A stretch of DNA of 64,000 nt, the filler included, from Lenisia limosa (taxonomy: Eukaryota > Protista > Breviatea), in NCBI GenBank assembly GCA_001655205.1. It is 12 parts of 12 records of this genome, joined end to end, with 100 filler letters (N's around TTAATTAATTAA, not from the genome) between each part and the next. Parts side by side here need not be neighbours in the genome. Positions count along the whole stretch, not along the records: positions 5,352 to 27,412 come from LPNZ01008364.1; positions 27,513 to 33,765 come from LPNZ01003400.1; positions 33,866 to 36,317 come from LPNZ01010804.1; positions 36,418 to 43,929 come from LPNZ01004534.1; positions 44,030 to 48,578 come from LPNZ01010220.1; positions 48,679 to 50,097 come from LPNZ01002947.1; positions 50,198 to 53,220 come from LPNZ01006598.1; positions 53,321 to 57,435 come from LPNZ01007346.1; 4 more parts are not named here. One strand, 5' to 3'. A program made the translations under genes and the position numbers. The first letter of the stretch is position 1, and the number at the start of each line of letters is the position of its first letter. Positions 1 to 64,000 of the stretch are shown piece after piece. A model generated the notes under the pieces. The model saw only the letters and a program-made list of their open reading frames with translations, did not search any database and had not been told where the DNA came from.

Positions 1-134
1 TTCTGCAGCACCACATCCCATTACAGCGGGGGTGGGGGAGGGGTAATGTAGTGATGATACAACTCAGTATTATTCGTGAATCTATCAAAATACTTGATTC
101 GGTCAAAAGAGTTCGTTGTTCATGCAGCTTACTC

Positions 135-3100
135 TTTGAACTGAGTCATATTAATCATAACATCTTTGGGCGGGGGATGGGTGGGAGTGGGTGTGAAGGC
201 GGGGTGAATGGAAGTGGGAGTTGGGGTAGAAGGAGGGGGGCTGGAGGGGCGAGCTGGCTGGAACACCCTGAATTGTGAAAATGATAAGAAGACAATTACA
301 CATTTATAGAAAATAACGGTCATAGTGAAAAGGTACACATATCATACCTGCGAAAGCAAAAGACCCTTCCTTTACTGAACTCAGGAAAGAGGAGTGACGC
401 ATGAAACATGACAAAACAAAAGGTTATCAACAGCTTTTCCCTCCATCAAATATTGCTATTTGGGAATTGCACAACAGAACAATATTGTTTGTGAGTGAGA
501 AACCCCACACAGCCGTCTTTTATATCATGAGAAACCCCAGACAGCCGTCTTTTATCCCATGCATAGAAATGCCAAGGGCTTACCTGGGGTAATCTTTTTG
601 CACCACATGAGGCTGAAACAGTCAAACAAACACATAAGTATAACGTCAAGAGAGCCACACTAGTTTTAACATTATTGTAAAGTCATTTTTTGAATACAGC
701 TATTCGTTATTGAGGTGAGAACCTCCAATCACATATAGTATGTAGTAATATATGTATACTATATGATAAATACATACACTATATTATATCATATACATTA
801 ACCCATATCCACGTGATATGATTATATGACCGACTTTTAAGTAAAAATGATGAACGAAGATAACACGAAGGTTCACCCCGAGTGTATCAGAGTATCATTT
901 CGACTTGTCGGTCAATTATCATACGAGTGGATATGAGGTATCATATCACTGCGTGGAAAATGATAGTTCACACGTGTGAATGATCCAAAAAGTGATATGA
1001 TATGTATTATAATAGCATACCCAGAAACCGTCCTCTCCTCTGTTAACAACCCGCACCTGAAAGGTCAGGAGGGAGATGCAAGAGAATAAAAGGATAATAA
1101 TAAAAGAAGTATTTACTCGAAGCCGTCCACACCATCGAATTCTTCAGTTAGTATATCATATGATAAGATAGTATGATATCATACTAGTTTTATCGAGCCG
1201 AAGCCGTCCACACCATTACGCTCATAAGAGATATTGGATATCATCTAGTATAATGTTAATTCACCCAATCATTTGCCTCGCAACTCTGTGTACACAGCTT
1301 TCTGCGTGCCTCCAGCAATAATATATGATTTGTAAAACATTAATGCACCCAAATATTAGGATGAAGAACACTAAGTACTTTATGTGATATTATATTGACA
1401 CCTTCCCTAAGATACAAAAAAACACCAGGAAACATCGCAGGTAGGGACCTAATAATCATCCAGATTGATCACCCCCCTCCCCCGACAGTGCATTGTCTCA
1501 AGCAATCCATGCATTCCTATATTGTAAAAAACGGAAACTGTAAGCAGAATTGAAAACTTACAAAAGAAGTATCGAACCAAGTAATTGTAATTTGGCTTTT
1601 CAACATGATAACTTATGATATGGAGTACAATAACCCAGTGGTAATAGAGTTATATTGTAATGAAATGACTATATCTGTTCATATGACTTTCGAGTCGAAA
1701 TGATGAACGAAAATATCAAGGGTTCATCCCGAGTGCATTAGAGTATCATTGAGACTCGTCAGTCAATTATCAATAGGCAGCATCTGAGAAAGCACAACTT
1801 CCCCCAGTTCTTACCGAATTTTTTATCGTTGCACAAAAGAAACCTTCAGCTAAGCACTCGCTACAACAACGGAAGTGGTCGCTGTTATAAAACTTTGCTG
1901 AGTTGGCATTGTACTGCTTCTCCGTGCTACAGATATCAAAGTCTTCTCGACCGCAGGGGTGAGGAGTTGAGAAGGGTGTCAAGATATGAGCAATAAATGT
2001 ATTTGCATTAATTACAAATGAACCACAAACGTATTGATTTGTCGCACCGACATCTCAATGAACTCTGTTTGAGGAGCCCAAATGTCATCATTATGGCTAT
2101 ACTGGATCGTAAGTGCCTAAATCATGAGATAACAAGAAATTTAATGTTGAACACGTTTATTGAGATATTGATATTTATGCATATAAATTATTCAATGAAC
2201 TTCCAAACGAAATGAATACACAGAATAACCCAGCACCCCCTCCATCCCACCACGCAGTTCCTTCGGCATCGTAAACACTTCTACAGAATTAGAGCCAAAA
2301 AAGACCACCAATGCTACCCTTTAAAAGGGGGTCATCTTGAGTACATCCGATCAGGATAGTAGAGCAAAATTGTTCAAGATAATCAAAACGAAATCCTTCA
2401 AACCTTCTGTTTTATGACATTACTCAAGAAGCCTTCCTCAAAACAGAGGTCACACACCGCAAGCTTGAGTGTGTCACCCATAACCTTTTCAACAAATCTC
2501 TCATATTGGTCGTTTGTCCTAAATCACATAACTTTTGTGACATTTCCCTGTGTTCATTGTTCAAACTGAGGAACAATAGTCTTAATCTATATCACGACAT
2601 AATATGATATCTAATATCCACACGTATGATAAATGTCGAATAAGTCTCAGCACACTCAGAATGAACCGTCGTATGATCATATCACTAGCTTATATGGACA
2701 ACCTAACAAACTATCACACAATGGACCTGAAAGAAGAGGTACTACTCTGGTTGAAAAGACTAAATTTCTCCATCCTTGATACCCTCGAAGCACCACCATA
2801 GCCAAAAGCTGTCCACGTGTCACCCCACTAACAGATGTCCTTGATGCAGTTTCATTTGACCACAGTAGGACATCATTGTGCCTGCAAAATCAAAGAGAAG
2901 GAGGGGGAAATACTAATAAAACGAAAACGTAATCAACATATTTTCTTTCCAGACCTATCAAATTATTCTAATGCAAATATGTTTGCCTTGGGGAAGAATG
3001 AATAACTGATGAATAACGCGTAAATTTACATAGGTTGTCACAGTCCAGACGAAGCTATACACAATGCACTTCGGGTGCCTTCCCCAAACTATTTGCCAAA

Positions 3101-5231
3101 TGCGAAGTGCTTTGCGCATCAACATCACTCCTCTATCTAACACAAGACAAGCCTCTTGGTGCGGTCACATTCAACATCACCCCATGATATATAACAATAA
3201 TGTCAATACAACCTTACATACACTCTCTACTCAAATGGACGAAGAAAAACAGACAGTGTGGCACTTACTCACTCTTGTATGCGTGGTTGTGTCAGAGCAA
3301 AACAAGAGCAAACAAACAGTTTTCTAACTAAACAATTTCAGTTTCAAAAAAAGAACCTCTTGCGCCCAGGGAAAATACGGAGTCTTTTTTGCCAGGCTAG
3401 AGGGCTCATCATGAAATCATGCTTTTGACAATTGTTAATTGTGACAAGACAACTGCTCAACCAACTCAAGATTTACCCTTATTAAACTACATTCCTCTTT
3501 GCCAGCTGGTCCATGGACAACCCCGACAAGACCGCAATTGATATTATAAATGTACGTTCACATATTAGAACTATGAATACAGGAATGCAAAAGCTGCCCA
3601 ATGCTCAATCATAATAATAATACATCATAAATTACACCATAACAAACACCTTAGTTTCCCCCCACCGCTGATGACTCATTCCTAAAATGATGAGAACAGA
3701 GAATGGGCCAGAAGTTCAATGTCATAAAACTTGGAGTATATTCAGTAAAAAACACTCCTCTCTGAAAAATCGGTCATGGAGTAGAAACAAGAAATCTGAA
3801 TCTGAAGTTCACACCCCAACGCTTGTTCGAGATTGACAAAAGTAGAATCAAAGAAAAAAAGAAAAGAAAAAGGCGGATCTATCTCAGCCCCCTCTTTGAA
3901 TATTTGAATTGCTCGATTTCTTAACAGCCATTCTACTTCCACAAATAAACATTCTTTTCAAATATTTCATGCAATGTATCCCAGTATTCTCTCAGTATTC
4001 TTCCCCCCTCCCCACGCTTGGTTTTCATCTCGCACTTGTGATGAATGGTCTCCTGTCACAATCAACTTTTCCTTATCATGTGGCTTGGCTTCCTCCTTCT
4101 TCTCTTCCTCTTCTTCCTCTTCTTCCTTCTTCTCTTCCTCTTCTTCCTTCTTCTCTTCCTCTTCTTCCTTCTTCTCTTCCTCATCATCCTTCTTCTCTTC
4201 CTCATCATCCTTCTTCTCTTCCTCTTCCTTCTTCTCTTCCTCTTCTTCTTTCTTCTCTTCCTCTTCTTCCTTCTTCTCTTCCTCTTCCTCTTCCTCTTCT
4301 TCCTTCTTCTCTTCCTTTTCTTCCTCTTTCTCTACCTCCTTCTTCCCCTTTTTCTCAACTTTCTTTTTCTCCACCTTTTTCTTTTCAACCTTTGTCTTCT
4401 CCACCTTTTTCTTTTCGACTTTTTTCTTCTCCACCTTTTTCTTCTCTTTTTTCTCAACTTTTTTCTCAACAGTGGAAGGTTCCTAAACGAATTAATAAAA
4501 CCAAGCCTATAGTGATATAATTGAGGAGCAATGCAATCTTCATAAAATATAGAACGAAAAATCATTGAAGTATTTCATATTATACATTTGTATGATACTA
4601 TTATAGCCATCAACTGTCACATTCTGATGTCATTCGGCGTATTCACCAAGCCCATAGAGCTCACAAGAGGTTCCAAAGAGAGACACAAATCAGACACCTT
4701 TGAAGGCGCCATAGGTAGCGGGGGGTAGGCATCGAGAGGCGGCACTGCTATACTCGGAAACTCGATGCACGGTGTCGACGTCGTAGGCCCTTCAGTGAGA
4801 ACCTGCAATATCAAAAAGGGCCTTCATATCAAAAAGGGCCTGATGTTGTGAAATGACTTCGCGTTTATAAGTTCTATTCAGATATGTTGTAAGCGCCTTG
4901 AAGATTGTTCATTTCCATATCAAGGTCCCCACCATATCCAATTTCTTTGGCGCATTAATTTTGGGCTGGACTTTGCGCTTCTTCGGAGTTTTTGTCTCAC
5001 CCTCCTCTTTGATCTTTGCTCTTTTAGGCTCCTGTGCTTTGCCAGATGAGTCAGCTCTCTCCTTCTTTTGCTGTCTCTGAAGAGGGTCAATTTATCCACT
5101 CATTGTGCCACTCAGCTCCGTCCACTCGGATTTTAGAATACCTCTCATTACCTTAAGCCGCGAATGCTCCTTTGAGACTTCGGCCATTTTGGCCACGATG
5201 ACGGACTTGTGCTCTTCGTCTGCTGCTTGTC
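135..5231 (-). CDS. Unidentified multi-exon protein with a Lys/Glu-rich low-complexity exon (partial; may be two genes)
   Basis: Minus-strand exons bounded by AG/GT, e.g. LQTVEQRQAADEEHKSVIVAKMAEVSKEHSRLK (~5150-5231), EPSTVEKKVEKK...EEEEKK...VRDENQA (~4019-4482), HNDVLLWSNETASRTSVSGVTRGQLLAMVVLRGYQGWRNLV (~2725-2882) and VRVVNRGEDGFW (~1026-1062). No family recognised. Confidence 0.5.
805..1005 (+). repeat. Family C interspersed repeat (~200 bp) ending in GATAT-type microsatellite
   Basis: ATATGACCGACTTT..GATGAACGAA..GGTTCACCCCGAGTGTATCAGAGTATCATT..GGAAAATGATAGTTC..GTGTGAA.TGA.CCAAAAAGTGATATGA; homologues at 1665-1775, 2600-2690 (reverse), 18040-18180, 21050-21155 and 56978-57180. Confidence 0.85.
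1195..1320 (-). repeat. Family D intronic repeat (~130-150 bp)
   Basis: Plus strand GAAGCCGTCCACACCATTACGCTCATAAGAGATATTGG..TTCACCCAATCATTTGCCTCGCAACTCTGTGTACACAGCTTTCTGCGTGCCTCCAGCA; homologues at 6076, 13790, 27115-27240, 41415, 51495-51590, 54635-54740, 59385, 60030 and 60721-60970. Confidence 0.85.
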
Positions 5232-5295
5232 GCTGCTCAACTGTCTGCAATNNNNNNNNNNNNNNNNNNNNNNNNNNNNNNNNNNNNNNNNNNNN

Positions 5296-5307
5296 TTAAT
5301 TAATTAA
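5296..5307. other. Artificial scaffold linker TTAATTAATTAA within N-runs (first of 11)
   Basis: Same 12-mer flanked by Ns at 5296, 27457, 33810, 36362, 43974, 48623, 50142, 53265, 57480, 60665 and 62811. It places stops in all six frames, so adjacent blocks are not physically linked. Confidence 0.97.
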
Positions 5308-5485
5308 NNNNNNNNNNNNNNNNNNNNNNNNNNNNNNNNNNNNNNNNNNNNTGGAAAATTATAAAACAAAAAACCCCAAATCAACTCTGTTGGCTGACAA
5401 CACATGAGGGTTGGTAACAAGTTATGTCTAATAAAGCACAAGAAAGAAAAACGGGACCAAGGAATAACAACGGATCAAATAGATA

Positions 5486-6822
5486 TTAACGGAAAATAGA
5501 GGGACAATCCATTCCATTAAAAAATTGAGAATAAGCAGCAAACCTCATTTGTGGTTGTTCCTGACGCTCCAGTAACCTGGGCAACTTGGCTGTCGAAGAT
5601 CTGTTCAAGTTAACATCCAACAAATCGCTACTGAGCTCAACTCGAGATAAACTCTCTTCATGCCCAGGAATTCTGCTCACTCTAATCCAGCCGTACGTCG
5701 CGGTATCGGATGCAGCCCCATGTACCAGACTATATCCTTCAAGATCGCAGTACACTGCGGGTGGGTTAGATCATACAACTAGGGCTTCCCTACGGTTCCA
5801 AAAAAGAGTGAATCTCCCGATAAATCCTCGATAACTATCGATATCTTAACGGTCTTTTTTTGGACCGCAGGGAGCCCTACATGCAACACAACAATTAAGG
5901 AGAAGTGGAAGACTTCGCTGCAATTTCAAAGACATACACATACCTGGTCTCTTGACTCCCTCAATTTCGATAAGGTACATATCCGCCACCCTCGCCTCCG
6001 CCACCGCTTCGGTACAGTTCGAGAAAGACGTCACTGTGGAAAATTATCGACAGGGAGCCATAATTGTTGTCATTGAAGCCGTCCACACCATCACGCTTAT
6101 AATAATGTCACACCAATACATATAGCACCACAAACACCCCTCCCCCACCACAAGCATTGTTGCAATAGTCAGTGAGCTCCAATAAGTCCAACCCAGTCTA
6201 AACGACATTAAGACTAAACACCTTTGGTAACTGTCTATACTGCTGCTGCGATTTCTGACAGAAGGGAAACCCAATTAGCTCTCAAGAAGACCCTCCCACT
6301 ATGACTCTCTTTGCATTACAGTCGTCTTGTCTCAGAGCAGTACCAAATCTGGAATGGGTAAATGGGCTCAAAACCTGGGTGTGTGTTATGAAATGAGAAA
6401 CGCTATGATATGCACTGATTCTTTACTGTTTGAACAACAAAATACACCACGTGGTCCAACACTATTGCTAATCAATGTATCGATCAGTGTAGAGATCCCA
6501 TGGTCGATATTTCGCAACAAGAGATATGATACCCAGGGTTTTGCTTTTCCTCCAGACCACTAGTCTGTCCAAATTCGGTTTTCTGAGAGCCCGACCTTCC
6601 CGCCTTACCCGCAAGCATTCCCACAGCTGTCAAACACAGGTTGTCGGCAAGGGAATAACGAAACATCCTAAAACATAATCGCGGATGAATAAAGAGGAGA
6701 CAAACAGAGGGGCATTGGCAGAGCGTTCCTGTGAGTTGTCCTGATGGAAGAAGGTTTAGACTGGCTTCGGTGTGACTGAACAACGCCCAAGCAAGCAGTT
6801 GCAGGACTAACAATAGTGACAT
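5486..6822 (-). CDS. Putative secreted protein, multi-exon, unidentified
   Basis: ATG at 6822 begins a signal-peptide-like MSLLLVLQLLAWALFSHTEA. AG/GT-bounded exons follow at ~6530-6667, ~5944-6034 and ~5540-5755. Confidence 0.35.
5780..5878. mobile_element. MITE family A (CCCTACGG subtype), TA-flanked
   Basis: TA-GGGCTTCCCTACGGTTCCAAAAAAGA...TCTTTTTTGGACCGCAGGGAGCCC-TA; terminal inverted repeats of ~28 bp. Confidence 0.85.
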
Positions 6823-7177
6823 GTTCTGTCTTCTGGTTCTCAGGTTCTCAATCCAGTCTCAGTCAATATACTTACTATTGCCCTATTGCCACTTCGTGCT
6901 CTTCTTGCCCAATCTGCGCCCAATCTTGCCTCTTCCTCTCCCATTTCTCTCTTCTTCACAGGATTGGCTTGTTTCATTACACCCCCATGAATATTTTATA
7001 TAACAACTTCGTATTCGTCGTGACTTTTCCATCTTTACTTAATTATATATTGTTTATAGTATTATACTTAGTGTATTATAATAATAATATAACTGTGACC
7101 GGCAAAGTGAAGAAGTGAAGAGTGACGTCAAGTCCCTTCGGCATTCCTATCAATAAATAAGGTTGGTGCTCATGATC

Positions 7178-9863
7178 AGATGTTGTTGATAGTCGGGTGT
7201 AATAGTGCTGCCGGGCTGCCGGGGGGTAATAGTAACTTTTGAACACATGAGTCTGGTGGGTGGAAGGGTTTCAGGGAAATAGGCTGCCAATCTTCCAATC
7301 GTTTCATTTTGAGGTAATATTTCCACTCATATTTTTCTCCATGGGCCTTATAGCCACCCGTGTGATCGCTGAAGACAATTCTCATGGAGCTTTGATAAAA
7401 CCATATTGCCATAAAATGTCTGTGTTATTCTAGGGGATAGATATGTATTATCATATTACCATTTCATACGCATTATGGAACAGGATGGGTAGTCTCATTA
7501 CTCTTACCCACCTCACGCCCTTGTAGTCGACAGACTGATAACTATGCGATTCACTTTGGTGATCCGAGCTATACTTGTGACGTTTTCCCTTTTGTTTTTT
7601 GGGTTTGATGGGTGTGAAGAGTCATCAATTGCTGATTTCTGAATTCCAAATATCTGCAATTTAGTATCCCCATTTCAACGCGAGACTTACATGGTACATA
7701 CCATTTGAGCTTCCCTACGGTCCGAAAAAGACCATCAAAATATCGATAATTTTCAAAGATTTATCGAGCAATTCCTTCTTTTTTGGGTCTGAGGGAAGCA
7801 GTAGCACCAGCCTCCCCACCTCGCTTAGATTGGCTGTTTTCAGATCCTCTTGTATTTTTAACTATNNNNNNNNNNNNNNNNNNNNNNNNNNNNNNNNNNN
7901 NNNNNNNNNNNNNNNNNNNNNNNNNNNNNNNNNNNNNNNNNNNNNNNNNNNNNNNNNNNNNNNNNNNNNNNNNNNNNNNNNNNNNNNNNNNNNNNNNNNN
8001 NNNNNNNNNNNNNNNNNNNATGTTTTCTGGTTTTGGCCACAATTAGCCTTCTTAGCTTAACAATACTTTTTATCACGGCTCAAATCAATAGTCATGTTTA
8101 AACCTAAACTGATCCGTAAGGTGGAGACGTTGAACGTTACGTCAATCAACTCTTTGGCATTGGAGCAGAGGCTCCAGGCTTTGGAAGAGGCACAGACTGA
8201 AATGCTGTCACAGGTCAGCGGGGGGGGGGGCACTTCGTCTTCAATCGGTTCTGGAATGTATACATAAGATATGACAATAGTGTTTATCTTTTTCGGACAA
8301 AAGTAAATGTGGAAGACTTAGTTTTAATGGATTAGTGTGATTATGGAAAGTGGAATGGAATGGATGAATTGTTTCATGACTTCATGATTGTCTTCAGAGG
8401 GATATCTTTTTGTATTTATTGATCAACAACCAACTGTTTTCCTTTTCTGACCTTCTTAGATTGAAACGCTTGAGAAAAACGGTGAGTTTGGGGAGTAATA
8501 TAAGTACAGTTTCTAATTGCTATCCTATGCTATGAAGTCTTTTGTATTCCACATATATTCAAAAACGTTTGGTGGATAACAGTCCTAGTGTTTATGGTGA
8601 ATAACAGTCCTAGTGTTTATGCCAGGTAACTGGACGGTGTTGATTGGACTCACTACGAACACTGTTTATGGCCCTGCCAGTACGGGGGCCCTTGTTTCAG
8701 TTCTTATTATTCCTTATTTTATTCAGCAATGATCTCATTTATTATTATATGGAGAGACGAGAAATAGCCGGTCTCTATGATGCTAGCTTTAATAGAGACT
8801 TTACTGCAAAAAAAGAGAAATATAAACTGGTAGTATTAGTCCGAAGCTGTGCTATTGTATGTTGTTTTTCTTTGATTTATTAAATGACAACATACGCTCT
8901 TATACAAAAATCTTATCTTATATGATATTATATGTATTATTACATGTATGATATCTTACTAATTAATAATATGATATTATCTTCATCCTTCAAGATATGC
9001 ATTATCCCCTCGTGCCCTCTTAAACCATTCAGTCGGTAGCGGACAGCTTCACGTGTACAACTCACCCTCTGGCAACAACCCATATACGTCTTGGATCAAG
9101 ATGGGTATCAAAGCTGGAGACACTAATCTTGAAGATGTCTGTAGGGGGGTACATCTTCCTTTTTTCGGTCCCCACGTGTATCTCCAACAAATGGCTTGCT
9201 TGAATTCCTGAGACTGTCAGTTGGGCTTCATTTCGGTCCGAAAAAGACCGGTAAAATATCGATAGCTTTCCAGGAATTCAGTCTTTTTTCGAACCGTAGT
9301 GAAGCCCTAGAGTTATTAGTAGCCCCAACTGAATACTTCTCAAAGAGCGAGATTTTCAAGTAGTAGGGGATTAATGGAACATATGTTGATTTCCCTTTTT
9401 CAACACAGGTGTCAAAAGCAACAGCGCGAAAGATTAGTGGGACCAACTACGATATGGGTGACTCAATATGGTCAGTGGGGAGATCAATAATGCCAGTGGG
9501 GAGACTCAATATGGTTAGTGCATGCGTTACATGCGTGTAACGAACAGAACAATTCTCGTTATCTACTCTGTCTTTTACTGGAAGGTCTCACTTTCCTCCA
9601 AATGAAATATGTCCTGACATGTTTAGTGTCATTGTTCCTGATGGATTCTACTGGGGTGTCGCACTTGGAGGCAGTGGGTATGGGAGAACGCTGGAATGGG
9701 AGGAAATACTGATCTCTTTGTCTTTGTCGTTTCCTGGCTGTTCTAAAATGATGCATTGGTTTTATGGAACAATTCTCACCTCTCCAGCTAACGTGGTGAA
9801 ATATCAGCCTCTGACCAAAGGTGCCACTCTCGACCCCAGTGTTCTCCCTCCTGCGAATAACTA
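7178..9863 (+). CDS. Unidentified multi-exon protein
   Basis: Plus-strand AG/GT-bounded exons: VETLNVTSINSLALEQRLQALEEAQTEMLSQ (8121-8213), IETLEK, VGSGQLHVYNSPSGNNPYTSWIKMG (~9032-9140), VSKATARKISGTNYDM, and a last exon ending TAG at ~9863. The start is uncertain. Confidence 0.4.
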
Positions 9864-9963
9864 GGGTACCTAGTTTCGTCCTCTTTTTCTCGATTATTTT
9901 CTCTTTATCTCTAGTATTTTGTTTATTACACATGTACAGTAAATGTGGTGATGTAGTATTATG

Positions 9964-10061
9964 AGGGCTTCACTTCGGTTCGGAAAATACCGGTAAAATG
10001 TCGATAATTTTCGAAGAATTTTCGAGAAATTCACTCTTTTTTTAACCGAAGTGAAGCCCTA
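9964..10061. mobile_element. MITE family A (CACTTCGG subtype)
   Basis: GGGCTTCACTTCGGTTCGGAAAA...TTTTTAACCGAAGTGAAGCCC-TA. Confidence 0.85.
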
Positions 10062-10209
10062 AGTATTATCAGTAAATCTTTCAACACAGAGTGAATTAGG
10101 TTACGAGAACAAGTCCTGCAAAATTCTTAAATAGGTACATTACATTTGTCACTCCACAAACAGACACCACACAGTGAATAAATACCACCATTACCTTCTC
10201 ACACCCTCC

Positions 10210-12682
10210 TCACTCAGGACGGACCAATTTCCACAGGGTACCAAGGGTCAGATTGTCGCGATCTGTTTCTTTGGTGCTGGACTTGCGGCCTTGACGCGCT
10301 ACGAGGGTTAGCAAAGGGAGAGCTATGGGTGAGAGGAACCTGTATATCTCGCTCATATACATTTGCTTAGGGAGGTAAGCTATGCATTGATAAGCAGAGG
10401 TAAATAAACCATGCCAAAGAGCGGGCATAAGCTTGAACTTTGAGAACAGAAAACTCAAAAGTAGAGTTTCACTTCGGTTCGAAAAAGACCAGAAAATGTC
10501 GATAACTATCGAAGATTATCGGGAAATTCAGTCTTTTTTCGACACAAAAGATAGCAGGATCTCATTGTGGGTTCTTTAACGGCTCTTCTCATCCCCTACA
10601 GAATCAGCCCCCCACCAAGCCCCTCCACGCGGTCCTCAACAGAATCTGCCACAATATAGCGCCGGATGAACGAGGGTCGTGTCTGGCCTATGCGGAAGAT
10701 TCGGTTCACGGCTTGTGCCTTTGAGGTGATCAACGGAATCGAAATGGGAGGAATCGAAATTGGAGGAATCGATTATTTGAGTAAATGGACATAGTTGGCT
10801 GAATCGTCTTTGAAACTACACAGACCCCATTTGTGAAATGGAAAACCTATTTTGTGTGTTAAATGGAAAGTACAGTGACCAGGATAAGTCCTGACCTATT
10901 TTCCTTGGGAAATCACATTGATAATTGGTCAAGACTTATCCCGGTCTCTGTATATTATGAACAGGTACAGTTGAATGTGACGGGGGCATATAGGTGTCGT
11001 CTAAATGCTGCCTCAGGTGTAGAAATGAGCAAACACAAACAAGGTGGTATCTGACCAAAACTGTCCCAACATCCAGATATCAGATCGTAGTGCAATAATG
11101 AACCCCCCCACTTCGGCACCAGGACTAATCAGAGGCTCAATGAGAAAGACGTAATTTGCCTCAGTGATATTCAGGCCGTTGGCACCACTAAAACATCACA
11201 AATGCCTAAACAAGCAAGTGGCTAAGGGCTTCACTTCGGTTCGAAAAAAGACTGCATTTCTCGATAAATCCTCGAAAGCTATCGATATTTTGCGGGTATT
11301 CTTCGGACCAAACATAGTGAATAACATTTGCTAGTGAGAGTCCAACCTTTTAATTGGCAGCAAAAGAGCATGATCCTCGGACTTCTTGAAGGTTGCAATT
11401 CTCTTATGGAAGTTTTTCCTGAAACAGTCATATCAGGCACATTTTCTGATAATAATGATATTTGTTTTGTTCTCTTTACCTCCACCTCGGATTAGTACTA
11501 TTACATAAATACTCACCTGGTGTTTAATGAGTTTACCCCCCCCCCACTCTGGCTTAATGAGTTGGTGGGATATGTTGCATTTCTTGAGGGCATTCGACAC
11601 GATCAGAAGAAGCTCAGGCCACTGGACAATTTAGCTTTGAAATATTCTCTACCAAGCATTTAAGGTTCCACAAAGCAAACCTGAGAGAAGATAAGTGCCT
11701 TATTTGTCACATCCAGGGCAATCATCCGCATCATGTCCGATACAATAGCCTGGAAAGGTAAAGGGAGGGGGGGTAAAACGAGGAAATATCGATGAAGAAT
11801 ATTAGTGTAAAGATACTAAACACGAACCGAATAATTTGAAACTCCAAGCAAGAAACAAAAAACAAGCAATAACGTAAAATTGGAAAATTTATTAAACAAA
11901 AAAGTAAAACGAAGGAATTTTCGTTGAAGATAGGGGGGGGGGGATGATTGAAAAAGACCTCTGAACCAGTNNNNNNNNNNNNNNNNNNNNNNNNNNNNNN
12001 NNNNNNNNNNNNNNNNNNNNNNNNNNNNNNNNNNNNNNNNNNNNNNNNNNNNNNTGAAGGAGGTCCTGACATTCAGGGGTAGTAAGCCCCATGTAAATAT
12101 TCAGGGAATAAAGGAGCTAACCTCAACTTTGGAACCCAGGCCAGAAGGAAGACGATCTATGATCACAGTCTTCAGAGGGTCATGCGAATTGTCTTCCTCG
12201 TTAGCTATAGAAACTGGCCGGCTCGGACATGGTACAATAACCTGGGAAGGTAAGGGTGGTGCCTTTCTCATATTCCCCCTCTCCCAATACAACAACACCT
12301 CTCTCATAAACATAACTTTTCCACCTTCGGTTCGAAATAAGACTGAATTTTTCGAAAACTGCTTAAAAGATATCGACATTTTACCAATATTTTCGAACGG
12401 AAGCCACAATTGTTTTAATGACACAACAAAGTCTGTTGTTACTGGTCAAAGGGTTTCAATAAGTCCAAAAAAGACTGGTAAAAATATGAGGATATCAAAA
12501 AATTCAGCCTTTTCAGATTAAAAGTGGAGGCCAAACTACGTGGTATGGTAAACCAACCTCTTTTCTGTGCACATTGGTTCGACAAGTGGGACATCTGAAG
12601 TACTGGCCAAGAGATTGCTCCATTATCGTCAAAATACACTATATGCATTATCGTCCAAGCAAAATATAAACGTTATGTTCAA

Positions 12683-12723
<41 letters not shown>

Positions 12724-15700
12724 CAATTTGGTATTGCATATGGCAGTTTCAAGGTTTCAAGAAGCCCCCCTCCAACTTGTACACAGAACTGGTGACCACA
12801 TGGCAGGGGAATCCTGGTCTAAAGAAGTAAACCCGAAGCAAGTGTCAAGAGGTAAACCCGAAGCAAGTGTAAAGAGGTACACCCGAAAAGTGTAAAGAGG
12901 TAAGCACGAAGCAAGTGTCAAGAGGTAAACACGAAGCAAGTTTAAAGACGTAAACATATCATGGTAAAACTAAAATATAATTTAATCCATGTAATCTATG
13001 TGTGAATATCAAATATCGATATTATATGATATATTACATCATTCATATAAACCTACGAGAAAAAAAATTCAATTTATTACGCATTTATTAATGTCCTCCT
13101 CCCACAGATCCGAATGGTTCGCTACAGATGACACACTCCTCTTGGTCCTCAGCTTTCTCAGGCGCTGTGGAAGTGACACGATGAAAGACGAACACAAAAA
13201 TGTCAACCAGGAACTTGTTTTAAGTAAGAATATGCCCCCCACATTTAGCGCTATTCTGCAGGCCGACAAGATACGACAGAGAGCGTTTGGCCTTATTAGC
13301 CTCACTGGACTCCGCATCATAGTTGAGCTGGTACTGTGCTCGAAGCGTGGTGACCTGGGGAAGTTAATGGGGATAGGGGGAGTAAAATTGGAAAATTTAT
13401 GAAACAAAAAAAAAAACCCCAAATCAACTCTGTTGGTTGGCAACACAGAGGGGNNNNNNNNNNNNNNNNNNNNNNNNNNNNNNNNNNNNNNNNNNNNNNN
13501 NNNNNNNNNNNNNNNNNNNNNNNNNNNNNNNNNNNNNNNNNNNNNNNNNNNNNNNNNNNNNNNNNNNNNNNNNNNNNNNNNNNNNNNNNNNNNNNATATA
13601 TCATATAATTACTCTATCAATGGGAACCTCAAAAATATTCATATTTCTAACATCAATACTATTCAACCCACCTCATTCAAATTGATGTAGAACTCCTCTT
13701 CTAGGATGCGGCCATTTTGGGTTGAAATGCCCAGGGAAGGCTCTGCACCAGGCCACTGTAGAAATTAATACGGAGAAATAATATCTGGCCAAAGCCGTCC
13801 ACATCTTTGGAATACATGGAAAAACTCTCTACTACTCCTATGATATGTAGTCACCAAAACGAACAAATCAGTGACCACCCCACCGATTGTCCAGGTTCCA
13901 ACACAAGTCGGCTTTCAGCTTGAGCCAACTCCTCCCATGAATTGAAAACATTTATCGCAGTGTCAAGGTGTTGTTCCATACTGAGTGGTTACTTCAAAGA
14001 TTATACAACTTAATAAAAGAGAATTAAAAAAAAGCGGATAACGATCTTATATTTTCGAGGATTATCGAGAAATTCAGTCTTTTCTTGAACCGAGAAGCCT
14101 AGGTATCCCAGGAGCAGATCTCGCTCGTACATTTTAAGAGATTGGTAGATCCCTGTTGTTTTTTGTTTTATTTACAAGCTCATCTTTCCATCCCTATGAT
14201 ATTTGAAAATATAAAAAAAAAACTTCAGATATACGATGAAATTAGAGGCGTTGCCGAGAAGGCTGGTTTACAAGTTATGCGTGTGCAAAAAGATGGCGAG
14301 TACCTCTCAAGGCTGTTCTTATGAAAGAATTAGCGAATGATGTAGATTACGATATTGAATTGGGACTCTACGATGCTGTGCTTGGTGATGATGATGATTG
14401 TCCTCCTGTAACTGAGGAAATTGAAAAAGTTGATGGTACAGGTGGTGATGATGATAACGCTCTTGACGAAATTGTTATTTCTATGCTTACTTCTTGTCAG
14501 TCCTTCAATGGGTCTGTTCGTCGGCAAAGATTTTGGAAGAAACTTGTTAAAAATCTCAGCAACCCTGAGTTGAAGAAGAAGGAGGCATTTCTACCAAATA
14601 ATGTCGCCGTCAAACAAGAAAACCTGTAGACGAAAACGAGTTTTTGGCTCGTATACTCATATCTCAAAATCTTAACGGCCTGGNNNNNNNNNNNNNNNNN
14701 NNNNNNNNNNNNNNNNNNNNNNNNNNNNNNNNNNNNNNNNNNNNNNNNNNNNNNNNTAGGTGTTGCAACAAAAGAAGACACCAGTGGGAGTCTTCAATGT
14801 TTTGGAATGGAAAGGTTTAATTTTGCCAAGTGGTGCAATTAATTCCACTTGTCAAGTAGCCATTATGGAGGTGCTTATAGAAATCGCCACTGAGGGAGAC
14901 GTTTGTTATTTTGGGGTTGTCTCTTTCTTATCTACTTCCCCAGGATCACAATGGTGCATTAAAGTACTCTAAAGTTACATTTATTGACCCCATTTCATTC
15001 ATCGTGCATTCGAAGACTACTCACTTAAGAGCTTACACGGTACGGTCTTTCGCATATTGTATCTTTTGAAGGAACATATCTACTCTTCGACCTTATCATC
15101 CCCACACTGTTTGTCTGCTACCACCCTACCTATCTGATAGCTTTAAATACGATATCATATACATACTGCAAGTTTGAGTTCTTGTTTTTGTTGTTCGATT
15201 ACTTTTCAGAGACCTACATCAAAGGATAATGTTATCTTTTGGTTTTGTAATAATATTAATAGCAGCTAACCGAACTTATCATCGAAATGTCATGAATGTC
15301 ACATTGTCTGGGCTGATTACATGGTGTTTTTGTTTTATTGTTATTGTTAATCTGGCTCATTATGCAAACGAAATGACAGCGAGAATGATAATAAACCTTT
15401 GTTGAACTCAACAATTATCTCAATGATCACAACAGTTTTACAAGTCGTGAGGTTCTGGAAACTCACACCGCTGCTGCAGCTTTATCAAAATTACAGGTCA
15501 CAACGTCACACTTAAAGGACTTTTTTGCCACTTGGAAACGTGGACTGACATATCGGAAGAACAAATGTTGACCCAGATATAATCATCAACGCAAGAATGG
15601 AATGGGCTGAGCTCTTGATGGCCAATATTCCTTCCAGCTGACGGATTTAATGTTTCTTCCAGCTTTCCAGTTGTCGTTCCCCTCATTGTTTGCTCATTGT

Positions 15701-18700
15701 AGCATTGCAAGCAGCCGCTGAGCAGCCGTGTTAACCATAACCAGCTAACCAGCCTTCATGATTACTATTTCCAAAATTACAATTGAATGAATGTTATATA
15801 TTGTGATAGTACCGGTTAAATCGTTTTTGACACAATTTGAATAACAAGATGCAATTTTGGGTTTTTCTTCACCTATTATCCTATGACATTATCAATCATT
15901 TTCCAATATCATAGAGGCGGTGTTTGGTGTGTTGCGGTGTATGTTTTCTCCTTGGGAGACAGTTGAGGAGAAGAGTATTCTGAAAACAAACAAGAAGAAA
16001 AAGAAGAAAAAAACTGAATATAAAAAATCTCCCTCACCGGGAATCGAACCCGGGGTGGCTGGGGGCTTTGTTCCGAAGAACTTGAAAGCCAACAGTGTTA
16101 CCGACTACACTATAAGGGAACACATTTACTTAGGAAAAGAATTCATTTCCGTTAGTGAACCAATTTTTGAAAACTTCCGTATTTTTTACGGGCACAAAAA
16201 GTTGTAGCATCTACACATTAACCCTTTCCCTCGATCTCTACAGGCCAATACTGGGCAAAATAGTATTAGAAAACAATACACAGGCTCAGATATTCAAGTA
16301 GCGGAAAGTGCACCTGCGCCACCTGTACCGATACAAGGGAGCTTGTTGCCAAGTGGCCCCAAGCAGCCGACACCACCCCCGGCTGCCCCAGAGGCATCTG
16401 CCGATGCAAGGTTTGCGCAGCCCTCTCCGCAGCCAAACCAAGAGGTCCCCCCCCCCCNNNNNNNNNNNNNNNNNNNNNNNNNNNNNNNNNNNNNNNNNNN
16501 NNNNNNNNNNNNNNNNNNNNNNNNNNNNNNNNNNNNNNNNNNNNNNNNNNNNNNNNNNNNNTAGCCCTCAAAAATGAATGGGTACTACAATACTGAATAT
16601 GGCCACTAATCCTCTGTAGATAACCCGATATTGATAAACATCCCTCGAATAATATAATTGGATGTACAAATGCCTGGCTGGGGGAGATACGCTCAGACTA
16701 AGGAAAACAGCAAAAGAACCAGACTCTCCCCTGAAAACTCCCCCTCACTCCACAAGGCACCCAAGCAGCCCTCGCCACTGGACAGCAAACAAACATTTAA
16801 GCCTTTATCTTCAAGAACAAAGTTCTTTGTACCCCGTTGGCCTCCGCCACTGCCACCATTGCAAGTGCTCCCTGTACCGAATCTGCTGCTATCGTGGCAA
16901 AGCACCCAGCACTGGCATTCCAGCTCATGGGCTGCCTGCAGCGGTTGCACGTTAAACACGTGCAAGGCAGCAGGACCCACCCGCGGACGCAATGCCCCTC
17001 GTGGCTGCCGTAGCCACCCCTATGCAAGGAAGTAGGGAGTCTCGTAATGATATATTCCCCTTCAATTCCCCCCGTATTTTGAACTCACAGGAAAAATTGC
17101 CTTCCAATACTCACGACCCTCCAAACACACGTGGGAAATAATGTACAGATATGTGGCTNNNNNNNNNNNNNNNNNNNNNNNNNNNNNNNNNNNNNNNNNN
17201 NNNNNNNNNNNNNNNNNNNNNNNNNNNNNNNNNNNNNNNNNNNNNNNNNNNNNNNNNCTATTAAGTAAAATAAAAAAAGGAGGGAAAATAATTAAAGAGT
17301 ATTAAACAGAAGTAAAGAAGTGACAATAATTATTATAAGAGAAAAAAAAAACTCGGAGGGTAAATTGTGTTAATTAAAAATCTATCCCCAAACAGGTCGT
17401 ATTCATGACGAAGCGATTGGAAAAGTTCATTGGCTTCAATTTTGACTTCTAAGGACATATTTAAATGGATTTCATTTAGCATAACAATAACCAAACGTAA
17501 AGATCACCTAATACTCTATCTTCCCTACCTGGGACGGGATGGGACTTCAAAATTGTTTCAATGAGGCTTGGCTTACGATTGCTTCTTGAGACAGACGGTT
17601 CAAAACACCAAAGGGTGTTTTCATAGAGTTTGAGCACTGAACTGTTGTTATACAAGCACAGATTTTTCACAATAAATACAGATAACTATAAGATTTTATT
17701 CACTGTGCCCCAAATAATCCGAATTTAGGGACACGTCAAATCTTGGACCTTCAACATAAATGAATCTCTACAACATTATCGGGAGCCATTGTGAAGGATG
17801 TTCCATTTCAACAATTACCTTGTAGAGTGTCATAATCCAAGACACCAACACCCCTCCCCACCAGCTGCTGCCCGACAAGTCAGGCATTTTGAACATTTGT
17901 TTTCTTCTGAGCGACGACACTGGGTTCGCAGAAGTTGCTGGTATGTGAGAGTTGCTTCTTTTTTATGGTGCGTCACTTTTGGTTCTAAAAGACAGAAATC
18001 TCAGTAATAAGGCTAGACCTTGGTTACAGTAAGTTCATAAATTTGTCCATCATCAACGACAACATATTATGTCTTTTGAGTCGACATGATGAAAAATAGT
18101 CATATTGGGTGCGACTTGTCAACCATATGAGTCCAGTTCACAAATAAAAATGACCCAAAAAAGTGAGATGATTTGTTGTTACTACATCACATCTGATATA
18201 GTATATATACTACACATGTAAGTATTAATGTATAAAACAAGACAAAGATGAAAACTAGAGCGTCACTTTTGTTTTTCTAAACAGGAATAAAGTCTCTATG
18301 GAAAAGGTTAGACCTTTTCTCGGCCAGTGTATAGTTTTAACAGACCTCGTGGGGTGAAAGGTCTTTGGTGAGGCTCAAAATGATACGGCAGCACAAGTCC
18401 CGAAGCACAACGATTGCATTACTTACAGTAGCCAGTGCTAATGTAAGTCCTAAGGGTGAGGTTAATCAATGGAGATTGACATATATTTTAAATTCGTTAC
18501 TACTGGCGAAACGAACCGTATGTACAGAACAATCCAAAAACCAAAAAGTCCACATCATCATTAAGAAAATGAACTCACAATATATAACCCCAGTTCACCT
18601 TTTTCGGATATAATCTTGGCTCCACTAGAGAAGAGCCCTCTAGACAATAAAATAATAGAATATACGAAATGTGAGGCCTGATGAATACATAATTTTGTTC

Positions 18701-21700
18701 AAAGAGTACACGGAACTCATTAAAATCGTTAATCTACGATTTTACATTAATCGAATGCATGAAGCGATTATTTAACCCACTTAATCAATTATTTATTCCA
18801 CAAGCGCTTATTTATCTTACATGAAGCGATCGTTAGGACGCGATAGTGCCATGTCTTGAACGTAATTTCTCCACACGTCGTCATCAAGGCCATACTGCCA
18901 ACTTGCAAAGGAGTTCACGTCCAAAACGTCCTGTAGCGGATGACAACCAACAAGCAATACACTACCCTCAGAGAAATAACATTAATGTTTCAAATGATCC
19001 AAAAATGATCACGATAGTATATGCATATAGTATAATGAATTTTTTTTTACATGGTAAGATATACTGTAATGCGTATCAAGATGCACAAAGAGTCAAACCA
19101 ATGTGGATACGAGAAACCAAGGAATTTAGCATACAGAAAGACGGTCATTTGCCTGTTCCTCTGCTGCGGTTGCCTATGCGATGAAAGAGAGAAAAGAAAC
19201 GGAAAATTTTCAAGCGTCTATCAAATTGAATATGCACTACGATACTTGACTGTATATTGCTTATTCAAGCAAAAAAAAAAAAGAGAATGGGTTGCTCGTA
19301 AGTTTCACTTCGATTCGAAAATAGACTGAGTTTCTTGATGAATATCAATATTTATTTTTTTGGTCTTCAAACCAGAATGAAACTCTGCTGAAATATACAG
19401 TTTTTTTAAAGTTCCCCCCAGTTCTCAAAAAAATACTTAAAATAACCACTCTGAACCCACCAGCAAGTCAAGCTCTTCATTGGTAGAGAGACCGAGGAGA
19501 TCACCTGGGGGAGTAAAATTGGAAACTTTATGAAACAAAAAAGCCCAAATCAACTCNNNNNNNNNNNNNNNNNNNNNNNNNNNNNNNNNNNNATTTTATA
19601 GAACTTTAGTAAAACTCACTAAGCAGTTTATTGAAGAATATCCACTAAATAAATATGAAAGTACGTGTACTATATTGCGAGAGGAACTAATATCTAAAAG
19701 GGGAAAAGAAGATATTGCTAATAATTCGTAATTGGAAACAGCAAAGTTAAGGTGGTACTATAGTGTAAGAGTGTTAATCATCCAGTCATGCATTGCGCTC
19801 GCGCCACACCCGTGTACCCTCCAGTCCCCTGGTTACCCGGATTGAAGTCTAGTTCTTGTTTGTATTCTTCGGGTTATGATTCATCTTTATTCCTGATTCT
19901 GTTTGATTGCAATGCCTTCTTCCAAGTCTTCCAAACATCATCACAAAAACTGACATTATTAAGACAAATACGACAAAGGCGCTGGTCGATCCAAGTCCGT
20001 CGAACCGCCTAAACCTCATCAGTCTGTTCAACCACTAGTCAGCGATGGGGCTTGCTGTTCAACTACCAGTCAGCAATGGGGCTTGTTGTTCAACTACCAG
20101 TCAGCAATGGGGCTTGTTGTTCAACTACCAGTCAGCAATGGGGCTTGCTGTTCAACTAATAGTCAGCAATGGGGCTTGTTGTTCAACTACTAGTCAGCAA
20201 TGGGGCTTGTTGTTTTGCTTTCTGTGCTCTGTTCTAACAGTTATACATTCAATATTTCCCATAAAGTTGAAACGTATTTTAAATATCAAGATTACTAACC
20301 TTCATTGGCTGCAAACGTATATTATTGGGTGTTCATATCTTCTTCCACCATCTTCCTCATATTCACTCACTTTCCAAGACAGCAGCATTTGAGACACGCA
20401 GTAAGAGAATGTGGAAACACGCCACTCATTTTCTCCCCTGTGCTCCAATTTGGTGTAAGTGGGTTTTGTCTCATGATGTCTCCGTTGCTTCACATTCTTC
20501 GGTGATTCATAATAGCTCGATTCCAACTCAATGGTAAAGACCCTAAGTCAACTTGGCCTTTCCAAGGAACAACAGACCACCCTTCGTGCCACTTTACCCG
20601 AAATCTGATAATATTCTCTTCGACATGTCCAGAGTCCTTCTTCTGGACAACAATGTCTGTGTTTTTTAGTAACTACTTTGTGAGGAACGCAATCCCTTGT
20701 AAGTTGATGTGTTTTATACAACAACTCGAGTTTCTGACAAGCTGGTTTCTTCGTCAAACCAATTTAAAGGCAGAATGAATGCGGCTGCCAAGCTGCCGTG
20801 GATTCGGTCGCTACTGACTATTTCTTCTCTGCTGGAGAGGAACGAAGTTCTGTTCCCTGGTATGTCAGGGGGGGAAATGTGTGTCACTTGAGCATTTTTG
20901 AATGCGGAAGTCTATGAAACAATATCTCCACTTTCATACTATAATGCTATTGCATGCATATGTTGCTGTTACAATGATAATAGACAATAGTATATTTTAA
21001 CTCATAATCACGTGACATGGTTAGGGTTGAGTCACAACGTTGAACGAAACGTTAAACGAAGATTTTCCCGAGTGTATCAGAGTATCATTGATAATTATCG
21101 GTCAATATCACAGGAGTAGACATGAGGTATCATATTACTGTGTGGAAAATGACAGTTCAGACTTGACAAACCGCCATGTATGTACCGTCAAAGAAAACTC
21201 CGCCATCATTTGCACCGTGCCCATCTTTGCCGGCTGGTATAAGACTGCCAGAGGATGGGATTTCAAGGAAGAAAACGCCAAAGGTACTACCAATGTTCAG
21301 CACTTTGCCGAGTTTGTGATCAACAGACTTCTCGGTGGTAACCAGCCTTTCCCTCCTCACCCAGGCCATTGCCGAAACCAACGCCAACTTTTCCGGTAAT
21401 GACACCGACCTCTCTCCTGCTGAGAAAGAACTTATCGAGCTGTGTTTGCCTCACCCTGGAGACTACATCCGAAACGTCATCGCCGCAACTGAAAGCCGAC
21501 GTCTTCGACAGGCTGAGCGCTCTCAGTCCTAACGTTACTCAAGACGTAGTGCTACAGCTTGGGAGATATCCCCATTCAACTCAGTCCAAGATCGCCTACC
21601 GCCTAGTTTATGTTGTGTAGCACACTGATCTTGTTGCGATGTAGGAATTGTTTTCATGTTACATGGCAACATGGTTTATTCGGGTTGTGTCATGTCGTTG

Positions 21701-24700
21701 ATATGTCCCACCTCACAAAGTTTCAGAATAATTCAAGGAATGAAGGGAGATAATAGAGAGATATAACAGTTTTAAAAATACAAAAGCAAAAACAAATGCT
21801 AAACAAATATTTCATCTGGGCATCCTTTTCTAGACAGACTCTTAAGATTGAACAAAAGCACAAGGCCCTTCCTTTACCTTGGCCGAGAGCAGTGTAGAGA
21901 GGCACCGGGTTGTCGAGTACTTGTTGGGCTGTTTGGGGGGACCTACTGGGGTGAAGGACACATTGACTTCAGCGTAAACAGAGTTGTCAGGGAATAGCGG
22001 AATCGATAAAACTAGTGTGCCAAATTCCACAATTAAATATCTCAATATATTCAAATTGCATTTTACTACAACAAAGAACAACGATTGAATTCAAGCACTC
22101 AATTTGGCTTTTCAAAACGGATTGATAACAGTATAATATTCACCCCTCCAATCAGTCGCTTTACAACTCTGTACATACAAATTTCTACGTCAACAATACG
22201 AGTGAAATCACATTCCAAAAAAACTCTTTTTGTTGATAGTAACCCCTTGGGCTTCATTTCGGTTCGAAAAAAAGGAATTTCTCGAATAATCCTCGAAAAC
22301 TATCGATGTTTTCCCGAACCGAAGAAGCCGTAGTAACCTCGAAATACCTAAACGATGGGTGGGCGAGAAGGAACTTTGCGCTTCGAGGGGCGACTGAGAG
22401 GGCCGATTCAAGCCGGACTTGAGACGAGGAAAAGGATTTCTGCCGAATGAGTGGGTTAAGGACACAATCACACTTGAAACAGTAAACCAGATTCACCAAG
22501 TAGACATGAGGAACAACTGAGAAAGGAGCAGACTGAACAAACACTCTTCAGATCATGATAGGAAATAATATACATATCCATTGGCATATGAATATGTTCT
22601 ATCAAAGGTGAAACTACATGATGTAACAATCTTGTACCCCCCACATTGGCCTCCATCAGAATGGAGTCTCGAATAGCCTTAACTGCGTCTGACATATCAA
22701 CCCCATCGTCCCGGCTGAATGGTGAAATATTCGGTTGAAGAAGCATGTGTTCGTGAAGTCCTCCTGTTTCTGTCGTTTTCTGTGGGAGTTTTCTTTGTGT
22801 ACAATTCCTAGTTTCAATAGGGACTATTAACTGCAAAAACAAAAACAAAAGCTGTATTCAAGGTTGTTGCTTAGAATTTTGATAACAAGACATAGGATAG
22901 AAAGGAAGCCTCAGTAAATCCTTTTAGTGCACCAGCTAATTAAAAGTATCACTCCGTCCCCAATCAAGATAAAAATGTGATCTTACGGTTGGACTTGGAT
23001 TCCCTTCTGTTGGCAGAGGCTCAACGCCTCGCTCAGGTTACTGAGGATATGCAGTCTCTGGAAGTTGTCCAAACGCGCAAGCTGTTCGTGGGACTTTGCA
23101 AGGTCAAGACCTGGACAGGGAATGAAAAACAGTTTTAAATGCAACAGTATGTTTTTCAACAATTGCGTTTTGGGGAAGAGATTAACACTCCACAATCGCA
23201 CTATTCCCATCATTTAGAAGATTAACAATTCTGATGGCTGAATAAAGAGAGTATCTCATCTTGACGGGTTGTATTCTTGTTTATCAGTCACTATACATAA
23301 TTTTCATCATATAATACTCCGCCTCACATTTTCTGTACTGTTTGACTGCAGCCTCTGGGTCCGCCATAATCAGCAGGATAGCAGCGTGAGCGTTTCCGTT
23401 CATCACTGCGAGTCGCAAGGACTCCTCAGCCTCTGTCTAGAAGGGTTGAGTCTTATGGGGGAAAGGAAAAGCGATAAGAAAATTTGTAGATGGCTGACGA
23501 ACGGACAAACCACGTGCTCTGAAATACACACCCCACCTTAGCTCTGTTAATGTAGACTGCCAAAAGCTGGTCCTGCGTCATGGGCTCCTTTGTCATTGAG
23601 GCCATTCGCTTGTCACTCACTGGGGGGGGGGGGGNNNNNNNNNNNNNNNNNNNNNNNNNNNNNNNNNNNNNNNNNNNNNNNNNNNNNNNNNNNNNNNNNN
23701 NNNNNNNNNNNNNNNNNNCATAACACAAATAAACTGTTCAAACCTTGAGCATGGCAACACGCTTGTCTCAGCTTCTTCAGTGGCTCAATCAGGCTTTTGG
23801 CCTGTTGGCTGTAGAGGTTCATAGGCAGCGCCCAGAAATCTGGAGGACAGTGTGAAGGACATGAATCATAAAATAAACACAACAAACAATTTTTCTAATT
23901 ATTTGCATTAAATTGCTCTGATTGATGACAGTATTATATGAGGTTCGACTTTGGAAACAATCTACTCAAGATCAAGATCAACAATCGAAAGAGAATAACC
24001 TGCCATACACCCATCGCGAATGGAATTTCCACCCCATCTTTCTGACCCCCCTCCCATCCCAGATACCCTTAGGCTTAGCTTTCTCTTGAACTTCAGCCTT
24101 CTTGCCAGCATCGGAGTAACCAATCCATTTGTCTGCCGACTTGTTGACCCTGTCATTGAGGGACTCGACTTCGAGTTTATGGTCAATCTGGGCAACAAGA
24201 TGCTGGGCCCTCTGCGGGGTAAAACGGAATTTGAGTGAAGATGAGTGTAAAACGAGGATATCAAAAGTATTGTTTATATTTGTATAAGCGACCTTATCTG
24301 ATACGAAGGAAGGGCATAATAGCATGGATGTAATACGCCTCCCCTGTACCTCCTTGGGGAGAAGGTTCGGAAGTTTGGGCGTTTCTTCAGTGGGTGTTTG
24401 CTGTTCGGATATAACCGGACGTAATGGCACCTCTCCAATGCCAGGGATGAAACGAGTAGGCATCTAAGAGTGGGTTATAAGTTCAACTGTAAATGTTATA
24501 CTAAAATATGCGGGTATGCATTCATCCCTTTCCCACGCTTCATATGAAACAAAGCTGGATTGTTCTTGATGCATGAACAGTCCGCCCACTTGGTTTGGTT
24601 TTAGTAGGGATTTGGCAGATGCAGAGGACGGCGGTAATGAAGGCGGTAATGACGGTTGTGATGGTGGTACTGAAGGAGCAATTGTGGATGGTAGTGATGG

Positions 24701-27412
24701 GGACGGTTCTCCTGACAGAAGGGACTTATTCTTAGTAACTGGATGTGGGAAAGAAGGCCTATCACTTGGTTCAGCAACAGGCTTTTTCTGGGGCTGAGAC
24801 AAGATCGGCAAAGAAGGCTTCTCGGAAGCGGAGAAGGTGAACTCCGGGTGAGCATGGTGGTGAGAGCTTTCTGGGCCCCCAGAAGCCAGAGTTTCGTGTG
24901 AGAGAAATGACGGCATGGAAGGGGCAGTGCTGGTTTGAGAAGGGAACGAAAAGAGCGGCTCAGGCCCTTGACTTTGACTGGATGTTACCGTTGTGTCTTT
25001 TTCGGGTTCTTTTACCTGTAAAAAGGAGGGTAACAACGAAGCATTGCACGAAGGTGGATCAAAAGAAAACTTCTCTTTGTTCTCCGACAGTGCTGCTGGT
25101 GTAGCATCAGAAAGCTTCTTCTCAGATTCCTCAAGTAGATTTGACGACTCAAGAATTTCAATATCCCTGCGCTTCTTCTTTTCCGGTGCTTCATTTTCAA
25201 TAGCCGCCCCAAGACTATCTTCCTCGGGCTCCACAGACGCCTCGCAATTGTTCTGGCGTTGCCAGGTCTGACGGAGGTCCTAGTGCTGTCAGGAATTGAT
25301 GCGGTAAATAAACAAACAATAAAGCGCTATTGGGGAGCCAAAAAAATACAACTATACCCCCCCCCCCCCAANNNNNNNNNNNNNNNNNNNNNNNNNNNNN
25401 NNNNNNNNNNNNNNNNNNNNNNNNNNNNNNNNNNNNNNNNNNNNNNNNNNNNGAAGCGCACCTTCAAATAGCCGGCAACAGTTTGCGTGGTGGACTTGAG
25501 GACCCTTCGGTAATAATACGACTCGATCGGGTCCAGATTGATCTTGATGGTGTGTGTTGACCGGGGCGGAATGCCAAGCTGGCAACGTTATTCATAAGAA
25601 AAATGTTTTAAAGGTACAGATTCTACACATTACCCTCCCTATCAATGCAGTCCTCAAAACAGTGACCGTATTAGGCGATAGCCAGCATGGTCAGTAGAAC
25701 TACTAGCAAAACGTAGTAAGTCTTGACAGATTGTTCTCAAGAGAAATCTGATACTGTCGGTCAAGACTTAACGTGTTCACTATGATACGTAAAATATAAC
25801 AATACAGTGCAATTATTTTCCATAATCAGAATCATGTGTTTCTGGTTACACTACATCCCACTTAAAATATAAAATTAATGTACCAATTAATTGCACGGAA
25901 CCCTAATAACAAGGCAATCTCTCACCTGATGCACTACATCGACATGGTGACGTCTCCAAAACACTGGCTGAAATGGTCACGTTGAAAACAGTGAAAAAAA
26001 GTGCTATTTTGACCAATAATCAGGGTTATAGGCCAATATTGTCCGACGCAACAAACTGAATGTCTTTAAAAGTGAGTGGCGCCACCGACACATCACGTAA
26101 AATTGTTTCTAATTGATGGGGGGGGGGGACACACAAAAACAAAGCCTAGGCCAGTCACTTCTACAACACCACATCACACTACTTCCAGAGGGTGAAGCAA
26201 AGAAGTTTGTTTCGATGAATATGGACGCAAAGGTACTAACAAAGGGGGGGTATGAAACAAAAAAAACATCAACTCTTGTTTGGTGAAACATTGTATCCAT
26301 AGAAGCCATAATAGTCCCCAAACCTTCAACAAGCTGACAGCGCGGTTCAAACCTCGGCTATCCTGAGCCCCTACTGGGTCTGAGGGGTCAAGTTTGGTCA
26401 ACATTTCAGCGGACAGTTTTAATATATCGTACCAAATAAAATTATTAAACAATGTTATTGTAAACTATCAGGAAAAGTAAAAAAAAGGGGGGATGGGGGG
26501 ACTTCTATTGTTCTCTACAATCCAATGGGATACTTAGGCACAAGGCTGATGATGCCATGGTATGTATCACAACTAGTGATTCACTCAGATCCGAAAAAGA
26601 CCAATAAGCTATCGATAGATGTTGAGAAAAGAAATACAGTTCGCTTTTGGATCGAACTAAAGCCCCAATCAAAACAATCAAAACAGAAGACAACATACCC
26701 GCAATGAACTGCTTCCACTGATTCTGTGACAGCTGTAACGGGGACTACAGTGTGAAGCGGAGTACAAGAAATCTAGGAAAATATCAAGATGATCGCACTT
26801 TTGATTTGAATGTACAATATGTATGAGACTCTTTATTATGTCTCGAACAAAGTCATGCGATAAGCCGAGGGCTTCACTTCGGTTTGAAAAAGGTAAAATA
26901 TCACAGTTTTCGAGGATTTATCGATCAATTCAGTCTTTTTTTTTGAACCGAAGTGAAGACCTAGATAAGCCATTCAGCATTGCTGGGTCCTTACCTTCAC
27001 AAAAGCGAGTAAGAGGCGAAGGTCATTGATAGTGTCCACGATAGGGGTTCCTGTAACTGCCCAACTAAATACATTACGAAGGCGTTAGCATAAAAAATAT
27101 GATATAATATAGTTGGGATAAAGTTTCTGGCCGAATCCATCAACACCATCACGCTTATAAGAGATATCGGATTATAGTGTAATAGTAATTCACCAAATAA
27201 TTTGCCTTACAACTCTGTGCACACAGCTTTCTGCATGGCATAAACTATAAGACATATCGATATATGATATATGTCCGATAAATTCCGACATTTCTGCCAT
27301 TTAGATAGATCTCACCTGATCTCAGCTCTCAAATCAAGCGTGAGTTGTGTGGACACGGAGGCGGCCGAACGCACCATTTGAGCCTCATCGATCACCACAC
27401 GCCACCAGTTGA
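10210..27412 (-). CDS. SHPRH: SHPRH-type SNF2 helicase / C3HC4 RING E3 ubiquitin ligase (5' part cut off by scaffold end)
   Basis: Spliced exons give the SHPRH motifs in order: WWRVVIDEAQMV (27320-27412), WAVTGTP, PVFWRR..LGIPP..LDPIESYYYRR, LKKLRQACCHAQ (23750-23847), DNFQRLHILSNL, RING CVIC..CGHQFCVQC..CPTC (13130-12560), GSKVEAIV, KALIFSQW, LLLPIKSGANGLNITEANYVFLIEP, QAVNRIFRIGQTRP..YIVADSVEDRV, and a last exon LTLGTLWKLVRPE* ending at 10210. Confidence 0.9.
10871..10952. mobile_element. MITE family E (CAGTG-terminated, TA-flanked, Tc1/mariner-like)
   Basis: TA-CAGTGACCAGGATAAGTCCTGACC...GGTCAAGACTTATCCCGGTCTCTG-TA; homologues at 35146-35221, 58147-58220 and 31150-31242. Confidence 0.8.
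11761..11945 (-). repeat. Stacked G'/B'/G modules ending near a SHPRH acceptor (11750-11752)
   Basis: Sense: ..TTCCTTCGTTTTACT..AAATTTTCCAATTTTACG..GGAGTTTCAAATTATTCGGTTCG..TATTCTTCATCGATATTTCCTCGTTTTACCCCCCCTCCC..TTCCAG|. Confidence 0.8.
12828..12950. repeat. 25-bp minisatellite, ~5 copies, in a SHPRH intron
   Basis: Unit TAAACCCGAAGCAAGTGTCAAGAGG. Confidence 0.9.
13376..13452 (-). repeat. Family B intronic repeat, 3' end ~19 nt from a SHPRH acceptor AG
   Basis: Sense strand reads ..CCAACAGAGTTGATTTGGGG..GTTTCATAAATTTTCCAATTTTACTCCCCC-tatccccattaacttccccAG|GTCACC. Confidence 0.85.
14102..14972 (+). pseudogene. Antisense coding-like segment inside a SHPRH intron, frameshifted or gapped, product unknown
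   Basis: Protein-like acidic frame 14321-14629 (MKELANDVDYDIELGLYDAVLGDDDD...) continues in a shifted frame as VDENEFLARILISQNLNG. Flanking plus-strand AG/GT-bounded pieces at ~14102-14144 and from 14229. Interrupted by the gap at 14683-14756. Confidence 0.35.
16029..16119 (-). tRNA. tRNA-Glu(TTC) with a 19-nt intron at position 37/38
   Basis: Reverse complement folds as acceptor TCCCTTA/TGAGGGA, D arm GTGT/ACAC, anticodon stem GTTGG/CCAGC with loop CT-TTC-A|C, and T arm CCGGG-TTCGATT-CCCGG. Intron AGTTCTTCGGAACAAAGCC; mature length 72 nt. A T6 Pol III terminator follows. Confidence 0.92.
16270..17035 (+). other. GC-richer, Pro-rich coding-like segment inside a SHPRH intron (antisense), unresolved
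   Basis: Frames such as APAPPVPIQGSLLPSGPKQPTPPPAAPEAS (16300-16457) and a 125-aa ORF at 16658-17035. Split by the gap at 16458-16561. No family recognised. Confidence 0.25.
19507..19556 (-). repeat. Family B repeat ending directly at a SHPRH acceptor
   Basis: Sense: GAGTTGATTTGGGCTTTTTTGTTTCATAAAGTTTCCAATTTTACTCCCCCAG|GTGA. Confidence 0.85.
20037..20213. repeat. 31-bp minisatellite, ~5.6 copies, in a SHPRH intron
   Basis: Unit AGTCAGCAATGGGGCTTGTTGTTCAACTACC, head-to-tail with no spacers. Confidence 0.92.
21160..21532 (+). pseudogene. Antisense coding-like fragment inside a SHPRH intron
   Basis: DLTNRHVCTVKENSAIICTVPIFAGWYKTARGWDFKEENAKGTTNVQHFAEFVINRLL joins ...TQAIAETNANFSGNDTDLSPAEKELIELCLPHPGDYIRNVIAATESRRLRQAERSQS* via a 1-nt frameshift near 21334 or a 49-nt intron. 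C/T-ending codon bias resembles RPL34. Confidence 0.4.
26868..26964. mobile_element. MITE family A in a SHPRH intron
   Basis: GGGCTTCACTTCGGTTTGAAAAAG...TTTTTGAACCGAAGTGAAGACCTA. Confidence 0.8.
27115..27240 (-). repeat. Family D copy in a SHPRH intron
   Basis: TCTGGCCGAATCCATCAACACCATCACGCTTATAAGAGATATCGG..TTTGCCTTACAACTCTGTGCACACAGCTTTCTGC on the plus strand. Confidence 0.85.
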
Positions 27413-27714
27413 NNNNNNNNNNNNNNNNNNNNNNNNNNNNNNNNNNNNNNNNNNNNTTAATTAATTAANNNNNNNNNNNNNNNNNNNNNNNNNNNNNNNN
27501 NNNNNNNNNNNNGGACAATTTTTGAAACAAAACAAGCCCAAAATCAACTCTTAGGGAGAGTGGGTGATGTCATTGGGAAGGAAGATGGATTATGAATATA
27601 ATGTTGGACCTTCGCTCACACACATTAGCAATTTTGGGTTGTTGTTTTATTAGCAATTCTGGGTGTTGTTTTGTTTTTTTGTTTGTTTGACACCTGTAAA
27701 TGTTCTGATTTTTA

Positions 27715-30700
27715 TCTCCACCTCCCACTAGCATTCAAGGGGTTTGTCATCTCCTGAAGGAAGGATGTTTTGATTCGACGACTATGTTCATCTTCTNNNN
27801 NNNNNNNNNNNNNNNNNNNNNNNNNNNNNNNNNNNNNNNNNNNNNNNNNNNNNNNNNNNNNNNNNNNNNNNNNNNNNNNNNNNNNNNNNNNNNNNNNNNN
27901 NNNNNNNNNNNNNNNNNNNNNNNNNNNNNNNNNNNNNNNNNNNNNNNNNNNNNNNNNNNNNNNNNNNNNNNNNNAACAAAACAAATAAAGCCTTTACAGC
28001 ACCGCATCCCAGCGGTTAAGGATGGGGATGGGGTAGATAAAAAGGTGAGTATCCTCCAGGATAGAACGCTCCTGAAGACATACTCCCATTGTCCCTTCAA
28101 CACACACATACTTCCACCATCCTTCAACACTAGGGCTTCCCGTCGGTCCCATAATAGTGAATTTCTATGTTCTCGATGAGTCTCTTCTTTTGACGATCTT
28201 TTTCGTACCGTAAGGAAGCCCTATGTAACACACAAACCCCCATCATTATTTCACCATCCCACCTTGGCTGGAGCGTTTCCTAAAGAACGCATCCACCTCA
28301 TCAATGAACAAGAGGGCCGGCTTGGAGTTGCGAGCAGCCTCGAAGAGCTGGCAGATGAGCTTCTCGCTTTCTCCAACGTAGGGACTGTTTTCGTGAAATT
28401 TTTCAATATTTATCGATAATTGATTGAGGAATTATCAATAGTTTGCTACACTATAGAGGTAGAGTCAGGTGAATATCGAGGATAGATCAAGAAATTCAAA
28501 AAATCAAATAAAAAAAGGTTATAGTACAATAGTGGTCTATGTTGACCTCATTTTTCAAATTAATTGACACTCGTAGTTCTAAACTAGAGCACGATAAGTG
28601 GAAATGAGAAATGGTAAGAGAATATCAAAATATAATAGGATATCAGAATAAAAAGGGAGCATCACCTGCTTCATCACCTTCCTTTGATTGCATGGCATTT
28701 TATCGAAAAGAAGGAAAATATAAATTTGAGGGAAATGAAGGTGAGAACCATTTGATTTAATTCTACACTTTAGGTATCCCTTCCATTTCCAGCATTCGGG
28801 AGACTGTCACTGAGCACAAAGAATGGTGGCAAGGGTAGATCCAATGAGGGGGAGACTGGTCTGGGTAGACAAGAGGCCGGAATAATTGCGCTGAATAGTG
28901 CAGATGTTACATGGGGTGCCCATATACGGTGGTGTTGATGGAAATGTTCAGCGGGTACACATCAATAGATACGTCAAGATAGGTGAGTGATTATCTTGAC
29001 CATTGATTTCAACTTCTCTCTAAGTTTTTGATTCATCGACCTGACATCCAATTTAAAATTATTGACCAACATTTGAACAATATCCGATCGAGATATGTGC
29101 CGTTTTTGATTAACGAACAAAACCATTATAATAGGAATGAATTAATGAAATTTGCTTCATAAATTTTCTCCCAGATTTTGATAACTGATTTGTACACCTC
29201 AATCATCAATGGTGTGAGTGTGAGTTATATCTGGAACACAATATTACCAGGCATCGATGGTTGGGAATCATGTCCCAGTCTTTTTACCGAGAATGTGAGT
29301 GTTTTCGACCAAGAATTTTATTACTATGAAACCTTTTAGATGCCACGTCTTCGGATGCTTCGCAGTATCTTTAAAAGCAAGGACCAACTCCAAATAATCC
29401 AAAATTAACGTGAGTGTCTCTTATATGATCGTACAAGCCTGTTGTTAACATACTTCTGGCGTGCTTTGAAACTTTCACCTTGTATGTAACTATTACTTGT
29501 GCCTCTTTTTTGACCTATGACGTTTTTACCAACTAACTCAACTCTCAGAATGATCGCCAAACACCTGCCCTTAGTTCGGCGGGGGGAGTGCTTATCAAAC
29601 AGAATGAAGCCTCAACACGAGTAAAAAAACAGATTGCAAAAAGTGAACAGGAAAATCACAGTAGAAATAGAAAAAGCAAACCACAACCCCCCAAAAAAGT
29701 CATCTTTTAACCGCAACCCATAATAACTGTAATCATGTAATTTTAATAGTTAGACTGTCGTGTAGTTATTAGGAGTTTCAGATTATTTAGTTCGTGAATA
29801 GTAACTTTACACCGAATTCTTTCTCCCCATCCCCCCAACACTTTCAAACTTAAAAACAACCCTACCACTCATACGACAAAACTAACAAAGAATCCACGAC
29901 AAACCCAAAAATGAACCCATGACAAACCTAAAGAGGTCCTGGGCCCCAGCACCAAAAATGAACCCATGACAAACCTAAAGAGGTCCTGGGCCCCAGCACA
30001 AATAAAGTTTGTTTCGAGCTCGTTTGCCGCGGCTCGAGCCAACATCGTTTTTCCTGTTCCTGGGGAAAAGGGAGGGAGTAAGAAGAATGTATATGGGGGT
30101 AAGATAGTATAAGATGCAGGTAAGGTATTATATCAGACTGAAGTAAATATTACCTAAATTAAATTCTCTTAAATAATCACTTTGAAATGGGGTAGGGGAG
30201 ATATGCTGATGGTGGGATCAGAATTAATGATACCAAACAAAAAAAAACAGCAGAATAGGAAGCTTGAGAGTTGATTACAAAATATCAATACCAACCTGGA
30301 GGTCCAAATAATAGCAGAGTTGTAAGTGTTTTTCTTTTTCCGGTAAACAAGTGTGGGAACCTAGAAGCAATGAGCATGGCAAAAAAAGTGGGGCTGAAGC
30401 CATCCACTTCATCGCATTTATCACAGACAACAAAAATTAACAGAGTGAAGGATTATGATTAATTGACTAAGGCAGATTGATAATTGTTGATTTTAGATGA
30501 TATATCGATATATTGTTTTTGCGCCAACCTTAAGGGGTAGAGAAAGGCCTCTTTTAGTACCCTCTTGGCCTCGACAAGCCCCACAACGTCCGTGAAGAAA
30601 AGACCATTTTTGTCAGCTTTTACGGGGGCTGTTGGGAGGAACGGATCTGGAGGGAGGGGGGTAAATTGGAACGTTTTTTTTTACAAAAATAAATAAAAAA

Positions 30701-31775
30701 CCCCATAATCAACTCTGTTCCACTGAGAAGGCCAAAACCAGTTCCGTCCAATTCGCCCCCAACTTTTCTTATCATCATCAAGGGACGCGCCACCGCCTTG
30801 CTTGAGTTCCACCTTCTGCGGGTCTTCTTTTTGGTTGGTAAGGACGGCCAAACGGTGCCGTAGAACGTTTCGCAGTANNNNNNNNNNNNNNNNNNNNNNN
30901 NNNNNNNNNNNNNNNNNNNNNNNNNNNNNNNNNNNNNNNNNNNNNNNNNNNNNNNNNNNNTATGAAACAAAAAACCCCAAATCAACTCTATTGGCTGACA
31001 ATACACGAGGGTTGATAACAACAAAACAAGCAAAGCCCAGGCCTGTCCCATCACTATTCGGGAGGGTGGGTAATAAACAATTGGGAAAAGAGACTAAAAT
31101 TAGTTTAACATTCCAATATGCCACACTATAAAATATAAAATTAGATTGTCAATTAGACTTGACCGATTTGCTACGTGATATACAGTAACTGGGATAAGTC
31201 TTGACCGATTTGCTAGGTGATTTCACTTATCAAGGTCACTGTATAAATGGTTAATTAGTGAATTGTTATTGAAAGAAGCCCTGGTTTCTTACCTGTATTG
31301 AGGCGCCTTGGTTCTCAAACTGAATATTCTCTAAAGACTGAAGACTACTCCTAAAAAATTAGTTGCTTTTAGTTCAGAAAACTAGCTTCACTTTCGCTTC
31401 CAAAAGACTTAAATAGTCAGCATATTAATGCTTAAAATATATTAGATGGTAAAACCAAGGTGAAGCAAACTCAAAAAAAATATGTCGTTTCATATTTGTA
31501 TTTGTACAATGATAGTATATACACAATGGCAACGAACATACTTATACTGTTTGACCGCTTCGTTCTTATTTCCTGCGTCTTCGTAGGAGAAGGCAGCATC
31601 CCCCCTGGGGTGTTAATGGGGGATATTGATTCAAATCCACACCTTTTCCCCACAAATCAAAAAGGTATTCATAAGTAAATTGACAGAAACGTGAGTTCTT
31701 GAGAGAAATCCGTCAAGATATATATGTAACAATCCTCCACGCAAAACAATCCAATGCAATGCGTTCTGTGCCCAT
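27715..31775 (-). CDS. Divergent VPS4/katanin-family AAA+ ATPase with N-terminal MIT-like segment (3' part cut off by scaffold end)
   Basis: Exons: MGTERIALDCFA-GDAAFSYEDAGNKNEAVKQY (MIT-like), [43 protein letters not shown] (Walker A), [36 protein letters not shown] (Walker B), EHSRRIKTSFLQEM. Confidence 0.85.
28131..28223. mobile_element. MITE family A, TA-flanked
   Basis: TA-GGGCTTCCCGTCGGTCCC...GTACCGTAAGGAAGCCC-TA. Confidence 0.75.
28611..29408 (+). CDS. Candidate nested antisense spliced gene (~135 aa) inside the 1590-nt intron of the VPS4-like gene
   Basis: Phase-consistent model M|DIRIKREHHLLHHLPLIAWHFIEKKENINLREMK|VSLPFPAFGRLSLSTKNGGK|VQMLHGVPIYGGVDGNVQRVHINRYVKIG|IDGWESCPSLFTEN|MPRLRMLRSIFKSKDQLQIIQN* with donors gtaaga, gtgaga, gtagat, gtgagt, gtgagt. 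No N gap in the interval. The first intron would be only 25 nt. Confidence 0.4.
30650..31045 (-). repeat. Two family B copies in VPS4-like introns (30650-30722 acceptor-proximal; 30961-31045)
   Basis: Sense: ..CCAATTTACCCCCCTCCCTCCAG|ATCC and GGCCTGGGCTTTG..TTATCAACCCTCGTGTATTGTCAGCCAATAGAGTTGATTTGGGG. Confidence 0.8.
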
Positions 31776-32204
31776 GCTCACAAGCAAACTGAGACCTTGA
31801 CTTGCTCAACCACACTCGGCATTGACAATGGTGATCAAGGAATAAAGCAAGGGGGACAAATATGCTGCCTCGGTTGTGCTACTGTTGGCGTTGCAGCTTC
31901 TTATCCAGTAAGTATCATGAATAAGCCATGTTGAAGAGAGCTCGACGTATTGAAAGGTTGTAATCAAATTGTTCTTCAGGAGACGATCTTCCAATTCTTC
32001 TTTTTCTCGTATTTTTAAAAATAAATCAATAAATTAAAGTTGATGATAGACGGAAGAGGTCAAAAGAAAAGGAATAAAGCTGCGTTTCTATCATGATATA
32101 ATTCCGATAATTGACTGAGATATCTTTCGTTTTGTTGTTTTTGCGGCTGCATCTTCGCCTCTTTCACATCCATTAGTAGCAGAAAAGGACCTTTTTTTAA
32201 AAGC

Positions 32205-32685
32205 ATGACACAGGAAGACCCGTCGTCCTTGAACAAGAAGATGACAACAACATGGAAGTAGGCTCCTCTCTCACCCCGCTAACCGCACCAGCCCTCTTCC
32301 TTCCTATGAACAAGAGCCGTCAATGCTCTGGGTAGCCACTGTCTGCTGGGCATTCTTCACCCTTTTCGTGCTCATCTCTACACTGATCAGCGACATGCTT
32401 CTCTTTAGTGCAACCGCACCTCTTCTTGGAGCCATGATCTGGGGCACCAGGGTGATGCTGGAGCTTTGCCACGAGCTTGTTCCCGGCTTCGGGCTGTTGT
32501 CTTGGCTCATTCTCATGATTGCCTCGTTTGGGTCGCCGGTCTATGTCGTTTCATCTTGGCCAGAAGATTGGATCGCCATTTACGTCTCCATGGCGCTGTG
32601 CTCGTTCTTATTAGCAAGCTTCTCAATGCTCCTCCTTAAGTACGTTGGAATTCTTGTTGACAATCTTCATGTTTTGGTTTATTGA
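32205..32685 (+). CDS. Small multi-pass membrane protein, unidentified
   Basis: ATG at 32205 and a 34-nt GT-AG intron (32258-32291) join in frame to the ORF at 32323-32685, which has about four hydrophobic segments. Confidence 0.6.
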
Positions 32686-33865
32686 GGGAATGGTGATATG
32701 AGAGCCTTTTGAAGAAGACTCCCCCCGAATACCTGTTATTGGTGTAGATTTGCGAGGGATGAGGAAGCAGCAAGACTATCCTTGGAGAAGAAGGAGGATT
32801 AAACCTACGTCGACATGTTTTCGTCTTATTTGCTGGACTATACAAGACCTTAAAGTTCACTGTCATCTCTTACGTTTAGATGCATCACGTTTTCTGATTT
32901 TTTTTTTTTTTTTTTTTCAAAAGGGCTCAATTGCCTTATAAGGAAACTTTGGTCTATTAATCAGATTTCGACCGATCACCAATTGAATTTCGGTTATTTA
33001 TTAGTGATACCTACCCATTATAGTGAAGTTAACCTTTAGATTAAATCTACGTATCACGAGCACCTATTATGGTATGATGTGGAGTATTTGTTTTATTTTT
33101 TAGCATAATGTTGTGGATTAATTATATGGTTTCTTGTTCATATCATCTCATGCAATTATGATTCACTGGTATTAAAGACATGCACTATTAAAAAGACTGA
33201 GTTCTTAATACATTTCGATATACTTTTATAATACTCAATTTCACATTGTTTTCTAATAATACAATATCCCATGTTAAATACTCAAATGAAATACAGCTGA
33301 AACCAGCCACTCCTTCAAATGTCATTAGTTACATATGACATTGATTCTGTTTGAGATTTTTCTCCAATTTCACTGCATATAGAAACACCTTTTCCTTCTT
33401 TTAATGGTCTTTTTGGCCCTAATCGCGCTCTTATCTGCCTTGGTTTGTGGGGAAGGGTTTGGGCGGGAAGAAAAGGAGAATGTGGGGGTGAGGGGGGAAG
33501 ATTATACGTGGTTCATTTTTGTGTTGTTATATGTACAAGTTTTACTGTGCTTGTATTCTTGAAAGACTGAAGGAATGGGGTGTTCCGGTTTTTTTTCTCC
33601 CGTCGTTTCTTTCTTGCTATTCTTCTTTTTCGGGTTTTTTTTGAAATCAGTGCAGTTTTCTATGATAATATATGGGTTGTTGCTTCTTGCTCTTTTTTTT
33701 TCTCAATGATATTTAATATGAAATTTGACAGCTTTTGAATCTTTTGCCTTCAACTTTTGCTTGCANNNNNNNNNNNNNNNNNNNNNNNNNNNNNNNNNNN
33801 NNNNNNNNNTTAATTAATTAANNNNNNNNNNNNNNNNNNNNNNNNNNNNNNNNNNNNNNNNNNNN

Positions 33866-34604
33866 CAAGAAGCGCTGTGTCTGTCGTTGACCACGAACAT
33901 TCTCCCCAATATTGCGATCAAGACGCTTCTTCTTTCTCAAGTCGGTGCTCACAAATATGGAAAGCATTGCTCTTCACTGATCCATTTTGCGCTGGCCTGG
34001 TCTCTGTTTTGTTCAATCCTCGAGAAATTTTGTTCATTCCCCCCCCCCCCAGAACCNNNNNNNNNNNNNNNNNNNNNNNNNNNNNNNNNNNNNNNNNNNN
34101 NNNNNNNNNNNNNNNNNNNNNNNNNNNNNNNNNNNNNNNNNNNNNNNNNNNNNNNNNNNNNNNNNNNNNNNNNNNNNNNNNNNNNNNNNNCCCCAGTTAT
34201 ATGGTAGGTTTCTACCAGGTACAACCTTTTGTTTTTTTATTTCTCATTGCTCTATCATATATTATTAGGATGGTGTTGATGATGGATGCTGAGTGGGGCT
34301 TCACTTCGTTTCAAAAATAAAACTGCATTTCTCGATAACTCCTCGAAACCTATCGATATTTTTCCAGTATTTTTCGAACCTAAGTGAAACCTAATGGTAG
34401 GTTTCGACCAGATACAATCTTGTTTGATTTCACGTCTCTCTCAAAACAATATGTATGTACATAATATGTGTCATCATACTATATCATATATTTTATGATA
34501 CTATATGCAGCTATAATGATATAATGATCCACCGTCATCACCATCATCATCATCATCATCATCATCATCACAATCATCAACATCATACCATCATCATCAA
34601 CATT

Positions 34605-34666
<62 letters not shown>

Positions 34667-36230
34667 CCACCATCCTCATCACCATTATCATCATAATCAT
34701 CATCACTATCATCACTATCATCATCAGCACCATCACTATCATCATCATCATCAACGTCATCATCATCATCACCACCATCAATAACGCCCACCATCATCAT
34801 CATCATCATCACTACCATCACCATTATCATCATTATCATCATCATCATCATTATTATCATCATCATCATCATCTACACTTCCTTCACCTCACCCCCCCCC
34901 AGACCAGCGCAAATCGTGAGGATATTTTTGACGTGTTCTTCGCTGTCAACATTATTGACCAGGTGTGAGGGGAGAATGAGGTAACTACATTCATGTACAC
35001 TGGTCATAATAAGTCTTTTCACGGATATTAAGCTTTTTTTTAGTCAATGGGACCTATCGCGGTCAGTGTATGTGAAACTGTTTCAACAAGAAAACAGAAT
35101 CTTCTTTGTTAGAGCATTTTGGAGGGGGGGGGGGCTAGATATATCCAGTGACCGGGATAAGTCTTGAACGATTTTCCTTGGGAAATCATATAATTGGTCA
35201 AGACTTATCCCTGTCACTGTATTCAACAAAAAAAAACCTGAATCAACTCCCTTTGAGCACTGGGGTGGGGGGTCTCTGTCTGACTGAAGTGAAGCCCACT
35301 TAGCGACAAATATCGATATTTTTACGGTATTCTTCAGACCGTAGGGAAGCCCTAATTCACAATAATTATTAATTGCAAGAAGCCCTAACAGGGATGCTCG
35401 ACACACTTGATTTTCCTTTGACCCTGCAGCTTGTTGCCAAAAATGAAGATGTGATCAAGATTGGTGTTCAGGGAAATAGGTCGGCCGGTTGTTGTTGATG
35501 ATGATGATATTGATGATGAGGAGGAGGAGGAGGAGGATGATGATGTTGATGATGATGGTGATGATGATGATGTTGTTGTTGATGATGATGATGATGTTAT
35601 TTTTTGTTACTGTTTTTTTATTGCTATTGCGCCCTTGTTTGCTTCCGAATGTTCAGCCAGATACTCCGTTATGCTTTTTATTGTTATGATGAATAGTAGC
35701 CCATCTAAGATCTTTATTATACATCCCCCTCCGCTGAGTAATGGGATGCGGGCTGCAGAAGTTGGAGTAATGGGATGCGGTGCTGCAGAAGCTGGAGTGA
35801 TGGGATGCGGTGCTGCAGACGCTGGAGTGATGGATGCAGTGCTGCAGAAGCTGGAGTAATGGGATGCGGTGCTGCAGAAGCTGGAGTAATGGGATGCGGT
35901 GCTGCAGAAGCTGGAGTAATGGAATGCGGTGCTACAGAAGCTGGAGTGATGGGATGCGGTGCTGCAGAAGTGACTGACCTAAGCTTTGTTTTTTTTTATT
36001 TTATCTATCCTCGTGTGTTGTCAGCCAACAGAGTTGATTTTGGGCTTTTTTTTTTTGTTCTAAATTTGCCAATTTTACTTCCCCTATAACACTCTCAGAG
36101 TCTTCATCATTTCGGGGCTCTTCCAGGTCACTCCAAACTCGGGTATTTGTCTGATCAACTTTGTCGACAATTGCTTACACAAATTTGCTGAATTTGGCCT
36201 GAGGGTAAAGGTGAGAGGGGGGAGCATCAA
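33866..36230 (+). CDS. Unidentified multi-exon protein (internal fragment)
   Basis: AG/GT-bounded exons QEALCLSLTTNILPNIAIKTLLLSQ.., TSANREDIFDVFFAVNIIDQ (~34903-34962), LVAKNEDVIKIGVQGN (~35430-35479), SLHHFGALPGHSKL (36099-36143). Confidence 0.45.
34296..34393. mobile_element. MITE family A
   Basis: GGGCTTCACTTCGTTTCAAAAA...TTTTTCGAACCTAAGTGAAACCTA. Confidence 0.75.
34515..34872. repeat. Imperfect (ATC/CAT)n microsatellite, ~350 bp
   Basis: Seen directly; it is the source of the poly-His, poly-Ile and poly-Asp pseudo-ORFs. Confidence 0.95.
35146..35221. mobile_element. MITE family E
   Basis: CAGTGACCGGGATAAGTCTTGAAC...GGTCAAGACTTATCCCTGTCACTG-TA. Confidence 0.8.
35489..35598. repeat. Imperfect (GAT)n/(GAG)n microsatellite
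   Basis: Seen directly. Confidence 0.9.
35736..35972 (+). repeat. 30-bp minisatellite, 8 copies, derived from the 5' end of family B
   Basis: Unit GAGTAATGGGATGCGGTGCTGCAGAAGCTG; the last unit runs into the B body. Confidence 0.92.
35944..36084 (+). repeat. Full-length family B copy ending 14 nt before an acceptor AG (36097-36098)
   Basis: GGGATGCGGTGCTGCAGAAGTGACTGACCTAAGCTTTG..CCTCGTGTGTTGTCAGCCAACAGAGTTGATTTTGGGC..CCAATTTTACTTCCCC. Confidence 0.85.
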
Positions 36231-36820
36231 TCATCATTACCGAACAAACAGTATCACACACAGAGAGAGAGATAATTTCTTTTATACCCCCCCCCTCTGG
36301 GGGGCACAGTGTTACGANNNNNNNNNNNNNNNNNNNNNNNNNNNNNNNNNNNNNNNNNNNNTTAATTAATTAANNNNNNNNNNNNNNNNNNNNNNNNNNN
36401 NNNNNNNNNNNNNNNNNGCTCACCCATTCAGAGGGAAGTTCGTGTTCGGTTGGGATTTTGGCACCATACACACTATTGCTTGTAGTGTACAATGGGCTTT
36501 GTTGTTTAGGAACGTGCTTATAACCTGCTAAACGACTAAATGATTTCAAGACTCCACAAACCATGAGGAGCGACTTTTTGAGATGACTGAGGATCCATAA
36601 TGAAAATGATATGACAGACAACTCTTTCAACACCTTCACACCCCAGCTTCTTCACGCACCTACTACCTACTGCGCCTAACAATTACAATTGCAAAAGCAC
36701 AGTAGCGACAGGTAACTGGTGATGCTGGCGTATCCCCATGTTATTTATTCCTTTTATTTTCGAAATATTTTTTTTTTGCCCAAAACTGCTAAAACATCAA
36801 CGAGGAAGCAATAAAACAAT

Positions 36821-38605
36821 ATGTTCCCAGCTGAGAGATGTTTTAGGTGCGGGCAAACTGGTCACGCAAAAAGGTTGGATTTATTCAAAGCTTATCTTCT
36901 CTAGGGACTGCACAGCGGACCCTAGCCTTCGTGCATGCTATAAATGTGGATCAGTAGGCGTTTTAAGGTGCTTTCAACGTTACCTATTTTTAGACCGACC
37001 ATGTTGCTGCTGATTGTGTGAAGCCAAAAGAATGTAAAATCTGTGGTTCATGTGACCATTTGGTTAGTTTCCACAGGTACCTTTATGATTTTCATCACAC
37101 CTCAATTTTCTTCACACATATAGGCCAAGGAGTGCCAGGATAGAAAGCCCCGTACTCGCCGTGGAAAGAGTTGCTTCACATGCGGTTCCACTGAGCATTT
37201 GGTGGGGGTTGTGTTGATGAAAATAGTAGTGTGTTTTTTTTTCAATTTTGGGAGTTTCCAAAAGCATGTAGAACTTCTCATTAATCCCCAACATATCGCA
37301 TCTTCTTCTCTCTTTCATCTATCCTTTTAAATATTACAGTGGGAACCATCTAGTTTTTAGTGTTTTGCCTTACTATTACAGGCCCGTGATTGCCCCACCC
37401 AAGATGGAAAGGAGGAAGAGGCCCCTCGTACTCGCCGTGGCAAGAGCTGCTTCACATGCGGTTCCACTGAGCATTTGGTGGGAGTTATGTTGATTATTTT
37501 TTAGGGGATTTTCAAAAGGCATGCATATTAATATTGTCTCATTTATCACACTCAACATATCTCCTTTTATCTTTTCCTTCTAATATAATAAAGTATTGGG
37601 GAAACATCTAGTTACAGAATTTGAGTCCTAATATCACAGGCCCGTGATTGCCCCAACCAAGATGGAGAGGAAGAGGCCCCTCGTCCTCGCCGTGGCAAGA
37701 GCTGCTTCACATGCGGTTCAACTGAGCATTTGGTGGGGTGGCTGTAGTAACGTTTCACGCTTTCATCTTTTCCTTGATTTATATAATAATGGTTGAGAAC
37801 ATTTTATTTCCATAGTCTTTGTAGTTTAAGTACTTTGCCTTATTATTACAGGCCCGTGATTGCCCCAACCAAGATGGAGAGGAAGAGGCCCCTCGTACAC
37901 GCCGTGGCAAGAGCTGCTTCACATGCGGCTCCACTGAGCATTTGGTGGGGGTTGTCTCTGCTGGATTTGACAATGTTGCTCTTAATTGGGAGTTCATTTG
38001 TTCACATGCCTGTTTTCCCTTCACACATTACATATCATATTCATTACTGGTGTAACACAACCTAATCACGTGATCCAGGCCCGTGATTGCCCCAATCAAG
38101 ATGAAGAAAAGGCCCCTCGTACTCGCCGTAGTAAGAGCTGCTTCACATGCGGTTCCACTAATCATTTGGTGCGAGGTTGCTTGTCTTTCTTTGTTTCTTG
38201 TTTCTTTAATTGATGAAAAGAGCTAGCAAAGCTGTTAAAACAAAGTTATTTTATCATTACCTTTTCGTTACTGACGGCAGAATTTCTTAATCCTTTTCAG
38301 GCTCGTGATTGCCCAGAAGAAAGCGAGAAAAACAAGGTGGGAATGGCTCTTTTCTTCTTGTATAACACATGTTCATGAGATTTCAATAACTTCTTCAGGA
38401 GGTGAAGACCTGCTACATTTGCAAGGTTGGTGAGGTCCGTGTCCCCCCTGTTGTTTCTTTGTTCAGGTGTTCTTCTTTTTCTCACCTTGACTCTTGTTAC
38501 TTCAAAGGAGGAAGGACACATTGCTCGCAATTGCCCAACTGCACCTCCCCAGGAGTGTTATGTCTGCGGAAAAACCACCCATCTTGCTTCCGAATGCCCA
38601 GAAAA
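36821..38605 (+). CDS. CNBP/GIS2-like CCHC zinc-knuckle nucleic-acid-binding protein, 10 knuckles
   Basis: Spliced knuckles CFRCGQTGHAKRDC, CYKCGSTDHVAADC, CKICGSCDHLAKEC, five copies of CFTCGST(E/N)HLARDC, CYICKEEGHIARNC and CYVCGKTTHLASEC. The final exon and stop were not pinned down. Confidence 0.85.
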
Positions 38606-39072
38606 TGTGAGTTTAATTCGTACTATACCTGACACATCTAGTAATTCAGTGGAGTTGCTGTAGTAGACTTGGCCACTTCATATTCTCTTCTTTAATAAAT
38701 TTATGAAAATGTGAGGTGATGGTGCGGGATCCTAGGAAAAGAGCAAGTAAACTAGTAAACTTGTTTATATTTGTAGCCATAGTATTTTCTGTTATTATTT
38801 CCTATTATCAGCCTATTATCCACTATCCACGACGTATTATTATTATCACATATTATCCAGCATATTTGAAATAAACAATTATAAATGTTGCGTCCAACAT
38901 GAAGAAGGGGGTAGTTTCATAGTTTCGAAGTTTCTTCTGAAATGAATGATTGTGAAATGAAGGAAGGGGGTAGTTTGTGGGTTGTTTCCACGTCTTTCGG
39001 ACCGACCGCGATCGAACATTGGGAGCCGAAAAACAGGCTGATTAAAAAGTGCGTCTAACTGAAGACGGCACT

Positions 39073-39117
39073 GAAAATAGAAGGGATGCGCGCCCCGCGC
39101 GCATCCCTTCTATTTTC
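39073..39117. promoter_or_regulatory. Perfect 21-bp inverted repeat with 3-nt loop, ~200 bp upstream of the CWC27 ATG
   Basis: GAAAATAGAAGGGATGCGCGC-CCC-GCGCGCATCCCTTCTATTTTC. The structure is seen directly; a regulatory role is only inferred from position. Confidence 0.45.
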
Positions 39118-39317
39118 TTTTTGACCTTTTTTTTTGTTTGCCTTTTTTGCCCTCTTTCTTTGCCCTTCTTCCAAAATAGTCCACAAATAAACATATCAAA
39201 CCATTCAAACGTAAAATAAACAGAAACGATATCAAATAGAAAGGTGGAACGGTTGAATAGTTCAACAACAGTAGTCAGAGTTAGTCGCTGCCACATTAAA
39301 GGCCAAATAGCGGTAAA

Positions 39318-42300
39318 ATGTCTAATATCTATGTGACAGAGCCCGCTACCTCCGGAAAAGTTCTTCTCAGGACAACCATTGGAGACATTGATATTGAGCT
39401 TTGGAGTAAGCCTTGCTTGCTTTCCCTTCCTTCTTACCTTCATAGCCAAGGAGGCACCTCTTGCGTGTAGGAACTTTCTTCAGCTATGCATGGAAAACTA
39501 CTTTGATGGGTAAGTTTGGCCCCTCCATATTCATGCTAACTGAGTAGGTGTCTCTTCCACCGAGTTGTGACTGACTTTATTGCTCAAACTGGTGACCCAA
39601 CTGGTACTGGTGAAGGTGAGCTCTGAAGGAACTAACTCTCTTTTTTTCAAAATCCTCAAATTTATATTCATGCTATAGGTGGAGAAAGCATCTGGGGTAA
39701 AGACTTCAAAGATGAGCCTCACACCCGTCTGAAGTTTAAGAGACGAGGGCTTGTTGCTATGGCAAATATTGGAGATAGTAAGGGGGTTTACTGGTTGCTA
39801 TACTTCAATTTTTTTGCTTCTTATAAATCTCAGAGCCTAATAGCAATGGCTCTCAATTTTTCTTCACTTTGGGTGCGACAGAAGAGCTCCAAGGCAAGCA
39901 CACCATTTTTGGAAAGGTGTGTTTCTTGTTTCGTTTGTGTTGACCTTTCAATCAAGGTTGCGGGTGACACTATTTATAACATGATCAAACTCAATGAGCT
40001 GGAGCTAGAGCCTAACTCAGACAGACCCGTCCACCCTCCTAAGTATGCCTGTATTTTATTTATTTTTTTGCAGATAACTTCTATTTTTATCGATGTGTAT
40101 AGTATTGCTTCATTTTTATAATCATCTTTACCGTATTAACTGATCAGGATAATCTCTTCTCTTGTTCTGAGCAATCCTGTAAGCGAAATTGGTATAGTAA
40201 TTGGTATAGTACTATGAAAGCTGTCAGGGCGGGGGGGACTAATGATTCACTTTATAACAACTTGGGCTTCACTTCGGTTAGAGAAAAGAATGAATTTCCC
40301 GATAAATCCTTGAAAACTGTCGATATTTTACCGGTCTTTTTCAAGCCGAAGTGAAGCCCTAATAACAACATAACATTTTTTAGTTTGACGATATCCTCCC
40401 TCGTGAAAAGAAAATCGAAAAAGAGGAAGAACCAGTTGTGGAAGCACCTAAAAAGAAGAAAAAGAAGTTGGTCCAGAATTATTTTCTTTTTCCTTTTGAT
40501 GAGTTATTCAAGGAATAATAGTTCCAGGAACCTCAACCTTTTGTCTTTTGGTGAGGAGCAAGGAGAGGAAGACAATGAAATGGAATCCTTTATCAAAAGT
40601 GAGCCTATATTGTCGGATTTTTTTTTTGTTTTTGCTTGACTTACCCTTAAGGCAAGAAGTCAGTCTCGGTACATCATGATGAAGGAGGAGACGATGAGGA
40701 AGCTCTTGAGGTAGGTTTTGAATTGCGTATTGGTCTTTGACAAAGATAGGCTGCCCGCAAAGAACGTAAGCGTGAACGTCTTGAAAAAGAAGAAAAAGAA
40801 CAGCGACTTCGTGATGCAGTTTCTGGCAGTATGTGGATATTCTTGTTATACATAGTAAGGATATATATGTACATTATTATACTACTATATATATGGTATA
40901 TTATATGTAATAGGTATAGGTATATTAAGTACTTCTGAGTTGGGTGAAGGATACCAGCTCTTTCACAACAGCACAATTATTTTCCTTTCCTTCTTTTGTG
41001 CTTTAGTTCATATTTCTAGAATCGGATATGTCAGTGGAAGAATTTGCAGCATCGCAAAAGGCAAAACTTGCGAAGAAGGCAGAGCAGGCAGGAATAAGTG
41101 AATCGTTGGAGGGGAAACCGGTGAAGTGTTTCTTTTCTCGGGTTCTAACTCAATAGAAAAAGAAAGCATCTGGAAGAGATCAAAAGAATCAAAGGTGACA
41201 TTGATGATTTGGACCAAAGAGACAGAGACTATCGTCTCGGGGGCGGCAAAAAGGAGGAAGATAGTGGTAAATAGGGGGTTAAGTTCTTTAATATTTTAGA
41301 TGAAGAAGGTCTAACCCCTCTTCAAAAGATGCAACTGAAGTACCGCAAGAAAAATCCAGTCAAGAAGGTCATGAAGAGAAAGAATGTTGTGGTATGTTGT
41401 ATTTTTATTCCTATGATCTTATAAGCGTGATGGTGTGGATGGCCTCGACTAGATACAAGCTTATTTTATTTCTCATCTATATTTGCAATTCAAACTCGCT
41501 GGGTTTCTTTAATATTTCAGGGGCCTTCTCCTTATTCTTGGAACATAGGATTTGAATCAACTTGATGCTTTTTATTCTTCCAACATGTGATTATTACTCC
41601 CTTCTTACTAATAGGATGATTCTTTGACACAAATGAAATTGAAGCAGTTCAGAGACAATCTTTTGAAGAAAACTGAAAAGGAAGGTTTGATTGTGTTGAC
41701 ATTTTTGAGAACAAGAAAAGAGAGGTATAAAAAAGAATGTATTTATTTACCCTACATATAATTACCATACTACTCACGCAGCGACAGTTATTCTCCAATG
41801 GCTTATTTGGATTGACTCTTTAGTTGGAGGAATTAAGGAGGCAACCAATGAACAGCTGATCAAAATGGAAGACCTGAGACAGAAAAAAATGGAAGAGAGG
41901 GAGGTTTGAGGAGTTGATTTTTCTGTTATCGTTATTGCCCTCATTTAGCTTTCAGGAAAAGGTGAAAAACAACATTGAGCTCAACGACAGTGATGAAGAA
42001 GATGAACCTCTTGTCTTTAGCAAGCTAAAGTTCCTGCCCCAAGAATATGTCCTGGCTAAGGTATTTCGGTTGATATCCCTTCAGTATATTGCATGAAATA
42101 GTACATATGATACTATATAGTAGTAGTATATGATATGATATATTTTATGATACTATGTAGTATTATATGTTTATGTACTTATTTAATATATGATATATAG
42201 TGTATGATATGATATGATATGATATATAGTGTATGATATGATATGATATGATATATGATATGATGATATCTATTTATCAACCCTTCTTCAGCAAAAAAAT

Positions 42301-42470
42301 TCCAACCCACACACGTAAATACTGGTGTAATCCACGTGCATTCATAAACGCTCTATTACCGCCAACACATTGTTTCTATTCGACCTCACCCTCAGGATCC
42401 TTCACGTCGTGAAATGTACAAAGATGATGGCTATGATGTCTTTGATCCCTTGATCAGTAGGAATGGGTAA
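39318..42470 (+). CDS. CWC27: Spliceosome-associated cyclophilin CWC27
   Basis: [147 protein letters not shown], then a charged tail ending [12 protein letters not shown]. Confidence 0.92.
40264..40361. mobile_element. MITE family A in a CWC27 intron
   Basis: GGGCTTCACTTCGGTTAGAGAAAAGA...TCTTTTTCAAGCCGAAGTGAAGCCC-TA. Confidence 0.85.
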
Positions 42471-43234
42471 TTCGGACAAATTTTAATTGAGTGATAGCGG
42501 AAGACTTTTCCCCTCCTAACATGTCGATTACCAAATAGTCATATTGTAAACTATTCATCTAATATAGTACAATATATGATATACAATTATAAGAGAGAGT
42601 ACATATAGCAGCTTGCAAGCTAGCATGTACATGTACTTCTAAATATATTACATCATGTATAGCTATTGATAAATAGTACAGAAATAGAATTAATACTAGC
42701 TATACAACATCATATCATATGTAACATTGATGACTTTTTTGTTTTATTTTTGAAAGAACAAGAAAACAAGGTCTTAATTTTTATCAGCAGCATTATGACT
42801 GTTTAGCTAAAGGAAAAGACAGAAGTAAAAACATGGCCAGCCAGCATCATAGACGATTGTATGAAAAGAAGAGGGTTGAAAAATGGTAGTTGCGTTGAGG
42901 TGTGTTTTTATTTTTACATGGAGCATCTGACCCTTAGAGGGGAAAGTACAAAGGATATCGTCTGGTAGGTAGAACTCGTACTAGTGATTTTGGTAGATTT
43001 TAGGATTCCTTGAAATTCTGTCAAGACAAGTTCAGGGGGGAGAAAGATTGGTATGTGACAAGTGCTGCTCTACTAAAACAGACTGCTTTAATAAGAGCTA
43101 CACTTTTTAAGATCAATGGGAGAGGATGGTGACATTAAAACACATTCAAAACTAAAACCGGTCCGGGTTGCCTGGAGAAATGATCTATCCACACAACTCG
43201 ATGTAATAAGTCAATTAAACAAGAGAGAACAAAT

Positions 43235-43845
43235 CTACTGCTTGCTCTTGGTCACAGCCTTTACTTGGTTGGCCTCCTCGATAAGGAAAGCACGGACGAC
43301 GCTAAATATAATGAATAAAGCTCAGGAAAGGCTTGAAAAAAAAAAGAAGCAGAAACTTACCGAGAACGGACGCAGTTGGCGCAAAGGCAGCCACCGTAGG
43401 CACGAGTGACAGTCTTCTTGGCCTTGGCGACGTTAGCATACTGGCGGGGACGGAGAGTGGGGACCTAAAGAATAAAAGGATATTCTTTGTTCATTTCTCA
43501 TCAAAAGCAAAAGCTTACACCATGGAGCTTGACGCCACAGCCACCGCACTTAGGAGCAGAAGCCTTCTTGGCAAAGATGTGAGCGGTAAGCTTTCCACCT
43601 AGAGAAAGTTAGAAAACGATCTCTGAACAATAAAACACTCAACCAAGAAAGAACACCACACATACCGGGAGTCTTCACACTGCAGAGATGAAGAAGAAAA
43701 TAAAACAATTAGTCACGAAATATAACATCAATCTCAGCAATGTAACCATCATTTAGAAACAAAATCATTTCAAAGCAAACATCTTGATGCGGTTAGACTT
43801 GGTACGGTAAGAGCACCGACGACGGTAAGTGACACGCTGGACCAT
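43235..43845 (-). CDS. RPL34: 60S ribosomal protein L34 (eL34), 5 exons
   Basis: MVQRVTYRRRCSYRTKSNRIKIVKTPGGKLTAHIFAKKASAPKCGGCGVKLHGVPTLRPRQYANVAKAKKTVTRAYGGCLCANCVRSRVVRAFLIEEANQVKAVTKSKQ*; four GT-AG introns, all phase-consistent. Confidence 0.97.
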
Positions 43846-44227
43846 AATTACAACGGGTAAAAAGGACTTGCTTCAAGCAAACTTTACATAAAAAGAAAAA
43901 CGGGTGACCTTAGTTCAGTTCAGTAAATTNNNNNNNNNNNNNNNNNNNNNNNNNNNNNNNNNNNNNNNNNNNNTTAATTAATTAANNNNNNNNNNNNNNN
44001 NNNNNNNNNNNNNNNNNNNNNNNNNNNNNGCTCCCTTTAACCCCCTCTTCCCATCTATTATCACCCTGTAACCCACCCCATATTATATATTTGGATGTGA
44101 AAACTATCCTGGTCAATCCGCGGTTCTGGTGATAAAACTATCTTAAGCCCTCTGCAGAGCATAACCTGATTGAACCCTCACCTCCATTTTTTTTTGTTTC
44201 AATTTACTCCCACTAATATTCTGTTTG

Positions 44228-47200
44228 GAAATTCCCCTCTCACCCCCAGCCCCCGCACCGCCGAACAATCCGATGCCGACTGCGGCCACAATGACAACGT
44301 CGTCATGGGCAAATGCACTGCACATTGCCCCTTCGGTCGGTTCGACCAGGCCGGGTTGTGCGTCGAGCCGACGGAGACGTTTTGTGAGCGCCACGCTTTC
44401 GCGCGCCGGCATAATTGTCCCCCCGGTTAGTNNNNNNNNNNGTTGCCCCTTCGGTCGGTTCGACCAGGCCGGGTTGTGCGTCGAGCCGTCGGAGACGTTT
44501 TGTGAGCGCCACGCTTTCGCGCGCCGGCATAATTGTCCCCCCGGTTAGTGGGGGGGGGGGTTATTTGAGTGTGGTTTTTTGTTTTTTTGTTTTGAAAACA
44601 AGCAGATAAAATAATATTTCGAGGTTTCTGACGATTTTCCCCATCCATTTCTTCGGAAACGCCAACATTTGAATACTTATAACTTGGGCTTCCCTGCGGT
44701 CCGAAAAAGACCGTTTAAATATCGATATTTATCGAGGATTTATCGAGAAATTCGTTCTATTTTGGGACCGTAGGGAACCCCTATCTATAACGTTTGAACG
44801 TGTAGGCTCAGAATACTGGCCGAAAACGGACAGTTGCATCTGCGGGNNNNNNNNNNTGATTTGAGTGTGGTTTCTTTGTTTTGAAAACAAGCAGATAATA
44901 TAATATTTCGAGGTGTCTGACGGTTTTCCCCACCCATTTCCTCGGAAACGCCATCTGCTCCAACATTTGAATACCTATAACTAGGTCTTCCCTACAGTCC
45001 GAAAAAGACCGTTTAAATATTGATATTCATCGAGGATTTTTCTAGAAATTCGATCTATTTTGGTTATCAATAACGTTTGAACGTGTAGGCTCAGAATACT
45101 GGCCGAAAACGGACAGTTGCATCTGCGGGCCGGGTTCTGTTGGCACTCCTATTGCAACAGTGGACTCAGCCTCCCCCGCCCCGGGTCCTCTGACGTGTTT
45201 CTCCCTAAGTGGACTGGAGGCGCTACGGCCGCGCACGCAGCTGAGTGACATCATTTGCCNNNNNNNNNNCTTGGATCCTTCCCATTGTTTTGTTTCCCAC
45301 CCGAACTATTATTATTTTTTGACAAGAGAAATAATATGATATACTACATTGGAAATCTAGGGAACAAATAAATACATAGGGATACCATGAACTGTTCCGA
45401 TTAGTCTCCTCCACTGACAACTATACTACTATAAGTGATTCTTAGAGGTCAAACAGAGAATGTAAATCAAATCTCGATAAGAACTCCGACAATCTCTGGT
45501 ATTTTTCAGACCTTAGTAAAACCCAAATAATGATACGATGCCATCCAGTCGACCTCTCACCAGAGTTGATTCTGGATTTGTTTCATAAATTTTTCAACCT
45601 TGAGGCCGATCTTCGAAATTTCCTTAGTTTTACTCCCCCCCCCCTTTTTTTTTTGGTTTGGGCTTTTATTGTTTCAAAATTTCCATTGTTACTCCATTGC
45701 ACTCAGATTTTGACCATTTCAGACTGCGATCGGCGAAATTTCAGCCTTCTTTTGCTACCCCATACCGCCAGCCCCAACAATTGAGCTCCTTAGCCCCACT
45801 ACTCTGAACATTACGTTCCGTGGCTGTCCCGAGAGCTACGCTCAGCAAATGTGCTGTACCGACTGCTTGGATTTCTCAAAGTATGCCTGGTTGTTGATTG
45901 AAATAAAATAAATTAATAAAAGAAAATCCTGGTTCACAGGATAATACAAAGGGTCACCAAAGGTTTCACTTCGTCCGAACCACACCAGTGAAATATCGAT
46001 ATTTATCGAGGGTTTATCGAGTTCTTTTTCGAACCGAAGGGAAGCCCAAGAAGGACAGAATCCGCATATATTCTCCCGCCTATATTCTTCATCGAATTTC
46101 CTTCGTTTTACTTCCCCCACCAATATTTGAAATGCCTTCATTAGCGTTTTTTATTGTTTGAATCATATTCTTCATCGAATTTCTTTCGTTTTTGTCAGCC
46201 AACAGAGTTGGGGCTTTTTGTTTCAAATTTTCCAATTTTACTCCCCCTCCCAGAGCCCAACCATGCACCATCCTCTTCCCGTCTGGAGCAGTGACAATGG
46301 CCGCCGGTACCGAGGCACTTATTCAAGCAGGTTGTTTGCTCAACTCGGGAGTTAACAGTGCATTGGGATTCCTCAAGTACCAACATCCCTATCCTGACGT
46401 TGGCTTCACCGTCTCTTTCTCCGGAGATGATACCGAGGTTTGTCTTTTCTTTGGGATTGTGTTGAGGTTTGTCTTTTCTTTGGGATTGTTTTGAGGTTTG
46501 TCTGTTTCTTTCTTGAGCTGTTTAAAACCCACTGATAGCAGGGAAATGTTAGTTGTATTAAAGCAAGGCACCAACCTAGAAAATTGTCACCGACATTCGA
46601 ACAATAAGTTTCGGTGATATCATACTTTTTAGAAAATTTGAAGAAGATTTTGGTCAATAATGCAACACAGCTTCGCAGTCTTCATAAGTAATCTTCACCA
46701 GATGTTGTTTTCATCCATAAATAACCTTCACCAGATGCCATTTTCATCGCCGATTTCGCTGTTGGTTGAAGCTCTGACCGTTGACGGTCTCACTCCGGGC
46801 CTTCGGGTCACAACCGACGGTACTGAACCGTCGGCTCACACCTTTTCCTCCGAAATCACAGGGCCAATTCAGCTCAACTTCTCATCTAATGCCATTGTTA
46901 AGAGTTGGCTGGTTTCTTACAAGTCTATCTGCTGTCTTTTGATAAACACTGATGTTGATTTTGGGCTTCTTTTTTCTGGCAAAACGAGTTTCATTCCCGC
47001 TAATGAGTAGTTGCGTCATTCCTCCCATCCGGTCAGACGGGATATGCGACTTACAGCCTTGAGTTTGAAGAGTCCTCAATGGTGGATGAGGTTGAGGAGC
47101 CCGAAGATGGTAGGGGGTCGATAACCATTGTTCTGAAATCATGGGGCGAAAGTCATAGAGGGAGAATGATGTTATAATGATGATCTAAAATCATGGAGGT

Positions 47201-47811
47201 TCTGTTGACCTCCCCTTCCTGTGGTTGGGTTTGATCACATTCCATGTGATCAAGATCACAGGTGGGCTTCACTTCTGTTCGAAAAAAACCCTGTAAAATA
47301 TCGATAGTTTTCGAGGATTTTTCGAGATTTTCGAACCGAAGTGAAGCCCTAATCACAGGTCTGTTGACATGCTTGATGATTTTCGTTTTCTCCCAATGCT
47401 TCTTTGTTGTTTGACCCTTTTCGTGTTTCGGGGCTCTATTGAGTTATATGTGGATAGTTTCAACCAGTTCCAAAGAAAGTTACTTTTGTTTCTCAAAGAT
47501 TTACCATGTTTTTGTTTTGACTGAAGGGAGTTGTTATTTTGGTTTAATCTATAAAATTTCTGAATTTTATGATTGAACTTGATATTTTAGATGACTATTC
47601 AACTCTCTCCATTGTGAGTTGGACCACTCCGAGCCGAAACACGCGCCACATCATCGCTTACGCCATCATCACGCTTGTCTGTATGGTTGCAGCGATACTT
47701 ACCATTGTGTGGATAATGAAGCGAGTGTGGAGTGACGACGACGACGATGATGATGATGAAGACGAGGATTACAACATGGAGCAGGTTCGTCAACAAACGC
47801 AAGAAACATGA
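44228..47811 (+). CDS. Putative type I membrane protein with Cys-rich ectodomain (5' partial)
   Basis: Cys-rich exons (DCGHNDNVVMGKCTAHCPFGRFDQAGLCVEPTETFCERH; SEYWPKTDSCICGPG), middle exons, and a last exon with TM segment IIAYAIITLVCMVAAILTIVWIM plus an acidic tail ending at 47811. Confidence 0.55.
44684..44783. mobile_element. MITE family A (CCCTACGG subtype)
   Basis: GGGCTTCCCTGCGGTCCGAAAAAGAC...TTTTGGGACCGTAGGGAACCCC-TA. Confidence 0.8.
46080..46248 (+). repeat. Stacked family G plus G/B chimera ending at acceptor 46252-46253
   Basis: TATTCTTCATCGAATTTCCTTCGTTTTACTTCCCCC ... TTCTTCATCGAATTTCTTTCGTTTTTGTCAGCCAACAGAGTTGGGGC..CCAATTTTACTCCCCCTCCCAG. Confidence 0.8.
47264..47351. mobile_element. 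MITE family A
   Basis: GGGCTTCACTTCTGTTCGAAAA...TTTTCGAACCGAAGTGAAGCCC-TA. Confidence 0.85.
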
Positions 47812-47840
47812 TATGACAATATTATATATATATGGGTCCT

Positions 47841-48505
47841 CAAAGCTCCGGACATCATTCAAAATTTCCGGACACATCAAAACTCCCGGACAGCTTGAAG
47901 TTGACACCTTGTATAGGCCATTGCTAGTGTTTTTTAAAAAAATGCTTCGACAGATACATAGAAAAATGGACCTCCTAATGTTCCCTAACTTTGTTTTTCA
48001 ATTTTGAGCAAGTGTCAAAAATCCGTGAATTTGGTCTCCCGGGGGTCCCCCTTTTGCCTTTTCACAGGATTTTTTCTCTGAATCTTACCCTCTTTTAGTG
48101 TTAAGAAAAAAATTTGTACCCCTCGGAGTAATTGGTTCCGGGTTCCCATTTGCTTTGGCTATGTAATGGTGAATTTTGAGGAAAAAATGCTAAAAATAGC
48201 ACTGTCTACAGGGGTAAACTTTCCCGGATAGTTGCCATTTATTCCTTGAATGTGGCCTTTTATAACGGTTTTTGCTTGTTTTTGACCGTTTTTGGACCGT
48301 AAATAGAGAGCTTAGGGACTTAATTTGGTTTTGACCCGATAATATGTTAAATTGGGGTTTCATTATTTGATTAAGATTGAGATTACTTTCAAAAACAGAA
48401 GGGAAATAGGATTTCTGGGTGGTTTATGGTGATTTTGAATGGAAAACTCAAGCTGTCCGGGAGTTTTGATGTGTCCGGGAATTTTGAACGATGTCCGGAG
48501 CTTTG
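47841..48505. mobile_element. Non-autonomous DNA-transposon-like element with 58-bp TIRs
   Basis: 47841-47898 (CAAAGCTCCGGACATC..CCCGGACAGCTTGA) is the near-perfect reverse complement of 48448-48505. The ~550-bp interior is non-coding. No TSD seen. Confidence 0.7.
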
Positions 48506-48839
48506 GCTATACATATCATATATCCCACCGGTCATAAATCAGGTGGAAATCAGAAATCAGGTGGAAATCAAAAATCAANNNNNNNNNNNNNNNNNNNNNN
48601 NNNNNNNNNNNNNNNNNNNNNNTTAATTAATTAANNNNNNNNNNNNNNNNNNNNNNNNNNNNNNNNNNNNNNNNNNNNTGTTGTTATCAACCCTTGTGTG
48701 TTGTCAGCCAACAGAGTTGTTTTGGGCTGTTTTGTTTCATATATTTTCCAATTTTTCTCCCCCCTTTATTTCTAATGTTTATTTCTCATTTCTGCGTATT
48801 TATTTTCATTAATTTCACATACTCTCACCAATATTTACA

Positions 48840-49985
48840 TTGGGTTTAGACCTGGATAAAGTAGAACCGCTCCCAAGCTTTAATATAGAGGACGAGTTAC
48901 CTTCATCGAGGGACGGTTTCAATTCGCCTAGTTTGGGTAGGGCGGGGGTGAGTTTTGCCAAGCTTTATTGGATGGGAGGTTCAAAACTGAGGTTTACAAA
49001 CTACAATTGGAAATGGGTGTAGATATCAGGCTTTTTTGTTTCATAAAATTTTCCCTTTCCACCAACCGCCACAATCTGAATATTACTTGTTGGTCAATAC
49101 CCTTTAGGACCAACAAGTCTCATACAACATGGATATTGAGCTTTATCATCTTGGTCTGGTTGAGAAATGTGTTGATTTTGGATTGGTTGGGTGATGGGTG
49201 AGGATTGTTTCTGAGGTGAAGGGTGATAAACAAATTAGAAATAAAGGGTTTCTGAAGATAAGGGATATTGGGTCATGGAGTTTACCAGAGCTAAGTTTTC
49301 TTCAGCAAATAGTCTGATTCCAATGAAAATTTTAACTTCCCATTTAGGAGGTTTAGAAGCCAGCAATTCCGAGCTTGTCAGTGTCAGCTCACTCACTTCG
49401 AAACCCAACTTGCAGCAGTGGGGGGGGGGGTANNNNNNNNNNNNNNNNNNNNNNNNNNNNNNNNNNNNNNNNNNNNNNNNNNNNNNNNNNNNNNNNNNNT
49501 AAATATTGTGTTTTAATAAAAAATATTATATTGGATCTGTAGGTCGATTATCACACGATAGTGTTTTCATCAAAATTTCTTTCGCTTCACTCCTCCTCTC
49601 TCAGGCTCAACCTGGTCCTCCCGGATATGAGGGAAGCTCTTGAGTTGGCCCGGGCTTTTGTGACTAGTCTGTGCAACGCGTTTGACTCCCTTACAAGGTA
49701 GGGAATAATGGGGTTTTATGTTGTGTATTGGGGAGTGTATTGTGGTAGCCAACATATTCGATTTTGGGTTGTATTTTTCATAACTCTTTGGGAGGCGGTG
49801 CTGCATAAGCGTCTGGCCTGGGCTTTGTTTGTTTTGCTGTTAGCAACTCTTGTTGTCAGCCAACAGAACTGGTTTTTGATCTTGTTGTTTCACAACATTT
49901 CCAATTTACCCACAAGACCGTCCGATCACATGGCTGTTTTGGCCCATATTGTGTCCAATCGCGAGCACCACAAACTCTTCAAAGT
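48840..49985 (+). CDS. Unidentified multi-exon protein fragment
   Basis: AG/GT-bounded exons LNLVLPDMREALELARAFVTSLCNAFDSLT (~49604-49697) and RPSDHMAVLAHIVSNREHHKLFK (49917-49983). Confidence 0.4.
49790..49910 (+). repeat. Family B copy ending at acceptor 49915-49916
   Basis: GGGAGGCGGTGCTGCATAAGCGTCTGGCCTGGGCTTTG..GTCAGCCAACAG..TTTCCAATTTACCCACAAG|. Confidence 0.8.
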
Positions 49986-50252
49986 AAGGGGGTGGGGTAG
50001 ACTGTATAACGTATATATTAAGATAGTTTGCCAATAGTTGATAGAGATGATTCTGGGTTTTTTGTTTATAAAATAGTCCATTCACACCGCTACCCCCNNN
50101 NNNNNNNNNNNNNNNNNNNNNNNNNNNNNNNNNNNNNNNNNTTAATTAATTAANNNNNNNNNNNNNNNNNNNNNNNNNNNNNNNNNNNNNNNNNNNNTAC
50201 TATATATTTTATATAATATGTATATATTATATATTAATATTCCTTGTAGATA

Positions 50253-53220
50253 TGACAGACATGTTCATGTTGTTTGGCTCAACAGCTGCACCGAAAAAAC
50301 CCGAATCTGGAGAGGAAGCTTTTGAAGGTTGGTGCATTTTTGTTTTGGTTTCTTCCAATTGCTGCGTATTTATCCTTTCAGAATCTGTTGAAGTCTTGGC
50401 TATGGCCAAAGAAGAAGATGAAGTTGGTTTTTCTCTCATTATTACTATGTGGCTACATTCCATTCTTCTTTTCATCTCATTATCAATGCATTTCATTATC
50501 TTTCTGTTTTTTTATTTCCATAAGTTTTTTTTTTCTCCTTTGCCCGATTACGTGAAGTAACGATACAGGAAGAGGCTCGTGCTGGTCGTATGTATGCCAC
50601 CGTTGTTCGAGAAGACAATTCTCTTGATGTAAGTTCCAAGTTTGAATGCTGTCAGTTTGGCTGTAAATCTGTCACATCACCAAACCCTCAGATTTACACA
50701 GTCCCGGCGTTTTCACTGGCGTTCAGTGTTCCCAATGCGGCAACCGGTGCATCCGTGCTCAGTCGGGGGGGGGGGGGNNNNNNNNNNNNNNNNNNNNNNN
50801 NNNNNNNNNNNNNNNNNNNNNNNNNNNNNNNNNNNNNNNNNNNNNNNNNNNNNNNNNNNNNNNNNNNNNNNNNNNNNNNNNNNNGCGTCAAATCGAAACT
50901 ACACAAACGTGGGGATTTTATAGCACATACCCAATTCAAATATATATCGCCATCCTGGTTATTCGCATTCGTTAACATTTACTAGAAGGAGTTGAGTTCG
51001 TTGCTGTTTTTTTTTTTACACTTCAGGGATGCGATTTGAACATCAAAGAAGTCTGTCTTCAATCCCTTCACCCTATTTACCTTGATCCCTACCTCTTTGT
51101 AAGCATCGTGATTTTTTTTCTTTAGTATCGAACTGCCTTTTTATTTGTTTATATTGCAGATTTCGCTTTCCAATGGCGACACTTACACCTACCGCTCCTT
51201 CCAATACCCGTGTAATGGACAGGTTTGTACATTGCATTGATTTTCTAGTAGTAATATTACTCGTACTTCTTTGTAAGTTTTATTTCCATTGATCTAACCA
51301 CATTAGTTTTTGCCGTTGCGCTTCTCCCGAGTTCCCCTTCCCGTTACCCTCCCTCGCACCATCCCAACTGACCGTCACGCACTCCTGGCAAAGTCCTTGT
51401 ATGCCTCACCAACTATCGTCGTAGCCCTATGATAGGGAAGTAACCTTCTGCACCGCTCCGTTTTTGCCCCCTCTTTTTTATTAGTTCATAACATGACTGG
51501 GTGAATTAATATTATTCTATATTAATACAATATCTCTTATAAGCGTGATTGTGTGGACGGCTTCGGCCAGATACAACCTAATTTTGTATTTNNNNNNNNN
51601 NNNNNNNNNNNNNNNNNNNNNNNNNNNNNNNNNNNNNNNNNNNNNNNNNNNNNNNNNNNNNNNNNNNNNNNAACCGATAGCGGTCTTTTTACACTAATTT
51701 ATTCCTTCACTCACAGCCATCTTCTCCCTTTACCATCTAGCCCCCGTACACTGGTTCCCTTTGAGAGCATCTCAGGGCGCTCTGGTCTCGTCATTACTGG
51801 AAATAAACCAATCTGGGTTTGCATTTTTTTTAAAACTGCCAACAATTTCATTTCTATTGTTTCTTTTTAAAAAATATTTACCCCCCCCCCCCAGGTGACA
51901 GTCGAAAGAGGTTATTTGCGATGCCACACTCATTCCGGAGCCTCTGGAACCCAGATTGACACTACAATTAAGGTATCCTGGTGATATGAGAGTATATTTA
52001 GATAGTGGATCGATAATGTAAACTCATTCTCTCAGTATTTAACACAGTTATTTAGGCATTTTCGGGACTGTCTCTTCCTGACAACCCTGATGGGTTTGTC
52101 TATCAGGATAAAAACGTTGGGGGGAGGGGGTCTAAGTATTTTGAAAGTTTGACAAATGTACAAAGTGTTATTAACTTGTCTTCTGCTTTCTTGTTTGGTG
52201 CAATTGCAGACTCATGCATGTACTAACCTAACTGATTGCTTAGAACCTTCACTTCTCCACACTGTCGCAAACAAACCTTGATTCAGACTGGGTTCTGTCA
52301 CAGCTTCCTGCTAAGTAAGCTTTCGTTCCTCCTTTTGTTGATCTTCAAACAAAGCTTTTTCATTTCATGAATTGTGACCCTTTTAGGTCCACAGTCCATC
52401 ACATCGCCTATCATAAACAGAAGAACGTTGTCGTTGCAAGTGTATCTAAAGGTGAGAGGCTGCTGGTTATATTTGCCAGTCTCTCCCTTCTGTGATTATC
52501 TTACTTTGTGTTTTATCTATCTTGCAGATGTTGAGTGGGACCAACCCTGTATTGCTAAGGATGAACAAGGCGAACAAGTCAGTGATAACTTAAGTTTGAG
52601 AGGGGGAAGTGTGGTTTCCTGTTTGTGTGTTTATCTTATTAAAATCACCCTTCAGAGTAAGTTGAAAGGGAGGGAATTCCCTTGTATTTTATAGTTTTTT
52701 AACAAATATTTCTATCAAAAATGTTGTGTACCCCTACTCAATATACAGTCAAGCGTGACGAAAGTTTGGAGGGAATTTCCGTGCCCACAGATAGAGAGTT
52801 TTCTCTGGTTCTTTTTGATGGAACGGATTTCCAAATTTTGGATGAGTTAGTGGGGTACTTCGCTTATTGGTCTTTGTTGTGCTACTGAATCTCACTCTTC
52901 AGGTTCCCTCTCAGAGACCACGAGCACATTCTTGATATGAAACTGGTCCATCTCTCACCAGATGAGGAGGTTAGCTGGTGACCCGTCCTTGTAATCTTGA
53001 AAGACAGTAACTTACCCATGTAGAAAGAAGCCCAACCCTTCATTGCAGTGGGTGCAGGCCTCATGCAAGGTGAAGACGTTGCGGCACCTGGAAGAGTGAG
53101 GGGCTAGGGTGAGGGTGTTGTTGATTAAGAAATCCATCACAATCGCAATTGACAACCTAGCTTCTACTCTTTGATGTTGTGAAGCAGCATCTTCTTGGCG
53201 ATGAGGGGGAAGCTCTCAGC
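50253..53220 (+). CDS. CPSF1: Cleavage and polyadenylation specificity factor 160-kDa subunit (internal fragment)
   Basis: Exons match the CPSF160 motif order: PLRFSRV, LVPFESISGRSGLVITGNKPIW, NPDGFVYQ, LDSDWVLSQLP, STVHHIAYHKQKNV, EHILDMKLVHL, PFIAVGAGLMQGEDVAAPGRLLLFDVV. Confidence 0.88.
51495..51590 (+). repeat. Family D copy in a CPSF1 intron
   Basis: CTGGGTGAATTAATATT..ATCTCTTATAAGCGTGATTGTGTGGACGGCTTCGGCCAGATACAACC. Confidence 0.85.
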
Positions 53221-53320
53221 NNNNNNNNNNNNNNNNNNNNNNNNNNNNNNNNNNNNNNNNNNNNTTAATTAATTAANNNNNNNNNNNNNNNNNNNNNNNN
53301 NNNNNNNNNNNNNNNNNNNN

Positions 53321-56300
53321 ACTGTGGGCCAACCCCTGCAAACCACTCTTCACAACAGCCTCAATTTTGTCGGTTTTGTCCGTGGCCGTTTTGAGGTCAT
53401 TTTCCTGTCTTCTTTTGGCCTTACGGATTTTACCTAAGGAGGCTATTAGGTGTCTGTCCTTGAAGTTGGAGCTTGGGCTTCACTTCGGTTCGGAAAAAGA
53501 CAGAATTTCTCTATAAATCCGAAAACTATACCTTCAGCAAGTTTAATTTCGGACTCCACCTTGGCTATTTCAGCATTGGATGACGCTGATTCAGACTCAG
53601 CCACAGCTATGGGAGGGAGGGCAGTGAAAATTTGCAAACAATAATAAACCAAAATCAACGTAAAAATAAATGATTGGGGGGGGGGGGGNNNNNNNNNNNN
53701 NNNNNNNNNNNNNNNNNNNNNNNNNNNNNNNNNNNNNNNNNNNNNNNNNNNNNNNNNNNNNNNNNNNNNNNNNNNNNNNNNNNNNNNNNNNNNGACAACA
53801 CACGAATGTTGATAATAAGTGTTATATAATCCAACGTCCCACCATCTTCCTCAGCCAACAAGCTGCTCAAATTATCGGCAACTGCACTGAGATCCTCTGC
53901 ATGGGTCTCTAAGGCCTTGGCCTTATGACGCCATGCGTCTATGCCAGATTGTTGCGATGTTGTGAGTTGGGTCTGGGAGGGCGGGTTAAAATTGGAAAAT
54001 TTATGAAACAAAAAAAGCCCAAATCTGTAAAAGTGGAAAATATACAACAATAATATGCCCAAAAGAGACATAATTTAAACTGGAAAATGTAGTGTCAATA
54101 GTACAAACAGCGATCGCAAAGTCATGACACGATTGACAAAGGTATCCGTGCCAGGATAACGGCCAGTGTAAATATGTCAGCTACTATGCTTTTGAAAAAA
54201 TAAAACAACCCATACGTACCTCCAAGGATTTCAATTTCTCTCTCAGTTCGTTCACCGAAGACTCCAACTCCTCAGCCTTTTCTGCAGAGTAAGGTTTTTC
54301 GATAGCCTCGCAACTATCCGTTCACTCTATATACTGGACGACCGCCCTAAACTCTCGCCCAAAAATATTTGACCCAACAACACCCACCGTCAGCAAAGGC
54401 GTCACTTCGGTTCGAAAAATAAGAGTAAAGTATCGATAAGTTTCAAAGATTTATAGAGAACTACAGTCTTTTTCGAACCGAAGTTAAGCCATTACACAAC
54501 CCTGACTCTTAACTCCCCCCAAAACAGTTGACCTCACAACCCACCGAAATCCTCTTCAGCAAGGGCGTCACCCTGGTTCTTCTCAGCTTCCGAAATGAGT
54601 CGACTTGTCTGATGATTGTGAATAAATGAGGAACAAAAAATAAGGTTGTATCTGGCCGAAGACATGCACACCATCACGCCTATAAGAGATATTGGATTAT
54701 AAGAGATACTGATATTGAAATATTAATTCACCTACAATGATGTAGAAATTGTCTGATAATGATTTAGAGATGAAATTGTAAACAAGGTTGAATCTTGCCG
54801 AAGTAGCATAAACATCACCGATAATTATCTAGTATTTTATTTCATATCAAATAATAGCATGTTCCAGACACCCTACCTCGCCCAGTCCGGCAACAGAAAC
54901 GGCATATGTCAAGTGGGCCTTCACGTAATCTGAATGTAATCAACTGGCAGTGACTGAGATTATTTACATAGCATTTGATATACTCAGTGTTATTGACTTC
55001 TGACTAGGATCCCTACGGTCCCAAAAAGACAAAATTTCTCGATAAATCATAAACCCCTTATTTTACTGGTCTTTTTCGGACCATAGGGAAGTCCTACATA
55101 TAACTAAAATAAATATGTGGGAGTGGGGGGTTGTTCATTCAATAAATAGTACTAGACTGCTAGATGGTTAGAATCAGCATCGGTCAAATGAGCCTTCGCA
55201 TTGACTGAATTGTTAGTACATGGCCAAATGTCCTTTCACATTTGGAATAGTTGTTGGTTGGGCTCCATGCAAATAATCAATCAAATGATATTGTTTGTTT
55301 ACGATACAAGATGACTGCTTAACATCATGCAGCGTCCTACCAATATCGCAGTCTCGCACTAGGTCAACTGTTGCTGCCGATGCGTCACGAATGACGGCCA
55401 TGTTTTCTGGGGAGGGGGGGTATCGTATTACTATGTGGAAAACGATAGTACACACGTCATAAAGTGGGAAAAACAATGATTTGACCTTTATCAGATCCAA
55501 AAAAAAAAGAGCTGAAATTTGGTTGTTATCTTTCAAGACTTACTTGTTACGGTCTCACCCGCAAACCTTCGATTCTCACCTGAAGGGTTTTCTCCTTCTT
55601 CTTCTTCACAGCAACACGCTTCATCTTTTTTGTCTTCTTCTTTGTGGCTAAAGAGTTAAAATACTCTATTCATGTTTTTTTTCAGATTCACATATGGACT
55701 GACAGCGACAAGTTCTGATACGTTTGACAAAAATAAAACTCAGATGAAAGGAAAAGCTCAATCCTTGTTAGAAATTATCGCGGTCACTGTATACTACGTG
55801 TTTTATATTCGGGAGTATCAATTGAAAATCCCCCCGATGGAGAGGAAANNNNNNNNNNNNNNNNNNNNNNNNNNNNNNNNNNNNNNNNNNNNNNNNNNNN
55901 NACATCCGAGTCAATAGGAGTGGGGGGAACAAAAACATCAGTCACAACCACGGCCGCGGGGGCAAGTTGCTCTTCGGAAACCTCAGTCGGAACTGTTTCG
56001 GTTGCGGTAGTGTCGGCAGTCGGTGCAGTGGGTACCGGGGGAAGGTCGAAATCGTCTTGGCTCGGAGCGGATATGTTCATACCAGCCATCATATCGGTCT
56101 CTGTGGGATAGAATAACATTTTGAGATATAATAAAAAGAAAATCTTGGGAAATTAATAAATACATAGGAGGATAATCTGTCATCCCAGTCACTGTATATA
56201 TTCTATCAAAAAAAAAAGAAAGAAACAAATCCCTCTGAAATGCCAAACACCAACCAGGTTCTGTGTGAGTGACTGGCTCAGCAATTTCCATACAAACACT

Positions 56301-56900
56301 CGGGGGAGGAGAGCCTGATGCGAAAATCATGGAGAAATTACAAACAAAATTAAGGGAAATTTTGGTGAGAACATGGTGGAACTTACGGGAAAGTAGTTGA
56401 AATTATTCACAATATCTGTTATAATGTTGGAAATTTGTTTCAAAAACACGCGAAAATAACATCTATGTATCATATTTGACGTAGCTATGAGTATACATTA
56501 AACCCCTACTCATACCCCCCCCCCCCACGGTTGACAGGGGCACTTGGAGATTGCGGCGGGGTAGCGGAAGCAATTTTGAACCCTCCACGGCCACGCCCTC
56601 TTCCTCCTCTGCGTCCTGTGCCATTAATTGGACAATTTATGAAATAAAAAAGCCCAAATAAACTTTCGAACAATACCGTTTAAATATCGATATTTATCAA
56701 GGATTTATCGAGAAACTCGGTCATATTTGGGGCTGAAGGGAAGCTCTAATTACACTGTATATTGATATTGTCATACGACATCAGCGATATATATTAGGGA
56801 TAAATTTTATAACGCCCCCCCCCTCTCTATACCCACCTCGACCTCCACGCCCCCCTCGCGATGTGGGCTCTTCTGGCTCAGTCTTCTTTGCAGGGTGCTG
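53321..56900 (-). CDS. Unidentified coiled-coil protein with RGG motifs (partial)
   Basis: Exons EPEEPTSRGGRGGRG, GRRGGRGRGRGGFKIASAT, KKKTKKMKRVAVKKKKEK, KAEELESSVNELREEIEIL, AWRHKAKALETHAEDLSAVADNL, AEIAKVESEIKLAE, each bounded by AG/GT. Confidence 0.5.
55005..55096. mobile_element. MITE family A (CCCTACGG subtype)
   Basis: TA-GGATCCCTACGGTCCCAAAAGAC...GTCTTTTTCGGACCATAGGGAAGTCC-TA. Confidence 0.8.
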
Positions 56901-56977
56901 AAAGTAATGAGGGAAATGAAAATGGGACTGTTAGTGAGTGCTATTAATGTGTTGTTGTGCTCAAAATAAATATAACA

Positions 56978-57180
56978 TATGATAATCCGCATCTACAAGT
57001 GATACGTTCATATGACCGACTTTCAAGTCGAAATGATGAACAAAGAAAACACGAGGGTTCATCCCGAGTGTATCAGAGTATCATTGAGACTTGTCGGTCA
57101 ACTATTATACGAGTGGGTATCACTGAGTGGAAAATGATAGTTCTCACGTGTGAAAATGACCCAAAAAGTGATATGATGAT
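56978..57180 (+). repeat. Family C copy (near full length)
   Basis: Colinear with 805-1005 over ~200 bp. Confidence 0.85.
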
Positions 57181-57535
57181 ATCCGATAGTTTGGCTCTCG
57201 CCTCCACTCAAACAACAAAAGTTGACTGCTTGGATAACTAAAAGATTACCCTCAGCCTATACTCAAACAACTATCATAGTAAAAGTTTACCCTATTCTTA
57301 AACAACTATAGTTGACTGCTTCGATAATTTAAACGTTGACCGGAAAACATCAAAAGTTGACCCTCAGCCTCACCGATTGGACCGGGACGGGGGCGGGACC
57401 AGCCGGCTTCTTTGCGGGGGAGGGGGCAACCGTAGNNNNNNNNNNNNNNNNNNNNNNNNNNNNNNNNNNNNNNNNNNNNTTAATTAATTAANNNNNNNNN
57501 NNNNNNNNNNNNNNNNNNNNNNNNNNNNNNNNNNN

Positions 57536-60500
57536 AGGATGAACGGCCACAGGTGTACGTTGTGCCAGATATCCTGGACCCCTTCTGTCCAACAAAACAC
57601 AATCTCTTTATTCCGGCCGCCAAAGCCACTGAAGCGTTAACTGCAATCTTCGAGGCCATTCCCGCGCTCTATCCTATGAACTCCTGTATCCAGGCGTGTG
57701 CCGGTGAGCTCTTCTGCGGATAATGCTGCACCTCGTCCCCCGTTGTTGTTTGCCATAAACCCCCCATTGTTCACCCCGCAGGCTCGGCGCTGGCAGCCTG
57801 CCACGATGCTCTGCGCGACTCCGGAGGAAAGGTGGTCCTTATCGGCTCTTCAAGACCAACCTTGGTAAAAAGGGAAATTAAATGTCATTTCGGTTCGAAA
57901 AATACCGGTAAAATATCGATAATTTTCGAGGATTTATCGAGATATTCAGTTTTCGAGCCAAAGTAATAATGATCAACAGTTCCAGTAACATCGTTCTTAC
58001 CGCCAGGGCCTTGGAGCATTGACGGTTCGAAGCGCTCCTCCTGTGGGGCAAAACCAGCGGCAGGGCGACAACAATCATCTCATCATGGTTTGGCGAGGGG
58101 CAAGTCAAAATTGTGCCGAGCGTATTACTAACTTATATCATATACGTTGACCGGGATAAAGTCTTGTCCGATTTTCCTTGGGAAATCACGAAACAAATCG
58201 GTCAAGACTTATCCTGGACACACACAATAAATCTGGCCATTCTGTGGATACAGATGTAATATATATATCATATACTACACCTCACCCCCTCCCCAGACTC
58301 CTGGCTCTACATGGTACTCTTCTTTCCTGAAGGAATGCGTGAGAAACTCTGTTTGTACGCGGGAGTGGGGAAACAATGTTTGCATAATCTCTTGTTTTAG
58401 GGTGAGGAGCTCATTATCACCACTCACTCCCTAGCCATCGACTTACTCACTCCCTAGCCATCGACTTACTCACTCCCTAGCCATCGACTTCCTATTGGGC
58501 CCTAACAAACCCATCGACATGCCCTCTTTCGGTGAGCGATACAAGGCATCCTTTACGTTTTTTTTTATTTTGTCTTCCATTCACCATTATATCATTTCCT
58601 GTTTTACATATGAGAGTATATGATTATTAATGTACCTAGTTCAAAATACATGATAACATAAAAACAAACCCCCCCTTTCTTCACGTACCTTTACACCAAT
58701 ATTTTCATCGAAATTTCCTTCGTTTTACTCACCCCCAGTGCCCCTTGCCACTCAGACCGGAGGCTCCATCCACTTCATCCCCGCCTTCCTGCAGAACAGC
58801 CCTCACGGCCATGCACCGCAGCTCAACTCCTTCATTTTCGACATCTGCACAAGACCCCAAGGTACGCCTAAACTACGTTGTGCCGTGTTAATATTATTTC
58901 AATGCGGCTCTATTGTCGCTGTGCCTTTGTTTATTCCGATGTGACGGTTCAGCGTACGACGCGGTGTCGAGGGTACGGTGTAGTCAAGGCATCGAGTGCA
59001 AGAACTTCCATGGTCCCTTCTACATGAGCAATGCTACCGATATCATGATGGTGGGGGGTGTGAATTGCGATTAGGAATTCCCTTCGGCCCGAAACTTACG
59101 TTCAAATATCGATATTTATCGATGTTTTATCGAGAAATGCAGTCTTTTTTGGGACCGTAAGGAAGCCTTAATTGGGATGGAGTGAACTCCGATCATCTCA
59201 TCCCACAGCCTTGTTTCGACTCGCAACACTCCATCATGGTGGAGCTTGAAATGACCTCAAACATCCCCAAAGACTCCAAACCTGCTGTTCAAATGGCCTT
59301 ATTGTGGGGGGGGAAAATGTAAGGCCAATGGCAAATGATAGGTTAACTTAATACCATAATAATATATTTATTTAATGAATAGCTCTTATATGATGGTGTG
59401 ACCTTCGACCAGATACTTCCTTTATAGCTCTTATATGATGGTGTGGACCTTTATTACCGCACATTTCCACATCATGACCTTTAGGTACACGTCGGCGGTT
59501 GGCGAGAGACGGATCCGAACGATCACGATCCAGCTCGACACTGGCGACAGCAGAGCCACGTTCTCTCATTGCGATGCCGATGCCTTGGTCACTTTCCAGG
59601 CCCGCAGAGGTATGCGGTCTGAACTAATAATATGTCAATAGCAGAATTTAGCAAGTATCCCTTTGATAAATATTTTGACAAAAGGGTTTATAATAGTATT
59701 TTTTTATTATGCTGACGCTCAAGCTGCCCATCGCCTTGCCTCCCTCCCCCTTCGCACTAACAGAGATAAGGTTTTTAGCAGCATGGTGGGGGGGAGGGGG
59801 TTGAATGAATTTACCAAATTCCTTGATAAACAATTATATTGAAGGCTTCGGTCCAATATCACCTTTTTTATTTGTCATTTCTACGCATCGGAAATATATC
59901 ATTGCATATGTGTATCGATATCATAATCATCAATATCTTTTGAATGTAGACAGCCTGATTTCTCCGGACAAAGTTGAGTGTATTATGACTTGTTAAAGAT
60001 GTATATGCAGTTGTCACAAATATGATGTATATTCAAAGATTTCGGCCAGATACAACGTTATTTTATTTTTTTCTCATTACTATATATATATCGATATATT
60101 ATATAATTATATGTATGTATACTCCAAGATAACCACTTGGTGGTGAATCTCAGAATGGCTTCCACCCTCTCTCCCCTCACCCTTCAGATTGGACCGTTGG
60201 CAGCCTACAGAGAAGTCACAGAAACATCGTCTACTGGTGGGAGGATATTTCAATGTTGACAATGTTCTTTTTCTGAAGTTGTACGTGTGTCTTCGAGACA
60301 GTCAGTTGCACTGAGGGGGACCCTGTCTTTGTAAACTGGTGTTTTCATCCGGAAAACGCCTTGTTTTTGTAACCACTCCCAAGACAACCACTCTTGGTTA
60401 TGTTCTTGCGAAACATCAAGCATTCACCCAAACAGAGTTGATTTGTTTCATAAATTGTCCAATTTTACTCCCCTCAGGCCAGTTCATTCTGCCCGAGGCT

Positions 60501-60609
60501 ATCCGGTCGCTTCCTTCCGCTGTTTTGGGACTCATGAAGAGCAGTCTGCTCAACACCGAGATCTATGCCGACCTGCGTGCCGCAACTGCCGCCTTCATTA
60601 CCGCTCGGG
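57536..60609 (+). CDS. SEC24: COPII coat cargo-adaptor Sec24 (trunk/vWA, beta-barrel and helical domains; partial)
   Basis: PQVYVVPDILDPFCP, GSALAACHDALRDSGGKVVLIGSSRPTL, LATQTGGSIHFIPAF, AYDAVSRVRCSQGI..FHGPFYMSNATD, QMALLYTSAVGERRIRTIT, DADAL, LAAYR, GQFILPEAIRSLP. Confidence 0.92.
58147..58220. mobile_element. MITE family E in a SEC24 intron
   Basis: TGACCGGGATAAAGTCTTGTCCGATTT...AAATCGGTCAAGACTTATCCTGGACA. Confidence 0.7.
58420..58490. repeat. 23-bp tandem repeat, 3 copies, in a SEC24 intron
   Basis: Unit ACTCACTCCCTAGCCATCGACTT. Confidence 0.85.
58695..58736 (+). repeat. Family G 3' end at a SEC24 acceptor (58737-58738)
   Basis: AATATTTTCATCGAAATTTCCTTCGTTTTACTCACCCCCAG|TGCCCC. Confidence 0.8.
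60430..60473 (+). repeat. Family B 3' half ending at a SEC24 acceptor (60476-60477)
   Basis: AACAGAGTTGATTTGTTTCATAAATTGTCCAATTTTACTCCCCTCAG|GCCAG. Confidence 0.85.
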
Positions 60610-60878
60610 GTGGGGGGGGGNNNNNNNNNNNNNNNNNNNNNNNNNNNNNNNNNNNNNNNNNNNNTTAATTAATTAANNNNNNNNNNNNNNNNNNNNNNNN
60701 NNNNNNNNNNNNNNNNNNNNCAATCATTTGCCTTACAACTCTGTGCACACAGCTTTCTGCGTGCCTCCCCAGCATACATATAGTATGAATAGATATGCAG
60801 ATTGATACGAGAAAAGAAAATAATAATAATGGGGGAGGGGTATGTCGATGAAAAAGGTGATATCTGGCCGAAATTGGC

Positions 60879-60967
60879 CACACCAGCACGCTTCTAAGAG
60901 ATATCGACCACACCAGCACTCTTCTAAGAGATATCGACCACACCAGCACGCTTCTAAGAGATATTGG
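60879..60967. repeat. 30-bp tandem repeat, 3 copies, derived from family D
   Basis: Unit CACACCAGCACGCTTCTAAGAGATATCGAC. Confidence 0.88.
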
Positions 60968-61148
60968 CAAATAATGTTTTATAAGTTAATANNNNNNNNN
61001 NNNNNNNNNNNNNNNNNNNNNNNNNNNNNNNNNNNNNNNNNNNNNNNNNNNNNNNNNNNNNNNNNNNNNNNNNNNNNNNNNNNNNNNNNNNNNNNNNNNN
61101 NNNNNNNNNNNNNNNNNNNNNNNNNNNNNNNNNNNNNNNNNNNNNNNG

Positions 61149-62565
61149 AGTCGGTAAGCCCGGTTGTTTCATTCAAAATGGCTTTGTCGTTACATTCAAT
61201 TACAAGTACTACACCCCTTCCCGTACCTGTCCAAAAACTCCTTCACAATCTCCTCGTTGTAGCGAAGAATATAGAACGAATCGGCCGTCGCAACCATGCC
61301 TGAGTTAATGATGTAGGGACAACGGCATGGACATTGTTTGAAGGGTCAAAGCATAAGAAACAACTTATGAATAAAATATGAAAACTGCAAACTGATAAGG
61401 GAATAATGAGGTTAGAAACCCCTTAAATGCTCTCTATCTACTTCACTTCAGTTCAAAAAAAGACTGCATTTCTCGATAAATCCTCGAAAACTATCATTAT
61501 TTTACAGATCTTTTTCGAACCGAAGTGAAGCCCAATCCCTACCCCACCCCCCACATAAATGCCCGGTTTGGGACCAGTCCACCTTGGTAGCCTCAACCTC
61601 AAGACGACCCAGGCATGTGCCCTGGGAGGGGGGTAAAATGGGAAATTTTGTGAAACAAAAACGCTCATCAACTCTTTTGGAGGCTGACAACGAAGGAAAT
61701 GTCGATGAAGAATAGGTACTCACAAAGAACCGAATAATCTGAAACTCCAGACAAAGGTAATGATATATCGGGGGAGGGGGTTGATGGGAAACATTTATGA
61801 AACAAAAAAAAAAAGCCCAAAATCACTGATAACATATGTCAGGAAAAAGACTGAATTTCTCGATGAATCCTCGATATACATCGACATTTAAACAGTCTTT
61901 TCAAACCATAGGGAACCTCCAGTTATGAACAGAGTACCAGTTAGAGTTCTTTCCAATTAAGGTAGTTCTTTCCAATTAATGTAATGGATCAATTATGGCA
62001 ATTAATGTAGAAATTAACTGCTGGAAAGACCTCATACCTTTGCCCAATCTAGCATCTCAACTGCATCCTTCGTTTTGTAGGTCAGGAGAGGGCCTAAGGC
62101 GGAGTAAAATTGGATAATGTATGAAACAAAAAAAGGCCCAAATCAATTCTAAGGGGGAGTAAAATTGTAAAAAAAATATGGGTCTAAGGGGGAGTAAAAC
62201 GAAGGAAATGTCGATGGAATATTGCCAAAGAGAAAAACGAAGGAATTCTCCGTGAAATATTAGCACAGGCCTAAGGGGAAAACGAAGAGGCCTAATTGGA
62301 GGAGCCCCCCTCCCCCACATACCATTGAACACGTCCTCAACGTCTCTGCAGGGGTGGCTTGCCACCTGAGGCGGTAAAAATAATACAACATATCCATTCA
62401 CTTTTTGGATCATTTTCGTAAGATAATTGACGTTAAAAATGTTACGTTTGAGTAATGGCTGAATGAGAAAGCACAGCAGGGATATTGAATCATGATTGCC
62501 CCCCAGACCTTGGCGAAGTTTTTGTATACATCCACAGAATGCGCCTGGGGCACTCCATACCTGAG
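61149..62565 (-). CDS. COPB2: Coatomer beta'-COP (Sec27), internal fragment
   Basis: Consecutive exons VDVYKNFAK, VASHPCRDVEDVFNG-PLLTYKTKDAVEMLDWAK-GTCLGRLEVEATKVDWSQTGHL..VATADSFYILRYNEE..TGLTD match the beta'-COP second propeller region (IYGGFLLG..FYDW..IRRIEI..WS..GELV.IAT..SFFILKY). Confidence 0.85.
61440..61532. mobile_element. MITE family A in a COPB2 intron
   Basis: CTTCACTTCAGTTCAAAAAAAGAC...TCTTTTTCGAACCGAAGTGAAGCCC. Confidence 0.8.
61625..61830 (-). repeat. Stacked B'/G/B modules ending at a COPB2 acceptor (61622-61624)
   Basis: Sense: ..GGAGTTTCAGATTATTCGGTTC..TTCTTCATCGACATTTCCTTCGTTGTCAGCC..GAGTTGATG..TTTCCCATTTTACCCCCCTCCCAG|. Confidence 0.8.
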
Positions 62566-63257
62566 GGGAGGAAATCAAAAACAATACGAAACAAAAAAAA
62601 GAAGCCCAGATAGGGGGAAGTGAACCAAAGGAAATTTATGATCAACAGGGTAATTTGAAAATTTATGAAAGGCCATTCGCTTCTGCAGCACCGCATCCTT
62701 TTTTTAGTCATATCATATCATGTAATATTTAAAATAATATGATATTATTTTATTACGTACATTATANNNNNNNNNNNNNNNNNNNNNNNNNNNNNNNNNN
62801 NNNNNNNNNNTTAATTAATTAANNNNNNNNNNNNNNNNNNNNNNNNNNNNNNNNNNNNNNNNNNNNTTTCAGAAAAAGGCTTTATTCGAAACTAAACTGA
62901 GTGGAACGGGCATAAACACAAAAAATCATTGTTTTTAAAGATTAGTCAAGGAATATTTTGACTTTAAGGTCAAAATTTTTCAAAAAATAATAAAAAAATA
63001 TTTTCTTGCAAGATCCTTCTGTGGTTTCCACCACTTTTTGAGAGAATTCAACTTCAAGATTGTCTAAAAACCGGAATTGGCAAAAAAACCGGAATTTTGA
63101 ACGGACGCATATATTATATGATATATATATTTTTCTCTTCTATTCTTTATTTTTTTGGGGGGTAGGTCGCAGACCCCACCAGTTTACATCTCAGTCAAAC
63201 ATATCATAAATCACCCCATTTCTAAATCGCATTAAAAGTCCCCTTTTAACAACTCAG

Positions 63258-63524
63258 ATGAGGTTCAGGCAGTCGCCCTCGCGTTTTTGTCCTCCATCAA
63301 CCCAGAAGCCAGGTGAAGACTCTGAATAATCAACAAATCTTTTACTATTTCCCAATCGTTTCATTCCCACCCTCCAGAGTTCTGTACAGAATGGATCTTT
63401 CTTCCTTAATTAGTCGATACTTTTGCATTCTTGTTCTTATAAAAAATACAGAGTCATGGCTATCGATCTCATGCGACACTCCTTATCTCTCTGCTCCTCC
63501 CTCACTTCGGCTGACGAAGGTGGG
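63258..63524 (+). CDS. Unidentified exon fragments
   Basis: cag|DEVQAVALAFLSSINPEA|gtgaag and ..AIDLMRHSLSLCSSLTSADE|gtgggt. Confidence 0.3.
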
Positions 63525-63784
63525 TTCACGGNNNNNNNNNNNNNNNNNNNNNNNNNNNNNNNNNNNNNNNNNNNNNNNNNNNNNNNNNNNNNNNNNNNNN
63601 NNNNNNNNNNNNNNNNNNNNNNNNNNNNNNNNNNNNNNNNGTACCATAGGGAAGCCCTAGTATTACATCAGCATCACATAATCCTACCAATCAAGCATAT
63701 GGGACGACCACACTTATGATTTCATTGGTAAGGATTGTCGTCCAATATGCCTAATATATATTGGGTGGATTTGAGAATAAAGAC

Positions 63785-63883
63785 TAGGGCTTTCCTACAC
63801 TCCGAAAAAGACCGTCAAAATATCGATATTTATCGAGGATTTATCTGAAATTTGGTCTTTTTTGGGACCGTAGGGAATCCCTA
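63785..63883. mobile_element. MITE family A (CCCTACGG subtype), TA-flanked
   Basis: TA-GGGCTTTCCTACACTCCGAAAAAGACC...GGTCTTTTTTGGGACCGTAGGGAATCCC-TA. Confidence 0.8.
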
Positions 63884-64000
63884 ATAATGACTGGAGGTAA
63901 ATGGTGAAATGGTGTGATGTGTATAATAATGGTTACCGTACTGCAGAAGCGACTGGCCCGGGCTTTGTTTTGTTGTTATCAACCCTTGTGTGTTGTCAGC

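Follow-up and report, generated by a model that had tools for sequence, protein, structure and literature searches.

A sense-oriented repeat that appears to take over the 3' ends of introns in Lenisia limosa

It is established that mobile elements can give rise to entire introns or lie inside introns as passive cargo. A repeat in the intron-rich microbial eukaryote Lenisia limosa raises the question of whether mobile DNA may also take over one end of an existing intron. An earlier note on this DNA had described an intronic repeat, hereafter family B, that is locked in the sense orientation and anchored at 3' splice sites of unrelated genes. We analysed it in a 64 000-nt stretch of assembly GCA_001655205.1 (the window), which consists of 12 scaffolds joined via 100-nt linkers.

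Orientation and position of family B

A self-trained gene finder overpredicted, and the genes of the window were curated manually instead, yielding 79 GT-AG introns in 19 stop-free gene fragments. Splice-site use was inferred from reading frames, as stop-free GT-AG spliced chains, and host strands were assigned with less certainty for scaffold 1 than for the others. Among the host genes, SEC24, the VPS4-like AAA ATPase and the SNF2-RING helicase were supported by Pfam; for the presumed COPB2 gene, none of five exons had a Pfam match.

Family B is a repeat of ∼140 nt whose copies are 71–92% alike. A profile built from 19 seed stretches and applied at a threshold of 8 bits gave 35 matches in the window, 7 of which were extra units of one 30-nt tandem array, and the top score in the reversed window was only 5.6 bits. 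The matches fell in 24 introns, to which the intron at AG 53607 was added on sub-threshold fragments alone. B was host-sense in all 25 introns, or in 24 of 24 without the uncertain scaffold 1 (p 6e-8), whereas the control family A, a MITE with terminal inverted repeats (TIRs), had 11 sense and 8 antisense copies (24/24 versus 11/19, p 0.0005). One weak antisense B-like fragment (35216–35256) scored 10.6 bits with the first profile and fell below 8 bits with the refined one. In stray contigs within a bacterial metagenome-assembled genome (MAG) from a separate assembly, B was sense in 6 of 6 cases and fused to the AG in 6 of 7. The gene finder's strand calls in these held-out contigs were weak for L014 and L028, and chain checks left those for L004, L005, L006 and L007 clear; L008 and L014:3168, which lacked a clear call, were left out of the sense count, and L014:5523 entered the distance count only. 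Over the window and held-out contigs together, B was sense in 30 of 30 callable introns. A collapsed-assembly artefact is unlikely because the copies are only 71–92% alike and recur in the separate assembly. A metagenome scan for B returned two chance matches, both in bacterial DNA, and three scans of viral sequence collections returned none.

The last B copy lay within 17 nt of the AG in 11 of the 15 curated introns with a fully visible copy end (1.8 expected, p <5e-6), compared with 0 of 19 MITE A copies. Counted as a tail at the AG, this arrangement was found in 13 of 17 window introns and 6 of 7 held-out introns, many of which shared a similar C-run-CAG end. Sense orientation and anchoring both held up, more strongly than the earlier note had claimed.

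Eleven of the 12 acceptors named in that note were backed by spliced chains (acceptors are given by the last intron base). Fused to their AG were the 3' part of a copy at 19506–19556 (minus strand; AG 19505), short copies at 30648–30719 (minus; AG 30647, VPS4-like AAA gene), 53975–54026 (minus; AG 53973) and 60429–60477 (plus; AG 60477, SEC24), a chimera of B with a further family, C, at 46154–46253 (plus; AG 46253), and two head-to-tail copies at 49744–49913 (plus; AG 49916) that make up most of a 219-nt intron. A 3' part with its 5' side in a gap (13372–13453, minus) lay 17 nt from AG 13355 in the SNF2-RING helicase gene, a short copy without the C-run (56626–56665, minus) lay 10 nt from AG 56616, and a full-length copy with the 30-nt tandem array of its head (35723–36090, plus) lay 8 nt from acceptor 36098, which has a separate branch-like motif at −10. 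Serial B, C and B modules (61622–61826, minus) ended at AG 61622, and the last of four tandem C/B tail modules (62094–62290, minus), each ending in a C-run and TAG, formed acceptor 62094. Acceptor 56616 replaces the approximate 56608 given before. The twelfth, 45706, cannot open a coding exon, since every frame reaches a stop ahead of the first GT. The acceptor that can be used is 45771, which lies 75 nt beyond the last of the B, C and B modules at 45558–45696 (plus).

Additional acceptor-adjacent copies were a rearranged B with head and tail pieces ending at AG 62561 (62561–62699, minus) and the sub-threshold fragments flanking a gap and ending at AG 53607 (53607–53818, minus), the latter covering position 53630, previously listed as non-adjacent. 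Two more introns are probably acceptor-adjacent, with tails hidden by gaps: one with a B head at 27990–28029 (minus), the remainder lying in the gap that ends at AG 27795, and one with a head-bearing copy at 30960–31073 (minus), where exon sequence follows the gap. Two supposed internal cases proved truly so, namely two fragments at 26108–26285 (minus; 140 and 282 nt from AG 25968) and a copy at 48679–48765 (plus; 84 nt from AG 48849) that has lost the branch-like A. At the remaining positions, 5352, 27513, 30961 and 63938, the copies are interrupted by gaps or ends (scaffold ends for 5354–5420 and 27513–27557, both minus; the window end for 63936–64000, plus). A short copy at 49020–49060 (plus) lay 47 nt from AG 49107, a copy at 50041–50096 (plus) is cut at its C-run by a scaffold end, and a B head at 1–37 (minus, host strand less certain) is cut by the window start.

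B copies share their 3' end and start variably at the 5' side, between profile positions 3 and 115; later deletion would give the same pattern. Head-to-tail stacks and C-B chimeras occur among them. Most long copies are already biased to the 3' side, at 0–84 nt from the AG, and the fused state appears rarer among long than short copies, as judged by eye. Five long copies are separated from the AG by other host sequence (13355, 36098, 48849, L004:278 and L008), and the branch-like A or the C-run is missing from several internal copies (11874, 45558, 48679, 49020, 49744 and 61770). Two short introns, of 117 and 219 nt, are mostly B. Head-intact copies begin 90–270 nt inside the intron, in line with the previous view that B makes no whole introns. 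Altogether, 15 of the 77 curated introns whose 3' end is visible (about one in five) terminate in B or C sequence. Since B was found only in introns, in the sense orientation wherever the strand could be called and with its tail mostly at the 3' splice site, it is probably a mobile element, one that appears to take over intron ends and not to create introns.

Splice signals, ends and related families

The B tail consists of TTTTAC plus a C-run, and in 10 of 12 terminal introns the branch-like motif nearest the acceptor is B's own, positioned at −9 to −19. A branch-like A at −9 or −10 was found in 33 of 62 other introns, and TTTTAC thus lies close to the usual place of this motif in the genome. 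As the earlier note had supposed, B likely supplies the branch and C-tract of these introns, with the tail at the 3' splice site predicted to serve as the branch point. Acceptors of B- or C-terminal introns scored higher than the others (8.5 versus 6.1; 15 versus 63 introns, p 0.002). The reversed B consensus contains a cryptic acceptor scoring 8.3, compared with a median of 6.1 for real acceptors, which gives a concrete basis to the suggested selection against antisense copies; the best reversed-strand acceptors in eight real B heads scored 1.5–7.5, and short copies lacking the head hence lack its cryptic acceptor. Reversed C has no such acceptor (0.9), sense copies of a third family, D, carry a strong donor-like site (6.3), and the reversed C and D sites are weak. 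An internal donor at the B head was rejected, its GT scoring 0.6 as a donor, and the head reaches upstream of that GT. A twin-intron reading was rejected because the reading frames that it would shift are intact.

The internal hairpin that had been proposed for B could be drawn with 87% of cells paired yet fared no better than shuffles; covariation was absent and the fold z-scores of five copies ranged from −1.4 to +2.3, so that a functional hairpin was rejected. No Rfam match or covarying structure linked B to snoRNAs, miRNAs or ribozymes. B carries no poly(A) tail, and a tRNA-like head was absent by Rfam and ARAGORN; an A-box-like stretch was noted in the head by eye only. Near both ends of B lies only a 7-nt core, a candidate TIR, with indels beyond; family A shows clear TIRs. 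Head-intact B copies have C-rich direct repeats at both ends. The upstream flanks of seven head-intact copies were C-rich (0.38 versus 0.17, p <1e-4); this flank may belong to the element itself, because six 5'-truncated copies lack it (0.15). Candidate target duplications were found around L004:108-234 (B, 13/14 nt) and L004:7612-7700 (D, 10 nt, exact), and neither a family-wide duplication test (27 copies, p 0.09–0.18) nor enrichment of a branch-like motif at the 5' junction (9/39, p 0.07) was significant.

An element targeting the C-run at the DNA level, the first mechanism suggested in the earlier note, is insufficient alone because target-like sequence is strand-symmetric: tail-like sites numbered 10 sense and 10 antisense, the latter near donors. 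Another 10 occurred in putative intergenic DNA, 7.3 kb of which contained no B, C or D match; MITE A was depleted there too, with two matches. MITE A also never occurred <20 nt from an AG, which points to selection at intron ends.

The strand bias is common to B, C and D, all three of which have a YTGGAG-like head, and the tail is common to B and C. Ten of 11 C copies were sense. A C copy is fused to AG 58738 in SEC24 (58685–58738, plus), a weak C tail lies 5 nt from AG 49604 (49565–49599, plus), and C, B and C modules occupy 11750–11949 (minus), with the last C 13 nt from AG 11750; the sole antisense copy (29771–29830, plus) lies within a long intron of the AAA gene, which is on the minus strand. 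The modules cluster, with 30 in 18 introns versus 22.9 expected (p 0.011). D ends in a T-tract, its tail-like sites numbered 24 sense versus 5 antisense, and the sequence between sense-locked D and the AG differs from intron to intron. A conserved two-hairpin snoRNA-like fold for D was rejected, no consensus structure being found. A general lock on all repeats was rejected because families A and E occur in both orientations and family F appears antisense in three held-out contigs.

Possible routes of spread

We consider the best mechanism, with a probability of roughly 0.4, to be tail-primed retroposition into branch regions and C-tracts followed by a splicing filter, with B likely non-autonomous. 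The tail of a B RNA would anneal at a nicked branch/C-tract, and the RNA would be reverse transcribed by a partner enzyme; the available text of PMC3812793 describes how, with Alu and L1, tail and target pair during target-primed reverse transcription. Once inserted, the tail would act as the branch point. Splicing would then filter the insertions: sense insertion at the 3' end would restore the branch, the C-tract and the distance to the host AG, whereas reversed copies would be purged through their own strong cryptic acceptor. Subsequent loss of the sequence separating the tail from the old C-tract could fuse many copies to the AG, and these three steps would lead to the observed share of introns ending in B or C (15/77). 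The shared 3' end, the common tails, module clustering and the two duplication candidates are evidence for this scheme. Evidence against it is that reversed C has no cryptic acceptor and yet C is sense in 10 of 11 copies, that short B copies are likewise without the one in the head, and that tail-like sites are present in intergenic DNA and yet B, C and D are absent there. Neither the window nor the few eukaryotic contigs of the MAG (G001), which cover a small genome fraction, yielded a eukaryotic reverse transcriptase; of two RVT_1 matches in G001, the one examined belonged to a group II intron-type protein and lay on a bacterial-looking contig.

The absence from intergenic DNA despite tail-like sites, the 30 of 30 sense introns and the tail at the AG in most introns would be expected if an excised B-ended intron were rejoined to another transcript at the exon junction or branch region, a route of the RNA-mediated kind listed second in the earlier note, which we regard as possible but doubtful. 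In its second part, reverse transcription would run from the exon into B with a variable stop and the cDNA would convert the gene, strand and position being set by the pre-mRNA. A precedent is available in Micromonas, where reverse splicing was proposed for sense-only introners (PMC3879977). Such a route is harder to reconcile with the separate host sequence before the AG in five long copies, the extension of the head upstream of a GT with a donor score of 0.6, the variable sequence between sense-locked D and the AG, and with the single C copy in antisense and the two candidate target duplications. Extended to a class, it would make B, C and D mobile elements that are coupled to splicing, move as 3' segments of introns and overwrite the host branch and acceptor, which we hold to be somewhat unlikely; equally tentative is the corresponding picture of a spliceosome or pre-mRNA that picks the branch region and reverse transcription that copies a variable length.

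An ordinary element inserting at random, with strong selection for sense 3' copies and deletions onto the AG, is an unlikely explanation. It draws on the cryptic acceptor of reversed B, the decay of branch-like A or C-run in internal copies, the lower fusion of long copies and the avoidance of AGs by MITE A, but neutral copies in two orientations would be expected outside introns and none were seen; sense D survives with its donor-like site, the reversed C and D sites are weak, and long copies are already 3'-biased. Copying as a rolling-circle (HUH) element, akin to Helitrons or Replitrons and with a target recognised in one orientation, seems still less probable, as does ectopic copying between C-tracts in DNA repair that needs no enzyme of its own. 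Rolling-circle copying is compatible with tandem stacks and chimeras, the C-rich direct repeats flanking B may correspond to the short direct terminal repeats of Replitrons, and an intact Helitron Rep-helicase ORF (1969 aa) lies on L011, a eukaryotic-looking contig of the same MAG; however, L011 and five other GC-rich contigs showed no similarity >5 bits to B, C, D or F, and a short, strand-symmetric DNA target would require the same selection. The Helitron hallmarks, a 5' TC, a 3' CTRR and a GC-rich subterminal hairpin, are absent from the B consensus and copy ends. It is very improbable that B copies were once whole introns that later grew by insertions and lost their 5' parts. The sense lock would then follow trivially, the 117- and 219-nt introns are mostly B, and donors of B introns resemble the B head slightly more closely than others do (10.6 versus 9.5, p 0.015, confounded with G-rich donors), but heads lie 90–270 nt from the donor, 16 donors share only the G-rich consensus of the genome, and similarity fails to reach both boundaries, the working definition of an Introner in the available text of bioRxiv 2022.06.06.494994.

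Comparison with known systems and implications

Like Introners, B is an intron-confined, sense-only repeat that carries 3' splice signals. In the accessible part of PMC3879977, Micromonas introner elements are sense only and confined to transcribed regions, with reverse splicing proposed as their origin, and a reported minority consists of nested or merged copies and of remnants within conserved introns, 32 in number. Introners generate whole introns within exons, and their similarity extends to both boundaries, whereas that of B reaches the 3' boundary and not the 5' one; the main state of B is the 3' end of introns with unrelated donors, which the survey filter described in bioRxiv 2022.06.06.494994 excludes. 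Structured introns (fish AC/GT, human GGG/CCC; PMC4691745, as far as its available text goes) pair their own ends. The window introns likewise have G-rich 5' ends and C-rich 3' ends, but pairing between the ends of the same intron was rejected, being no better than with shuffled ends (68 introns, p 0.67).

Target-primed retroposons include SINEs and also LINEs that target microsatellites. Antisense Alu T-tracts create new exons, whereas B, in sense, appears to take over a constitutive acceptor. With such retroposons (Alu/L1; PMC3812793, in part) B shares a common 3' tail, variable 5' truncation, a target-like tail and families sharing that tail, and B and D add two long duplication candidates, but B has neither poly(A) nor a tRNA-like head and no partner was found in the sequence covered. 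Replitrons, according to the available text of PMC10288648, insert in a fixed orientation after RG, with short direct terminal repeats and variable duplications; together with Helitrons they resemble B in orientation-specific insertion and tandem stacks and perhaps in direct terminal repeats, but their targets are 2–4 nt and strand-symmetric, and no HUH partner with the ends of B was found. MITE A differs in occurring in both orientations in host genes.

No report of a B-like pattern was found in the literature on introners, nested introns, branch points and transposable elements, Replitrons or target-specific retroposons; the remnant figures in the Micromonas supplement may bear on novelty. 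Such cases may be overlooked elsewhere because Introner surveys filter them. With about one-fifth of the curated introns ending in two repeat families, the branch signal itself seems to have been replaced by mobile DNA. The near-fixed branch-to-AG distance and the hundreds of copies expected would allow a direct test of RNA-based, splicing-linked movement of intron sequence, a long-open question in intron evolution. If B, C and D do belong to a splicing-coupled class, intron 3' ends would spread between unrelated genes as selfish units without intron gain, and the three families would be a genomic record of partial reverse splicing.

Orientation and position of B within host genes

To place the ~140-nt repeat B relative to its hosts, 19 gene fragments were hand-curated from six-frame views of the window, which contains many internal gaps besides the 100-nt linkers. 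The source DNA is that of an intron-rich eukaryote: after boundary correction, all 19 spliced chains were stop-free and all 79 introns were GT-AG, with sizes of 38–619 nt. Successive exons matched successive Pfam positions in SEC24 (Sec23_BS 2–28, 35–65 and 67–85), in an AAA gene (8–27 and 37–74) and in an SNF2 gene (125–153 and 157–178), and the Sec23_helical match of SEC24 begins at position 52, on the first residue past a B acceptor. Two fragments that we take to be COPB2 and galactokinase-like gave no family match when their exons were searched against Pfam. A leave-one-scaffold-out codon model agreed with the frame and strand assigned to 16 of the 19 fragments; for the other three, SHa, g2a and zf, the assignment came from stop-free chains, with Pfam matches as further support in SHa and zf.

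The refined B profile gave 35 matches of at least 8 bits (top decoy, 5.6 bits) spread over 24 introns on 10 of the 12 scaffolds, and a 25th intron held fragments below the threshold only. The earlier note had proposed that B is locked in the sense orientation and anchored at acceptors, and both proposals held up. B was host-sense in all 25 introns (24/24 without scaffold 1, p = 6e-8), while the terminal-inverted-repeat element A was sense in 11 cases and antisense in 8 in the same introns; the one observation contrary to the lock was a single weak antisense B-like fragment at 35216–35256. Of the 15 curated introns where the end of the copy is intact, 11 have their last copy ending 17 nt or less before the AG (expectation, 1.8; p below 5e-6), compared with 0/19 for A in the position test; once introns missing an upstream exon and the sub-threshold case are counted, the figure is 13/17. 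Among the 12 acceptors originally listed beside B, 11 stand, one of them shifted by 8 nt, and 45706 was unusable. At the level of sequence, the observation is real and extends beyond what was first reported, and it recurred on held-out DNA; the sample is small, ~64 kb plus stray contigs. Because many assembly gaps open at runs of G or C, the number of B tails in the window is probably an underestimate.

Several other features were noted in the window. Donors across the window are very G-rich, often GTGGGGGG. A 23-nt unit across an acceptor is present in three tandem copies in SEC24 (58420–58490), with a further local duplication at an acceptor at 59380–59450 and one on the donor side at 29905–30000. 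Exon duplication is clear in a zinc-knuckle gene (37124–38606), whose five exons are nearly identical and separated by phase-0 introns. The helicase scaffold has a tRNA match (16029–16119, 91 nt, Rfam 47 bits), which ARAGORN in bacterial mode did not detect and which probably contains an intron.

Anatomy of B and its companion repeats

B consists of a YTGGAG-like head, a G-rich stretch, a U-rich body and a tail of TTTTAC plus a C-run; the G-rich stretch forms a 30-nt tandem array at 35723–35970. Identity among ten long copies was 71–92% (median 84%), and most copies had lost the 5′ side to varying extent and kept the tail. The hairpin proposed earlier can be drawn, yet neither folding nor covariation backed it.

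In the 62 introns without terminal B or C, a TNAY motif places its A at −9 or −10 in 33 cases, and 49 have it between −8 and −13; the spacing between branch and AG thus appears almost constant in this genome. B's own branch-like motif was the nearest in 10 of 12 B-terminal introns (−9 to −19), and the other two had a separate motif at −10. Introns ending in B or C had higher acceptor scores than the rest (8.5 vs 6.1, p = 0.002, matrix built without them) and were longer (median 241 vs 158).

All-against-all comparison and profiles showed that C (~90 nt; 10/11 sense) has the same tail as B and forms chimeras with it; B and C modules cluster within the same introns (p = 0.011). D (~150 nt, T-rich tail) was sense in 20/20 matches by our strand map and lay 21–61 nt from the AG in 6/8 curated cases, and B, C and D have a head motif in common. 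D loci include 1182–1314, 27122–27239, 51491–51590 and 54630–54735, as well as copies on the MAG stretches L004, L007 and L024; D contains H-box-like and ACA-like motifs, and no conserved fold was found for it. At 54600–54770 (−), a 9-nt stretch of acceptor and first exon bases has a second occurrence, 20 nt upstream of a copy of D, which resembles a duplication across the splice junction.

A and E are palindromic and were found in both orientations. A is a ~105-nt MITE with GGGCTTC...GAAGCCC inverted ends and TWA-like flanking triplets, at about 31 window loci (e.g. 5778–5880, 40261–40362 and 44681–44783), never closer than 20 nt to an AG; it resembles Tourist/PIF-Harbinger elements. F (~220 nt, internal inverted repeats; 786–1001, 1673–1773, 20988–21171, 56971–57177 and on L014, L015 and L029) is mostly sense in the window and apparently antisense on three held-out contigs.

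Held-out contigs

When prokaryotic genomes were scanned with a pattern, B turned up in one bacterial MAG, on contigs that look eukaryotic, and 43 MAG stretches plus L004 and L005 were scanned with the repeat profiles. Among these 45, matches of at least 8 bits occurred on 12 eukaryotic-looking stretches, and a marginal one (8.4 bits) on a single bacterial contig. Only repeats are common to these contigs and the window, so the held-out loci are independent. B was sense in 6/6 introns of firm host strand (L004, n = 3; L005, n = 2; L006, n = 1), and its tail was fused to the AG in 6/7 introns and 44 nt off in the other, including L014:5523 with its weak strand call; copies in L008 and at L014:3168, whose hosts were not callable, were omitted from these counts.

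The MAG, a bacterial species representative genome (G001), carries eukaryotic contamination on C39, C42, C43, C46, C47, C56, C60, C61, C67, C69, C71 and C72. At L004:5490–5503, the exon directly past a fused B copy opens with 13/14 nt of the B head, a possible sign of a source locus, of a circular intermediate or of a second head that was exonised. Another B copy is interrupted by a 2.3-kb element (L004:1410–3755) that has inverted ends and contains a pogo-like reading frame, so B predates that insertion. A stop-free seven-exon gene (L007:519–2426, −) with a sense D copy in one intron had no Pfam match; its motifs are presumably those of a KDZ-type transposase. Three related intronless ORFs (L018, L027 and L033, and also L026; ~900 aa, GC 50–63%, weak DUF5906 NTPase plus zinc ribbon) are possibly an undescribed mobile element.

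Origin of the strand lock

Our preferred reading, with a probability of about 0.4, is tail-primed retroposition: the tail would prime insertion at branch/C-tracts, an RNA copy of B would be reverse-transcribed, splicing would filter the inserted copies and a copy would later be fused to the AG. The distribution and anatomy of B were observed; that its tail primes, that it is reverse-transcribed, that it serves as a branch point and that selection acts on it are inferences. The main weakness of this reading is that selection must purge every antisense copy, of C and short B too, and that no partner was found; the eukaryotic-looking contigs encode DDE transposases, Tc1 and pogo-like, and a search of them for a eukaryotic reverse transcriptase found none. 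A splicing-coupled RNA route best accounts for the strict sense lock, but is doubtful overall, fitting more poorly the long copies with host branch sequence downstream, the antisense C copy and the target-duplication candidates. Such duplications showed no overall enrichment among repeat copies; B and D each have a single good candidate. No specific pairing between intron ends was found.

A C-run target in DNA, suggested earlier, does not explain the strand by itself: tail-like sites (9/12 matches) in B/C-free introns were 10 sense, mostly by AGs, and 10 antisense, mostly by donors, with 10 more in putative intergenic DNA, so this target alone predicts many antisense copies. For D, target choice would explain much of the lock, since sites resembling its tail favour one strand (24 sense, 5 antisense). 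C-rich sequence precedes head-intact B copies (p below 1e-4) and was absent before truncated ones in the same test. Reversed B has a cryptic acceptor scoring 8.3 (genuine acceptors: median 6.1, 90th percentile 9.1); there is none in reversed C (0.9) or reversed D (3.8). B, C and D were absent from the 7.3 kb that is putatively intergenic, where A is likewise depleted. Random insertion followed by selection is improbable. We consider copying by an HUH element or by repair more improbable still: the eukaryotic-looking contigs do carry a Helitron Rep-helicase, with an intact 1969-aa ORF and tandem-repeat flanks on a contig binned into the bacterial MAG (L011:1163–7069), and no ends in common were found between that contig and the B, C, D or F repeats.

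The nearest precedent for B is the introner elements of Micromonas, described as sense only, with 32 remnants within conserved introns and merged copies (PMC3879977). Descent from a decayed Introner is very improbable. The Introner survey required similarity at both boundaries and excluded secondary insertions (bioRxiv 2022.06.06.494994), and B lacks the two-boundary similarity. Replitrons (PMC10288648), Alu/L1 tail pairing (PMC3812793) and end-paired introns (PMC4691745) were also compared with B, and a search of mainly open-access literature returned no report of a repeat chiefly forming the 3′ end of existing introns. Failing the both-boundary test, B works partly like an Introner, yet is not one.
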